Positions 1 through 47,938 of a stretch of DNA of 47,938 bases are shown one piece after another. Location of the stretch: the NCBI GenBank assembly GCA_964531015.1, contig CAZHCP010000002.1, positions 1 through 47,938 of the forward strand, in the 5' to 3' direction. Each line of letters begins with the position of its first letter. The first letter of the stretch is position 1. Origin of the DNA: an uncultured Muribaculaceae bacterium (GTDB lineage: Bacteria; Cyanobacteriota; Vampirovibrionia; Gastranaerophilales; Gastranaerophilaceae). The notes beneath the pieces were generated by a model, which made no database searches, was not told the origin of the DNA, and worked only from the letters and a program-made list of their open reading frames with translations. The position numbers and the translations under genes were made by a program.

Positions 1-74
1 ACAAGAACCTCAGAGAGCGTGAATGCCTGTAATCTCTCGGGGGGGGGGTAAATCGACTTCCGCTATTCCTACTC
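1..74. repeat. direct repeat copy A (conserved prepilin 5' cassette), paralogous to 47866-47938
   Basis: Hand alignment to 47866-47938 gives 5 substitutions plus a 1-nt difference in the G tract over 74 nt. Confidence 0.85.
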
Positions 75-79
75 TTCAT
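1..79 (-). CDS. prepilin-like gene, 5' end only (continues past window start); apparently out of frame at a C10 tract
   Basis: Minus-strand ATG at 79-77 with AGGCGGAAG just upstream. Codons 11-14 are a C10 run. The class III signal / N-methylation motif Q-A-F-T-L-S-E-V-L is encoded by 26-3 but in a different frame from the ATG. Confidence 0.5.
   Translation of the reverse strand, partial: MKSRNSGSRFTPPPRDYRHSRSLRFL
49..58. repeat. homopolymeric G10 tract (C10 on the coding strand of the prepilin leader)
   Basis: Direct count: gg at 49-50 plus gggggggg at 51-58. Confidence 0.9.
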
Positions 80-337
80 TGCACTTCCGCCTTTCTATTT
101 ATTTTATAATCATATTTTGTATTATATCATTTTTCACTTTGTTTAACATACATTAAACAATCTACAATAATAATATTTCCCGATTTTGAAGGGTTTATAA
201 CAGAAAATCGAACTTTTCTTTACATTCTTAACATTTTTTATTAAGTTCTCTCCTGTCGAAGAGGACTTTGAAGAATTTTTCATAAAAATGCAAAAAATAA
301 TCAAAAAATTAAAAACATTATATATTTTCGGTCCTTT

Positions 338-928
338 TTATCTTACTTTAATTACATATCTTTTCGCATTTTTATCATCGCCCCCGCAAATTGTTATTTT
401 ACCTCTACACGGCAGTTTTATTAAACATTTTATTTTATTGTTTATCATATCTTCTTTATTATTACTTATTGTATAATTTTCAAAATTTTCATTCGTATCG
501 TTATATATTAAAATTTCTTTTTCTTCACCGTGTGCAATAATTGTATATGTTCCTTTTTTAAAATCGCTTATTTTTATAACTTCGAGCTCAGAAAAAATCT
601 TTTCCGTTTCTTCAAAAGTTAATTCTTTTTCGGTGTAATTGTCATCTTCGGGGATTATTTCATAATATTTAAAATTGCCGTTATCAACTCCTATTAATTT
701 TTCGTTGTGTATAAATTCAAAATCGGAATTTAATTTTATCTTATGTTCACAATCATTGTTTATCTCTTCTTGCATATTTTTAATTTTTATCAAATTATCA
801 TTTTTCGTTTTTTTTGTCGTTTGTGTAAAGCAAAATGATTTATTTGAAGAAAATTTGTTTTCAATGTCATGTGCAAATACACTTAATCCCATAATTATAA
901 TCATTGTGCAGATTGCCGTTTTTTTCAT
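338..928 (-). CDS. hypothetical secreted protein (N-terminal signal peptide)
   Basis: The track ORF is 338-985. I prefer the internal ATG at 928 (MKKTAICTMIIIMGLSVFAHD), which is preceded by AAAGGGA and gives a typical signal peptide. I recognise no domain. Confidence 0.6.
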   Translation of the reverse strand: MKKTAICTMIIIMGLSVFAHDIENKFSSNKSFCFTQTTKKTKNDNLIKIKNMQEEINNDCEHKIKLNSDFEFIHNEKLIGVDNGNFKYYEIIPEDDNYTEKELTFEETEKIFSELEVIKISDFKKGTYTIIAHGEEKEILIYNDTNENFENYTISNNKEDMINNKIKCLIKLPCRGKITICGGDDKNAKRYVIKVR

Positions 929-1072
929 TGTAATCCCTTTTTTTTGAATATATTGTATTTTAAATTTCATTTCCTTTTTTTGCATTATCCTTCTTTATTA
1001 AGAACTTATGTTAATTATTAATTGAATAGTTTTTTTAATTGATATAAAATACAGTCGTTACGGTTAAATATA

Positions 1073-2089
1073 ATGAAAAAGAAAAATATTAAAATTCTGG
1101 ATTGTACTTTGCGTGACGGCGGTTCTCTTAATAACTGGCTGTTTGGCAAGGATTGTATTTTTCAAATTTTGCAAGCGTTAAATAATTCCCGTATTGATGT
1201 TGTTGAATCCGGATTTACGGATAATAACGTTATTTTTAACCCTGAGTCCGCTTTAAACCCTTGTATCGATTTTTTTGACGATTTAGCCGGCAATATTGTC
1301 GATAAAATGACTGATGTCGTTGCTATGATTGACCTTTCAAAATATAATTTCGAAAAATTAAACATATCTTCTTCAACTTCTTTAAACGGTATTCGTTTAA
1401 TGTTTAAAAAAAATTCCATTGCCCGTGCTTTGGAATTTTGCGAAATTTTACAAAATCTTAATTATAATGTCAGCCTTAACCCCGTTTCCGTTACGGGATA
1501 TTCAAAAAACGAACTCACGGCATTTTTAAAAGACGTTAATTGCGTTAATCCGCAGACCGTTTATATTGTTGATACATACGGGCTGTTGAACAAGAAAGAA
1601 ACTCTTGATTATTATGATTTGTTTAATAATTCGTTAAAAGAAAATATTACAATCGGTTATCACGCTCACAATAATATGCAGACGGCTTTTTCAAATTCCG
1701 TTGAGCTTGTTAATATTAATGATGAAAGAAATATTATCATTGATTCTTCTTTGTACGGAATGGGAAAACGTGCGGGAAATGTTCCGACCGAATTGATTGC
1801 ACAATATTTGAATGCTTCAAAAAACGGTAATTACAATATTGATTTTTTATTGCAGGCAATTGAAAAATATATTTTGCCGATATATGAAGTAAAACATTGG
1901 GGATATTCGCTTATTCACTATGTTGCGGCAAAAAATAAATGTCATTCCGATTATGTTTCTTATTTGTATAACGAAAAAAAACTCTCGTTCTCTGCCGTAA
2001 ATACGCTTTTAAGTAAAATGGAGGTTGCGGAAAAACTTTCTTTTAATAAAAATTATATTGATTTGTTATTGGAGGAATATTATGAATAA
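1073..2089 (+). CDS. HMGL-like aldolase / pyruvate carboxyltransferase family TIM-barrel protein
   Basis: N-terminal ILDCTLRDGG motif and HAHNN metal-ligand region, both typical of the HMGL-like family. 338 aa. Confidence 0.7.
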   Translation: MKKKNIKILDCTLRDGGSLNNWLFGKDCIFQILQALNNSRIDVVESGFTDNNVIFNPESALNPCIDFFDDLAGNIVDKMTDVVAMIDLSKYNFEKLNISSSTSLNGIRLMFKKNSIARALEFCEILQNLNYNVSLNPVSVTGYSKNELTAFLKDVNCVNPQTVYIVDTYGLLNKKETLDYYDLFNNSLKENITIGYHAHNNMQTAFSNSVELVNINDERNIIIDSSLYGMGKRAGNVPTELIAQYLNASKNGNYNIDFLLQAIEKYILPIYEVKHWGYSLIHYVAAKNKCHSDYVSYLYNEKKLSFSAVNTLLSKMEVAEKLSFNKNYIDLLLEEYYE

Positions 2090-2741
2090 TCAATCCGAAT
2101 ATATTTTAAAAAGAAATCGTTTAATAGCCGAAAAAACCGTAGACGCATTGAATAAACGCTTTTTTGACGCTTGTTACGTTGAAACAAAAGAACAGGCACT
2201 TGTGAAAGCTGTTGAGTTTGTCGATAAAAACAAAAGCGTTTCTTGGGGCGGGTCGGTTACTCTTGAAGAAATCGGATTGATTAAATATTTAAAAGAAAAT
2301 AATTATAATATTATTGACAGAAATGCCGCAAAAACCCGTGAAGAAAAACTGTTGCTTTCAAAACAGGCTTTAACCTGCGGTTCGTTTTTTATGAGTTCAA
2401 ACGCAATTTCAATGACCGGCGAACTCGTTAATATCGACGGTGTCGGCAACAGAGTTTCCGCTTTGATTTTCGGTCCTGACAACGTGATTGTTGTTGCGGG
2501 TGTTAATAAAATCATGCCTGATTTGGATTCTGCCTTAAAACGTGCAAGAGAGTATTCCGCTCCCGTTAATATTCAACGAATTTCCGCTTTATCGGAGCGA
2601 AAAACACCTTGTGCATTATCCGGCACTTGCCACGATTGTACATCTCCCGATTCGATTTGTTCAAATATCGTTATTACAAGATTGTGTTTGCAGCAAAAGC
2701 GAATTAAGGTAATTTTGGTTGGTGAAAATTTGGGATTTTAA
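2082..2741 (+). CDS. LUD-domain (DUF162, LutC/YkgG-like lactate-utilisation family) protein
   Basis: The ATG at 2082 follows GGAGG at 2071-2075 and overlaps the upstream stop. SWGGSVTLEEIGL and NAISMTGELVNIDGVGNRVSALIFGP are typical LUD motifs. The longer track ORF from 2025 is rejected. Confidence 0.75.
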   Translation: MNNQSEYILKRNRLIAEKTVDALNKRFFDACYVETKEQALVKAVEFVDKNKSVSWGGSVTLEEIGLIKYLKENNYNIIDRNAAKTREEKLLLSKQALTCGSFFMSSNAISMTGELVNIDGVGNRVSALIFGPDNVIVVAGVNKIMPDLDSALKRAREYSAPVNIQRISALSERKTPCALSGTCHDCTSPDSICSNIVITRLCLQQKRIKVILVGENLGF

Positions 2742-2840
2742 TTACTTTTTGTAAAAAATTCGAAAATTTATGATTTTTTTTATGAGGTTTGTAATATAAT
2801 TCTCTTGTGTTTATATATGTGTACATAGAGGGAGTATATT

Positions 2841-3680
2841 ATGAGAGTATCCGCATTATCAACAAATTATTTTCAAAATGTAAATTTTAATTCCGTAAAA
2901 CATTCAAAGCCGTCCGCTTTAAATAAAACGGAAGTGAATGTCGCACAAAAAAATTCACTTGATTTATTAAAAAATTATAATGTTATTAATGTAAATTTTA
3001 AAGGTGCAAAGTACGTTCCGAGTGAAGATTTTACGGAAATAAATGCCGAAAACAGGGATTTGGTTGCTCCTTTGTATAAAAAATATCAGGAAGGAATGAA
3101 CCAAAAAGTTGATGAAGATAAATTGGATAATTATTTATCAACGGTTTTAAATAACGGCGATAAAATTTTTGTTTTGAACAAAGGTGAAAAGCCCGCAGGA
3201 TTTATACATGTTTCGACTTCGTATTCAACAATTGACATGTGTCCGTTTACGACAATTCAAAGTCTTTTTGTTTCAAAAGAAAACAGGGGAGAGGGGTTGT
3301 CGAAAAAACTCGTAAAAGAAGTTGAAAAATGGACAATCGCAAACGATTATAAAGGTATTCACGTAAAAACACACGCAAATAACGCTTCTTCAACGGGGCT
3401 TTATAAAAAACTCGGTTTTAATGACGAAAGTAAAAAATACGGTGTATATTTCCTTCCGAATAAAAATGTATTGGATTATAAAAAAGGTTATGTAAATACA
3501 AAAAACAATGAAGTAAAACCGGATAAAACATACGAAGATAAAACTTATGAAGAAAAATTAAAAGATAAAAATTTCAATCGGTTTTTAGCTTATAAAATTC
3601 ATAAACCCGAACCGATACAAATTTATGAATTTATTAATGAGAATGATTTTCCGACTCTCATAGAGAACTTGCCGTATTAG
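2841..3680 (+). CDS. GNAT-family acetyltransferase domain protein with a ~55-aa N-terminal MxVS...NFKG leader
   Basis: RBS GAGGGAG. GNAT motif A region is FVSKENRGEGLSKKLVKEVEKW...LYKKLGF. The leader MRVSALSTNYFQNVNF...VINVNFKG ends at F53-K54-G55. Confidence 0.75.
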   Translation: MRVSALSTNYFQNVNFNSVKHSKPSALNKTEVNVAQKNSLDLLKNYNVINVNFKGAKYVPSEDFTEINAENRDLVAPLYKKYQEGMNQKVDEDKLDNYLSTVLNNGDKIFVLNKGEKPAGFIHVSTSYSTIDMCPFTTIQSLFVSKENRGEGLSKKLVKEVEKWTIANDYKGIHVKTHANNASSTGLYKKLGFNDESKKYGVYFLPNKNVLDYKKGYVNTKNNEVKPDKTYEDKTYEEKLKDKNFNRFLAYKIHKPEPIQIYEFINENDFPTLIENLPY

Positions 3681-3759
3681 AGATACGCACACGATTTAGC
3701 TGAATTGGCAAAAGATAACGCAAGCCATTGCACAAATTAAACATATAATAATACGGCGG

Positions 3760-3786
3760 GGCGGGTAATTTTTATCTCGACCCGTC
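3760..3786 (+). terminator. possible rho-independent terminator after the GNAT gene
   Basis: GGCGGGT ... ACCCGTC forms a 7-bp stem (one G-T pair) with a 13-nt loop, followed by TTATTCTC. Confidence 0.3.
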
Positions 3787-3988
3787 TTATTCTCGGAATA
3801 ATGGTTATAAGGTATGTCAAACCAAAGAATTTAAAACACAAAAAGTAATAAATTAATTATTAATAATTCGGTGCTAAGAAATGAAGGCGGGGCTGTTTTT
3901 TCTCTGCTTTTAAAGCAATTATTGTATGAATTTATTATTCGATATAAAATAAAGTAAAAATAATTTTTTTATTCAAAAGGAGAAGTTA

Positions 3989-4246
3989 ATGCAAGTTACG
4001 AGAGATACTTATTTTATACCGACGACACAAGTTAAGCAAAACGGTGAAAATTTATCGGGTAATGATTTGATAAATTTAGGATATATGGCGGGACGTTTCG
4101 GGGTAAATTTAAACAATAATCCGAATGAGCCTAACTTCCCCGTTTATACAAATGACGGAGTCTTTTTTAATATTAATTCCTGTACCTCCGAAAGTTTTAT
4201 GAATAATCTTAAAAATTCGGGCATTCACTTTACGTACTTTGCTTAA
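3989..4246 (+). CDS. small hypothetical protein (85 aa)
   Basis: Strong RBS AAAGGAGAAG precedes the ATG. No domain recognised. Confidence 0.55.
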   Translation: MQVTRDTYFIPTTQVKQNGENLSGNDLINLGYMAGRFGVNLNNNPNEPNFPVYTNDGVFFNINSCTSESFMNNLKNSGIHFTYFA

Positions 4247-5025
4247 TTTGTATTCTCGATGTCCGTTGAATTTGTTATTATGAGTTCTTTCATTGAATTA
4301 ACCGCATAGTGAGTTGTTTTTAACAGGTTTTCTTTGCATATTTGTCCGCTTGCAACGAGTATTATATTTTTTATTCCCGCATTTTTTGCAGAAATATAAT
4401 CCATCGGTGCATCGCCCGTCATAAGTGTTGTTTCGGGTGCGGAAGAAAGTTTTGACAGTGCAAGTTTTGTCGGTTCTCCGCTTTCTTTTGTGTAAGGAGA
4501 AGATTCTCTTCCTATTACGACATCAAATAAGTTTTCCCAATTAAAATATTTCAAAGTAATCATTGCGGATTCAACGGAATCGGACGTTACTATTCCTGTT
4601 TTTATGTTATGTGATTTAATTTCTTTTATGAAATTTATTGCGGACTCAATCGGTTTTGTATATTCGTTTATGTTTTTATAAAAATCAATATTTACTTCAT
4701 CAAACAATTCCGTTAATTTTTTCTCCGTCGTATTAACTCCGTACTTTAACAAATCATTTCTAAAAATTTCAATAATTTTTGAGCGTGAATATAAAGCGGT
4801 AATTCCGTTTTCTTCCATCCGTTTGTTGTTTACGTCGTAACCGAGCAAAAAACACAGTTCATTAAATAATCCGTTGTTCAACCCAAATTCGCTTATAATT
4901 CGTTCGACTCTGAGACAGGTCATTTTGCCCCAAAAATAATGCAGGTCAATAAATGTTCCGTCTTTATCAAACAATACGGTATCAATATTTTTTATTGTCC
5001 AATTATCCGTTGAAACGTTAATCAT
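4243..5025 (-). CDS. HAD-superfamily hydrolase (phosphatase-like)
   Basis: HAD motif I LFDKDGTFIDL, motif II GIVTSDS, motif IV GDAPMD. Confidence 0.8.
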   Translation of the reverse strand: MINVSTDNWTIKNIDTVLFDKDGTFIDLHYFWGKMTCLRVERIISEFGLNNGLFNELCFLLGYDVNNKRMEENGITALYSRSKIIEIFRNDLLKYGVNTTEKKLTELFDEVNIDFYKNINEYTKPIESAINFIKEIKSHNIKTGIVTSDSVESAMITLKYFNWENLFDVVIGRESSPYTKESGEPTKLALSKLSSAPETTLMTGDAPMDYISAKNAGIKNIILVASGQICKENLLKTTHYAVNSMKELIITNSTDIENTN

Positions 5026-5989
5026 TTTTCATGTTCCTTAAAGAAACATCAACAAGCGATTTTGCAACGGCAACCGCTTCTGATAACATTTTTTTATCTT
5101 CCGCTAAATTATCAATTAACAAATATTTCTTTATTATTTTTCTCGCATAAGAACCGACAGCCAAACAATTCGGGGATACCGAACATAATTTTGCAAGTTC
5201 CGTTGATTTTGTATTTGTTCCGCCCGACATCATAATATATGCCGGAATATTTGAATTTTGAAACATTTGAGCCGTCGCAACCGCCTGCAATGTTGTTGAA
5301 TATTCATCATCATTTCCGCTCATGGCAACTCCGTCTGCCTGAATAATCGTTGTATAAGGTTTTCTTTTTGAAACCAATCTCTCAACACGTTTCTTTAAAC
5401 GAATATCACCGAGTTGTGAACGGTCAAGCGATATACACAAAAAACCGTCATATAATTTGTTTAACAATTCCCATTTTTCATCAACATCTTTTTCATCCTC
5501 GGTTATTGCGTGAAATTCAATACAATCAATGCCTTTTGCTATAACAGGCGGTAAAACTTCCGAATAGTCTTTTAATTGAGTTTTCATAGTAATTGCACGG
5601 GCAGGACAAGTGTTTACGCATTTTGAACAGCCTATACATCTTTTGTTTATAATTTCGGCGGTTGAAGAAATATTAATTGCTTCGTTCGGACAAACCCGCC
5701 GGCATTTTCCGCAAGCGGAACAGGATTTTGTATCAATTTCCGCTTTTGTAATATGAGGGTCACCCGATAAACCGACGCTTACGCACAAATATCGGTTATT
5801 AGAAATGCCTGCACGTTTTAAACCCTTTTTCGCCGCTTCAACAATTTCTTCTTTTGCACACACATCAAAAAATTGACATCCGGCAAGCGAATAAACCGTA
5901 ACCAATTTTTCGACTTCTTCCGCATCTTCGTTTCCTGCTCCGCAAACGAGTTTAAAACAGTGTTTTTCTTCCAACAAATCTTTTAACAT
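5018..5989 (-). CDS. LdpA-like iron-sulfur protein (TIM-barrel-like N-terminus plus 2x[4Fe-4S] ferredoxin motifs)
   Basis: Two CxxCxxCxxxCP motifs (CSACGKCRRVCP, CIGCSKCVNTCP). The N-terminal FKLVCGAGNEDAEEVEKLVTVYSLAGCQFFDV resembles my recollection of cyanobacterial LdpA (KLICGAS...). The family call is from memory only. Confidence 0.5.
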   Translation of the reverse strand: MLKDLLEEKHCFKLVCGAGNEDAEEVEKLVTVYSLAGCQFFDVCAKEEIVEAAKKGLKRAGISNNRYLCVSVGLSGDPHITKAEIDTKSCSACGKCRRVCPNEAINISSTAEIINKRCIGCSKCVNTCPARAITMKTQLKDYSEVLPPVIAKGIDCIEFHAITEDEKDVDEKWELLNKLYDGFLCISLDRSQLGDIRLKKRVERLVSKRKPYTTIIQADGVAMSGNDDEYSTTLQAVATAQMFQNSNIPAYIMMSGGTNTKSTELAKLCSVSPNCLAVGSYARKIIKKYLLIDNLAEDKKMLSEAVAVAKSLVDVSLRNMKND

Positions 5990-6142
5990 ATAAATTCTTT
6001 CTTTTTCAAAAAAATTTTAGTACGAAAAAATTTTAAATTATATATTTTTAACGTCCTAAATTGTAACGATTTATGAACTTTCGCATTATTTATAACAATT
6101 TAAAGTCTTGATGAAACTTGTTGAAAGAAAGGAAAGGTTGTA

Positions 6143-7945
6143 ATGAATATAAACTCTTACTATAATTTTTCGCAAAATATAACACGGAATAGAAATCCGG
6201 TAAAACAAACAATACCTCTAAACAGAAATTCCGCTATATTTGGTTTATCAAAAGATACCGTTTCGTTTAAAGCGGGAATTCAGGCTAAAAAGTTAACAGA
6301 GGAAATTAAGAATAGTGAAAATTATGAGAAATCAACAATGTCGCTTAATGAAGCAATCGGGATATTGGAATATTTCGGATTTGTACAGTTAGACACGGAA
6401 GGTTCTCATATTCAGTTTGAAGCTCCTTATGGCGGTCGTTATACAATAAAGAAAAAAAATCCGGTTGACAAAGGTTGTGCAAATGCAATTATTTTGGGCA
6501 TTAAACAGGCTGATGAATTTGACGGAGAATTAATCTTAAAAAACGGTGCTTTAACTGACCCGGAAAAAGAAAAATACACTTTGACTATTCAAACGGCAAA
6601 AGATAACAATGTTCTCACTTCCAATAAGTATAAAACGGAGTTTATGCCCAAAATCAATGAAAAGAAGGCTTTACGCTTGGAAAACCTGAAAAAAGCGTTA
6701 TTGGTTGTTTTTGATAACATATATACTTTAAAAAGCAATATTAATGTTGAATTTGATGAAAAGAAAGAAACTATTGATTACTTGTATGATATATACAGAA
6801 AAAAATCACTTGAAATCCCCGTTAAACTTAATTCCGATATTAATACGGAGTTTAACAAAATTGAAAATGAACTTAAAAATAAAGAAATTTTATTAAAACA
6901 ATTTATAAAAACTTTTGATGAACTAAAACCTGAAGAACTGACAGAAACTCAAATTAACGGAATAAAAGGTTTTATAAGTGAAACAAATCAGTATAAACCT
7001 GATTTTTCCCGTTTGGATTTTCTTATTGAAGAATTATATGCCGATTGCGACAAAAAAGAACAGGAACATGCACTTGCCATTAAAAATGAAGAAGAAAAAG
7101 AATTTGCATTATTATTAATACAGGAACGAAAAGAAGAAGAAAATAAATTGAGATGTGAAATCAAAGAAAAATTAACAGGTTGTGAAATGATATTAAAACA
7201 ATTAAAAACAAAATCAGATAATTTAAACAATCAAATTTCGGAACTTTCAAAATATTTCGCAAACGATAATGTCGTTAATTCCGTAATCGCATTGCATGAT
7301 GAAATTGAAAATGATTTGAATTTATCAATGAAAAAATTTAATAATAAGAAAATTATAAGATTAGAAAATAAAAGGCTTGATAATTTAAATATAATAAAAG
7401 AAGATTTGGAAAAAATCAGAACAAATGCGGAAGAAGTAATATCCGTAAAACTGCAACAACTTGAAGAAGCGGTAAATAAAGAAACATCTTGTATTGATGA
7501 TTATTATGAAAAATCCAAAAAGGCACATTCGCAAAAGCAATTAAAAAGATTTTCAAATCCGTTTATTCAAAAAGAAGAGAAGAAAAAAGCGGCGGAAGAA
7601 ACGAAAAATTCAACGCAAATCACTGAATCAAAGTCAATCAAAACTCCAATAAATCAAGAAGTGTTGACGGTAAAGGATTTATCAAAAGAAGAATTTAACG
7701 CAATAAAAAATGAGATTTTGATGTACGCTCCAAGATTAAAAGACGGTGAATTTGATAAAGTGTTAAACCAACTCAGAACCGAAAACCAAGAATTAAAGGA
7801 ACTCATTACGGAAGAATGTCCGCTTGAACGAAAAATCGAATTGTTAGAAAAATTTTGGAAAAAATTTGATGAAAATAATATGACAAAATATACAAATTCC
7901 GTAACCCGGTATTGCGAAATCTATCATTCAAGACAGCATTTATAA
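6143..7945 (+). CDS. leader-family protein: HicA/YcfA-like small domain followed by a long coiled-coil region
   Basis: RBS GAAAGGAAAGG. Leader is MNINSYYNFSQNI...DTVSFKAG. ILEYFGFVQLDTEGSHIQFEAPYGGRYTIKKK matches the HicA-like L..GF....GSH pattern. The remainder is E/K/L-rich heptad-like sequence. Confidence 0.6.
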   Translation: MNINSYYNFSQNITRNRNPVKQTIPLNRNSAIFGLSKDTVSFKAGIQAKKLTEEIKNSENYEKSTMSLNEAIGILEYFGFVQLDTEGSHIQFEAPYGGRYTIKKKNPVDKGCANAIILGIKQADEFDGELILKNGALTDPEKEKYTLTIQTAKDNNVLTSNKYKTEFMPKINEKKALRLENLKKALLVVFDNIYTLKSNINVEFDEKKETIDYLYDIYRKKSLEIPVKLNSDINTEFNKIENELKNKEILLKQFIKTFDELKPEELTETQINGIKGFISETNQYKPDFSRLDFLIEELYADCDKKEQEHALAIKNEEEKEFALLLIQERKEEENKLRCEIKEKLTGCEMILKQLKTKSDNLNNQISELSKYFANDNVVNSVIALHDEIENDLNLSMKKFNNKKIIRLENKRLDNLNIIKEDLEKIRTNAEEVISVKLQQLEEAVNKETSCIDDYYEKSKKAHSQKQLKRFSNPFIQKEEKKKAAEETKNSTQITESKSIKTPINQEVLTVKDLSKEEFNAIKNEILMYAPRLKDGEFDKVLNQLRTENQELKELITEECPLERKIELLEKFWKKFDENNMTKYTNSVTRYCEIYHSRQHL

Positions 7946-8203
7946 TTGTGATTTTGAAAAAAGAATATTACTGATTTTTTAAAGAAATAATTTCATCTTC
8001 GTTTTTAAATTTATACAGGTAATAGATTTCCTCACAATAAAAAGTGACATTCGCTATAAAAACTTTGTTATCATCAGAATTTGAAATTTCATTTTCAATT
8101 ACATATTTTGCTTATTCATTTTTACATAATATCATACCGATTGAGAAATAATATAATCATTAATTTTTGTAATATAATTATCATATATGGGGAGAAGAGG
8201 GAA

Positions 8204-8692
8204 ATGAAAGTTATAAGCAGGCAAAAGAACAGCAGATATTGTTATATATGCGGGATGTATAATCCGGAAGGATTAAAGTCACAGTTTTACAATATGGAAG
8301 ACGGAAGTGTTATGAATTTATTTAAGTTTAGGGAAGAACATCAAAGTTTTCCGCAAAGAGTCCATGGCGGGCTTATCACGACAATGCTTGACGAACTTGC
8401 ATTCAGAGTCTATTGGGCAATTGACGAAAATGTTTTCGGGGTTACGACTTCCATAGAAACAAAATTCAGAAAACCCGTTCCTTATAATGTCGAATTAATC
8501 GGGAAAGGGGTAATTGTATCGGACAGTAAGAGATTTTTTAAAACGAAAGCTCAAATAGCCGATAAAGACGGTATAATTTATGCTGATGCAACGGCAAATT
8601 ATATAAAATTGCCGATTGAAAAAATTGCAAAAGATATTAATTACCATGAAGAAATGGGCTATTTCTCAACCGAGAATTTACAAGAAATATAA
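8204..8692 (+). CDS. PaaI/hotdog-fold acyl-CoA thioesterase
   Basis: ATG at 8204 lies after GGAGAAGAGGG. QRVHGGLITTMLDELAF is the PaaI-type motif, and an N-terminal CYICG ribbon is present. The TTG-start extension from 8081 is rejected. Confidence 0.75.
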   Translation: MKVISRQKNSRYCYICGMYNPEGLKSQFYNMEDGSVMNLFKFREEHQSFPQRVHGGLITTMLDELAFRVYWAIDENVFGVTTSIETKFRKPVPYNVELIGKGVIVSDSKRFFKTKAQIADKDGIIYADATANYIKLPIEKIAKDINYHEEMGYFSTENLQEI

Positions 8693-8694
8693 GT

Positions 8695-9444
8695 TTAATT
8701 TTTAACGGAAACATTTTTTATTGCATTTTTATTAAAAACAATAAAATAATTTTCACGAGAGTTAGTGGTTGCACCGTCAATGCCTAATTCGTCGGATATT
8801 TTTTGCATGCAATATTCGTTAACAAATTGTGACATTACTTCATGTTCCGCCATACCGTATTGAGAAAATATCATAGGTTTATTCAATGCTTTTGAAAGTT
8901 CGCAAACCATATCTCTTTTCAATTCGTTATATTTATCAATGTTTGCACCGTGTGCGGTGTTGCCTTCATATTCGGATTTTAAAGTAACTCCGGAATAAAT
9001 ATCCAATGCACCTTCGCTAAATCCGAAATAAATACCGGGACCGTATTCCGTTTTTGATATTTTTGAAGTATCAAATCCGTTTTGTAAAATATTTTCGATA
9101 TTCCCTTCCGCTGTTTTATGCAGTAAGTTATCAATGGTTTTATATTCCGTTTTATCGCCAAATAAAGATTTTAGAGAATCAACAACATTTATTTTGTTTC
9201 CGTTTTCAAAGTCGGTGAAACTCATTTTATCCAAAACCGTATAAAGTTCTTCTTTTTTATTGCTCAGTGTATTTGAAAAATCTTTTTTATATTGTTCGAT
9301 TTCCTCAGGATTGCAGGATGATAAAAACGGATTAAAATTCCCGAAGGAAGTTGATTGCGGCTGATTTTTTGTTTTTTCGTTTGTTTTCTGTTGAATATTT
9401 CTTGCGGGAGTTGAGTAAATCCCGTTTATTCCGTTTATTTGCAT
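8695..9444 (-). CDS. leader-family protein with C-terminal PARP-like ADP-ribosyltransferase domain
   Basis: RBS AAAGGAA. Leader is MQINGINGIYSTP...STSFGN. LLHKTAEGNIENILQNGFD...GPGIYFGFSEGALDIYSG follows the H..GF...G.G.YF...S..Y pattern of the H-Y-E ART clade. Confidence 0.55.
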   Translation of the reverse strand: MQINGINGIYSTPARNIQQKTNEKTKNQPQSTSFGNFNPFLSSCNPEEIEQYKKDFSNTLSNKKEELYTVLDKMSFTDFENGNKINVVDSLKSLFGDKTEYKTIDNLLHKTAEGNIENILQNGFDTSKISKTEYGPGIYFGFSEGALDIYSGVTLKSEYEGNTAHGANIDKYNELKRDMVCELSKALNKPMIFSQYGMAEHEVMSQFVNEYCMQKISDELGIDGATTNSRENYFIVFNKNAIKNVSVKN

Positions 9445-9580
9445 AATATTTCCTTTATTTGTTACCCGTTTATATTTATAAAAACAAAGTAATCAAAAAA
9501 ATTGACCGATTAAAAATTACCCCGCAAAAATTATATTTATGAACCTTTAGAATAACAGAAGTAAAATCTAAAGAAAAAAT

Positions 9581-12500
9581 ATGAAAATATCTCCTAATGT
9601 AAATCAGATAAATTTTATATTCCCTGCAACCGTCAAAAGCGAAGAAAGACAAACAAAACCAAATACAAACGAAAATGGTTTTTCTTTTTCTTTAACGGCA
9701 AGTAATGCAATAAAAAGCTATAATACGGCATTTATAACCTTTTGCGGAGATGAGAAGCATTATGAAAATCGTAAAAAATTTAATGATTTAATTAATCAAT
9801 ATAGTAACCTTGTAAATCAAAATTTTGAGATGTCGGATTTTGATTGTAAAAAAGAAAATCTTTCTTATAAATCGGGAATTTTGCAAAAGATTGTTTCGAA
9901 CAAACTGTTATATGAAAATGATGGTATAAGAAATAATATTCAAAAAATTTTAAATAACATAAACTCCGATGAAGAATATGAATCAAAATCGGAATTGCTG
10001 GATAAATATGCCGGTGATGAAAACTGGAATAATAATGAAACAGTACGCAATATCATTGGAGAAATAACGAGCGGTGTTTTCAAAGAAAACGGTCAAAAAG
10101 GTACAATTGCGATTATAAATAAATATTTATCCGATAAAAATTGGCAAAATTGTAAAAAAATAAAGGAAAAACTTGCATTTGTTGCCTTTAATTGCAATAC
10201 GAAAGAAGAAGCAAACGCCAAAATTAAAGTTGCGGATAAAATATTATCTAATAAAATTTTGTCGGAAAATGAAGGGATAAAAAATAACATAATTATAATA
10301 TTACAATATTGTAATTCCGCTCAAAACGCAGACGTAAAAACTAAAATTGCAGATATATATTCTTTAAACCCTAAATTATACGAAAATGAAAATCTGAGTA
10401 GATTAATATGGTCAATTCTTCATACGGTATGCACAAAATCAGGATATAATATAAAATCGAAATTATTTGATAAATATTTATTTGATGAGAAATGGAATAA
10501 AAATAATTTAATCAATAATGTAATCGGTAATATGATTAACAAAATTACGAATGAAGGGGAAGAAACCGCAATTGAAATAATTTGCGATAAATATTTATCA
10601 AATAATGAATTATCGGGAAATAAGTATATAAACGAAAATATTGAAAATACATTAAAAAATGCAATGTTGTCGAAAAAGAAAGCGGAAATAATTGTAAAAT
10701 TAATGGAAAGATATTTTTGTAACGGAAATATCGATAATTATGCGAGAGAGGATATTGATAATATATTCCACTTAATGTCTTTTGTTTCGGAGGATGTGGA
10801 AAATGACAAGCGACTAAGATTATTTGATAAATATGTTGAAAATGAAATCCTTTTTAAGAATGAGAATTTGCGAAGCAATATGTATGATTTAATGTTGCGA
10901 ACATCGAAAGATGAAGCGTATGATGAAATAGAAAATTTTTTAAATAACTATATAAAATCTTCAAAACTTAATAAAAGTGAACTTGTAAAAAATACATTAA
11001 GTCATATTTTAAAAAATATATCAAATAAATCACAGCGTTATTATAATGAAGAAATTATTAATTTTGCACAAAATTATGAAATATCAAAAGAAACATTCAA
11101 AAAACTTATACAATGCTATGGGAAAATAAATACGGAGAGCATAGAAAAATTGATTAGAAATACGGGAAAAGAGAAATTTGAAGAAATCACCGACAGAATA
11201 CCGGATTTAATAACGACAAGCCGGTTAGCTTCTTTGTATAAAGTCGAAAGTATAAATGAAATTTCTCTTGCGGAAAGAAAAAATATTCTGAGAGAAATGG
11301 TAAGAAATAATAACGGAATGTTTGAATTAAGTAACAAACAAAAACAAAATTTCCCGTTAATTCCAAACAGCAGAGAAGAATATTGTTCGTTATTGCCTCA
11401 AATAGCAAGCTCAATCGGCATTGAAACAAAGGAGTTAACGGCCGATGAAGTTAGTGAGTTTGAAAAAAGAATGACAAATATGTCAAAAATATTGGAGGGA
11501 TTGCCCGATAAAAAATTTAATAAATTAAAAATTGACACAATGTATAAAAAAGATGAATTTATACACGATGTTATTAATTCATTAAAAGATTTATCCGTTA
11601 ATGAACGTCAACAGATATTCGATTTTTACGGTTTTGAAATAAGACGGCAGAAAGAACAATTATCACTCTTCGGTTATCCTCAGGATGTAAATTATGAACA
11701 GAGATTAATGCAAATACAAAACCAAAATGTAAAAAACGGAATTGAAAATGTAAGAAAATTCATAATAAAATTTACATCGGAAAATAAAGTAAAATCAAAC
11801 AATCCTTCACTTGAAAAAGAATTAAATGCAATGTTAAAACTTGCACCGGAATTGTACGGAAGCATAAATAAAAAACAACATCATACGCATGATTTTGACA
11901 TAATGAAACATTCGCTGAAAGTAATGCAAAAAATCGTACAAAATCCCAATTATAAGAAATTGAACGATTCGGATAAAAAAGTTATGTTGCTTGCCGCAAT
12001 GTACCATGATATTTCAAAAGCGGAAGGATGTGTTGATAATACGCATGCACAAGAAAGTTCGTTTGATTCTTTTTATTTGACAAAAAAATATAATCTGACA
12101 AAAGAAGAACAAAATAAGTTATATACGTTAATAAAAAATCACGAATGGTATAATTATACAAACACGGTGAATTCGCAAAATAAGGAGATTTTAAATAAAC
12201 GTTTGCAATCCGTAGCTTTTGAATTTAGAAACGGTGATATGTTCAAAATGGCACAAATATTTACGATTGCCGATATGAAAGCTGTTAAAAAGAATGATGA
12301 TTTCTATTTGTGTAAGAATAAGAACTTTGATAATTTTGCAGAAAGAATAACCGCATATACGGAAATATTAAAAAAAACGGAACCTGTTTTGCCGGTGACA
12401 AAAATACCGAAAGCAAGCGAACTTGATAAATATATTACAATCGTAAATGATGACGGTTCGACAAACATAAAGGGATTATATAAAACAGCAAGCGGAATAA

Positions 12501-13264
12501 CCGCAATAAAATATAATGAAGTTGAAGATTGGCAAGCGATAGGTTTTCCGAAAGGAACAAAATCAAGAGGCATACTTATAAGAAATCAAAATGACGGAAG
12601 TGAAATTGATACCGGAAACATAAAATTTTTCGTACACGGATTGGACAAAAAGCAGGATTTAATAAAATTCAATGCATTTTCTCAACCCGATTCGGAAGCA
12701 TTATTATCCGTAAGTTATGCGGAACGCCCGGAAAGTAAATATAAATTTTTCAGACCGCAAGGGGTAATTTTGGATGTTGATTCGGAATATGTATATGGCG
12801 GCGGGAAAACGGATTCGGGTTCCGGATACAAAAAAGATATAAAAAAGTTTAAAGAAAACTATGCTACCGAAAAATTTTACATACAAAACAGAGCCTTTGT
12901 TTCCGAACTGATAAAAGAAACATTGGGATTAAACGATAAAGAATATATTGAATTTGCGAATACGAACAAAAACAAATCAATAATTGAAATAGAGCCGAAA
13001 GAATATCGTCAAAAATTAATTGAAGCATTTGCAAATATAAATTCGCATTGCAGGTTGGGAATGCGAGAGTATAATGAAATGTTCGTTTCCAATCCTCGGG
13101 TAATGGGGCTGTTTGCATACGATAATTTGCGTGAATATGATTTTTTCCCGAGGAATAAAGACGACGGAACATTAATTGTTAATTCATTTGTTGAAAATCA
13201 ACAATCTTATTTAAAAGAATATGCAAAGAAAAATGATTTAATACTTTTTATCTTTGGTGATTAA
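9581..13264 (+). CDS. giant leader-family protein (1227 aa): ~8 alpha-helical DKYLS-type repeats, HD phosphohydrolase domain, unknown C-terminal domain
   Basis: Leader is MKISPNVNQINF...FITFCG. Recurring modules are DKYAGDENWNNNETVRNIIGEI, NKYLSDKNWQNCKKIKEKL, DKYLFDEKWNKNNLINNVIGNM, DKYLSNNELSGNKYINENIENTL and DKYVENEILFKNENLRSNMYDLM. The HD signature HHTHDFDIMKHS...LLAAMYHDISKAEG is encoded around 11880-12020. Confidence 0.7.
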   Translation: MKISPNVNQINFIFPATVKSEERQTKPNTNENGFSFSLTASNAIKSYNTAFITFCGDEKHYENRKKFNDLINQYSNLVNQNFEMSDFDCKKENLSYKSGILQKIVSNKLLYENDGIRNNIQKILNNINSDEEYESKSELLDKYAGDENWNNNETVRNIIGEITSGVFKENGQKGTIAIINKYLSDKNWQNCKKIKEKLAFVAFNCNTKEEANAKIKVADKILSNKILSENEGIKNNIIIILQYCNSAQNADVKTKIADIYSLNPKLYENENLSRLIWSILHTVCTKSGYNIKSKLFDKYLFDEKWNKNNLINNVIGNMINKITNEGEETAIEIICDKYLSNNELSGNKYINENIENTLKNAMLSKKKAEIIVKLMERYFCNGNIDNYAREDIDNIFHLMSFVSEDVENDKRLRLFDKYVENEILFKNENLRSNMYDLMLRTSKDEAYDEIENFLNNYIKSSKLNKSELVKNTLSHILKNISNKSQRYYNEEIINFAQNYEISKETFKKLIQCYGKINTESIEKLIRNTGKEKFEEITDRIPDLITTSRLASLYKVESINEISLAERKNILREMVRNNNGMFELSNKQKQNFPLIPNSREEYCSLLPQIASSIGIETKELTADEVSEFEKRMTNMSKILEGLPDKKFNKLKIDTMYKKDEFIHDVINSLKDLSVNERQQIFDFYGFEIRRQKEQLSLFGYPQDVNYEQRLMQIQNQNVKNGIENVRKFIIKFTSENKVKSNNPSLEKELNAMLKLAPELYGSINKKQHHTHDFDIMKHSLKVMQKIVQNPNYKKLNDSDKKVMLLAAMYHDISKAEGCVDNTHAQESSFDSFYLTKKYNLTKEEQNKLYTLIKNHEWYNYTNTVNSQNKEILNKRLQSVAFEFRNGDMFKMAQIFTIADMKAVKKNDDFYLCKNKNFDNFAERITAYTEILKKTEPVLPVTKIPKASELDKYITIVNDDGSTNIKGLYKTASGITAIKYNEVEDWQAIGFPKGTKSRGILIRNQNDGSEIDTGNIKFFVHGLDKKQDLIKFNAFSQPDSEALLSVSYAERPESKYKFFRPQGVILDVDSEYVYGGGKTDSGSGYKKDIKKFKENYATEKFYIQNRAFVSELIKETLGLNDKEYIEFANTNKNKSIIEIEPKEYRQKLIEAFANINSHCRLGMREYNEMFVSNPRVMGLFAYDNLREYDFFPRNKDDGTLIVNSFVENQQSYLKEYAKKNDLILFIFGD

Positions 13265-13273
13265 GTATAGAAA

Positions 13274-14614
13274 TCATGCAAAAGTCGAAAATTCCGTAAA
13301 AACTTTCGGCGTATTGTTTTTTTGTAACGGAACATTAACGCTTGCCTTTATACTTGCGGAAGCATTATTTATTCCCTGTGATTTCTTTTTCTTGTGCGAA
13401 ACAATAACAGCAGTTGTTATTCCTGCAACGGCAAGTGCCCCTGCGAATGCAATGCAGGCGGTTTTATTTTGTTTTGCGAACGCACTGATTTTTTGCCAAA
13501 AGCCGTCATTGTTTTTTATTTCTTCACTTGGCGGAGGCAGTGCGGGAAGCTCATTTGATTGAGAACCGCTTAATTTTGCCGCAATTGTTTTAATTGCCTC
13601 CTCCTTATCTTGCGGTATATTTTCAACAACCGTATTTTGTTTTTTCTCGGCATTTTTGAAAAACAGATTTTTTGCATTTTTATAAAATATTTTATCGATT
13701 AAGCTGTCGCCTTCTTCGGGGAATGCTTTTTTGATTGCATTTTTTGTATCCGTAATACTGTTTTGGTAGAATTGTTCTCCCGTATATTTAACGTCCCCGA
13801 TTTGCATGCCTGTTTTAAATTCACCCACGGGAACATCGGAACCGAAGAGAAGCCTGGAAGTCATATCTCCTTTTTCATGTTCTTTAAGCATTTTTATTGC
13901 TTTTATGATATTCGGTTTAGCGGGGTCATTGCAATCAACCCAGGAAATATCGGCATATAAAGTTGCGTCATTGTTTGTAATGGAGTCTTTTAATACTGAT
14001 AAAGCAATGTTGTGTACTTTTTCTCCTCCCGAACCCATGTGTGCCATGACAACGGGAACATCTTTATATTGTTTAGCCATATCATATATTTTGTCGGGAG
14101 AAGAATAACGGAATGCTTCGTCAACGAACTCAGGGCTTTGCGGTTTGTAAGATATTGCGGTATGAAAAACGCAAGGCAACTTGTTTTCTTGTGCAAATTC
14201 CAAATAAGGTTTTACGATATCATCCGTTGCAAAGTATTCTCCGGCATCGGGGTGGAATTTTAAACCCGCAAATTTATCTTTAAATTCTCCGAATAATTTT
14301 TTTATATTTTCAACCGAGCCTGTTTTCGGGTTGCAACTTGCAAGCGGTATATATACTTCGTTGTCTTTAATTGTGTTTAATAATGCTTTATTCCCGTCAA
14401 ATTCGCAGGGCATATTTCCTTTTGCAAGGGGTTCGAGTGCGGAAATTATTGCTTTTTCAACAGTATCACCGTTTGGAAGAGGATTTTTAATGAACTTATC
14501 AACATCGGCAAGTTTAAAATTATCACTGCCCCATTTCCCGATGTGAGTGTGTGCATCGATAATTTTACCTTTAAACGAAGGTGACGTAAACGCATTAACA
14601 CGACTTACTTCCAT
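13274..14614 (-). CDS. leader-family metal-dependent amidohydrolase (TIM barrel) with C-terminal transmembrane anchor
   Basis: Strong RBS AAAAGGAG. The sequence MEVSRVNAFTSPSFKG is followed directly by IIDAHTHIG, then VFHT, AHMG and GSDVP metal-ligand motifs. The C-terminal TM segment is CIAFAGALAVAGITTAVIV. Confidence 0.75.
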   Translation of the reverse strand: MEVSRVNAFTSPSFKGKIIDAHTHIGKWGSDNFKLADVDKFIKNPLPNGDTVEKAIISALEPLAKGNMPCEFDGNKALLNTIKDNEVYIPLASCNPKTGSVENIKKLFGEFKDKFAGLKFHPDAGEYFATDDIVKPYLEFAQENKLPCVFHTAISYKPQSPEFVDEAFRYSSPDKIYDMAKQYKDVPVVMAHMGSGGEKVHNIALSVLKDSITNNDATLYADISWVDCNDPAKPNIIKAIKMLKEHEKGDMTSRLLFGSDVPVGEFKTGMQIGDVKYTGEQFYQNSITDTKNAIKKAFPEEGDSLIDKIFYKNAKNLFFKNAEKKQNTVVENIPQDKEEAIKTIAAKLSGSQSNELPALPPPSEEIKNNDGFWQKISAFAKQNKTACIAFAGALAVAGITTAVIVSHKKKKSQGINNASASIKASVNVPLQKNNTPKVFTEFSTFA

Positions 14615-14704
14615 AATATAAACTCCTTTTACCCTTCCGCAAACACATATTTTACATAAAAATTATACTTCTAAAATGTGAGTTTTACAAGAGAAGATAG
14701 CAAA

Positions 14705-14771
14705 ATGTAATATTTTTGTTACATATATAGTAAAATTAAATTTTTTAATAAAATGTAATAAGTTTTTACAT
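14705..14771. promoter_or_regulatory. two copies of an ATGTAA-N7/8-TTACAT inverted repeat in a divergent promoter region (candidate operator)
   Basis: IR1 is ATGTAA 14705-14710 with TTACAT 14719-14724. IR2 is ATGTAA 14753-14758 with TTACAT 14766-14771. Both are preceded by the identical 11-mer AAAATGTAATA. Confidence 0.3.
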
Positions 14772-14895
14772 TAATTGATTTTTTAATGATTAAATAAGAT
14801 AATTTAAGAAAAATGCGGAGGGCGGTATCATTAACATAAAGTCTTTATTCGGAACAGTACTTACGTTTACTCTAATCGGGGCAGGTGCTTATGCA

Positions 14896-16920
14896 ATGAC
14901 TCCGGACGCAAATATTTATTATATGCGTGCAAATTCACTTGCAAATGAAGGTAAATACGAGCAGGCGGCAGAGAGCATAAGTAAAGCAATTCAATTATCG
15001 CCCGATGATGCACTTTTATATACAAAACAAGCGGGAATATACTCGGAAATCGGGGAATTGGAAAAAGCGGTCGAAGCCTATAAGAAAGCACTGAAAATAA
15101 GACCCGATGACGCTTTTATTTATATAAGTTTGGGAAATATTTTTGAACGGATAAAAGATTATAAAAGTGCAAATAACGCATATCTTCAGGCTATGAAGAT
15201 ATTTCCGGAATATAAATATAACTATTTGAATTTGGCAAGCGTAAAGACAAACTTAAAAGAAGATGAAGAAGCAATAAAATATTATCAAATGTTTCTTAAT
15301 TACTATCCCGATGCACTTGATGCAAGGGAAAATATGGCGTCTATTTATTTAAGAATGAATAAGCCCGATTCTGCGGTAAAAATATATAACGAACTTTATA
15401 TGAACAATCCGAACGATTTTAAGGATTATTCGAATTACGGTTTGGCATTATATCGAATTTCGGATTTTTCAAATGCGGAAAATATATTGTTGAAGGCACT
15501 TGAAAAAGATAAAAACGATACCGTTGCAATGGCTAATTTGGCGTATGTGTACTTGGCACAAAACAAAGAAGATGAAGCCTTGGCACGGTTTAAAAAAGTG
15601 TTGGATATTGATTCGGATATGAACTCGATAAGGTTTGATTATGCAAATCTGCTTGCAAATAAAAAGATGAATGATGAAGCGATTATTCAATATAACGAAT
15701 ATTTAAAAACCGTAAAAGATAATGAAATTGCATATTTGAATGCCGGAATAATATATGCGAAATCGGGAGATTATGAAAACGCAATAAAAATGCTTGAAGA
15801 CGGATTAAAAATTTCTCCCAAAAATTCGGAAATTCAAAAAGAACTTGCCAATACGTATCATTTATCAAAAAATTACGATAAAGCAATTACAATATATGAA
15901 ACGCTTACGGCAAATGACCCCGAAAATGTTACGTATATATTAAATAAAGGTATTGCCTGCCATGCTCAAAAGCAATATGATGAGGCGATTGCTTTGTATA
16001 AAAATGTATTGGAAAAAGATAAAACAAATAAGACGGCAAAAGAATATCTTTTAAAGGCTTATGTTTCGCAGGGGGAAGAATTTTATAAAAACGAAAATTG
16101 GAAAAAAGCTATAAATTCTTTTGAAAATGCTTTGACTCTTGACGGTGAAAACGGCTTGCTGTATGTAAACATTGCGAATGCTTACGAAAAAATCGGTTCA
16201 AAATCAAAAATGACCGAATATTATGAAAAAGCATTGGAAATTGCTCCGAATAACAACGATGTATTGTCCTCTTATGCTAAAAATTTAGCAAAACAGGATA
16301 AAACAGAAGAAGCCAAAATTGTATATGAAAAAGCAATGAATGCGAGTGACACGACGGACGAAGACAAGTTTGAATATTATGAAGAGCTTGGCGATACTTT
16401 TTATAAAAACAAAGAATATGAAAAAGCCTTGGCTGAATATGAAAATGCAATAAAAATCAACGATAAAAAAGATACAATTCACATCAAAAAAGGAAATACG
16501 TATAAAGGTTTGGCAAAATCGGAAGAAGCAATAAATGCGTATAATAAGGCAATTGAAATAAATCCCGATAATCCCGACCCGTATTTTAACAAAGGCTTGT
16601 GTCAGGCGGAAACGGGCGATTTGAAATCGGCAAAAGTAAGTTTTGAAAAAGTTATCGAACTTAAATACGATTATGCTTATGCTCATTATGCACTCGGTTT
16701 GACAAACGAAAAAGAAGCAAATTATGAAAAAGCAATTGAAAATTATGAAAACTTTATAATTTATACAAGTGATAAAATTTTAAAAAATAATATAAAAAGC
16801 AAAATAAATAATTTAAAAAAGAACTTAAAAAAAGGTGACGAGGCAAATGAAACGGGCATGAAAGCGGAAAAAACAGTTGAAAATAATTCCGAAAATTTCA
16901 AATCGGATAAAATAGAATGA
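14896..16920 (+). CDS. tetratricopeptide (TPR) repeat protein; true start may be an upstream non-ATG codon (about 14830) that adds a signal peptide
   Basis: Many TPR units (for example YEQAAESISKAIQLSPDDALLY and LEKAVEAYKKALKIRPDDAFIY). The frame is open from 14803 and encodes IINIKSLFGTVLTFTLIGAGAYA after GGAGGG at 14817-14822. Confidence 0.85.
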   Translation: MTPDANIYYMRANSLANEGKYEQAAESISKAIQLSPDDALLYTKQAGIYSEIGELEKAVEAYKKALKIRPDDAFIYISLGNIFERIKDYKSANNAYLQAMKIFPEYKYNYLNLASVKTNLKEDEEAIKYYQMFLNYYPDALDARENMASIYLRMNKPDSAVKIYNELYMNNPNDFKDYSNYGLALYRISDFSNAENILLKALEKDKNDTVAMANLAYVYLAQNKEDEALARFKKVLDIDSDMNSIRFDYANLLANKKMNDEAIIQYNEYLKTVKDNEIAYLNAGIIYAKSGDYENAIKMLEDGLKISPKNSEIQKELANTYHLSKNYDKAITIYETLTANDPENVTYILNKGIACHAQKQYDEAIALYKNVLEKDKTNKTAKEYLLKAYVSQGEEFYKNENWKKAINSFENALTLDGENGLLYVNIANAYEKIGSKSKMTEYYEKALEIAPNNNDVLSSYAKNLAKQDKTEEAKIVYEKAMNASDTTDEDKFEYYEELGDTFYKNKEYEKALAEYENAIKINDKKDTIHIKKGNTYKGLAKSEEAINAYNKAIEINPDNPDPYFNKGLCQAETGDLKSAKVSFEKVIELKYDYAYAHYALGLTNEKEANYEKAIENYENFIIYTSDKILKNNIKSKINNLKKNLKKGDEANETGMKAEKTVENNSENFKSDKIE

Positions 16921-17333
16921 AAAAATTACCGTTAATTTGTTTAATACTTTCTTTAATATTGCTTTGCGGATTTAAAGTTAAGGAAAAACCTTACGTAGTG
17001 CTGTCAACGGGAGATATATCAACCGATAATCCGCAGGTTACAAAAAGAATTGAACGTTGTTTCGCTCCGAGGCAACGGATAAATTACCTTTTGGTGTTGC
17101 CGAACGGCGTAAAATATTCGGGAGTCAGAGTTCAAATATCCAAACAAAGCGATAAAACAAAAGGGCTTTGGGGATATTCAATCGAAAATGCAAAAGATAT
17201 TTATATTGTTAAAGGCGAAAAATATTATAAAGATTATATTGTTGTAAAATCCGGCGGTAATTATATTCTACAATTTTTTTACTTAAATAAAAAAAATTAT
17301 CCGTTTGTTCATAAAGAATTTTTGGTCAGATAA
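16917..17333 (+). CDS. small exported protein / possible lipoprotein
   Basis: ATGA stop/start overlap with the TPR gene. Signal peptide MKKLPLICLILSLILLCG has an atypical lipobox. Confidence 0.6.
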   Translation: MKKLPLICLILSLILLCGFKVKEKPYVVLSTGDISTDNPQVTKRIERCFAPRQRINYLLVLPNGVKYSGVRVQISKQSDKTKGLWGYSIENAKDIYIVKGEKYYKDYIVVKSGGNYILQFFYLNKKNYPFVHKEFLVR

Positions 17334-17744
17334 ATGTATAAATATATAAAATTTTTGTTTCAAAAAATATGTTCTCCGAAATATGTCAGGAAAGGCAAAT
17401 GCTTATCCTGCGGAAATTGTTGCCGAAATATATTGCTTTGTACGGCGGATAACAAGGCAATTCGGTGTGAAGAACAATTTGAGAAGATAAAAAAATTTGA
17501 TAAACATTTTTATAATTTCTATATTTCGGGAAAAAGCGAAAACGGTGAACTTTTATTTACCTGTAAAGAACTCGGAGAGGATAACAAATGCAAAGTTTAT
17601 TTTTTTAGAGGTTTAGGGTGCAGAAAATATCCGAAAACGGACACAAAATTTTTGATTAATCACGGTAAACCTTTGGACGGGTGCGGTTATTATTTTGAAA
17701 CAAGTAAAAAATTCGGTGATTATTTGAAGGATTATAGAAAATAA
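17334..17744 (+). CDS. YkgJ-family cysteine-cluster protein (CxxCxxCC)
   Basis: CLSCGNCCRN motif plus downstream Cys residues. The ATG directly follows the upstream stop. Confidence 0.7.
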   Translation: MYKYIKFLFQKICSPKYVRKGKCLSCGNCCRNILLCTADNKAIRCEEQFEKIKKFDKHFYNFYISGKSENGELLFTCKELGEDNKCKVYFFRGLGCRKYPKTDTKFLINHGKPLDGCGYYFETSKKFGDYLKDYRK

Positions 17745-17772
17745 GAAATATTTATAGTAAAATAGTTTCGTT

Positions 17773-19134
17773 ATGTTTGATACACTTTCGGAAAAATTAC
17801 GTGAAATAATAAAAAAGACTTCGGGAAATGCAACGTTAACCGAAGAAAACATGACAGAAGCATTGAGAGAAATAAGAAGAGCCTTGCTTGATGCGGATGT
17901 CAGCTTAAAAGTTGTTAAAATTTTTATGACTTCGTTGAAAGAAAAAGCACTCGGCGAAGATGTAATAAAGGGTGTTAATCCTTCTCAACAGCTAGTTAAA
18001 ATAGTACATGACGAACTTGTAAACATTTTGGGGAACGAAAATAAACCGCTTGATTTAAGCGGACATCCTTCACTTATTATGATGTTGGGCTTACAGGGTT
18101 CGGGTAAAACGACATCAAGTGCAAAACTTGCCGTAAAATTGAAAAAAGAAGGTAAAAATCCGCTTTTGGTTGCCGCAGATATATACAGACCGGCAGCAAT
18201 AAGCCAGTTAAAAACATTGGGTGAACAAATACAAACGGAAGTCTTTTCGCTTGATAATGCGTCAAATGTTCCCGAAATTGTCGGAAAATCAATAGAATAT
18301 GCGAAAGAAAACGGATATAACGCAGTAATTATTGATACGGCGGGACGTTTGCAAATAGATAACGAAATGATGGCGGAATTAATGCTTATTGACAGAGCAT
18401 ATAAACCGCAGGAAAAATTATTGGTAATAGATTCCATGCTGGGTCAACAGGCTGTAAGCGTTGCGGAAAACTTTAATGCACAGCTTGAAATAACGGGTAT
18501 TGTTTTAACGAAATTGGACGGCGATTCACGTGGAGGTGCGGCACTCAGCGTGGTATATTCTTCCGGCAAACCGATTAAGTTAACGGGTACGGGAGAAAAG
18601 ACGGAAGCTCTTAACGATTTTCACCCTTCACGAATGGCGGACAGAATACTAGGAATGGGTGATATCGTCAGTTTGGTTGAAAAAGCTCAGGAAGTTTTTG
18701 ATGAAGAGCAGGCAAAAGAGTTTGAAAAGAAAATGGCAAAAGCCGAATTTTCATACAATGATTTCCTTAAAATGCAAAAACAAATGAGCATGTTCGGTTC
18801 GATAGATAACATTTTGGGTATGTTGCCGATACCGGGTCTTAATAAAGAAACAAAAGAAAATATTGCCTCCGAAGGTGAAAAACAAATTAAAAAGATAGAA
18901 TCTTTTATTTCGAGTATGACTCCCGCCGAGAGAGAAAATCCGTCGTTGATGAATACATCAAGAAAAAAAAGAATAGCAAAAGGTTCCGGCATTCCTTTGC
19001 ATGAGGTTAATCAAATAATTACGCAATTTGACCAAATGCGTCAAATGATGAAAGGTATGTCAACAATAAAAGAAAAAATGAAAAAAGGGAAACTGAAAAT
19101 TCCAAAGAATTTCAGGAACGGATTTCCGTTTTAA
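17773..19134 (+). CDS. ffh: signal recognition particle protein Ffh
   Basis: MFDTLSEKL...LTEENMTEALREIRRALLDADV, GLQGSGKTTSSAKLA, DTAGRL, TKLDGDSRGGAALS and a Met-rich M domain. Confidence 0.97.
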   Translation: MFDTLSEKLREIIKKTSGNATLTEENMTEALREIRRALLDADVSLKVVKIFMTSLKEKALGEDVIKGVNPSQQLVKIVHDELVNILGNENKPLDLSGHPSLIMMLGLQGSGKTTSSAKLAVKLKKEGKNPLLVAADIYRPAAISQLKTLGEQIQTEVFSLDNASNVPEIVGKSIEYAKENGYNAVIIDTAGRLQIDNEMMAELMLIDRAYKPQEKLLVIDSMLGQQAVSVAENFNAQLEITGIVLTKLDGDSRGGAALSVVYSSGKPIKLTGTGEKTEALNDFHPSRMADRILGMGDIVSLVEKAQEVFDEEQAKEFEKKMAKAEFSYNDFLKMQKQMSMFGSIDNILGMLPIPGLNKETKENIASEGEKQIKKIESFISSMTPAERENPSLMNTSRKKRIAKGSGIPLHEVNQIITQFDQMRQMMKGMSTIKEKMKKGKLKIPKNFRNGFPF

Positions 19135-19157
19135 AGTGAAAAAGAGAGTGGGGAAAA

Positions 19158-20204
19158 ATGATAATAATAATGGAGCCGTCGGCAACAAAAGAACAAATTG
19201 ATGTTGTTGTAAAGGCACTTGAAAATAAAGGATTTTCAACCGTATTAAATACGGGTGACGTAATGACGGTTATTGCCGCAATCGGAGATAAAAGACTTAT
19301 AGAACCTCATTCTTTTCAATCTTATGAAGGCGTAAGAAGTGTAAAAATCATACAAGAACCGTATAAACTCGCTTCAAGAGAAGGGAAACAGGAAGATACG
19401 GTAATTGAATTTTCAAACGGAGTAAGAATCGGAGGTTTGGAAAAACCGGTGTTAATGGTCGGGCCGTGTTGCGTTGAAAAAGATATTGACGGATTATTAA
19501 GAGTTGCCGATGCTGCAAAAGAAATGGGTTGCCAATTTTTAAGAGGAGGAGCTTTTAAACCGAGAACATCGCCTTATGATTTTCAGGGATTGGAAGAAAA
19601 GGCACTCGAATATCTTGCAATAGCAAGAGAACGCACGGGATTGTTAATCGTAACCGAATTAATGGATACAATGGATATAGATTTGGTTTGTAATTATGCC
19701 GATGTAATTCAAATCGGTGCAAGAAACATGCAAAACTTTAAATTGTTAAAAGCAGTCGGGAAGTGTGATAAACCGGTAATCTTAAAAAGAGGTGCGGCGG
19801 CTACTATAAGAGAATTTTTGCTTGCAGCGGAACACATAATGTACCACGGAAACGATAAAGTAATTTTGTGCGAAAGAGGAATAAAAGGCGTAGATAACAC
19901 GGCGACAAGAAATACGTTGGATATTGCGGCAATACCCGTTATTAAGAAATATTCACATTTGCCGGTAATTGTAGACCCCAGCCACGGTACGGGAAGAAGA
20001 TATTTGATAGAACCCATGGCAAAAGCAGGGTTGATAGTCGGTGCAAACGGTGTTATGATGGAAGTACACCACGACCCTGAAAATGCATCTTCCGACGGAG
20101 CTCAAAGTTTAAATACAGATATGTTTAAAGATGTTGCAAAACGCTTAAACAAATTAATCGGAAGAATAGATTACGACAATAAGCACAGTATGAATAAGGC
20201 ATAA
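19158..20204 (+). CDS. aroF: 3-deoxy-7-phosphoheptulonate (DAHP) synthase, type I-beta with N-terminal ACT/ferredoxin-like regulatory domain
   Basis: GPCCVE, LRGGAFKPRTSPYDFQGL, IGARNMQNF and DPSHG motifs. RBS is GAGAGTGGGGA. Confidence 0.92.
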   Translation: MIIIMEPSATKEQIDVVVKALENKGFSTVLNTGDVMTVIAAIGDKRLIEPHSFQSYEGVRSVKIIQEPYKLASREGKQEDTVIEFSNGVRIGGLEKPVLMVGPCCVEKDIDGLLRVADAAKEMGCQFLRGGAFKPRTSPYDFQGLEEKALEYLAIARERTGLLIVTELMDTMDIDLVCNYADVIQIGARNMQNFKLLKAVGKCDKPVILKRGAAATIREFLLAAEHIMYHGNDKVILCERGIKGVDNTATRNTLDIAAIPVIKKYSHLPVIVDPSHGTGRRYLIEPMAKAGLIVGANGVMMEVHHDPENASSDGAQSLNTDMFKDVAKRLNKLIGRIDYDNKHSMNKA

Positions 20205-20207
20205 AAA

Positions 20208-22502
20208 TTGTATAAATTTGATTTTATACCCGATGAATTTCAAAAAGAAGCTTTTGATTTTATAGACAAATCAAAAAGTGTGGTCGTTTGTGCTCCGACG
20301 GGTGCAGGAAAAACCTGTATAGCGGAACACGCTATTCAACGGGCATTGGAAGAAAATACAAGATTGTTTTATACAACACCTTTAAAAGCATTGTCCAATC
20401 AAAAGTTTTATGATTTCGGAAGAAAGTACGGTGAAGGCAATGTGGGCTTGCTGACGGGGGATACGTCAATAAACAGAGAAGCTCCGATTGTAGTTATGAC
20501 AACGGAAGTTTTCAGAAATATGCTTTATAATACAAACTTCGGTTCGACAAAAGATAACCTTCGTGACGTTAAATATGTTGTTCTTGATGAAGTTCATTAT
20601 ATGAATGACGAACAAAGAGGAACGGTTTGGGAAGAAAGTATTATATATTGCCCGAGAAACATACAAATTATTGCGTTGAGTGCAACGGTTGCAAATTCAA
20701 AACAGTTGTGTGATTGGATAAATACGGTACATTCCGGAACCGAACATGTTTATACGGATTTCAGACCTGTTCCGTTAAGACATTATTATTTTGATTCTTC
20801 AAGACCGAAGGAAATTTTGCCGTTATTAACACCCGACGGAAGAATTAACAGAAAAATACGCCCCGAAAAAAAGATGAATTTGCACTCACGTGAAGCCAAA
20901 AAAAGAAATAACGTGAAAGACGTAATAAACGTATTACATGAAAAAGAAATGTTGCCGGCAATATTTTTCACGTTTTCAAGAAAAAAATGTGATGAAAATA
21001 TGGAAAAATGTTCCGAAATCAATTTGATAACGGATGAGGAAGCAAAACGAATAAGAAAAGAAATTGCCGAATTTTTAAAAGAACATACGTATTTGGAAAA
21101 CAATAAAAATTTGCAATATTTGTATAACGGAGTTGCTTCACATCATGCGGGGTTGTTGCCGGCATGGAAACTGCTTGTTGAAAGATTGTTTCAACAAGGG
21201 CTGATAAAGGTGGTTTTTGCCACGGAAACATTGGCGGCGGGGATAAACATGCCTGCACGAACAACGGTTATTTCGGCAATAAGCAAACGTACGGATTCGG
21301 GACACAGGATGTTAACGGCAAATGAATTTTTGCAAATGTCGGGACGTGCCGGAAGAAGAGGAATGGATAAAATCGGCTATGTTGTTGTAATGGGAACACA
21401 ATTCCAAAGCCCCGAAGAAGTTGCGGAACTTGTAAAAAGTTCGTCCAATCCGTTGGAAAGCCAATTTTCACCGAGCTATTCAATGGTTTTAAATTTGTTG
21501 CAGAATTTGGAATTAGAGCAGGCTAAGGAATTAATTTTAAAAAGTTTCGGATATTATTCGTCAAACGACAGATTAAAACCGATAATTCAGCAACAAATAA
21601 CATGCGAACAGACTCTTGCAAAATTAAGGAATGAAAAATGTCCGCACGGCTTGTCAAATGGTGATTTTATCGAATTTAATAAAATTAAAGAGAAATATAT
21701 TGTATATCGCAAACTTACGAGAACATTGCAAAAACAAGCAAAACAAAAGGGTAATAAAAATGCCCCCGAGGTAATCGAATACGAAAATCAAACAAAAGAA
21801 TTAAGAGATAAACTTCAAAAATATAACTGCGAAACGTGCAGAAGTTATAAAAAACATATTAAAAATTTGGAAATTATAAGCCGATATGAAAAGCGGTATA
21901 AAGAAGTTTGTAAAAACATAGAAAAGCAAAAAGATATCTATTGGAACAGATTTTTGGCACATAAAGAAATATTGGAAAGAGCAGGATATATAGAAAACGG
22001 CAACCCGACGGAAGCAGGAGTAACCTGTTCAATGGTAAGAGCGGAAAATGAATTGTTTTTGTCCGAAATAATTTTAAGAGGAATTTTGGACGAATTACAA
22101 CCTTATGAACTTGCTTCGGTTATATGTGCATTGGTTACGGAAGATTTAAGAACGGATGTTTATCCTAATCAACCGATAAGCAGAAATACAAGAAAAGCAT
22201 TAAACAGAATAAAAGAAGTCAGAAAAAAAATTGCAATATTGCAGAGAGATTATGACATAAATACGGAAATGTACATAAATTCTTATTATTCGCCCTTAAT
22301 GGAACAGTGGGTTATGGGAACACCATGGGAAGATATATCAAAGCAGGTTGATTCCTCGGAAGGTGATATTGTAAGAATTTTTAAAAGAACGGTTGATGTG
22401 TTAAGACAGTTAACAATATTACCGAATTTAAGCGAAGATTTAAAACAAAATGCAAAAGCTGCAATAACGGGAATATTAAAAGAACCGGTTGACGTTGATT
22501 AA
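20208..22502 (+). CDS. Ski2/HelY-like DEAD/DEAH-box RNA helicase
   Basis: TTG start. Motifs are CAPTGAGKT, DEVHY, SATV, HHAGL, TETLAAGINMPART and QMSGRAGRRG, with a C-terminal DSHCT-like region. Confidence 0.85.
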   Translation: MYKFDFIPDEFQKEAFDFIDKSKSVVVCAPTGAGKTCIAEHAIQRALEENTRLFYTTPLKALSNQKFYDFGRKYGEGNVGLLTGDTSINREAPIVVMTTEVFRNMLYNTNFGSTKDNLRDVKYVVLDEVHYMNDEQRGTVWEESIIYCPRNIQIIALSATVANSKQLCDWINTVHSGTEHVYTDFRPVPLRHYYFDSSRPKEILPLLTPDGRINRKIRPEKKMNLHSREAKKRNNVKDVINVLHEKEMLPAIFFTFSRKKCDENMEKCSEINLITDEEAKRIRKEIAEFLKEHTYLENNKNLQYLYNGVASHHAGLLPAWKLLVERLFQQGLIKVVFATETLAAGINMPARTTVISAISKRTDSGHRMLTANEFLQMSGRAGRRGMDKIGYVVVMGTQFQSPEEVAELVKSSSNPLESQFSPSYSMVLNLLQNLELEQAKELILKSFGYYSSNDRLKPIIQQQITCEQTLAKLRNEKCPHGLSNGDFIEFNKIKEKYIVYRKLTRTLQKQAKQKGNKNAPEVIEYENQTKELRDKLQKYNCETCRSYKKHIKNLEIISRYEKRYKEVCKNIEKQKDIYWNRFLAHKEILERAGYIENGNPTEAGVTCSMVRAENELFLSEIILRGILDELQPYELASVICALVTEDLRTDVYPNQPISRNTRKALNRIKEVRKKIAILQRDYDINTEMYINSYYSPLMEQWVMGTPWEDISKQVDSSEGDIVRIFKRTVDVLRQLTILPNLSEDLKQNAKAAITGILKEPVDVD

Positions 22503-22603
22503 CGAAATATTAAGTTTATTTTTAGGCAAAGAATATTTTGTTTGCGTTTTTATACATATATAAACAAGTACCTGTATAAAAATTAAAATAACGGGAGTCA
22601 GCC

Positions 22604-24094
22604 ATGAAAATATTTAATAACGTAAATATAGATTTTTGCCGTGTGTTTAAGTCTGAAAATAAAAATGAAAAAGCTGCAAATTCCAATAAAAGAACAATCA
22701 GCGAAAACGATTATAAATTGTATTCAAATTCAATAGCTGTAATAAATAAAAGCCGAATTATGTTTGGGGCGAATAAAGAGCTTGAAAAGCATAAAGATGA
22801 AATAATAAATTTATACATTAATGAAAATATGATGCAAGATGATATTGCGAAAAAATATTTCTTTTCAAAAGGTACAATAAGTTTGGCATTAAGGGAATGG
22901 GGAATTAAAAAGAACGTTAAAGGTGATATATTAAGAGCAAATAAGGAAGATATAATAAATTTATACAGACAAGAAAAGCTCACAATGAAAGAAATTGCAA
23001 AAAAATATAATTGTTCGAACAGACTGTTGGAAAAGCAATTTAAAGATTGGGAAGTTGCAACCTTTTTGGATAAAACGGAAGGTAAAGAAGAAGAAATATT
23101 GAATTTATATAATAATGAGAAATTAACAATAAAAGAAATTTCCCAAAAATACGACTGCACTTGTTTTTTAATAGAAAAAATTATTAATACGGCGAAAGCT
23201 GAGGCGAATAATAAATTTTCGCAAGCCGATAAAGAAAATATTATAAAATTATATACGGAAGATAAGTTAAACCAAGACCAAATTGCCGAGAAATTCGATT
23301 GCAATAAATTTTTAATAAGTAAAATATTGAAAGATGCGGGTATTACACTTCGTACAAAAGTTTCAAAATATGAACAATATAAGGACGAAATGGTTAAACT
23401 GTATTCAGTTGATAAATTAACGCAAAAACAAATTGCCGAAAAATTTAATTGTTCGCAGTATGTTGTTTTTACTGCATTAAAAGAAGCAAACGTTAAGCCA
23501 AATAAGGAAGAACAAAAATTAACAAATTATAAAGATGAAATTATAAAATTACATTGTGAAAAAGGATATTCTCAAAAGGAAATCGCCGAAAAATACGGTT
23601 GTTCACAAGTTTCCGTCAGTTTAATATTGTCAGGAGAAAATGCAAATAAGAGAGGCATAAAATTAGAAGAGTACAATGACGAAATTAAAAAATTATATTT
23701 AACCGATAATCTTTCGGTTGAAGAAATTGCGGAGAAATTTGATTGTGCGGTTTCTTACGTAAAATTAGTATTGAGGAAAGCACATTATATTTCTGCCGAA
23801 AGAACTTCAAAAGTTGATAAATATGCCGAAGAAATAAAAAATATGTATTTGAATGAAAAATTAGAAATCAAAGAAATTGCCGATAAACTGGGGTTTTCAT
23901 CCGGTACAATAACAAGAAAAGTAAGTGAGTACGGTCTTTGTAACAGAACGAGAGAACTTGATTTAGAGAAATATAAAGATGAAATAATAAGTATGCGGGC
24001 AGAGGGATGTACATATAAAGAAATTGCAAAAAAAGTCGATTGTTCGGAAAGTGCTATACGTACCATTCTTATAAAGTGGGGGGGTGCATTTTAA
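22604..24094 (+). CDS. leader-family protein carrying nine tandem ~48-aa helix-turn-helix repeats
   Basis: Leader is MKIFNNVNIDF...SRIMFGA. Nine units have the consensus YKDEIIxLYxxEKLTxKEIAEKFxCSxxxVxxxLK (from about 22781 to 24091). Confidence 0.75.
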   Translation: MKIFNNVNIDFCRVFKSENKNEKAANSNKRTISENDYKLYSNSIAVINKSRIMFGANKELEKHKDEIINLYINENMMQDDIAKKYFFSKGTISLALREWGIKKNVKGDILRANKEDIINLYRQEKLTMKEIAKKYNCSNRLLEKQFKDWEVATFLDKTEGKEEEILNLYNNEKLTIKEISQKYDCTCFLIEKIINTAKAEANNKFSQADKENIIKLYTEDKLNQDQIAEKFDCNKFLISKILKDAGITLRTKVSKYEQYKDEMVKLYSVDKLTQKQIAEKFNCSQYVVFTALKEANVKPNKEEQKLTNYKDEIIKLHCEKGYSQKEIAEKYGCSQVSVSLILSGENANKRGIKLEEYNDEIKKLYLTDNLSVEEIAEKFDCAVSYVKLVLRKAHYISAERTSKVDKYAEEIKNMYLNEKLEIKEIADKLGFSSGTITRKVSEYGLCNRTRELDLEKYKDEIISMRAEGCTYKEIAKKVDCSESAIRTILIKWGGAF

Positions 24095-24980
24095 AATTAT
24101 AATTTATTATATTACTTTTTTTCTTTTCGATTTCTTCAATTTTTGACAGTAATTCGCAAGGGTGTGTGGCGAAAATTATTTCACAGTGATTTTTACAAGC
24201 GGGTTTTATCTTTTTTTCGCGTATAGTGTTATCATCAATTTCGTTGGTATTTTCGCTTATGTTTTCATCTTCAATTTTATCCGGCATATTTACCGTTTTG
24301 ATATCTGCATTTTCGTTGCAAATCATTCCGCCGGCTTCCCCTAAAATTTTATTGCGGGTTTCAATAATTTTATTATCCGCATTGCCGGATTTTTTCAATT
24401 CTTCTCGTGTTCGATAGCCCCACAAAACGCTGATACATTCAACTCCCGCATTTTTTGCGGTTTCAATGTCCACTTCGGAATCCCCTATATATACCGTATT
24501 TTCGATTTTTCCTCCGACAACAGCCAACGCCTTATATATTCCTCTCGGGTCAGGTTTTTTCCTGATTTCGCCGTTTTCTCCGATTGCAAAATCGATTAAA
24601 TCCGCAAAATATTTTTCGCACAATTCTTTTACCGCAACATCATATTTATTTGACACCACGCATATTTTACGTCCGGACTTTTTAAATTTTTTCAATTCTT
24701 CGATTATTCCTTCATAAACGTAAGTCCCGTTTGTAATATTTTCTTCATAATATTTCTTAAAAACTTCCGTTATTTCCGCCAACCTGTTTTCATCAACTTC
24801 AGGGGGTAAACATCTTTGAATTGCCTTTTTTACTCCGTTGCCTATAAATGCCTTTATTTCTTCTTCTCTGCGTTTCGGGTAGCCGAATTTACTTATTGCA
24901 AAATTAAATGCCTCGCATAAACCGCTTAAAGTGTTAAGCAGTGTTCCGTCCAAGTCGAAAATAATTATATCCTTTTTCAT
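24069..24980 (-). CDS. HAD-superfamily phosphatase (phosphoglycolate phosphatase-like) with ~85-aa C-terminal extension
   Basis: IIFDLDGTLLNT, VVSNK and GDSEVDIETAKNAG motifs. The 3' end overlaps the convergent gene by 26 nt. Confidence 0.8.
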   Translation of the reverse strand: MKKDIIIFDLDGTLLNTLSGLCEAFNFAISKFGYPKRREEEIKAFIGNGVKKAIQRCLPPEVDENRLAEITEVFKKYYEENITNGTYVYEGIIEELKKFKKSGRKICVVSNKYDVAVKELCEKYFADLIDFAIGENGEIRKKPDPRGIYKALAVVGGKIENTVYIGDSEVDIETAKNAGVECISVLWGYRTREELKKSGNADNKIIETRNKILGEAGGMICNENADIKTVNMPDKIEDENISENTNEIDDNTIREKKIKPACKNHCEIIFATHPCELLSKIEEIEKKKSNIINYNFKMHPPTL

Positions 24981-25034
24981 TGTTTTAATATATCATATAA
25001 ATATATACTTTTAAAGTTTAGGTTAGGGGAATAA

Positions 25035-26606
25035 ATGAATACGGAAAACGAGAATATAATAATTATAGGGGCAGGGCCGGCAGGACTCGGCTGTGCATAT
25101 TATTTATTAAAAAACACGGACTTTAAACCGATTATAATTGAAGAATCACAATATATCGGCGGAATTTCAAGAACGCATAATCATAACGGCAATCGAATGG
25201 ATTTAGGCGGTCACAGGTTCTTTTCAAAAAATGACGAAGTTATGAATTTATGGACGGAAATTTTCCCCGTTCAGGAATTGCCCTCAAAAGACCAAATTTT
25301 ATTGGCGGATGATGAAACAAAACGTCAATGGGAAAACAAAACGGGTGTTGATCCCGAAAAAACCGATGAGGTTTTACTTAAACGAAACAGGTTATCCCGC
25401 ATATATTTCTTAAAAAAATTCTTTGATTATCCGATTAGTTTTAAATTGGAAACTTTTTTAAACATGGGATTTTTTAACGTATTAACAGCAGGTTTCGGTT
25501 ATATTTATGCCTGTTTTAAAAAAAGGAAAGAAAATTCGCTTGAAGATTTTTACATTAATCGTTTCGGAGTTCCTTTATATCAAATGTTTTTTGAGGATTA
25601 CACATGCAAATTGTGGGGAATTCACCCTTCAAAAATTGCACCCGATTGGGGGGCTCAACGTGTAAAAGGGCTTTCGTTATGCGGTGTTTTAAAGAATTGT
25701 TTATTAAAGCCGTTTATAAAGAAAGGCGAAGTTGAAACTTCTTTAATTGAAGAATTTTTATACCCGAAAAAAGGTCCCGGGCAATTATACGAAGAAATGG
25801 CAAAGAAAATTCAAGAACTCGGCGGAAGTATTATTTTAAACAATTCGGTTATTCAATTGAATTTTGACAAGGACAAAATAACCTCGGTTAAAACCCGTGA
25901 TAATGAAGGTATTGAACACACATTCAATGCCGGTGCCGTATTTTCTTCCATGCCGGTCAAAGATTTGGTTTTGGCTTTCAACAAAGAAATTGACAACGAG
26001 GTAAAAGACATTGCCAAAAACCTGCCGTATCGTGATTTTATGACGGTCGGTTTATTGGTTGATAAGTTTGCAATAAAGAACAAATCAAAATATAAAACCG
26101 TTTCAAACATTATTCCGGATTGTTGGATATATATACAGGAGCGAAACGTAAAGCTCGGAAGGTTGCAAATTTTCAACAACTGGTCACCGTATATGGTTAA
26201 AGACCTTGAAAACAGTGTTTGGATAGGGCTTGAATATTTTTGTTCCGAAGGGGATGAAATGTGGACGATGAAAGATGAAGATTTTATTGCAATGGCGTCC
26301 GGAGAACTTGAAAAAATCGGAATTATAAATCAAAAAGATATAAAAGATTCGACGTTAATAAGAGTTAAGAAAGCATATCCGGCTTATTTCGGTTCTTATA
26401 AAGATTTTGACAAAGTCAGAAACTTTTTGAACACGATACCGAATTTGTACTGTATCGGAAGAAACGGTCAGCACAGATATAACAACATGGATCACTCTAT
26501 TTTAACCGGGCTTGAAGCGGCAAGAGCTTATATTTCAGGCAATGGCAAAGAAGAGATTTGGAAGGTAAATGCGGAAAATGAATATCACGAAGCTAAAAAA
26601 TCATAG
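25035..26606 (+). CDS. NAD(P)/FAD-dependent oxidoreductase (amine-oxidase/UGM-like fold)
   Basis: Rossmann motif [17 protein letters not shown], then GGISRT...[13 protein letters not shown]. Confidence 0.8.
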
Positions 26607-28305
26607 CAAAGAATTAACCGTTTTTTTGATATTTTGTTGTTTGGCAATAACGGTTTCGGCATTTCATGAACCTTGGTTTGATGAATTTCAGGCTTGGGCA
26701 ATATCAAAAGATTCATTATATAACATTCTTTTTGTTTATCCCCACTATGAAGGTCATTCGCCGTTGTGGCATTTGATATTGAAATGTTTTTCTTATTTTA
26801 ATGTTAATGCGGAATTAACATTAAAAATCCCGAATTTATTATTTATGATATCGGCGGTGGCATTGTTAATTTTTAAATCACCGTTTCCGAATATCGTAAA
26901 ATTTTCACTGCCGTTTACATATTTTATTTTTTATCAATTTTCGGCAATTTCAAGACCGTATTGTATTTTTGTTTTTGCATTGTTTCTTTGTGCAACTCTT
27001 TACAAAAACAGGAACTCAAATCCGTTTAAATTCGTGTCGGCATTGGTTTTACTCGGGTTGTCGTGTGCGTACGGAATGATTGTAGCAACGGGAATTATTT
27101 TAGCTTGGTTAATTGAAATTTTTAAGGAATATTCCTTAAATTTTGTATCTTTTGTAAAATCGTTTGTTAAAGATAAACGATTTTTTTCAATGCTGATTAT
27201 TTTCTTTTGCTTTCTCCTGCTGTCATTGTTACTTATTCCGTATAATCACGTATATGTGTTATCGGCTCCGATTAAAACTGATTATTGGGTAAAATCTTTA
27301 TATTCGTTTTTTGGTTTAGTCGCCGATGCAACTTTCTTTGATTTTTATAATTATAAAAATAACAATGATATTTTTTGGGTTGATATATTTTCTTTCTTAA
27401 AATTTTATTCAAACAATCCGAGTTCAAATGCTTTTGTTTTTAAATTTTGGTCTGCATTTGCAATCGGTTTTTTAGTAAATTCTTTATTGATTTACACTTT
27501 TTATAAAGCAAAAAAACTCACGTTGTTTCTTATTCCGTGGTTAATGTTTGCTTTATTTTGTGCGGTGTTATATATTACCTGTCATCATATAGGTTTGTAT
27601 TTTTGCCTGCTTATATTTATGTTTTGGTGTCTTGCTGCGGAAAATATAAATCCGTTTAACAACAAATTCATAAAGCCGGTAATTATTTTTACGATTATCG
27701 TCCAAATACTGTGGAGTTCGGGTTCTTTTTTGCTTGAATTGTACCTCCCTTATGACAGTTCGAGATACCTTGCAAAATATATTAAAACATATCATCTTGA
27801 TAAATATAAAATCATGACATTTTGGGCGGCAAATGAATATGTGGTAAGCCGTGAAAAAAATAAAGTCGTACTCGGTCAAAAAGTTAATTCACAGGAAGAT
27901 TACAAAAACTTTCTTAAAAATTACAAAATAGTTTCAAATCTTAATTTAATGTTGCAATGGGAACCGGTAAGCATTAACCCTTATTTCAACAAAAATATTT
28001 TCTATATTTTTAATCTTCACAGACCCGGAAATTTAGCCATTAAGCATTTAAGTTTTTCACCCGAAGAAAATCTTGAATACAAATATAAAATTCAAAATTT
28101 GGGTTTACCCGATATTATAATAGGAAGAGCCGATATTGATTTAATTTTTGACAATCTGCCCGAGAAACCTTCAAAAAACTATATCGGTGTTAAAAATTTC
28201 CCGAAAAATTTTATTTTCAAATCGACTTTTAAAAACGGGGATTTAGTTTTATATATGATGCAAGATTTATACAACAACCTAAAATCAAACAATATGATTG
28301 AATAA
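26569..28305 (+). CDS. polytopic membrane protein, probably a GT-C-fold (ArnT/PMT-like) glycosyltransferase
   Basis: More than 10 hydrophobic segments. The first-loop acidic motif is [11 protein letters not shown]. It overlaps the upstream oxidoreductase gene; the start could instead be 26578. Confidence 0.55.
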
Positions 28306-28313
28306 ATAAAAAA

Positions 28314-28339
28314 AAGAGGAATTAATTAAAATTCCTCTT
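28314..28339. terminator. bidirectional rho-independent terminator between convergent genes
   Basis: Perfect 10-bp stem AAGAGGAATT / AATTCCTCTT with a 6-nt loop, flanked by an A-run upstream and a T-run downstream. Confidence 0.75.
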
Positions 28340-28359
28340 TTTTATTTGCTTTTGTTAAA

Positions 28360-29547
28360 TTACAAAGAATTTTTATAAATAGCCTTAATTCTTTCCGGAT
28401 TTGCATCATTCGGAGCCAATGAAAGGAGTCCGTCCAAAGAAGGTGTCGTTTTTGCAAGGTTTACCAATTTATCGACATCACTTTCTTTAAAGCCTTCATC
28501 TTTCAATTTATTTGAAACGCCGACCGATTTTAACCATTCATATACTTTTGCTTCCGCTTCGTTTGCGTTTGTTATCTTTCCTGCAACGGGTTCCAATATA
28601 TATGCCAAGGTTTCGGCTTTGTCGTTATATATTTCTTTTACAACCGCCGGCAACAACATTGCCAATCCCAAACCGTGTGACAGGTCGGGTTTTATCGCAC
28701 TCAACGGATGTTCAAGTGCATGCGTATAATGCAACAATCCGTTATCAAAGCAAACACCGCCCATTAATGCGGCATAAGCCAAGAAGTATCTGCTTTCCAA
28801 ATCTTCCGGATTTTTTATTGCAACAGGCAAATATTTTGCAACCAAAGTTATGACTTCTCTTGCCAAAGTTACGGTATAAGGTGATGCAACTTTTGATGTA
28901 GCTGCTTCAACAACGTGATTTACCGCATCAATAGAAACATATTTTGTTTGATTTAATGATAATTTTGTCATTAATTTCGGGTCGTCTATTGCAAACATCG
29001 GATATATGCAATCATAAGCAATTGCAGGTTTATATTCTTTTTCAGGTATCGTAACAACCGCAAATCTGTTTGTTTCAGAACCCGTACCGTGCGTTAAGTT
29101 AATTGCAACAATCGGAACGGCTTTTTCGGGAGTAAACTTAAATTCATATAAGTCACTTGCCGTTTTGTCAGGGTATTCCAACAATATTGCAACGGATTTT
29201 CCGGCATCGATAGGAGAACCTCCGCCGATTGAAATTACGGCTTTTGCACCGAAATCTTTTGCAATTCTTACCGCTTCGTCAACGGAATGTGTCGTCGGAT
29301 TCGGAGTTACTCCGTCATAATTTACATAAGCAACGCCGTTTTCTTTTAACGCTTTTTCGACATAAGCCCACGCTCCTGTCGATTTATATGCGTTTTTACC
29401 TGACATTACGATTACTTTATCAATATTTTTTGATTTTAATTCTTTTGCGATACAATCAATTTTTTCAATTGCTCCGCAACCGAAAAATACGGTTGTTCTT
29501 GTTCTTATTTCAAAAACCTGATTAATATTTATGTCTTTTTCCCACAT
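28360..29547 (-). CDS. iron-containing (group III) alcohol dehydrogenase
   Basis: GGGSPIDAGK motif and the HxxxH metal region (HYTHALEHPLS). 395 aa. Confidence 0.9.
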   Translation of the reverse strand: MWEKDININQVFEIRTRTTVFFGCGAIEKIDCIAKELKSKNIDKVIVMSGKNAYKSTGAWAYVEKALKENGVAYVNYDGVTPNPTTHSVDEAVRIAKDFGAKAVISIGGGSPIDAGKSVAILLEYPDKTASDLYEFKFTPEKAVPIVAINLTHGTGSETNRFAVVTIPEKEYKPAIAYDCIYPMFAIDDPKLMTKLSLNQTKYVSIDAVNHVVEAATSKVASPYTVTLAREVITLVAKYLPVAIKNPEDLESRYFLAYAALMGGVCFDNGLLHYTHALEHPLSAIKPDLSHGLGLAMLLPAVVKEIYNDKAETLAYILEPVAGKITNANEAEAKVYEWLKSVGVSNKLKDEGFKESDVDKLVNLAKTTPSLDGLLSLAPNDANPERIKAIYKNSL

Positions 29548-29551
29548 ATTT

Positions 29552-30997
29552 TTAACCTCTTTCTATATCCGTACTTTTATCCAATAAATCATTCAATATT
29601 TTCTTTGAAGTTTTATAGTTTGTAATGGTTGAATTTCCGCAAATACAACCGCCTTCACAACACATTACTTCCACAATATTGCCCTCGTCGCAATTGCCCG
29701 TTTGAGCATACTTTTTGATTTGTTTTATTGAATCTTTATTGATTCCGTTTATAATTACGGGTTTTGTTTCGCATTTTGCACAATATTTTACGGCTTCGGC
29801 AACTCCGCCCGAAAGCGGGAATTTTCTTCCCTGTTTGGAGGGAATTACATCCGTTTTTTCATCTTCGCAATTTAAAATTTCAATTCCCGTACCGATAAAT
29901 ATTGCCCCCAGTTCTTCGGCATTAAGGACAAAATCAACATTATTATTTTCCGCCGCTTCCTGCTTCTTTGCCACGCAAGGGCTTACAAATACGATTTTTG
30001 CTTCAGGGTGTTCTTTCCTTGCAATTTCAGCCGTATAATACATCGGTGTTTTTGTTGTTGATTCATACGGTTTTATATCGCCCAAATGTTTCTTTATAAG
30101 TTCGTTATACCCTGCACAGCATGACGTTGTCATAAAGTTTTCGCCTTGTTCCATTCTTTCTTCAAGTTCTGCGGCTTCATTCTTTATCGTAACATCAGCC
30201 CCTTGTGCAACTTCATATACATTTGTAAATCCGATTTTTTTCATTGCATTTTTCAACTGACCGATACTGCCGGGGAATTGACCCGCTATTGCCGGTGCAA
30301 ACATTACCGATACATTTTCTTTGTTTTTTAACAATTTTAATACATCAACCAACTGACTTTTTTCATGTACCGCACCGAACGGACAGCTTGAAACACATTT
30401 TCCGCACAATATACAATTGTCAAAGTCGATTTTCGCAGTTCCGTCCTCGTTCTTTTGAATTGCATTTACGGGGCAATTATCTTCACAAGGCACCGCTACT
30501 TTTACAATTGCACTGTACGGGCATGCGGATATACACATCTTACAATTTCTGCATTTGCTTGAATCAATAACCGAACGTCCGTTTACTATTTCTATTGCAC
30601 CGAACTTACAAGCCGATTTACAAGGTCTTGCAACGCAACCCTGACACAAATCGGTTACAAAAATTCGTTTCGGAACACAACCTTTGCAAGCCGCACCCAA
30701 AACCGTTAAATGGTTATCCGCAAGTTCTTCTCTTTCTACGGATTTTTTTGCATATTCGCTTAATGAAACCGTTTCGTCATCATCTTCAATGGCAAAGCCT
30801 AACCCTGCAATAACTCTGTCTTTTATTATTGCACGTTCTTTGTATATACAACAACGATACGGTACTTCCGCACCCTTCGGACGCATGTCAAACGGGATTA
30901 ATCTTGTATTTTTTTCAAAATCTCCCGAAAAAAACGCCCTTACTATTCTTATTAATATTTCCTTTTTTAAGTGTATTGAGTTACTTGTATTATTCAT
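29552..30997 (-). CDS. [FeFe]-hydrogenase catalytic subunit with N-terminal multi-[4Fe-4S] ferredoxin domains
   Basis: H-cluster motifs are L1 MTTSCCAG, L2 VSPCVAKKQE and L3 VEVMCCEGGCICG. Several CxxCxxCxxxCP motifs are present. Confidence 0.85.
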   Translation of the reverse strand: MNNTSNSIHLKKEILIRIVRAFFSGDFEKNTRLIPFDMRPKGAEVPYRCCIYKERAIIKDRVIAGLGFAIEDDDETVSLSEYAKKSVEREELADNHLTVLGAACKGCVPKRIFVTDLCQGCVARPCKSACKFGAIEIVNGRSVIDSSKCRNCKMCISACPYSAIVKVAVPCEDNCPVNAIQKNEDGTAKIDFDNCILCGKCVSSCPFGAVHEKSQLVDVLKLLKNKENVSVMFAPAIAGQFPGSIGQLKNAMKKIGFTNVYEVAQGADVTIKNEAAELEERMEQGENFMTTSCCAGYNELIKKHLGDIKPYESTTKTPMYYTAEIARKEHPEAKIVFVSPCVAKKQEAAENNNVDFVLNAEELGAIFIGTGIEILNCEDEKTDVIPSKQGRKFPLSGGVAEAVKYCAKCETKPVIINGINKDSIKQIKKYAQTGNCDEGNIVEVMCCEGGCICGNSTITNYKTSKKILNDLLDKSTDIERG

Positions 30998-31253
30998 TTT
31001 TTGCTAACTGTCTTTCAATTTCCGCCAATACTTTTTCCACCGTTGCTTCCTGTACAACTTCATCATTTACTTTTACGTAGGGAGCTTTTGAAAATTCCCA
31101 TTTTGTCGAGCATACGCCCAAACAGGGACTTCCCGTTACTTCCACTTTATCTCCGTATTTGTTGGGAATTACATCCGTCAAACCCTGCAAGTTTGATGAA
31201 CCCATTACAAAACAAGTTGTTCCTAAACATACTTTTACTTCGATTTTTTTCAT
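30990..31253 (-). CDS. thioredoxin-like [2Fe-2S] ferredoxin (NuoE/HydC-like small protein)
   Basis: ATG at 31253 lies after GGTGGA. MKKIEVKVCLGTTCFVMGS...GSPCLGVCS carries the Cys pattern. The track start at 31280 is rejected. Confidence 0.7.
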   Translation of the reverse strand: MKKIEVKVCLGTTCFVMGSSNLQGLTDVIPNKYGDKVEVTGSPCLGVCSTKWEFSKAPYVKVNDEVVQEATVEKVLAEIERQLAKNE

Positions 31254-31260
31254 TTCCACC

Positions 31261-32418
31261 TCACATATACTTAACTGCAACTTTTTTCATATATTTTGTT
31301 ATCAATAAATGTTCTATTTTCTTTATTATATTCTTTCTGATTTCAATTTCAATCGGCATATTAGGATCATAATGTGCCTGATTTATTTTAGCACCAACCA
31401 TAAAGGTTATACAATCGGAATCCAGTAAAAACTCAATCAATTTGCCTGCCGCATCATCCTCATATTCACCTTTATCCAGATAATCAACCACCTTTGTTAA
31501 TGTTAATATACCTTCGGTGACTAAATCAACCCCCTCCATGTATGAAATTGAAGGAAGTTTGCCTATGTTTAACGACATATCGACTTTAATTCCTATGTTT
31601 AATTCTCTTGATATTAAAGAAGCCGTCGTTCCTCCGCATATTGCTTTCTTTCCTTCAAAATTCTTAAACACGTTTGCATAATAACTGTCTTTTGTCTGGT
31701 GATAAGGAGGCCCCGTGAAGATAAGCGAATTTCTCGGAGTTCTGTAATATACGCATACGCACGATACGTCATCCTTCGGTTTTCTGTCCGGCTCCGCCAA
31801 TATTGCCTGCTTTACAACGTATTTACTTAAATCTCTGCTCGATATTTCCGGATTTGAAGCCAATTTGTTTAAAACAACCCTTATTAATCCGTCACGTCTT
31901 AAACCCAACCGCATTGCTTTTGAACCCAATGCCGCCTGCGTTACCCCGTCCGAGCAAAATACCAATCTGTCACCTTCCTGTAATTTTAGGTTATATATGT
32001 GCATGTGCCTGTTCGGAAAAGTTTTTGACGTTATTTCCGTACACGTCGGCTCGATTGTTTCATTTCCTCTTATCCATAAAAATTGAGGATTTCCTTCCTC
32101 TACTATTTTTACATTTCCTTCATCATCGCAATCAAGTGCGGAAAACGTTGAATAACTTATTTTTCTTACCTGACAAACCGGCAGAGAATTTAACACGATT
32201 TCACACGCTTTTCTTATATCAACTTCCGCTTCGACGAATTTTAAAAGCATTGTTGCCGTCATGGAAGCCAATATGTTTGCTTTTATTCCGCTCCCGAGCC
32301 CGTCCGATAATACCGCAATTAATCTTCCCGTATCGGCAAACCTTTTTGACGTGAAATAATCCCCATACGCATTTTGGTTATACTTCTTCTCTTGCGAAAA
32401 ATCTACATCAACAAACAT
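31261..32418 (-). CDS. PP2C/SpoIIE-family serine phosphatase
   Basis: LSDGLGSGIKANILASM and FCSDGV motifs. Its start overlaps the upstream stop (TAATG). Confidence 0.8.
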   Translation of the reverse strand: MFVDVDFSQEKKYNQNAYGDYFTSKRFADTGRLIAVLSDGLGSGIKANILASMTATMLLKFVEAEVDIRKACEIVLNSLPVCQVRKISYSTFSALDCDDEGNVKIVEEGNPQFLWIRGNETIEPTCTEITSKTFPNRHMHIYNLKLQEGDRLVFCSDGVTQAALGSKAMRLGLRRDGLIRVVLNKLASNPEISSRDLSKYVVKQAILAEPDRKPKDDVSCVCVYYRTPRNSLIFTGPPYHQTKDSYYANVFKNFEGKKAICGGTTASLISRELNIGIKVDMSLNIGKLPSISYMEGVDLVTEGILTLTKVVDYLDKGEYEDDAAGKLIEFLLDSDCITFMVGAKINQAHYDPNMPIEIEIRKNIIKKIEHLLITKYMKKVAVKYM

Positions 32419-34133
32419 TAACTTTCCTCGCCGTTATCCGCATAATCGGCTGCAATCGAACTTAACAGCATTTCCGTTTCAACCATGTGCTCACCCAACA
32501 GGCACGCTATTTCCTGTACCGTAGCAATGTTCTTTGTTATAACCTCTTTCGCTTTTAAAGCTATTTTTTCTCTGTCGGTTTCGTTTGCCGTAACATCGGT
32601 TATTACCGCTCCTACTATTTCACTTTCTTCAATTACAAACGCATTTATATCGTATAATCTGTTTTTGCTCGGATAATGTTCCTTATGTATATCAACATTC
32701 GTTTTTAACATCTTTTTGAAAATATCGCTAAATGGAATTATTCGGTCGATTAATGCTCCCTTTAAACCTTCTTCACGCTCCGAAAATATTTCATACATGT
32801 CTTCACAAAACATGTGCAAAAATTTATCGTTTGCTTCCACTATTTTTAAATCTTTATCGACCATTACTATTGCCGCCGGCATGCACCTTAACATCGCCGC
32901 CGATTTCTTCATTGCCATTTTTCTCATATATGATACGCACATTGAAGGTTCTGCTTCGCCGGAAAGCAATGCCACAGCCAAATCACGACATGTTGAATAT
33001 CCGCAACCGCCACAATTTAATTCTTCTTCTTCTTTTGTTTTTCCTATTTTTTTCATTGCTTCGGAAATTTCATCCGGTGTATATTCGACTTCTTCAATAT
33101 GAACTTCTTTAAATTCTTCTTCCACAACGGTTTGTGCGTGTTTGGGGATATCCTCTCTGTAATTTACCTTTGACAATATTTCCGATTTTATGGTAAGCCC
33201 CGATTTCTTTGTGGATTTACAAGGTCCGTTAACGCAGCCGGTTTCACACGCCAATGCCTCCAAAAAGATTTTTTTATCAGTCTTTCCGCTTTTATATCCG
33301 TCTAACGTATTATCAAACGATTTTAAACCGCTTACGCTTATAAGAATTGTCTTTTTATCAACACCCGCAAGTTTCATCGTATCATTCATTCCGCCTTCGA
33401 TAGGATAAAGCGAACCTTCGTTTGAAAGTTCCGGCACAAAAACATCATCCTTTGAAGCCTTCACTTCCTCGGGGTTTATATACTCTTCTTTTATCCAATA
33501 ATTTAACTCATCAAAAGTTAATGCAATGTCTATCAAATCTTTGTGTTTATCCGATTCGTTTTTCTTTCCGATACAAGGACCTATAAAAACTATTGAAATA
33601 TCTTTGCCGAATTTTTCTTTAAGATATTTTGCATGCGTTAACGCCGGAGAAGCAAACGGAATTATGTTTTTAACAAATCCGGGTTTATATATCCTTATGT
33701 AATCGGCAATAACAGGGCAAGCACTTGATATATACAATCCGTTATCCTGTTTTTTTAACCATTCGGCAGTTTTTAACGTTACTTCCTGTGCACCGATTGC
33801 GGTTTCACTCACCGCATAAAATCCCAATCGTTTTAATAAAGCAATCATTTTCTCCGGTGATAAATCATATATTCCTGCCCAACTCGGAGCTAACGAAACA
33901 TATACTTTTTTCCCCGCTACAAATAATGTTTTGACCTTGCCTATATCGTTTCTGACCCTTTTTGCATTCGCAGGACAAGCCGTTACGCAATGTCCGCACG
34001 CTATACATTTATCACTGATTACCGAGGCACTGCCGTTTTGTATTTTTATTGCCTTGACCTGACATTCCCGTACGCATTTATAACAGTCGTGACACTCATT
34101 ATTCAATGTATATACGGGATAAAGATTATTCAT
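32418..34133 (-). CDS. putative sensory [FeFe]-hydrogenase (group C / HydS-like) with C-terminal extra Cys4 motif and PAS domain
   Basis: L1 is ISSACP (Ala replaces the first Cys of TSCCP), L2 is IGPCIGKKNE and L3 is LEALACETGCVNGP. These are followed by CGGCGYSTCRDLA and the PAS-like AAIVMVDKDLKIVEANDKFLHMF. Confidence 0.8.
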   Translation of the reverse strand: MNNLYPVYTLNNECHDCYKCVRECQVKAIKIQNGSASVISDKCIACGHCVTACPANAKRVRNDIGKVKTLFVAGKKVYVSLAPSWAGIYDLSPEKMIALLKRLGFYAVSETAIGAQEVTLKTAEWLKKQDNGLYISSACPVIADYIRIYKPGFVKNIIPFASPALTHAKYLKEKFGKDISIVFIGPCIGKKNESDKHKDLIDIALTFDELNYWIKEEYINPEEVKASKDDVFVPELSNEGSLYPIEGGMNDTMKLAGVDKKTILISVSGLKSFDNTLDGYKSGKTDKKIFLEALACETGCVNGPCKSTKKSGLTIKSEILSKVNYREDIPKHAQTVVEEEFKEVHIEEVEYTPDEISEAMKKIGKTKEEEELNCGGCGYSTCRDLAVALLSGEAEPSMCVSYMRKMAMKKSAAMLRCMPAAIVMVDKDLKIVEANDKFLHMFCEDMYEIFSEREEGLKGALIDRIIPFSDIFKKMLKTNVDIHKEHYPSKNRLYDINAFVIEESEIVGAVITDVTANETDREKIALKAKEVITKNIATVQEIACLLGEHMVETEMLLSSIAADYADNGEES

Positions 34134-34368
34134 TTTTTATACCTTCAAGTATTTGTAGTACCTTTTCTTCGTCCGAACTGTTGATACATTCGCCGTTTAC
34201 ATATATGTTCGGACCGTTTTCACATACATTATTACATCTTGCTCCGATTAATTCAATCTTTGCATCTAATTTGTTTTCACTTATATAGTCTTCTATTAAT
34301 TCTGCAATTCTGTCATTTCCCCTTGCAAAACATGCACTGCCCATGCACACTTTTATCTCAGTCGTCAT
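34126..34368 (-). CDS. thioredoxin-like [2Fe-2S] ferredoxin
   Basis: MTTEIKVCMGSACFARGN...GARCNNVCENGP. Overlaps both neighbouring genes. Confidence 0.7.
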   Translation of the reverse strand: MTTEIKVCMGSACFARGNDRIAELIEDYISENKLDAKIELIGARCNNVCENGPNIYVNGECINSSDEEKVLQILEGIKNE

Positions 34369-34990
34369 TTGTTGCCTCTTCTTCCGCTACAAACTGCAAA
34401 AAATTTCCTATTAAATTTTCGTTCCAAACCTTTACGCTTTTATTAACACTTAATACTCTCGGTGTAAAATTCCAAATGTATTTTATTCCCGATGAAACCA
34501 AAAAATCCGCACATTCCTGTGCGTTATCCTTCGGTACCGTTAAAATCGCAACTTCCACATTTAACCTTTTTATCAAATTCGGTAATTTTGATATGTGAAA
34601 TACCTCTTTATTATTTATTATACTCCCTACTTTATTAACATCGTTGTCAAACAATGCCAAAATATTTAAACCGTAATCTTTTAAGTCCTCATATTTTAAC
34701 AGTGCCGTTCCTAAATTCCCGGCACCGATTATAAATATGTCTTTAATTTTTTGAAAGCCTAATGCTTCTTCAATGTTCTTTTTTAATGTTTTTACGTTGT
34801 ATCCGATTTTACATTTTCCCGTATTATTTACGAATTTTATGTCTTTTCGGATTTGAGATTCATCTATGTCCAATAACTCGGATATCCGAGGGCTTGAAAT
34901 ATATTCAAGCCCTGATTGTTCATGTTCACTTAATATAAAGTGATAAAGCGTCAATCTTTTAATTACCTTTTCGGATATTCGATTTCTCAT
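34358..34990 (-). CDS. rex: redox-sensing transcriptional repressor Rex
   Basis: Winged-helix N-terminus (RLTLYHFIL...ISSPRISELLDIDESQIRKDI) plus Rossmann motif IIGAGNLGTALL. Confidence 0.9.
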   Translation of the reverse strand: MRNRISEKVIKRLTLYHFILSEHEQSGLEYISSPRISELLDIDESQIRKDIKFVNNTGKCKIGYNVKTLKKNIEEALGFQKIKDIFIIGAGNLGTALLKYEDLKDYGLNILALFDNDVNKVGSIINNKEVFHISKLPNLIKRLNVEVAILTVPKDNAQECADFLVSSGIKYIWNFTPRVLSVNKSVKVWNENLIGNFLQFVAEEEATNDD

Positions 34991-34994
34991 TTAT

Positions 34995-37634
34995 TTATAC
35001 AACTCCGTTATACGCATCAATGTAGATTTGTTTAATTTCTTCCATTAACGGATAAGCCGGATTTGCACCCGTACATTGGTCATCAAATGCCAATTCAACC
35101 AACTCGTCAAGATTTTCCATAAATGTTTTTTCATCTACGCCAAATTCTTTAATTGAAGTAGGTAAGTTTAATTCTTTCTTCAATTTTGTTACGGCATCCA
35201 ACAACAATTGTACTTTTTCATCGTCGTTTTTACCGCCGAGTTTCAATTCATCCGCAATTTGACCGTATTTTGCTTTTGCATTCGGGAATTTATATTGCGG
35301 GAATATACATTGTTTTCTCGGTTTGTCGGTAGCATTGAATTTAATTACCTGATTGATTAACAATGCGTTAGCAACACCGTGGGGAACATTGTACATTGCA
35401 CCCAATTTGTGAGCCATTGAGTGGCACAATCCCAAGAAGGAGTTTGCAAATGCCATACCTGCAATTGTTGCGGCATAGTGCATTTTTTCTCTTGCAATCG
35501 GGTCGTTTGAACCTTCGTTGTATGAACGGGGTAAGTATTTGAATACTTGTTTGATTGCTTCCAATGCGTTTGAGTTTGTGAAGTTTGTTGCCAATGCGGA
35601 AACATAAGCTTCAATTGCGTGTACCAACGCATCGATACCGGAAGCTGCCGTCAAACCTTTCGGCATACCGTCAACAAAGTTCGGGTCAATGATTGCCATA
35701 TTAGGCGTTAATGCGTAATCGGCAATAGCATATTTAACGTGAGTTTGATCATCCGTAATAATTGCAAACGGAGTAACTTCACTACCCGTACCTGATGTTG
35801 TAGGAATTGCAACCATTGTTGCTTTCTTACCGAGTTCGGGAATATCACATATTCTTTTTCTGATATCCATAAATCTCATTGAAATATCTTCAAATACCGT
35901 ATCAGGTTGTTCATACATTAACCAAATAATCTTAGCGGCATCCATCGGAGAACCTCCGCCTAATGCAATAATTACATCGGGTTCGTACGGTTTTACGATT
36001 TCCATTGCCTGATTAATCGTAGATAATGTCGGATCAGGTTTAACGTCAAAGAAGATTTGATGGTCAATGCCGACTTCATCAAGAACTTTTACTATGTTAT
36101 CAACGGCACCCGAGTTAAATAAGAATCTGTCGGTTACGATAAATGCACGTTTTTTGCCTTTGAGTTCTCTTAACGCTAAATCAATAGCACCTCTCTTGAA
36201 GTAAATTTTAGGTGGAACTTTGAACCATAACATATTTTCTCTCCTTTCAGCAACGGTTTTGTAATTTAATAAGTGTTCAACTCCGACATTTCCGCTGACT
36301 GCGTTACCGCCCCAAGAGCCGCAACCTAATGTTAATGACGGTTCAAGTTTAAAGTTATATAAGTCACCGATTCCGCCTTGTGAGGAAGGTGAATTGATTA
36401 ATAATCTGCAAGTAGGGATTTTCTTTGCGAAATAATTAATTCTGTCTTGTACTCTTTCATCCGTGTATAAAGCAGCCGAGTGACCCGCACCGCCGATTAA
36501 TACCAATTGATGAGCTTTTTCTACCGCATCTTCAAAGTTTTCCGCTTTGTACATAGCTAAAATCGGTGATAATTTTTCGTGTGCAAACGGATTTTTGATA
36601 TCAACTTCTTTTTCTTCTCCGATTAACACTTTAACGTCTTTATCAACTTTTACGCCTGCCAATTCTGCTATTTTGTATGCACTTTGACCAACGATTGCGG
36701 GGTTTACCGTACCTTGTTCGGTAAGAATGATTTTTGCAACTTTTTCCGCTTCGGCAGGTTCCAATATATATGCACCTCTGTATTCAAATTCTTTTCTTAC
36801 TTCTTCATATATATCTTTTACGATTACTACCGATTGTTCTGAAGCACATATCATACCGTTATCGAATGTTTTTGAAATCAATACGGAAGATACTGCCATT
36901 TGAATATTTGCAGTTTCGTCGATAACAGCGGGAACATTACCGGGACCTACGCCCAATGCCGGTTTTCCTGATGAATATGCCGCTTTAACCATGCCCGGAC
37001 CGCCTGTTGCCAATATGCAAGCAATATCGGGGTGATGTAAAAGTGCATTTGACAAATCCATTGAAGGTTGTTCAATCCAACCGATGATATCAGCCGGAGC
37101 ACCTGCTTTAACGGCTGCTTCCAATACCAATTTGGCAGCTGCGATTGTTGATGCTTTTGCTCTCGGGTGAGGTGAGAAAACAATTGCGTTTCTTGTTTTC
37201 AAAGCAATCAAGGATTTGAAAATTGCCGTTGAAGTCGGGTTTGTCGTAGGAATGATACCTGCGATTACGCCTAAAGGTTCGGCAACGACTTTTGTTCCGT
37301 TGATTTTATCTTCACAGATAATTCCGCAAGTTTTTGCGTTTTTGTGTTTGTTGTAAATGTATTCGGAAGCAAAGTGATTTTTAATAATTTTATCTTCCAC
37401 AATACCCATGCCCGTATCTTGTACTGCCATTTTAGCAAGAGAGATACGAGCTTTATCGGCCGCCGTAGCCGCAGCTTTAAAAATTCTGTCTACATCTTCT
37501 TGTTTAAAAGAGGAATAAATTTCCTGAGCTTTTTTTGCTTTTGCGATGATTTCGTTTAAGCGGTCAAGACCGTTAATTTGAACATCGTTTTTTGTTTCGG
37601 CTTTTTTTGTTTCGTCTGTTTTTGTTTTTGGCAT
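34995..37634 (-). CDS. adhE: bifunctional acetaldehyde-CoA / alcohol dehydrogenase AdhE
   Basis: 879 aa. N-terminal ALDH domain (catalytic-Cys region [10 protein letters not shown]) and C-terminal Fe-ADH domain ([10 protein letters not shown], histidine cluster). Confidence 0.97.
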
Positions 37635-37675
37635 TATTTACCCTTTCATATATCGTGATTTTTTTCCTCATTCAT

Positions 37676-37704
37676 AATTTATGATAAAAAAACTTGCTCG
37701 TCAA
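37676..37704 (-). promoter_or_regulatory. candidate adhE-operon promoter (TTGACG-17-TAAATT) with a 6-1-6 palindrome over the -10
   Basis: The minus strand has TTGACG (37704-37699), a 17-nt spacer and TAAATT (37681-37676). The palindrome TCATAA-T-TTATGA at 37672-37684 overlaps the -10. Confidence 0.3.
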
Positions 37705-37895
37705 TAAATATTTGCCGATTTTACAATATCTTTATAATTTCTTTATAAAAGCAATTTCTTTTTTGTATTCGTTCAAATAATCACGATTACTGTGCTCTTG
37801 GCGGATGGTTCGTCGTTATTAATTTGATAAACCCGTTTTCACAATGCCGGTTTTTGACGTAGCTGTATTGCATAATAAAAATAAAAGGGTGAAAC

Positions 37896-38240
37896 ATGAA
37901 ATATTTAATACGAGCAAACAAAGTTGTTTTTAGCGGTAATATGCAAATGATTATGAAATATATTTCTGATTTTTACAAGTCGGAAACAAAATACAATACG
38001 GGCAAACAGGGAGAATGGACGGATTTGGGAAAATTCAAAGCATTTATCGAGTCAATCGGATATGCAATAAAAGATAAAATCCCCGCAAATTGCCGTTGCG
38101 AAGGAACTGCCGTGACAAATGCGGAGTTTAAGAAAATTTGGGGCGAATGTCATTTCAACATAAAAGCCGTAGCGGAAAGATTGCACACGGATGAAAGAAC
38201 GGTCGCTCAAATTGTTAGAAAAATGAAATTGAGGAAATAA
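37896..38240 (+). CDS. small protein (114 aa) with C-terminal helix-turn-helix; first gene of the RtcB-RT operon
   Basis: RBS AAGGGTGA. C-terminal NIKAVAERLHTDERTVAQIVRKM is HTH-like. Its stop lies 2 nt before the rtcB ATG. Confidence 0.65.
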   Translation: MKYLIRANKVVFSGNMQMIMKYISDFYKSETKYNTGKQGEWTDLGKFKAFIESIGYAIKDKIPANCRCEGTAVTNAEFKKIWGECHFNIKAVAERLHTDERTVAQIVRKMKLRK

Positions 38241-38242
38241 TT

Positions 38243-39364
38243 ATGTACGAAATTCAAGGCAAATATACAACGGCAAAAATTTTTACCGAAATTGAAGACA
38301 CGGACGTAACCGAGCAAACTTTAGCAATTTGCAATCATCCGATTTTTAAAGATTGTAAAATTCGAATAATGCCGGATTGCCACAGGGGAAAAGGTTGCAC
38401 AATAGGTTTTACTTCAACAATGCCTCAAAACGGGGAGATTATTCCGAACATAATCGGAGTTGACCAATCCTGCGGAATGCTGACCGTAAAACTTAAAAAA
38501 TCAAAAACCATAAACGATTTTGCAAAACTTGATAAAATTATAAGAGAAAATGTACCTTTCGGCGAAAACGGCAGAAAAGAAATAAGCGGTTTTGTTCCCG
38601 AAGAATCGATTGAAAAAATCAAAAAGATTTCAATTGATATTTTATGCGAAAAACCAAACAGAGATTTAAAGAAAATCGGCTCTTTAGGCGGGGGAAACCA
38701 TTTTATATCAATTGAAAAAGGTTCAACCGGAACATATTTAATTATACACAGCGGTTCAAGAAATTTTGGCAAAAAACTTGCCGTTCATTTTCAGAAATCG
38801 GCAATTGAAACGAATTGTTACGGGGAAGGCGAACTTAAAAATTTATCTTATTTAACGGGAGAAAATGCTCAAAATTATCTTGAATGTGCAAAAGTGTGCA
38901 GAGAATACGCTCATTTTAACAGGCTTGTAATTGCACAAGAAATTCTAAACGCAATGGGTTGGAAGTCTGATGATGAATTTGAAACAATCCATAATTACAT
39001 TGGGCAGGACGGGATTATTCGAAAAGGTGCAATTTCCTGTTATGCCGGCGAAAAAGTCTTAATTCCGCTAAATATGGCGGACGGTTCTTTAATTTGCACG
39101 GGCAAAGGAAATCCCGATTGGAATAATTCTGCCCCGCACGGTGCCGGAAGGGCTTTATCAAGAACGCAGGCAAAAGACAAACTGTCAATGAAAGATTATA
39201 AAGAGAAAATGAAAAGCATTTTTTCAAGCTGTGTTTCAATTGCAACTCTTGATGAAGCTCCAATGGCATATAAAAACAGTGATGAAATTATAAAGTCAAT
39301 TGAGCCGACTGCCGAAATTATAGACCACCTGAAACCGCTGTATAACTTTAAGGCTGAGGAATAA
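38243..39364 (+). CDS. rtcB: RtcB-family RNA 3'-phosphate/2',3'-cyclic-phosphate ligase (short 373-aa form, catalytic residues intact)
   Basis: MPDCHRGKGCTIGF, IGVDQSCGM, GGGNHFISIE, HSGSRNFG, HNYI, RKGA and the guanylylated-His motif PHGAGR (His codon at 39137-39139). Confidence 0.9.
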   Translation: MYEIQGKYTTAKIFTEIEDTDVTEQTLAICNHPIFKDCKIRIMPDCHRGKGCTIGFTSTMPQNGEIIPNIIGVDQSCGMLTVKLKKSKTINDFAKLDKIIRENVPFGENGRKEISGFVPEESIEKIKKISIDILCEKPNRDLKKIGSLGGGNHFISIEKGSTGTYLIIHSGSRNFGKKLAVHFQKSAIETNCYGEGELKNLSYLTGENAQNYLECAKVCREYAHFNRLVIAQEILNAMGWKSDDEFETIHNYIGQDGIIRKGAISCYAGEKVLIPLNMADGSLICTGKGNPDWNNSAPHGAGRALSRTQAKDKLSMKDYKEKMKSIFSSCVSIATLDEAPMAYKNSDEIIKSIEPTAEIIDHLKPLYNFKAEE

Positions 39365-39368
39365 CATC

Positions 39369-40229
39369 ATGAAAAAGAAAAATATTTTCTACGTGACAAA
39401 TGATTTATACTACACAATTTGTGAAATTAAAAACAGAATAATACACATACCTTGCGAAGAATTAAAATTTAAACAAAAATACATTTTAAATGCAATAAAA
39501 TGGGTTTACCCGTATAAAACGGATATTTATAATGTTGCGAAAATACATTCAGGTAAAAAATGGATTTTAAAACTGGATATAAAAGATTTCTACAATTCCG
39601 TTCCGATGTGTAAAATTCAAAAAGTTATCGACAGTGTATGCACAAAAACAAATCAACCCGAAAACACGCTGCGGTTTTTATTATTGGTAACGGTCAACGG
39701 AAAACTTCCGACAGGCGTTTCAACTTCGGCACATATTGCAAATGCCTGTTTTAAGTCTGTTGATAGAGAAATACAAGCTCTTTGCGTTTGTAATAATGTT
39801 GATTATTCAAGATATGTTGATGATTTAATATTTTCAAGTTACTGCAAAGAAAATTTAAAATTTGTAGAAAATAAAATCCGAAAAATTTTAGGATTTGAAG
39901 GATATCAATTAAATAATAAAAAAACAAAATATATTTCCGTAAATAAACAGCAAAATATTTTAGGTCTTGTTGTGAACGATTATAAAGTAAGATTACCCAA
40001 AACTTTAAAAAAAGATATTCGTGCAATGCTGCATAATTATGCGGTTTTTAATTCTTCCGTTACTTGCACCGATACAAGATTTTTAGCATGGGATAAGAAA
40101 AAAGAAGAACGCTTGGCAGGCTACATTGCATACATAAAACATATCGATAAAGCGTTTTATTATAACTTACAAACTTATTGCGATAAATTAGAAAAAAAAT
40201 ATTTTATCTCGTTTCAATTTCTTAAATAA
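39369..40229 (+). CDS. retron-type reverse transcriptase (286 aa, RT domain only)
   Basis: LKFKQKYILNAIK, NVAKIHSGKKWILKLDIKDFYNSV (NAxxH-like plus RT motif 1/2), LPTGVSTSAHIANACF (motif 4), YSRYVDDLIFSS (the catalytic YVDD at 39813-39824) and ILGLVVN (retron VTG-like region). Confidence 0.85.
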   Translation: MKKKNIFYVTNDLYYTICEIKNRIIHIPCEELKFKQKYILNAIKWVYPYKTDIYNVAKIHSGKKWILKLDIKDFYNSVPMCKIQKVIDSVCTKTNQPENTLRFLLLVTVNGKLPTGVSTSAHIANACFKSVDREIQALCVCNNVDYSRYVDDLIFSSYCKENLKFVENKIRKILGFEGYQLNNKKTKYISVNKQQNILGLVVNDYKVRLPKTLKKDIRAMLHNYAVFNSSVTCTDTRFLAWDKKKEERLAGYIAYIKHIDKAFYYNLQTYCDKLEKKYFISFQFLK

Positions 40230-40275
40230 TAAAAGTGACGAAAATTAAAATTCCCCTCGAAATTCCGATTATAAA

Positions 40276-40314
40276 ATCAAGAAACCGACTTTATGATATA
40301 AAGTCGGTCTTGAT
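40276..40314. terminator. long hairpin (16 bp with a 2-nt bulge) between convergent RT and DnaB-like genes; probable bidirectional terminator or structured RNA
   Basis: ATCAAGA(AA)CCGACTTTA, loop TGATA, TAAAGTCGGTCTTGAT. On the minus strand it is followed directly by TTTTAT. Confidence 0.55.
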
Positions 40315-40438
40315 GAGGATTTTCTTCCGAACGAAGTGAGGAAGGATTCTCCTTGTTTTTGTTTCTCGGCTAAGCGAATCACTTGCCCGTATTTTTATTA
40401 TAATTTACAACCGTGCCGTTTTATGACATATCCGTTTT

Positions 40439-41281
40439 CTAAAATTCATAATTTCTAATCGGCTCAAAAAACTTTGTAATTTGTGCTCTGAATAACAAAG
40501 TGCAAGTTCCGAGCGGCCCGAATTTATTTTTTGCAACCGTTATTTCCGCTTTTCCTCTATTAATAAAATAATCATCATCGTTATATTGATTATAATATTC
40601 ATCACGGTAAATAAACATTACGACATCCGAAACATTTTCAATTGCCCCTGATTCTCTCAAATCAGAAAGCATGGGACGTTTGTCGGTTCTTGATTCTAAT
40701 GCACGTGATAACTGCGAAGTTATAAAAACAGTGCAAGAATTTTCTTTTGCGATTTCTTTCAATTTTTTCATAATATGTTCAAAACCTTCACCCCGTTGCA
40801 CTTTTGAAGGAATATCAATCAGTTGCAAATAATCAATAAAAACAAATTCGGGTTTTTCGACCTCAACTTTTTCCTTAATTTTATCTGCTGTCAGGCATGG
40901 TAAATCAGAAATTTTGACATTGTAATTTTCAAGTTCTTTAATTGCGTTACTAATCTTTTCCCGCTCTTTGCCGTTTATTGTACCGCAATTAACATGCAGT
41001 GTATCAATTTCCGCAAATTGAACAATTAACTTTTTTACAAGTTGTTGTATGCTCATATCCAAAGAAAAGAACAAACATTTTTTATTATTTTTAAGCAAAT
41101 GTAACATAATGGTTGTCATAAAAGATGTTTTACCCATTGCCGGTCTTGCCCCAATGGTTATAAGACTTGATTTCTCGTTGTCTTTTAATAACATATTCAA
41201 ATCATTAAACCCGATATCCCACGCATTTTTTTGTTCGGTTAAATTTTTTTCTATTTCTCTAAAAATTTCTTTATCTATCAT
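40439..41281 (-). CDS. DnaB C-terminal (RecA-like) domain-only ATPase; lacks the DnaB N-terminal domain
   Basis: Walker A GARPAMGKTSF, FVFIDYLQLI and SQLSRALESRTDKRPMLSDLRESGAIENVSDVVMFIYRDEYY. It is only 280 aa. Confidence 0.85.
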   Translation of the reverse strand: MIDKEIFREIEKNLTEQKNAWDIGFNDLNMLLKDNEKSSLITIGARPAMGKTSFMTTIMLHLLKNNKKCLFFSLDMSIQQLVKKLIVQFAEIDTLHVNCGTINGKEREKISNAIKELENYNVKISDLPCLTADKIKEKVEVEKPEFVFIDYLQLIDIPSKVQRGEGFEHIMKKLKEIAKENSCTVFITSQLSRALESRTDKRPMLSDLRESGAIENVSDVVMFIYRDEYYNQYNDDDYFINRGKAEITVAKNKFGPLGTCTLLFRAQITKFFEPIRNYEF

Positions 41282-41343
41282 AAAGTTTTCTCCTTTATTC
41301 TCATTGTTTCATACAAGTACGTCAAATTAAGACGTGTTATTTA

Positions 41344-41352
41344 TGCTATAAT
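41344..41352 (+). promoter_or_regulatory. candidate extended -10 promoter element (TGcTATAAT) for the WYL regulator gene
   Basis: TG at 41344-41345 and TATAAT at 41347-41352. A short inverted repeat ACGTC-N7-GACGT lies at 41319-41335 just upstream. Confidence 0.3.
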
Positions 41353-41412
41353 TTCAATGTCGGAAAAATATTACAACTGTTTTGATATTGTATTTGCAAA
41401 AAGGAGTTAAAT

Positions 41413-42384
41413 ATGTCAAGACTAAACAAAGCGGAAGAAATTATTGAACTTGCAATGATGTTTCAAAACAGTTATTGCGGTTTGTGTATTGATGATATTC
41501 AAAAAGAGTTTGAATGTTCACGCAGGTCGGCAGAACGTATGAAATCGCTTTTGTTTGATATGTTCCCCGATAAAGTTGAGGAAGTTCCGACAACCGATAA
41601 GAAAAAACGCTGGCGATTTACAAAAGGCACTGTGAATGCACTGATTTCTTTTACGGCGGATGATTTTGCCAATCTTGAATTTTTGAAAGGTTTATCAAAT
41701 GATGAAAATCGAAAAAAAGAAATTGATGAACTGATTGCAAAAGTTAAAGCATTAACTCCTCAAAAGAATTTACAATCACTTGATACCGATGTTTCGGCAA
41801 TTATGGAATGCGAAGGCTTTGCCGTAAGACAATATTCGGGTGTAAAAGTTGAACCGTCGGTTTTGGAAAAACTCCGCAACGCTATGCTATCATTTAAAAA
41901 AATCCGATTTGATTACCCGACTGACAAGGGTAATCGCTCAATTACGCTTAATCCTTACGGAATACTAATTTCGGATAAATACTATTTGGTCGGATTTAAT
42001 GAATACGTGAATGATTTGCGACTTTATAAAATTGATAAAATTTCAGGTCTTGAAATTTTAGAAGAATATTTTGAAAAAGATGAAGATTTTTCGCTGACGC
42101 AATATTGCCAAAATTCTTTCGGAATTTACAGAGAAGAACCGTTAAAAATTACTCTCGACTTTGATTGTTCGGTTGCCGATGATGTTTTAAATTACCATTT
42201 CCACCCGACACAAAAAATGAAACAACTTGAAAACGGAAATGTTCAAGTAAAATTTACGGCAGGCGGAACCGAGGCAATCTGTCGGGAACTGTTTAAATGG
42301 GGCAAAAAAGTAAAAATCAAAAAACCTGTTGAACTGAAAAACCTTTATAAACAATATCTTTTTGATGTGTTGAATAATTACTGA
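41413..42384 (+). CDS. WYL-domain transcriptional regulator (HTH - WYL - WCX architecture)
   Basis: RBS AAAGGAG. N-terminal HTH (IDDIQKEFECSRRSAERMKSLL). The WYL-type core is YGILISDKYYLVGFNEYVNDLRLYKIDKISGLEIL, with a C-terminal extension. Confidence 0.8.
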   Translation: MSRLNKAEEIIELAMMFQNSYCGLCIDDIQKEFECSRRSAERMKSLLFDMFPDKVEEVPTTDKKKRWRFTKGTVNALISFTADDFANLEFLKGLSNDENRKKEIDELIAKVKALTPQKNLQSLDTDVSAIMECEGFAVRQYSGVKVEPSVLEKLRNAMLSFKKIRFDYPTDKGNRSITLNPYGILISDKYYLVGFNEYVNDLRLYKIDKISGLEILEEYFEKDEDFSLTQYCQNSFGIYREEPLKITLDFDCSVADDVLNYHFHPTQKMKQLENGNVQVKFTAGGTEAICRELFKWGKKVKIKKPVELKNLYKQYLFDVLNNY

Positions 42385-42401
42385 TATTTAAAACAATGCG
42401 T

Positions 42402-43556
42402 TTAGTCGTTGTTTTGATTATTTTTCGGAACTTGAACAATTATTTTGCCTTTTGATATATCAGAGATAAGTTTTGTTGCATTTTCGACATAATCTTTATA
42501 ACGAGGATCGTCAATTTGTTTTGAAGAAATAAGTTCGTCGACTTTTGCAAAATATGCGGAAAGATTTTTAATTCGTTCCGTTTTATTTTCGTGTATCCAT
42601 TGCATAAGCGGCTTATTTGCTTTTTGTCCGTTGCATGAAGTGTGCATTGCCATATAGTTTGAAATATCATCATGGTTTAATTCTATATCCCTTGCAAGAA
42701 TATGGTCGGTATTCGGAACCGAAAATTCAAGCATTCTTCTTGCAATGTCTTTTGATTTCCAATCCTGACCGTTTTTATCCTTGCCCGAATATTTAACAAT
42801 CCAAGCAGAGTTCATATCCGAAGATGTCGGGAAACTTTTTACCAGCTCCAAAACCTTATTGTATTTATCCTGATTTGAAATATGAACTCTGCTTATTTTG
42901 TCTATCAGGACTTTCCTTCGGAACGGAGATTCCGCATTATTCTTTTTAATTATTTTTTTAAACTCAACAACTTTTGATAACAATGCCCGACTTTCTTCTT
43001 CGGGAAGTTTTTTTGCAATATATTCTATTTCTTTAATTTTTTTCAACTGTACATGTTCCAACAGAGGTAATTTTGTATTACGAAGTTGACATAATAAAGT
43101 TTGGATATCTTTAATGCCAAGGTCTTTTGAAAGTGCGGTCAATTCTTCAAAAACGCTGTATTCGACAGGTCGCATATAATCTTTGTATTCGTCCAAAAGC
43201 GAAAGATAATTTTCATTTTCAGTTTCGTCGAGTTTATTCAAAAATTCATTGTATTTATCGGCAGGTAATAATTTTTTTCCGCATGCCGGGCATGGAACAT
43301 TATCAAATGCATTAACTTTAAATTTTGAAGGAACTTCAATTAATTCCGGGTTTGAACTTGTATAAACCCTGTCATCGCCGGAAGGGATTAAATATGCCTC
43401 TATATCATTAAAAGTTATTTTTTTTATATTTCTGTTTTCTGTTTGCTCGTCGGGTGTTTGATTGCACTTGAAATTTTCTTGTGACTCGTGTTTAAACACG
43501 GTTTTATTATATTGCTTTGCATATATACCCGATAAATTTATTGTAGAAATTTTCAT
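42402..43556 (-). CDS. leader-family protein with CPACG zinc-ribbon and C-terminal HNH nuclease motif
   Basis: I prefer the ATG at 43556 (MKISTINLSGIY...), although the RBS is weak. The HNH signature is NTDHILARDIELNHDDISNYMAMHTSCNGQKANKP. The track ORF starts at 43571. Confidence 0.7.
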   Translation of the reverse strand: MKISTINLSGIYAKQYNKTVFKHESQENFKCNQTPDEQTENRNIKKITFNDIEAYLIPSGDDRVYTSSNPELIEVPSKFKVNAFDNVPCPACGKKLLPADKYNEFLNKLDETENENYLSLLDEYKDYMRPVEYSVFEELTALSKDLGIKDIQTLLCQLRNTKLPLLEHVQLKKIKEIEYIAKKLPEEESRALLSKVVEFKKIIKKNNAESPFRRKVLIDKISRVHISNQDKYNKVLELVKSFPTSSDMNSAWIVKYSGKDKNGQDWKSKDIARRMLEFSVPNTDHILARDIELNHDDISNYMAMHTSCNGQKANKPLMQWIHENKTERIKNLSAYFAKVDELISSKQIDDPRYKDYVENATKLISDISKGKIIVQVPKNNQNND

Positions 43557-43656
43557 AAAATACCCGACCACTTAATACATATAATAATAAAATATAAACA
43601 AAAATAAAATTGCCTGTTTTTTGGTTACGAATTGTAAAGTTGGATTTTTTGAGGGT

Positions 43657-43796
43657 AAAAATTGGGAAAATGTGAAAAAATTAATCAAAAATGCACAAAA
43701 AAGACAAAAATAAGAAAAATTGCACAAAAAAAACGTTAAAAATGCAAAAAATACGATTAAAAATTTATTAAACTCAAAAAAAATTCTGCAAAAAAA
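43657..43796. promoter_or_regulatory. array of 13 A-tracts phased at about 10 bp (predicted intrinsically curved DNA) upstream of the 43858 gene
   Basis: A4-A8 runs start at 43657, 43667, 43675, 43687, 43697, 43706, 43715, 43726, 43738, 43746, 43759, 43776 and 43790. The motif TGCA(C)AAAAA recurs four times. Confidence 0.6.
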
Positions 43797-43857
43797 TTTG
43801 TGTTTAAACTTTAAATTGATATTATGACAGAGTACAAAAAGGAATAAGGTAAGAAAA

Positions 43858-45546
43858 GTGAAAATATCACAACGCAGTTACACGGGTATAACGAAACAAA
43901 ACATAAAACAACAAAATCTTAAACAACAAAACGGCACAAAACAAACATTAAATAAAAATAACGGTGTTGCAAATAAATCCAATTTTAAAGGTGGCATATC
44001 TGATGGTGCTTTTAATCTGTTGGACGGCATGTTCCGTGTGTTGGAAATAAATCCGATGGTTCAAGTTTCGGTTGTTGATACGGTTGCAACAAACATCCCG
44101 AGAACCGTTGTTGATTTAAAAACGGGTTTGGCTGCCGCTTTGGAAACATGCAGAAGAGAATTTTCCGGTTTGTTTGTTAACTGTTTAATGCCCTCAGGGA
44201 TTGTTTTTGGGGTTGCTTCACTGTTACCTAAAGCGGAAAATTTAAAAGGTACAAAGATTTTTAATTCTTGGGCAACGGAAGATTCCATTGAAAAATTAAA
44301 AACCGTATATAATAAAGCACAAGAATCTTCGGCAACGGATAAGACGAAAGAATATGTCGAAAAGGCAATCGGCTCGTTAAAAGGACTTAACGGCAAAAAT
44401 TGGGAAGCATACGCAAATCATGCCCAAAATCCCGTATATAAAGATGCCGTTAATGATATAGTTCAAGCAATGTCGACAACAGTAAAAAAAGACAGAAAAT
44501 CTTTCATAAACAGTGCAAGAGAAAAATTGGCAGGCTTAACAAAAGCCGAAACAACTCTTAAATTCGGTGATAAACCGCAAGCAAATTTAAGTAATACATT
44601 GCGGGATATTGTTGATATGGGTGCGAGATTTAATGACGTTAAAGCAAAAACGGCAAACTCCGCCGATGTTCCGAAGGCAATAAATAATTACTGCAAAAAC
44701 TTAACGAAATTTGTTAAACAAAAAAGCTTTATCGGCATGGGTATTGTAATTGCAATTGCCATCAGCGTACAAAAAATAAACAGAGCAATAACAAGAAAAC
44801 AGTTTAATGCAGAAGGTGCTCCGATTTATAAAGATTTTGGCAAAAAAGACACCACGCAAAAAATGGACGAAAAACAAAAGAAAAAATTTAAAGCAAAAAA
44901 AATTATTTCCGCCGCAAGCATGTTCGGAATTGCCGCATTGTCAATGATGAAAAAGCCTTCTTCGGCAATGTTCCAGTTCTCGGGCAAGTTCCCGACCGTT
45001 GACCAATGCCGTTGGATTGCTTCTTCAACAATCGCAAGCAGAATGTGGGGGGCGGAAGACGAAAACGAATTAAGAGAAACAACCGTTCGTGATATAGCTT
45101 CGTTTGCCGGCTTGTATGTTTTGGGCGACTACGTCAACAAGGGTGTTGCTTCCGCAATTGAAGCCGTTACAAATTCAAAATTGTACCAAAAAACCGGTAA
45201 AAAACCTGTTGAACTGTTAAACAGAAACATTCAAAATTCCGACAAAGCACAAAAAGGCATTTCAAAAGTTGCAAAAAATTTCTTTGATTGGATGAAAAAT
45301 ACGGAATTGAAATCAGCACTTGAAGTAAAAGACGTAAGAACAAGAAATTTGAGAAATTTATGCAAATTGGCGGATATCGGATTTTCAATAGTGATGTTGG
45401 GTATTTTATTGCCGAAATATAACAGAAGCGTAACCGAAAAGAAAGTTGCGGTTGCAAAAGCGGCAGAAGAACAACGAAACAAAAATATGTTGGAACTTTC
45501 CAAAAAGGAAATGCCGTCTATATTTAATGCAATTATGACAAAATAA
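43858..45546 (+). CDS. leader-family polytopic membrane protein
   Basis: GTG start after AAGGAATAAGG. Leader MKISQRSYTGITKQ...KSNFKGG ends at F43-K44-G45. At least five hydrophobic segments are present (for example FIGMGIVIAIAISV and IISAASMFGIAALSMM). Confidence 0.7.
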   Translation: MKISQRSYTGITKQNIKQQNLKQQNGTKQTLNKNNGVANKSNFKGGISDGAFNLLDGMFRVLEINPMVQVSVVDTVATNIPRTVVDLKTGLAAALETCRREFSGLFVNCLMPSGIVFGVASLLPKAENLKGTKIFNSWATEDSIEKLKTVYNKAQESSATDKTKEYVEKAIGSLKGLNGKNWEAYANHAQNPVYKDAVNDIVQAMSTTVKKDRKSFINSAREKLAGLTKAETTLKFGDKPQANLSNTLRDIVDMGARFNDVKAKTANSADVPKAINNYCKNLTKFVKQKSFIGMGIVIAIAISVQKINRAITRKQFNAEGAPIYKDFGKKDTTQKMDEKQKKKFKAKKIISAASMFGIAALSMMKKPSSAMFQFSGKFPTVDQCRWIASSTIASRMWGAEDENELRETTVRDIASFAGLYVLGDYVNKGVASAIEAVTNSKLYQKTGKKPVELLNRNIQNSDKAQKGISKVAKNFFDWMKNTELKSALEVKDVRTRNLRNLCKLADIGFSIVMLGILLPKYNRSVTEKKVAVAKAAEEQRNKNMLELSKKEMPSIFNAIMTK

Positions 45547-45550
45547 AAAA

Positions 45551-45591
45551 ATAAAAATTTTTGTGAATAAAACAGCAAAAATTTTTATTTT
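45551..45591 (+). terminator. rho-independent terminator
   Basis: Perfect 13-bp stem ATAAAAATTTTTG (45551-45563) / CAAAAATTTTTAT (45576-45588) with a 12-nt loop, followed by TTT. Confidence 0.6.
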
Positions 45592-45632
45592 GGGGTTTTA
45601 ATATAATGCAAGGTTTTTAATACGAAATAATG

Positions 45633-45661
45633 TTGTTAAAAACATAAAAATAGTATATAAT
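45633..45661 (+). promoter_or_regulatory. candidate sigma-70-type promoter TTGTTA-17-TATAAT
   Basis: TTGTTA at 45633-45638, a 17-nt spacer, TATAAT at 45656-45661. This is 34 nt upstream of the GTG at 45695. Confidence 0.4.
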
Positions 45662-45694
45662 GAACACGCAAGCGAGAATATAGGAGAAAAGTAA

Positions 45695-46048
45695 GTGGTT
45701 GATAATAGGGCAGCAGGAGTGTTCGGAACTCCGAGCGGTATCAACTTTAAAAGCGGAGATATTTCGGGAACCGCAGCTAAAACCTCTGATGACAGGGCAA
45801 GTCAGGGAACGGAATATTTTATGCTTGAAGGCGAAGAACAAGACGGGCAAGCTCAACCTTTTGTTGACAGAAGTACCGAATTGCAGGCTTCATTAAATTC
45901 GCTCGCTTTGCTAAATGTAGGCTCGGTATTGCGTAACCAAAAACGAAAAATTATGCTTGCGGAGGAAAACGAAGATTGTTCCGCTAAAAATAAATCTGCC
46001 GATGTCGAAAAAGTTACGGAAGATAAATCGGAAGAAAAAGAACAATAA
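45695..46048 (+). CDS. small Gly/Ala/Ser-rich then acidic hypothetical protein (117 aa)
   Basis: GTG start 9 nt after TAGGAG. The N-terminus MVDNRAAGVFGTPSGINFKSGD contains the same INFK(S)G motif as the leader family. The 5' half is locally G+C-rich. Confidence 0.55.
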   Translation: MVDNRAAGVFGTPSGINFKSGDISGTAAKTSDDRASQGTEYFMLEGEEQDGQAQPFVDRSTELQASLNSLALLNVGSVLRNQKRKIMLAEENEDCSAKNKSADVEKVTEDKSEEKEQ

Positions 46049-46069
46049 AAGTTCCGTCAGTCAGTATAA

Positions 46070-47233
46070 ATGGAATTAAAAAGAGTAGCAACAGTTTTTT
46101 TTATTTTGATGTCGATGTTTGTAAATAATTGTACAAACACGGCTTTATGTGTGGAATTTTCCGATGTCCCGCAAGGATATTGGGCGTACAAAGAAATTGA
46201 TAAAATTACGGATTGGAAAATAATGCACGGAGATAAACTCGGCAGATTTAATCCGTCAAAAAAAATAACAAGAGCGGAATATGCAGTTGCCGTGATAAAA
46301 GCAATCGGACAAGAAAAATCCGGAATTGAAAAAATGTATTCGTTTGAGGATATTGATAATAAAAATCCTGCGTTTCCTTATCTACTGCGAGCAATAAACT
46401 TGGGAATTACAGAACCTATTGACGAGAAACATTATTATCCCGATGAATATGTTTCAAAAGCAGAAATAATAACATTTTTGGTAAATATATTAAAATCGGA
46501 AGAAATAACCAAAAAAGAGGCAATATACGCCCTGCAAAATACTTATGCCGATTTTGACGATATTCCCGATTGGTTTAAAATTACGGCGGGTAAAGCGGAA
46601 GTACTTGATATTGTTGCAAAAGAACCGCCGAGAGAAAATTATTTGGATTGCAACGAGTATTTGACCAAGGGGCAAACGGCAGTATTTTTATATAATTTCA
46701 GACGTGAAATCGCAAAATATAAAGCGGAAAAAATAGAAAAAGAAACATCCCCAAAAATTGCGGAAGGAATAACCCTTGAAAACGTAATTCGTCAAAACGA
46801 TGTTGTTACAATCCCGATAAAAACACTGCTCCCGATTGTTGTTTCCGGTCAAATAAATTCCGATAAATCAAATGAAGGTCAGATGTTTAAGGCAAAATTC
46901 GTAAATAATCTTGTTGATAAAGAAAATCATTTGTTGCTATCAAAAGATATTTTGCTTGTCGGTAAAATTTTGGAAGCAAAAAAGAGTAAATTATTTTTGA
47001 ATAACGGCGAAATTATTTTTGAATTATCCGCCGTAAAAAATAATAATATATATACACGAATAATGGCTTATGCCGAATGTGAAGGTCAAAAAATATCCAA
47101 AAATAAAATAAAAAAAGTTGCCGGCAATATATTAAAAGGAAATAAATTTGTTGCCAAAGACGGCGATATCATATACGTTAAATTGTTCCGCCCGATAAGA
47201 GTTAATATTGTTACCGGTGAAGTGTTGGATTAA
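46070..47233 (+). CDS. SLH (S-layer homology) domain protein with signal peptide
   Basis: Three SLH units: FSDVPQGYWAYKEIDKI...ITRAEYAVAVIKA, FEDIDNKNPAFPYLLRAINLGI...VSKAEIITFLVN and FDDIPDWFKITAGKAEVLDIV...LTKGQTAVFLYN. Confidence 0.8.
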   Translation: MELKRVATVFFILMSMFVNNCTNTALCVEFSDVPQGYWAYKEIDKITDWKIMHGDKLGRFNPSKKITRAEYAVAVIKAIGQEKSGIEKMYSFEDIDNKNPAFPYLLRAINLGITEPIDEKHYYPDEYVSKAEIITFLVNILKSEEITKKEAIYALQNTYADFDDIPDWFKITAGKAEVLDIVAKEPPRENYLDCNEYLTKGQTAVFLYNFRREIAKYKAEKIEKETSPKIAEGITLENVIRQNDVVTIPIKTLLPIVVSGQINSDKSNEGQMFKAKFVNNLVDKENHLLLSKDILLVGKILEAKKSKLFLNNGEIIFELSAVKNNNIYTRIMAYAECEGQKISKNKIKKVAGNILKGNKFVAKDGDIIYVKLFRPIRVNIVTGEVLD

Positions 47234-47248
47234 GGTAAAAAATTCGAA

Positions 47249-47270
47249 TGCCTTTATGCCTCACAAGGCA
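47249..47270 (-). terminator. possible terminator hairpin downstream of the prepilin gene
   Basis: TGCCTT / AAGGCA 6-bp stem with a 10-nt loop. On the minus strand a T-run follows after 6 nt. Confidence 0.3.
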
Positions 47271-47384
47271 ATTAACCGGAGGGTGGCATACCTTCGGGAA
47301 TATCATCAATATCAATGATGTTTATATTATCACTACCACTCATGATATCCTTAGTCGGACAAAAGGTTCAATTTTTGTATTATA

Positions 47385-47938
47385 TCAATGCTTAATGTAC
47401 ATCAAACGTTGAGAAGACCTTTCGGTTGCCCTGTTTGGTTTTTTCAGTCCGTTAATATCTATAAACAAATTGGGGAAATTCGTGTATCCGCAAGGAACCT
47501 TATTGTTTTCATCACAAAACATATTATAGTTGCGAAATCCCTCAATACAAAAAATAAAACCATCTTGGGTAACAAATGAATTTTGAGAATTAGGATAACA
47601 ATTCCCGGCAAGGTTATAATGATTGGGGAAAGTACTATAATCAACATCAATTACATTCATGTGTTTTTTGAACACATAATTAATTAAATCTTCGATTGTC
47701 GAATAATCCCTTACACTTAAACCGTCAAGGGCATAATGAAGAGTTAATGCCTGATTAAGGGCAGAAATTGATTTTTTTACTTTACTCTTATATTCTTCGG
47801 CATTTGTATTATTTATAAGGGAAGGAACTGCTATTGCCACAATAACGCCAATAATAACAAGTGTTATGAGAACCTCAGAGAGCGTAAATGCCTGTAATCT
47901 CTCGGGGGGGGGTAAATCGATATCCGCTATTCCTACTC
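47385..47938 (-). CDS. type IV prepilin-like protein (class III signal peptide); 5' end with C9 tract reaches the window edge
   Basis: In-frame from 47891: AFTLSEVLITLVIIGVIVAIAVPSLINN... (Glu at +5, hydrophobic N-terminal helix), stop at 47385. Upstream leader codons include a C9 run (47904-47912). Confidence 0.8.
   Translation of the reverse strand, partial: VGIADIDLPPPERLQAFTLSEVLITLVIIGVIVAIAVPSLINNTNAEEYKSKVKKSISALNQALTLHYALDGLSVRDYSTIEDLINYVFKKHMNVIDVDYSTFPNHYNLAGNCYPNSQNSFVTQDGFIFCIEGFRNYNMFCDENNKVPCGYTNFPNLFIDINGLKKPNRATERSSQRLMYIKH
47866..47938. repeat. direct repeat copy B (conserved prepilin 5' cassette), paralogous to 1-74
   Basis: Hand alignment to 1-74. Differences are at the first 3 nt, g/a in GTGAATG vs GTAAATG, G10 vs G9, and GACTTCC vs GATATCC. 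Confidence 0.85.
47904..47912. repeat. homopolymeric G9 tract (C9 on the coding strand of the prepilin leader)
   Basis: Direct count: 7 g at 47904-47910 plus gg at 47911-47912. Confidence 0.9.

Follow-up and report, generated by a model that had tools for sequence, protein, structure and literature searches.

Short conserved N-terminal motifs on many unrelated envelope proteins are known from the ESPR of autotransporters and from the YSIRK-G/S and KxYKxGKxW (accessory Sec) signals, where the motif is followed by an n-region and a hydrophobic core. Docking peptides of bitopic envelope proteins are another close case (the PilN 'INLLP' peptide binds PilM and the N-terminal tail of FtsN binds FtsA), to our knowledge with one protein per system. 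Encapsulin and bacterial microcompartment (BMC) targeting peptides route unrelated enzymes to one destination through a short linear peptide and a disordered linker; the former are usually C-terminal, with a motif ending …GSLKG, the latter are amphipathic helices, and we know of no membrane protein that could be cargo of either. Type III secretion (T3S) signals are notoriously degenerate in sequence. In rod and hook subunits a bipartite 'hydrophobic N-signal + gate-recognition motif FxxxPhi' has been described, and the two signals of early flagellar substrates must lie at least 19-30 residues apart (PMC8983047).

The leader described here shares features with each of these. The motif, n-region, hydrophobic core layout is found exactly in a subset of its carriers, but the leader itself is bipartite with a variable spacer, and a hydrophobic core is missing from half of the carriers. 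As in PilN and FtsN, a conserved peptide at Met1 can precede a basic linker, one transmembrane (TM) segment and a periplasmic domain, a layout identical to that of the carriers L026, L034 13210 and a LysM family, and the N-terminal box MKINSI(T)P resembles PilN M-x-R-INLLP, by eye only; in contrast to those systems about 4% of the proteome is tagged, soluble enzymes included, and the tag has SFKG as its second box. This SFKG is somewhat like the encapsulin ending, and no encapsulin or BMC shell gene turned up in the loci sampled.

A bipartite leader spread across the order

The Gastranaerophilales are non-photosynthetic gut cyanobacteria. The sample comprised the window (the whole 47,938-nucleotide stretch of contig CAZHCP010000002.1) and 80 Gastranaerophilales loci, 1316 ORFs in 1.5 Mb. 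A two-box PSSM was built from independent leaders and used to score every ORF, with percentiles taken among 1286 ORFs. The leader consists of an N-box (M-K-[IV]-[NS]-x-[IV], more fully M-K-[IV]-[NS]-x-[IV]-[NTS] from Met1), a polar spacer of 0-50 aa and a beta-strand-like F-box ([SN]-F-K-G, more fully phi-[SN]-F-K-G); in MNINSISFKG the spacer has zero length. Conservation is highest at F and G, whereas the residue that they enclose may be K, R, T, N, Q or S. A third of the carriers have leaders of only 8-19 aa, and unrelated long leaders have in common, with that of the 1227-aa protein of the window, an extended F-box with a Tyr about eight residues ahead of the F (NYRANFVAFLG, NYKANFIPFCS, SYRANFLTFSG).

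Only 40 of the 1316 ORFs start with an N-box, and FKG at residues 8-75 is found in 15 of these 40 against 15 of the 1276 others, so that it is 30 times more frequent after an N-box than in other proteins (Fisher odds ratio 50, p=1e-16); the 15 FKG ORFs without an N-box are mostly mis-called starts with an in-frame N-box present. Enrichment at N-termini over internal positions, proposed as a check on the leader, is clear: at a PSSM score of at least 10 there are 53 N-termini and 2 of 938 internal-start decoys. A related leader on unrelated proteins, as suggested from the one stretch, is thus real by scores, Fisher test and decoys, and it is far more general than that stretch suggested, being carried by about 4% of the sampled ORFs and present in 30 of the 81 sampled sequences across the order. 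It is also, as had been proposed, neither a Sec nor a Tat signal: within the first 60 aa, hydropathy over 10 residues peaks at 0.3-1.2 in leader proteins and at 2.5-3.3 in Sec/TM N-termini of the same window, and no RR was found in the leaders. N, S and Q are enriched (log2 +1.3, +0.9 and +0.6) and L, E and D depleted (log2 -1.8, -1.4 and -1.4). Searches of Pfam and NCBIfam with the leaders at E up to 10 gave no match, the Pfam ESPR and NCBIfam YSIRK and KxYKxGKxW models included, and the leader is in this sense undescribed in these curated libraries.

Selection acts at the level of the protein, because Ser codons in both boxes alternate between the TCN and AGY families and spacers are hypervariable while the F is invariant. 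In a 38-member alignment of the family of the membrane protein at 43858, F43 is kept in 38/38 and G45 in 37/38, and the spacer varies in sequence and in length, from 25 to 86 residues. Close orthologues in general keep the boxes while their spacers drift, as do 10 near-orthologues of the GNAT leader. The leader is disordered and lies outside the fold: in AF2 models, residues 1-49 of the 43858 protein have a pLDDT under 50, and residues 1-10 of the window amidohydrolase one of about 47.

Carriers in the window and beyond

The leaders and leader-like N-termini of the window, with their PSSM scores, are as follows.

2841-3005, plus strand: 55-aa leader of a GNAT protein (gene 2841-3680), MRVSALS…NYNVINVNFKG, score 19.4, 97th percentile
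6143-6277, plus strand: 45-aa leader of a 600-aa HicA-like coiled-coil protein (gene 6143-7945), MNINSYY…DTVSFKAG, score 24.3
9340-9444, minus strand: 35-aa borderline leader of a 249-aa protein (gene 8695-9444), MQINGINGIY…QSTSFG, score 10.0, 95.8th percentile
9581-9748, plus strand: 56-aa leader of the long type on a 1227-aa protein (gene 9581-13264), MKISPNV…SYNTAFITFCG, score 22.0
14567-14614, minus strand: 16-aa minimal leader of a tail-anchored amidohydrolase (gene 13274-14614), MEVSRVNAFTSPSFKG, score 23.7
22604-22771, plus strand: 56-aa leader of an HTH-repeat protein (gene 22604-24094), MKIFNNV…NKSRIMFGA, score 16.9, 97th percentile
43488-43556, minus strand: 23-aa weak or degenerate leader of an HNH-like protein (gene 42402-43556), MKISTINLSGIYAKQYNKTVFKH, score 1.8
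43858-43992, plus strand: 45-aa leader of a conserved 562-aa membrane protein (gene 43858-45546, GTG start), (M)KISQRS…KSNFKG, score 22.2
45695-45757, plus strand: F-box only, GINFKSG, close to the N-terminus of a 117-aa acidic protein (gene 45695-46048), scores -10.8 for the N-box and 12.6 for the F-box

The original prediction had counted at least eight leader proteins here, and the N-termini that it quoted are all present at the positions it gave. Six of them (2841, 6143, 9581, 14614 minus, 22604 and 43858) are strong, at or above the 97th percentile of the 1286 ORFs; the protein at 9444 minus, with SFGN as its F-box, is borderline, and that at 43556 minus is weak, with a good N-box (MKISTIN) and an F-box without Gly (TVFKH), in which close orthologues keep K-T-[AV]-F-[KR]. 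The F-box of five proteins does end between residues 42 and 56 (at 55, 45, 56, 56 and 45). The 45695 protein does not have a full leader and its membership is doubtful, and the ORF at 3989 obtained no PSSM score for a leader. In the proposed list of cargo domains, the GNAT domain (residues 90-196), the Amidohydro_2 domain (from residue 19) and the repeated, sigma-70 region-4-like HTH modules are solid. The HicA_toxin match of the 6143 protein (E=1e-5) is below the Pfam cut-off, with a PHROG 'toxin' match at 5.7e-5, and the HNH matches are weak; neither the 'ART' label of the 249-aa protein nor the 'HD' label of the 1227-aa protein body has a Pfam or PDB sequence match. No immunity-like partner genes are evident beside the 'toxins' of the window, and no shared promoter or sigma-28 motif was found among the leader genes.

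Across the sample at least one TM-like segment is present in 23 of 47 carriers and in 203 of 1183 background proteins, an enrichment of about threefold, with topology judged from hydropathy and charge only and TM flanks Lys-rich on both sides. In the LysM family (L003, L006, L008, L024 and L032), in L026 and in L034 13210 the leader is followed by a K-rich linker and a strongly hydrophobic segment; the Sec-type segments of carriers reach Kyte-Doolittle values of 2.1-2.3 over 19 aa, the LysM domain of L024 passes the Pfam cut-off, and possible signal peptidase or lipobox sites occur within the subset L003, L024, L026, L034 and L044 (ALTGC in L044). Hydrophobic segments are entirely absent from about half of the carriers (GNAT, HTH array, the 1227-aa protein, metallophosphoesterase, PLD), and PRK-type kinase-like proteins are found among the carriers beside the GNAT, PLD and HTH-array proteins. 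The window amidohydrolase leader directly abuts strand beta-1 (KIIDAHTH), residues 1-16 being coil in the AF2 model, and about 40 homologue clusters have the short leader too. In this family the leader is associated with a C-terminal TM anchor (23/14/8/46; odds ratio 9.4, p=4e-6) and the two have been gained jointly, and leaderless relatives (e.g. MAKIIDAHVH, MIIDAHVH) are short and cytoplasmic-type.

Docking, export or cleavage

We tentatively favour a sorting or docking tag that is specific to the lineage, acts at the level of the protein and is read in the cytoplasm. The disordered N-terminal peptide would present two short linear motifs, 0 to about 50 residues apart, to a single trans-acting receptor, probably as the N-terminus emerges, and this receptor would gather a mixed clientele at one common site or machine associated with the envelope: soluble enzymes, membrane proteins of the tail-anchored, bitopic and polytopic kinds, and some Sec-type precursors. 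We infer the existence of such a receptor, its reading of the tag in the cytoplasm and the identity of the machine. Carriers with their own Sec-type segment followed by a LysM domain, or with a lipobox (L044), must have the leader in the cytoplasm during insertion, and the GNAT, PRK-type kinase and HTH-array carriers are cytoplasmic-type and need cytoplasmic cofactors. Of the proposed 'export or targeting signal' the leader stands, whereas export is the less probable reading. The strict N-terminal placement fits an export or co-translational signal equally well, since a docking peptide need not begin exactly at Met1.

The main rival, which we consider unlikely, is a true secretion signal, with an effector-like repertoire exported through a retained, filament-less flagellar-type III apparatus; the N-box would then serve as the N-terminal T3S signal, and the F-box would be recognised by the gate or by a chaperone. 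Filament-less export has been proposed for Buchnera and for non-flagellar substrates of Campylobacter, and the leader resembles T3S signals in its position at the extreme N-terminus, its disorder, its lack of a hydrophobic core and its two elements with a tolerant spacer; its bias towards N, S and Q and away from L, E and D resembles those published for T3S signals. Some cargo domains are toxin-like (GNAT; weakly HicA and HNH), and one pair of carriers (A/B) is Inc-like, with signal, TM hairpin and helical domain. The core apparatus is retained in the order (PMC4040986, PMC3787301, bioRxiv 10.64898/2026.04.24.720558) and an orphan FlhA C-terminal domain exists. However, the leader is a sharply conserved sequence motif, its spacer may be zero and many whole leaders (8-19 aa) are shorter than the separation in early flagellar substrates. 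The motif is absent from the authentic FlgB/C/D/E/F/G, FliK and FliC of the clade, FlgL alone having an N-box-like start (N-box percentiles of the subunits are 7 to 98 and F-box scores mostly background), and Pfam Flg_bb_rod did not match the leaders, so the proposed analogy with flagellar N-termini mostly fails. The presence among the carriers of LysM proteins, of a lipobox and of Sec-type segments of strong hydrophobicity, the lack of evident immunity-like partners and the absence of a sigma-28 promoter likewise argue against export.

A cleaved pro-peptide or regulatory degron, cut at or after F-x-G by a clade-specific protease or feeding an AAA+ protease, would hold enzymes and toxins inactive or short-lived. 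Prp removes an N-terminal extension from ribosomal protein L27 and from some phage capsid proteins, and the L27 extension (MLKLNLQFFA|SKKG) is loosely similar to the leader; the conservation of F and G around a varying residue, the amidohydrolase F-x-G exactly one residue ahead of strand beta-1 and the toxin-type domains of several carriers would suit such a role. It is nevertheless improbable: the residue after the G is not conserved across families, a cleavage site leaves the conserved N-box unexplained, the leader genes are not linked to any candidate protease, neither L27 nor Prp occurs in the 1.5 Mb sampled, and the F-box persists internally in the tandem-domain homologue P0126. Very doubtful is an extension of Sec/SRP signals, analogous to ESPR, YSIRK-G/S or KxYKxGKxW, that tunes the site or the rate of insertion by Sec or YidC. 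The TM enrichment and the subset L003, L024, L026, L034 and L044, in which the leader runs through a K-rich n-region into a hydrophobic segment, are as it would have them, but about half of the carriers lack any such segment, the TM of tail-anchored members is more than 350 residues from the leader and the models of these signals are unmatched. That the leader has no dedicated function and reflects AT-rich codon bias, or selection for an A-rich mRNA free of structure over codons 2-8, together with N/K/S-rich linkers of low complexity, given a genome of about 33% GC in which M-K-I-N/S starts are cheap and spacers are of low complexity, is highly improbable and effectively refuted by the rarity of the N-box (40/1316) and the 30-fold excess of FKG behind it, the decoys (2/938), the switching of Ser codons and the invariant F and near-invariant G amid hypervariable spacers.

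An orphan FlhA C-terminal domain as candidate reader

For the cytoplasmic docking tag the most concrete candidate reader would be remnant flagellar type III machinery, including an orphan protein of the FlhA C-terminal, substrate-docking domain. This 487-aa protein aligns with FHIPEP only from profile position 321 to 652 (E=4e-50) and with TIGR01398 from 322 to 677, and matches PDB 3MIX at 3.6e-24. It is highly conserved, with at least 120 clusters that share 69-100% identity and are all about 487 aa in length. Its gene adjoins a conserved pair of leader-bearing membrane proteins at seven loci, including the distant L033; L081, L083, L085, L086 and L087 lack this adjacency, which is confined to a single sub-lineage and therefore may be plain synteny near clpP-ffh, and the window has no FlhA_C gene. 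Export components are kept without a filament in other non-flagellated bacteria, with a part in general protein traffic suspected as here; Buchnera basal bodies are one case, and we know of no substrate motif for the orphan flagellar systems of Chlamydia or Buchnera. Orphan FliI, FlhA and FliF of Chlamydia are another example (PMC2830194), from which the FlhA paralogue here differs in lacking the entire membrane domain. In gut Melainabacteria without filaments core flagellar export genes persist (PMC3787301; PMC4040986), and in about 75% of Gastranaerophilales genomes all that remains is flhB, fliI, flgG and similar genes, for which a secretion role has been 'postulated' (bioRxiv 10.64898/2026.04.24.720558). 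As no described sorting signal matches the tag, it probably marks a protein-routing pathway so far uncharacterised, with the conserved orphan FlhA C-domain protein as a candidate receptor.

The leader and its restriction to N-termini

Eight proteins of the window were originally predicted to share an N-terminal leader, with a related stretch in a small protein at 45695, and every quoted N-terminus was found at its place in the window with a plausible ribosome-binding site. Alignment of the leaders defines an N-box from Met1 (M-K-[IV]-[NS]-x-[IV]-[NTS]) and an F-box (phi-[SN]-F-K-G), with a polar spacer between them whose length runs from 0 to about 50 residues. Scored with a two-box matrix (PSSM, cut-off for a leader ≥10), the eight leaders divide into six strong, one borderline and one weak, and the 45695 protein has an F-box only. 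As a sample of the order, independent of the window, we used 80 loci centred on ffh (together about 1.35 Mb) from species-level genomes, mostly Candidatus Gastranaerophilales, Melainabacteria or non-photosynthetic Cyanobacteria, whose Ffh proteins are 68–87% identical to that of the window. Listing the ORF N-termini of these loci showed that further species and further proteins carry the same leader (for example MKINSITP…SFKGG, MEVSKINSANANIQSFKG, MKINSYHS…NTSFKG and MKIQPIKYQNQSFKA; a further leader peptide is MKITSNSINFKGK and a minimal form, MNINSISFKG, has 10 residues). The comparison of N-terminal with internal positions, run on these related loci, bore out the predicted enrichment, 53 of 1286 N-termini scoring ≥10 against 2 of 938 internal-start decoys. 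FKG was found at residues 8–75 in 15 of 40 ORFs with an N-box versus 15 of 1276 without one (odds ratio 50, p = 1e-16), and the latter 15 are mostly mis-called starts with an N-box present in frame. Once six obvious false positives had been dropped the set of leader-bearing proteins (carriers) numbered 47, about 4% of sampled ORFs, spread over 30 of 81 sequences, with 16 of the more distant loci included.

Judged from the sequences, selection on the leader is at the level of the protein and not of the DNA. Serine codons in the N-box and F-box are of both the TCN and AGY types, the regions upstream of leader genes show no relation apart from the ribosome-binding site, and in close orthologues both boxes are constant while the spacer drifts. 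In the family of the 562-aa membrane protein encoded at 43858–45546 (38 members aligned from across the order, 56–62% identity) F43 is invariant and G45 is present in 37 of 38, and the spacer ranges from 25 to 86 residues without any conserved column. AlphaFold gives residues 1–49 of this membrane protein a pLDDT below 50 (the fold, with an AF2 pLDDT of 66.7, found no Foldseek match in the PDB at E ≤0.001), and in the model of the window amidohydrolase (13274–14614, minus strand) residues 1–16 are coil, ahead of a barrel that begins at residue 17.

Leader-bearing proteins and their neighbours

Firm domain assignments among the carriers are GNAT, Amidohydro_2, HTH repeats, metallophosphoesterase, PLD, PRK-type kinase and LysM, and the majority have no Pfam match at all. 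The cargo labels of the original prediction were sound for GNAT, the amidohydrolase and the HTH repeats, the HicA and HNH matches of window carriers are weak, and the 'ART' and 'HD' labels found no support in Pfam, PHROGs or PDB sequences. At least one TM-like segment is present in 23 of the 47 carriers, compared with 17% of other ORFs. Some carriers consist of leader, K-rich linker, TM segment and LysM (loci L003, L024 and their relatives), one of leader, linker and a lipobox-like ALTGC (L044), and others are tail-anchored enzymes or polytopic proteins. The leader-bearing protein encoded at 22604–24094 is built of 50-aa HTH modules that resemble sigma-70 region 4, about eight of them in tandem, an architecture that to our knowledge is unusual among bacterial DNA-binding proteins. 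Several leader-bearing membrane proteins also have a conserved C-terminal end, [IV]-P-x-[IV]-F-x-x-[FLM] (…MPSIFNAIMTK, …TPKVFTEFSTFA and …IPKGFEKFV are examples), possibly another short linear motif, located at the end opposite the leader. It recurs in four homologues (P0062, P0065, P0067 and P0073) and lies in the window at:

45511–45543, forward strand: C-terminal motif, end of gene 43858–45546
13277–13312, minus strand: C-terminal motif, end of gene 13274–14614

Searched exhaustively with HMMER, the window amidohydrolase proved to have only 239 relatives in a set of 1.84 billion representatives. In about 40 clusters a short leader is fused straight to strand beta-1 (for example MKITSNSINFKGKIID and MRVSANNLISFKGKIID). 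Within this family the leader and a C-terminal TM anchor are associated (counts 23/14/8/46; odds ratio 9.4, p = 4e-6), relatives without the leader are short, cytoplasmic-type enzymes, and more distant relatives in other phyla have ordinary Sec or lipoprotein signals. The tag was therefore gained as a cytoplasmic amidohydrolase became envelope-associated. In one 750-aa homologue (P0126) the amidohydrolase domain is a tandem duplicate whose second copy retains an internal F-box (…MLSFSGKGKIID) and has no N-box; the F-box therefore moves with the domain upon duplication.

Elsewhere in the window, a region with the look of an island for defence or RNA repair (38243–42384) directly adjoins the divergent leader-gene pair at 42402–45546, and a second region (28360–34990, minus strand), together with a putative AdhE gene beside it, would form a redox module for fermentation that may include a sensory hydrogenase; small thioredoxin-like/Fe-S ORFs also lie between its hydrogenase-like genes (within 28360–34990, minus strand). 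The LdpA-like protein is related to a circadian-input protein of cyanobacteria, and the host is a non-photosynthetic relative of these.

38243–39364: RtcB RNA ligase
39369–40229: reverse transcriptase (RVT_1)
40439–41281, minus strand: DnaB_C-like ATPase lacking the N-terminal part of the helicase
41413–42384: WYL-WCX regulator
29552–30997 and 32418–34133, minus strand: two [FeFe]-hydrogenase-like genes
31261–32418, minus strand: SpoIIE-type PP2C phosphatase, between the hydrogenase-like genes
34358–34990, minus strand: Rex-like regulator
34995–37634: putative AdhE (label assigned by eye)
5018–5989, minus strand: LdpA-like Fe-S protein (LdpA_C, E = 4.5e-17)

Possible readers of the tag and known signals

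We tentatively favour the reading that a shared receptor recognizes the tag in the cytoplasm and docks the clients at, or routes them to, an envelope-associated site. The main rival, export of the tagged proteins via a flagellar remnant, we consider possible but unlikely. Type III (injectisome-like) effector signals are marked by a biased composition of the first 20–30 residues and by a lack of secondary structure. The leaders are enriched in N, S and Q and depleted in L, D and E, a bias similar to that of type III secretion signals but not specific to them, and the leader region is disordered. Thirteen core flagellar genes are common to all gut Melainabacteria, the core set including fliF, fliH, fliI, flhA (two copies), flhB, fliPQR, flgC, flgG and flgE, and even MEL.A1 keeps them though it is without filament, L and P rings (PMC3787301). 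Complete flagellar gene sets occur in some genomes only (PMC4040986), about 25% of Gastranaerophilales genomes according to a 2026 preprint, the other 75% or so keeping flhB, fliI and flgG with a 'postulated' role in secretion (bioRxiv 10.64898/2026.04.24.720558). The resemblance to flagellar type III substrates, raised as speculative in the original prediction, failed in each of the direct tests (clade subunits, spacing, Flg_bb_rod and sigma-28). The motif is absent from FlgB/C/D/E/F/G, FliK, FliC and FlgL of the clade (loci L034, L042, L055 and L075), and the PSSM percentiles of nine authentic flagellar subunits are scattered, with an N-box-like start in FlgL only and a modest F-box (TAFKSS) in FlgE only. 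Early (rod/hook) substrates carry a small hydrophobic N-terminal signal and, at least 19–30 residues downstream, the GRM FxxxPhi (PMC8983047). Leaders total ≤20 aa in 18 of the 47 carriers and many have 8–19 aa, too short for this separation. The N-terminal signature of Flg_bb_rod is …N-[LIV]-A-N-x-x-T-x-G-[FY]-K, and descent from it was rejected, since SNAIKSYNTAF and SNSIAVIN look like SNNIANxNT by eye only, with no HMM or PSSM support (PF00460 gave no match to 20 leaders at E ≤10). A shared promoter or sigma-28 regulon was likewise rejected as no sigma-28-like motif lies upstream of leader genes, and k-mer enrichment there traced only to orthologous upstream genes.

Two leader-bearing membrane proteins are encoded as a conserved pair about 1.5–3 kb upstream of ffh in L014, L022, L027, L028, L031, L035 and the more distant L033. 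[quoted passage not shown]

L027:7180–8643, minus strand: orphan FlhA_C

It is also found in L014, L022, L028, L031, L033, L035, L081, L083 and L085–L087. A DUF4177-like N-domain, a coiled coil and the FlhA linker precede the cytoplasmic domain (residues about 135 to 486), and the membrane domain is absent; the protein matches FHIPEP at profile positions 321–652 (E = 4e-50), TIGR01398 at 322–677 and B. subtilis FlhA_C (PDB 3MIX) at 3.6e-24. There are at least 120 clusters in the lineage (69–100% identity, all about 487 aa), conserved across Gastranaerophilales about as well as Ffh and annotated in databases as 'FlhA/FHIPEP', and the protein may in part explain the 'partial flagellar gene sets' that have been described for the order. 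FlhA_C is the ring where substrates dock on type III export gates, which makes the orphan protein a concrete candidate reader. Its adjacency to leader genes is not a rule, being confined to the seven related loci and missing from five other genomic contexts, and no FlhA_C gene lies within the window, so the link is put forward as a hypothesis only. That a soluble ring of this kind reads MKINSI…SFKG and directs some 4% of the proteome to the envelope or across it seems distinctly unlikely; the reader would be a soluble, ring-forming protein descended from the export gate of the flagellar type III system, with enzymes, toxin-like proteins and membrane proteins as clients. A TPR protein upstream of ffh was rejected as receptor because the synteny is not kept in other loci. 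A separate family, MG[LM]xxSQxRFLxLTxRK…NIExTF[KS]xF[SAG], has a flagellin-like layout (N- and C-terminal helices conserved, middle variable) and no match in Pfam, NCBIfam, PHROG or PDB sequences; in L083 its neighbour is the orphan FlhA_C, and a 268-aa protein rich in Gly and Ser comes after it in both L060 and L083. Its members are:

L060:17126–18136 and 18362–19330
L062:211–1689
L063:1830
L066:383
L081:6522–7340, minus strand
L083:11918–12943

That the leader is a cleaved propeptide or a degron is improbable. Double-glycine (PCAT/C39) leaders have 15–30 aa with LSxxELxxIxGG and are cut after GG/GA/GS; that consensus is absent here, and the residue following the F-box G is variable (G, A, K, T, F, N, Y, D). 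An L27/Prp-type propeptide would call for the motif on ribosomal protein L27 and for a Prp protease in the genome; tblastn with B. subtilis L27, L21 and Prp matched nothing in the ffh-centred loci (about 1.4 Mb), those genes being located elsewhere in the genomes. Type IV prepilin (class III) signals have a short basic leader ending in G/A, then F/M-T-L-x-E and a hydrophobic helix; no such helix follows F-K-G, and genuine prepilins of the same genomes are canonical (MQNKNG/FTLAEVLITL). The window itself encodes another example, a type IV pilin-like protein (47385–47936, minus strand, past the contig end; …RLQA/FTLSEVLITL, with Ala instead of Gly at −1) adjoining a gene for an SLH-domain protein (46070–47233). 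An extension of a Sec signal is a poor explanation: ESPR, YSIRK and KxYKxGKxW are conserved N-terminal motifs directly upstream of a Sec h-region, and the leaders have no Pfam or NCBIfam match to them and an h-region in only about a quarter of carriers. The leader is, as predicted, non-hydrophobic and neither Sec nor Tat. Sec type I/II signal peptides have a hydrophobic h-region of 7–15 residues within about the first 30 aa, and the low hydropathy of the leaders rules these out (maximum over 10 aa in the first 60 aa 0.3–1.2 in the eight window proteins against 2.5–3.3 for Sec/TM N-termini of the same window); the twin arginine of Tat signals (S/T-R-R-x-F-L-K, then an h-region) is absent from all window leaders, as is the h-region. 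The prediction that the leader was undescribed also held, with only noise at E ≤10 from Pfam (20 leaders) and NCBIfam (10 leaders) and no description of the motif found in the literature; a search of a 5.8-billion-protein index with the leader alignment, by a tool ill-suited to short motifs, gave 418 word-sharing candidates, none scored. That the similarity is an artefact of codon bias is very hard to credit. The lower GC of leader genes is non-significant (p = 0.07); the window, a complete contig of 47,938 bp, has a GC content of about 33%.

Significance of the tag

Reading of the tag by a cytoplasmic receptor is preferred because it alone fits all the cargo classes without special pleading. 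Sec, Tat, LPXTG, T9SS CTD and PEP-CTERM signals each exposed a dedicated machine and made secretomes readable from genomes. Here the client set, extrapolated from about 4% of sampled ORFs, would be some 40–80 proteins per genome, in an uncultured branch of the Cyanobacteriota from the human and animal gut. Were the orphan FlhA_C the reader, this would be a previously unrecognized pathway of flagellar origin for general protein sorting, and its consensus signal would be defined. If the tag addresses either the flagellar export core or the orphan FlhA_C, the purpose of the vestigial flagella becomes testable and a rare type III-related signal would be defined by sequence. Whatever the reader, the motif is a handle for annotation and study of the order.

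Follow-up and report, generated by a model that had tools for sequence, protein, structure and literature searches.

An RtcB RNA ligase gene beside a retron-clade reverse transcriptase: probable joining of two modules from a family of WYL-regulated islands

Introduction

When the genes for an RtcB-family RNA ligase and a reverse transcriptase (RT) are found a few nucleotides apart on the same strand, the question arises whether the two enzymes belong to one system. This is the arrangement found in the window (the whole 47,938-nucleotide stretch of DNA analysed here), where ORF coordinates bear out a co-oriented block of three genes, separated by gaps of 2 and 4 nt, as described by the first-pass annotation:

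37896–38240, plus strand: ORF1, 114 aa, with a C-terminal three-helix (HTH-like) unit; constant partner of this RtcB subfamily
38243–39364, plus strand: RtcB-family 3'-phosphate/5'-OH RNA ligase, compact, 373 aa (PF01139, phrog_1075)
39369–40229, plus strand: retron-clade reverse transcriptase, 286 aa, YVDD active site (RVT_1, PADLOC and PDB matches)

Cotranscription of the RT with ORF1-RtcB is likely here, with a GAGGA ribosome-binding site located within the 3' end of rtcB and only 4 nt between the two genes; the promoter/terminator scan called neither a promoter nor a terminator at this junction. The annotation had proposed RtcB as a partner or effector of the RT, and an RtcB-based retron would indeed represent a new effector class. 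It had also stated that known retron types lack RtcB, and the published classification of types I to XIII agrees (Mestre et al. 2020, PMC7736814), as DnaB, helicase, RecA, WYL, RtcB, and ligase all go unmentioned there; nor did we find any paper linking RtcB to a retron, consistent with its remark that no experimental description of such a link is known. The comparative data reported here, however, argue against a new RtcB-based effector class.

Results

The RT is placed firmly in the retron RT clade by HMM searches and by its alignment with the Ec86 RT structure, which extends over the full length and takes in the C-terminal region. The protein matches Pfam RVT_1 (E 1.5e-17), and comparison with the PADLOC retron RT models, a check suggested by the first-pass annotation, assigned it to the retron clade, with RT_II-A (2.6e-48, 163 bits) and RT_X (8e-45, 151 bits) ahead of type XI (114 bits), while Drt and group II models gave far weaker scores. 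The best 14 PDB matches are all retron RTs, including Ec86 at 1e-19 across residues 22–278; the NCBIfam retron_St85 score was 160.9, under the cut-off of 235. Among the features originally attributed to this enzyme, the YVDD motif and the minimal retron-clade architecture hold. The two retron hallmark motifs, NAxxH and VTG, deviate throughout the family: VAKIH takes the place of NAxxH (consensus xAKIH, with the N not conserved), and ILG that of VTG (N(I/V)LG). The RT is not that of a group II intron, given a TIGR04416 score of 41.7 against a cut-off of 300 and the lack of a maturase/endonuclease domain, and the Rfam scan of the locus (gathering threshold or E<=10) returned no group II intron RNA. 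Nor does it belong to a diversity-generating retroelement (DGR), since no TR/VR-like repeat within 36.5–45.6 kb exceeded 36 nt at an identity of at least 72%, and no Avd-like gene was found among the neighbors; on both counts the original reading was correct.

RtcB is also intact, as first claimed. It matches PF01139 with an E-value of 2.8e-55 (188.7 bits, cut-off 27) and carries the complete set of CHRGKG, GGGNHF, HSGSRNFG, and PHGAGR motifs; in an alignment with the P. horikoshii RtcB (PH1602), residues D74/C77, N152/H153, H169, H250, and H299 correspond to the metal ligands and the guanylylated histidine, and these catalytic residues are invariant across 17 relatives. Its top profile is a phage "tRNA splicing ligase" family, phrog_1075 (399 bits, 7e-119, full length), and homologues are encoded in 678 phage records. 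All NCBIfam equivalog cut-offs are missed, including those of PRK09588 (114 vs 407) and release_rtcB (86.9 vs 271.8). The gene immediately 5' of RtcB is ORF1 in 27 of 31 RtcB loci. ORF1 belongs to a narrow family (115 clusters) devoid of a Pfam domain, and its dN/dS in comparison with locus L252 is 0.04. The proposal that ORF1 is an HTH protein is weakly supported: there is no family match, but residues 71–114 form a three-helix unit modeled with confidence (AF2 pLDDT 83–91), and a fold search, in which nothing reached significance, ranked Fis/NtrC-type DNA-binding domains at the top. In related loci the gene after RtcB often encodes a DnaC-like ATPase, and in others (L094–L097, L105) ORF1, RtcB, and a WYL regulator form an operon. 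Based on these neighborhoods, ORF1-RtcB is an independent two-gene module, without an RT in most related loci.

How often the two enzymes occur together was addressed by sampling about 30 informative loci, with counts made over 13 RT-family locus types and over approximately 25 close RtcB loci at 69–85% identity. RtcB adjoins the RT in only two of the 13 locus types, the window and L252 (a single shallow clade), and no RT adjoins RtcB in any of the ~25 close RtcB loci. Conservation of the adjacency, therefore, which the first-pass annotation had asked about, extends to L252, where the ORF1-RtcB-RT order is kept at 84% DNA identity (~16% divergence) with all genes under purifying selection, but is absent from the other loci sampled. 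Between these two loci, dS is 0.43 for the RT and 0.47 for the neighboring DnaB_C gene (described below), about half the values for ORF1 (1.48), RtcB (0.93), and WYL (1.10). If proximity rather than adjacency is considered, 5 of the 13 types have RtcB no more than 7 kb from the RT, in three different arrangements; in L163 and L175, for instance, the RtcB and RT modules converge, and three genes separate them. Among loci L081–L105 an RT is found only in L086, non-adjacent and frameshifted, and L253 lacks an RT even though its RtcB is 87% identical. In the sister lineage L161/L162, a 1.3-kb deletion removed ORF1-rtcB, leaving decayed stubs, and the RT is intact with a dN/dS of 0.16; DnaB_C, WYL, and the RNA element described below are also kept. 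The matches listed in the RtcB-alignment scan of the genome collection (80 loci) were all at 49% identity or less, with a single RT among them (L019), which we rejected as a relative because it is an unrelated Ec107-like retron lying beside a Ro-like/RtcB operon.

The genes that do accompany the RT are found on its other side in the window, together with an RNA element that the first-pass annotation had missed:

40271–40395, minus strand: RT-linked structured RNA made up of three hairpins (P1 40368–40387; P2 40324–40344; P3/terminator 40276–40314)
40439–41281, minus strand: DnaB_C-only RecA-fold ATPase, 280 aa, lacking the N-terminal primase-binding domain (Pfam DnaB_C 7.9e-71; phrog_243/19)
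41413–42384, plus strand: HTH-WYL-WCX transcription regulator, candidate operator binder (Pfam WYL 3.8e-10, WCX 2.7e-08)
42402–43571, minus strand: 389-aa protein with a weak HNH-like motif, in the variable nuclease slot beside WYL (Pfam HNH E 0.0087, below cut-off; PHROG HNH 1e-3)

The defence-island-like setting with a WYL regulator that had been described for this block is thus confirmed, and so is the DnaB_C-only ATPase, but the third neighbor named, an HNH nuclease, is weakly supported at a sub-threshold Pfam match. The DnaB_C ATPase adjoins the RT in all 13 locus types and across two gene orders, overlapping it or lying 10 nt away in 10 of the 13 (usually overlapping the RT start), and the two proteins diverge in parallel (RT 51–62%, DnaB_C 44–56%).

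Equally constant is the ~125-nt RNA element, which adjoins the RT stop codon in 29 of 29 RT loci. The covariance model scores 46–133 bits in all 29, with zero matches in loci devoid of the RT, whereas a search of Rfam (gathering threshold or E<=10) returned no family for it. In the alignment, 97.5% of cells are paired, 8 of 20 pairs show compensatory changes, covariation reaches 0.396 compared to 0.189 in shuffles, and the P1 and P2 stems show covariation around loops that are conserved. Folding energies were uninformative as to the strand. The minus strand was chosen because the minus-strand reading contains eleven U.G cells, a minus-strand terminator is called at 40310–40282, and the promoter-operator geometry only fits that strand. 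The element is, most likely, a ~120-nt small RNA convergent to the RT and with its own promoter, as judged from these features. We also observed that the small RNA, in this convergent orientation, shares the terminator hairpin of the RT. In the L180 lineage, wobble pairs favor the plus strand. No a1/a2 terminal inverted repeats could be recognized upon sequence inspection of the small RNA; a1/a2-type end pairing was considered and rejected, in that the sole complementarity is A/U-rich and falls within the promoter and the U-tract. An RNA upstream of the RT would not fit, because either DnaB_C or RtcB abuts the RT. On the strength of this survey, the invariant partners of the RT are DnaB_C and the RNA element, not RtcB.

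The modules share, in addition, their regulatory sequences, which in the window are located as follows:

37843–37882, plus strand: ORF1-RtcB(-RT) promoter with operator-like half-sites AATGCC-N7-GACGTAG overlapping the -35/-10 (promoter scan)
40396–40431, minus strand: small-RNA promoter-operator, built and spaced like the ORF1 and DnaB_C promoters, with an ATAAT-AAAAAT block and TATGTC / GNCA half-sites (a degenerate copy in this genome)
41316–41338, no strand assigned: palindromic operator GTACGTC-N7-GACGTGT, common to the divergent DnaB_C and WYL promoters (flagged as a palindrome)

The ORF1 promoter itself was called as TTGACG-17-AAAAAT at 37854–37882, and a TATGNC-N6-7-TGACATAG-ATAAT design is found 5' of ORF1 in all related loci. 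The same operator-promoter precedes ORF1-RtcB, DnaB_C-RT, the small RNA, and WYL. When the operator family was defined as a strict 7+7 palindrome, 18 instances were found in 292 kb of island loci, mostly immediately 5' of the ORF1 and DnaB_C operons, whereas shuffles gave 1.33±1.16 and the 1.01 Mb of control loci gave 4; a relaxed definition (6-mers, N, one mismatch) was dropped, as it was not enriched (145 vs 140). The palindromes, of the form TAYGTC-N7-GACRTA, are placed in the window at 37843–37861, about 40411–40431, and 41316–41338. The WYL protein is the best-conserved gene of the islands, 71–83% identical across both RtcB-only and RT-only islands, and is encoded within a few genes of the RT in each locus with adequate flank. 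Most plausibly, WYL controls the regulon defined by the shared operator, RT included, its binding being suggested by co-occurrence. Elsewhere the nuclease slot beside WYL is occupied by PDDEXK_4/PDC-S26, mREase_II, GIY-YIG, or MBL-fold genes, of which PDC-S26 (270 bits) and mREase_II (183 bits) are defence candidates.

With regard to the wider content of these islands, those carrying the RT only (L167, L170, L173, L180, L182, L184) are flanked by GmrSD, DarT, HipA, PDC-S26, and mREase_II, and several islands encode a DnaC-like loader (phrog_50), a Prim-Pol, integrase fragments, a serine recombinase, a ParB-methylase, or a large terminase. On viral contigs, we found no relative of the RT, and the best RtcB was 42% identical; the 61 exact 15-mer matches to the RNA element on such contigs were chance matches, and the covariance model found no true element there. 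The possibility that the island is a recognizable virus was dropped, given that viral contigs carry neither an RT relative nor a close RtcB, despite the phage-like genes present in some loci.

Discussion

Our results suggest that the locus is probably a mosaic, in which an ORF1-RtcB module and an RT-RNA-DnaB_C module, both from one family of WYL-regulated islands, were joined by a local rearrangement. Based on the comparison of loci, RtcB is not a core partner of the RT system. The ORF1-RtcB pair would be a unit joining RNA 3'-P/5'-OH ends, standing alone in most related islands, and the RT module would consist of the retron-clade RT, the ~125-nt RNA gene, and the hexameric-type DnaB_C-only ATPase. 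In the clade formed by the window and L252, a rearrangement would have set ORF1-RtcB, along with its promoter, upstream of the RT in the place usually taken by DnaB_C, leaving the latter beyond the RNA gene, and as a result RtcB and the RT would be found 4 nt apart. Such a swap would be tolerated because ORF1-RtcB, DnaB_C(-RT), the small RNA, and WYL have the same palindromic operator-promoter, so that the RT stays in the regulon. As for function, the RT might bind the small RNA as template and/or scaffold, and the resulting RT-RNA(-cDNA) complex could control the DnaB_C ATPase or be sensed by it, comparable to tripartite retron defence systems; WYL might derepress the regulon upon sensing nucleic-acid ligands, and RtcB, as a co-regulated accessory rather than a core component, might mend tRNA or rRNA cleaved in such conflicts. 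We also entertain a bolder, and in our estimate unlikely, version of this scheme, where the RT would have departed from the canonical msr-msd layout: its template or scaffold would be a convergent ~120-nt small RNA with an independent promoter, and a DnaB-like ring ATPase would act as sensor or effector, within a WYL regulon that also switches on RtcB for repair of collateral RNA damage or for processing of the RNA/cDNA of the RT. If true, this would amount to a wired damage-and-repair immune circuit.

It is against these considerations that the other explanations must be weighed. That ORF1, RtcB, and the RT form a dedicated RT system, with RtcB serving as retron effector or guard, or ligating the RT product to RNA, appears very improbable, even though the 2- and 4-nt spacing makes cotranscription likely, the order is kept under purifying selection in L252, and RtcB is not known from any retron type. 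RtcB and the RT are adjacent in a single shallow clade only (2/13 RT locus types), none of the ~25 close RtcB loci has an RT beside the ligase gene, the modules of L163/L175 are convergent and three genes apart, and L161/L162 lost ORF1-rtcB and kept the RT, DnaB_C, WYL, and the RNA; the partners that never vary are DnaB_C and the RNA element. From these comparisons, the proposal of a dedicated RtcB-RT system is already largely refuted, and the original view of RtcB as partner or effector of the RT is not supported. A looser relationship seems doubtful rather than implausible: RtcB might be an optional accessory of the RT/WYL island under the same regulator, either resealing tRNA or rRNA cut by an island or phage ribonuclease, as a form of reset, or ligating or processing the small RNA or the RT product. 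The common operator-promoter 5' of ORF1-RtcB, DnaB_C-RT, and the small RNA, the presence of RtcB within 7 kb of the RT in five locus types and three arrangements, and the ORF1-RtcB-WYL operons, which are analogous to RtcR-RtcBA, all speak in its favor. Each module, however, is frequent without the other, and because they are so often apart any cooperation would be dispensable; furthermore, the islands show no evident RNase effector, their variable slot being filled by DNA nucleases, and co-regulation may simply mirror a common island regulator.

Alternatively, RT-DnaB_C might serve the replication or mobility of a mobile element instead of defence, with the RT priming or copying an RNA encoded by that element, together with a helicase, loader, and primase, and with the conserved 3' element acting not as an RT template but as an origin, a terminator, or a cis-antisense regulator of the RT mRNA. 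The loader, Prim-Pol, integrase, recombinase, ParB-methylase, and terminase genes of some islands point in this direction, as does a convergent small RNA sharing a terminator hairpin, which is typical of antisense control. We nonetheless regard this explanation as quite unlikely, because the RT-only islands carry no other replication genes and have defence genes on their flanks, the N-terminal domain that primase coupling requires is missing from DnaB_C, the RT groups securely with retron RTs, the covariation of P1 and P2 exceeds what an antisense RNA or a terminator would need, and viral contigs carry no copy of the RT or of the RNA element. The mosaic of two co-regulated modules, on the other hand, remains our preferred reading.

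In comparison with characterized retrons (Ec86/Eco1 of type II-A, St85), the RT family described here shares a small stand-alone RT, a linked structured ncRNA, an accessory gene, and a defence setting. In those retrons, however, the RNA lies upstream and in the same transcript, whereas here it is located 3' of the RT, is probably convergent, and has its own promoter; no a1/a2 repeats were recognized, and xAKIH and ILG stand in place of NAxxH and VTG. Because the RNA layout is non-canonical and the NAxxH and VTG motifs are not strict, this RT may not produce msDNA. The DnaB_C-only ATPase also falls outside the accessory classes of types I to XIII, namely ATPase+HNH/TOPRIM, Ndt, PRTase, 2TM, cold-shock, HTH, DUF3800, HEPN, protease, TIR, SWIM, and others. 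[quoted passage not shown] Compared by description, the DnaB_C neighbor is alike, but the TXI_noncan_h ncRNA is reported to lie 22–104 bp upstream of the RT, with no WYL within ±2 genes, whereas our family has a downstream RNA and a nearby WYL, and type XI is not its best match.

On the side of the ligase, the RtcR-RtcA-RtcB, RtcB2-PrfH, and phage RtcB systems resemble the window in having a complete metal/His site and a ligand-sensing regulator nearby (WYL here, the CARF-domain RtcR in E. coli). They differ in that RtcA, RtcR, PrfH, and archease were not found among the seven genes scanned around the window RtcB, in agreement with the absence of RtcA, RtcR, and archease originally noted, and the constant partner is instead the novel 114-aa HTH-like ORF1. 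WYL regulators of the BrxR/CapW type control defence islands, and those of the PafBC/DriD type sense ssDNA. The protein described here has in common with both the HTH-WYL-WCX architecture, a location beside swappable defence nucleases, and palindromic operators over its own and neighboring promoters, but its apparent regulon adds an RT, a small RNA, and an RNA ligase.

Neither the convergent RNA 3' of the RT nor the shared operator seems to have been described before. Taken with DnaB_C, the RT and its RNA form a coherent, uncharacterized retron-like family, whose members are likely mis-scored as "orphan" RTs because the RNA gene is downstream and pipelines look upstream. A ring-ATPase partner would be a candidate type of retron effector or sensor, and the compact RT-RNA pair could also serve the interest in retron-based genome editing. 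The shared operator, in turn, offers a testable case of a WYL protein coordinating an RT, a small RNA, nucleases, and an RNA ligase, and may explain how modules are shuffled while one regulon persists. The islands analysed here come mainly from human-gut, other gut, and bioreactor metagenomes.

Results

As proposed in the first-pass annotation, ORF1, RtcB and the reverse transcriptase (RT) are three closely spaced plus-strand ORFs, with intergenic gaps of 2 nt (ORF1/RtcB) and 4 nt (RtcB/RT).

Features of the locus
37843-37861: putative operator, ORF1 promoter
37896-38240, +: ORF1, 114 aa
38243-39364, +: RtcB, 373 aa, middle ORF
39369-40229, +: RT, 286 aa, last ORF
40271-40395, likely -: RNA element, about 125 nt, after the RT stop codon
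40276-40314: P3 hairpin, long terminator-like stem
40310-40282, -: predicted intrinsic terminator within the RNA element
40324-40344: P2 hairpin, conserved internal loop and apical loop
40368-40387: P1 hairpin
about 40411-40431: putative operator, small-RNA promoter, degenerate
41316-41338: putative operator, palindrome, divergent DnaB_C and WYL promoters

The identity of RtcB (Pfam 2.8e-55) and its claimed catalytic signature held, as the Asp/Cys/Asn/His metal ligands and the nucleophilic His299 are all present, align to P. horikoshii RtcB and are invariant among relatives. The protein is of a compact form with many metagenomic relatives; it scores 399 bits against the phage family phrog_1075, far above its scores for cellular equivalogs, and homologues of 45% identity or less occur in 678 phage genomes. 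ORF1, described as an HTH protein, does have three confidently modelled C-terminal helices, but it matched no family in Pfam, NCBIfam, PADLOC and PHROG profile searches, and its best matches in a fold search, Fis/NtrC DNA-binding domains, were not significant. On sequence comparison the RT is a member of the retron clade: it matches the PADLOC retron models RT_II-A (2.6e-48) and RT_X (8e-45), and NCBIfam retron_St85 at 3.9e-47, under that model's cut-off, while the top 14 matches of a PDB search were retron RTs without exception, Ec86 being aligned over residues 22-278. Its YVDD active site is intact; VAKIH stands for NAxxH and ILG for VTG, both deviations being kept family-wide. NCBIfam, Rfam and repeat searches found no group II intron or DGR signature at the RT, in agreement with the earlier reading. 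The DnaB_C-only ATPase and the WYL+WCX regulator noted beside the block are solid profile assignments, whereas the HNH nuclease, a 389-aa protein (42402-43571), is HNH-like by a weak match (Pfam, PHROG). This protein and a 562-aa protein (43858-45546) that has no match in Pfam, NCBIfam or PADLOC are kept with the island in locus L161, with dN/dS values of 0.10 and 0.14, respectively.

The RT family (about 285 aa) comprises 245 clusters, and we examined its neighbourhoods in 13 locus types. A DnaB_C-only ATPase is the immediate neighbour of the RT in all 13, lying 5' of it on the same strand in 10 (about 14-nt overlap or 10-nt gap) and convergent downstream of it in three (the window, L252 and L161/L162), and the divergence of the two proteins runs in parallel. 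RtcB, in contrast, is adjacent to the RT in 2/13 types (within 7 kb in five), which speaks against RtcB-RT as a dedicated system. In every locus with enough flank, a WYL regulator lies at most a few genes from the RT, adjoining a variable nuclease slot occupied by PDDEXK_4 (PADLOC PDC-S26, 270 bits), a PvuRts1I-like methyl-directed REase, a GIY-YIG or an MBL-fold protein, and by the HNH-like protein in the window.

The reverse survey covered 25 metagenome loci with RtcB 69-85% identical and 80 more distant ones. ORF1 is directly upstream of RtcB in nearly all of the 25, and a WYL gene is near. The sole RT carrier among them, L086, has its RT 2 kb off on the opposite strand, behind a DnaB_C gene and frameshifted; this RT (7036-7916) is split into two overlapping ORFs, either by a true frameshift or because a contig of 2.5x coverage is misassembled, beside an intact RNA element (124.8 bits). 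Of the two closest relatives, L253 (RtcB 87%) has no RT, and L252 (RtcB 89%) reads ORF1, RtcB, 4 nt, RT and convergent DnaB_C, as in the window, being collinear with 37835-41328 at 84% DNA identity, with a different upstream gene and a PDDEXK_4 nuclease inserted before WYL. In none of the 25 close loci does an RT adjoin RtcB. Among the 80 distant loci listed, one (L019) has an RT neighbouring RtcB, and because this RT is Ec107-like and the operon is of the DUF2828/DUF7788 (Ro-like)-RtcB kind, we regard it as an independent juxtaposition. There (Faecousia sp. MAG, JAZRKL010000094.1, 5082-9414), three genes are lined up, namely one of the DUF2828/DUF7788 (Ro/TROVE-like) kind, one for a 411-aa RtcB and one for an Ec107-like 'orphan' retron RT (PADLOC 439 bits); some 140-270 nt separate RtcB from the RT core, placing an RNA-repair operon beside a retron.

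Where no RT is present, the genes after ORF1-RtcB often encode a DnaC-like loader ATPase, small unknown proteins, and TPR or WG-repeat proteins. A second, divergent DnaB_C-only paralogue, 269 aa long and sharing 34% identity with the window's copy, lies directly upstream of ORF1-RtcB in L085 (596-4371) and L086 (3086-6877), on the same strand and with the same operator; therefore, DnaB_C-like ATPases also accompany RtcB without an RT.

L161/L162 share the window's chromosomal site (adhE upstream, 88-92% DNA identity) and have lost about 37990-39283, so that ORF1 is reduced to a 19-codon stub and rtcB to a decayed 3' end, while RT (dN/dS 0.16), DnaB_C, WYL and downstream genes are still intact. 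Purifying selection acts on all five genes in the window-L252 comparison, and by noisy estimates the dS of RT (0.43) and DnaB_C (0.47) is about half that of ORF1 (1.48), RtcB (0.93) and WYL (1.10), a contrast suggesting separate histories for the modules.

The first-pass annotation did not notice the structured RNA element 3' of the RT, which is conserved at all RT loci, including those whose RT proteins share only about 50% identity. Across 12 non-redundant aligned sequences, 97.5% of cells are paired, and compensatory double changes occur in 8/20 pairs (29 cells); covariation scores 0.396, whereas shuffles give 0.189±0.020 (0/500 reach 0.396) and slid controls at most 0.11. Its covariance model, R1, scores 46-133 bits at 29/29 RT loci, always abutting the RT 3' end, and gives no signal above noise in the searched RT-less RtcB loci or 66 viral stretches; no Rfam family corresponds. 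As to the strand, the minus strand has U.G in eleven cells that would be C.A mismatches on the plus, versus about one the other way, an intrinsic terminator is predicted on the minus strand at 40310-40282, and the flank read on the minus strand carries the promoter-operator design of the protein operons. We infer a small RNA of about 120 nt convergent to the RT, with a bidirectional terminator common to both. It differs from retron ncRNAs in lacking the canonical position and the a1/a2 repeats. An 18-nt direct repeat (40155-40172 and 40393-40410; TTTTATTATAA[C/T]TTACAA, 94% identical) brackets the RT 3' end and the element, one copy in the RT coding sequence and the other forming the -10 region of the small RNA; in AT-rich DNA such a repeat may have arisen by chance.

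The recurrent promoter design (half-site TATGNC, 6-7 nt, TGACATAG, about 9 nt, ATAAT-AAAAAT block) precedes ORF1-RtcB in all loci, DnaB_C(-RT), and, read on the minus strand, the small RNA. We counted 18 copies of the strict palindrome (CTATGTC-N6-8-GACATAG, allowing one mismatch in each half) across 292 kb of non-redundant island loci, most of them just upstream of ORF1 and DnaB_C operons, compared with 1.33±1.16 in shuffles (maximum 5) and 4 in 1.01 Mb of control loci. WYL is the most conserved island gene (71-83% identity in RtcB-only and RT-only islands alike) and, because it is the only regulator found in all of these islands, the leading candidate to bind this operator.

Discussion

The locus is a retron-like system of a new variant type. 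Our sequence data support two autonomous modules, namely ORF1-RtcB, and RT with its 3' small RNA and DnaB_C, both belonging to one WYL-centred regulon through putative WYL binding. In the window/L252 clade, ORF1-RtcB would have taken the place of DnaB_C upstream of the RT; as the promoters are equivalent, the RT would have kept its regulation. If it works as tripartite retrons do, the second module could couple an RT-RNA(-cDNA) complex to its accessory ATPase, with RtcB most plausibly a co-regulated accessory for RNA repair during conflicts.

RtcB-RT as a dedicated unit is not supported. That RtcB is the core partner of the RT, as the order kept in L252 would have it, appears very improbable next to the 25 close RtcB neighbourhoods and the RT surviving rtcB decay in L161/L162. 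Facultative coupling of RtcB and the RT module, which the types with RtcB within 7 kb would allow, is somewhat less improbable, though still unlikely. A role of RT-DnaB_C in replication or mobility, with the RNA as an antisense regulator, we rate as quite unlikely, between these two; RT-only islands are flanked by GmrSD, DarT, HipA and mREase, in agreement with a defence-island setting. We favour the two-module reading.

In the literature searched, no paper links RtcB to retrons, and a DnaB, WYL or RtcB association is absent from Mestre et al. 2020 (PMC7736814). A computational preprint of May 2026 (10.64898/2026.05.14.725207) describes a protease-less type XI-like retron lineage that shares DnaB_C neighbours with our family; compared by description, its ncRNA is reported upstream of the RT and WYL is not reported, whereas ours has a downstream RNA and WYL. 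We found no earlier description of the convergent RNA gene 3' of the RT, of the WYL/nuclease association or of the shared operator.

Genes for a serine recombinase, a ParB_N-DNA methylase and a large terminase (Terminase_6N/6C) can stand upstream of ORF1-RtcB in RT-less loci. They do so immediately in L087, L088, L091 and L102 (about 200-5500), suggesting a phage or satellite origin for some islands. Searches with the RT, RtcB and the RNA element found no close relatives on IMG/VR viral contigs; the island as a virus was therefore rejected, and we consider the islands chromosomal or mobile with phage-like genes.

In L167 and L170 (about 9280-11450), the shared palindromic operator is also found ahead of an unrelated small operon beside the RT module, which encodes proteins of 119 and 100 aa followed by HTH_3 and HipA, so toxin-antitoxin genes may be part of the putative WYL regulon as well. 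Lastly, L094-L097 and L105 carry a compact ORF1-RtcB-WYL three-gene operon (e.g. L094, 1279-3763), with a WYL 33-37% identical to the window's and the palindrome variant GTACGTC-N7-GACGTAC, an arrangement analogous to RtcR-RtcBA with WYL in place of RtcR's CARF.
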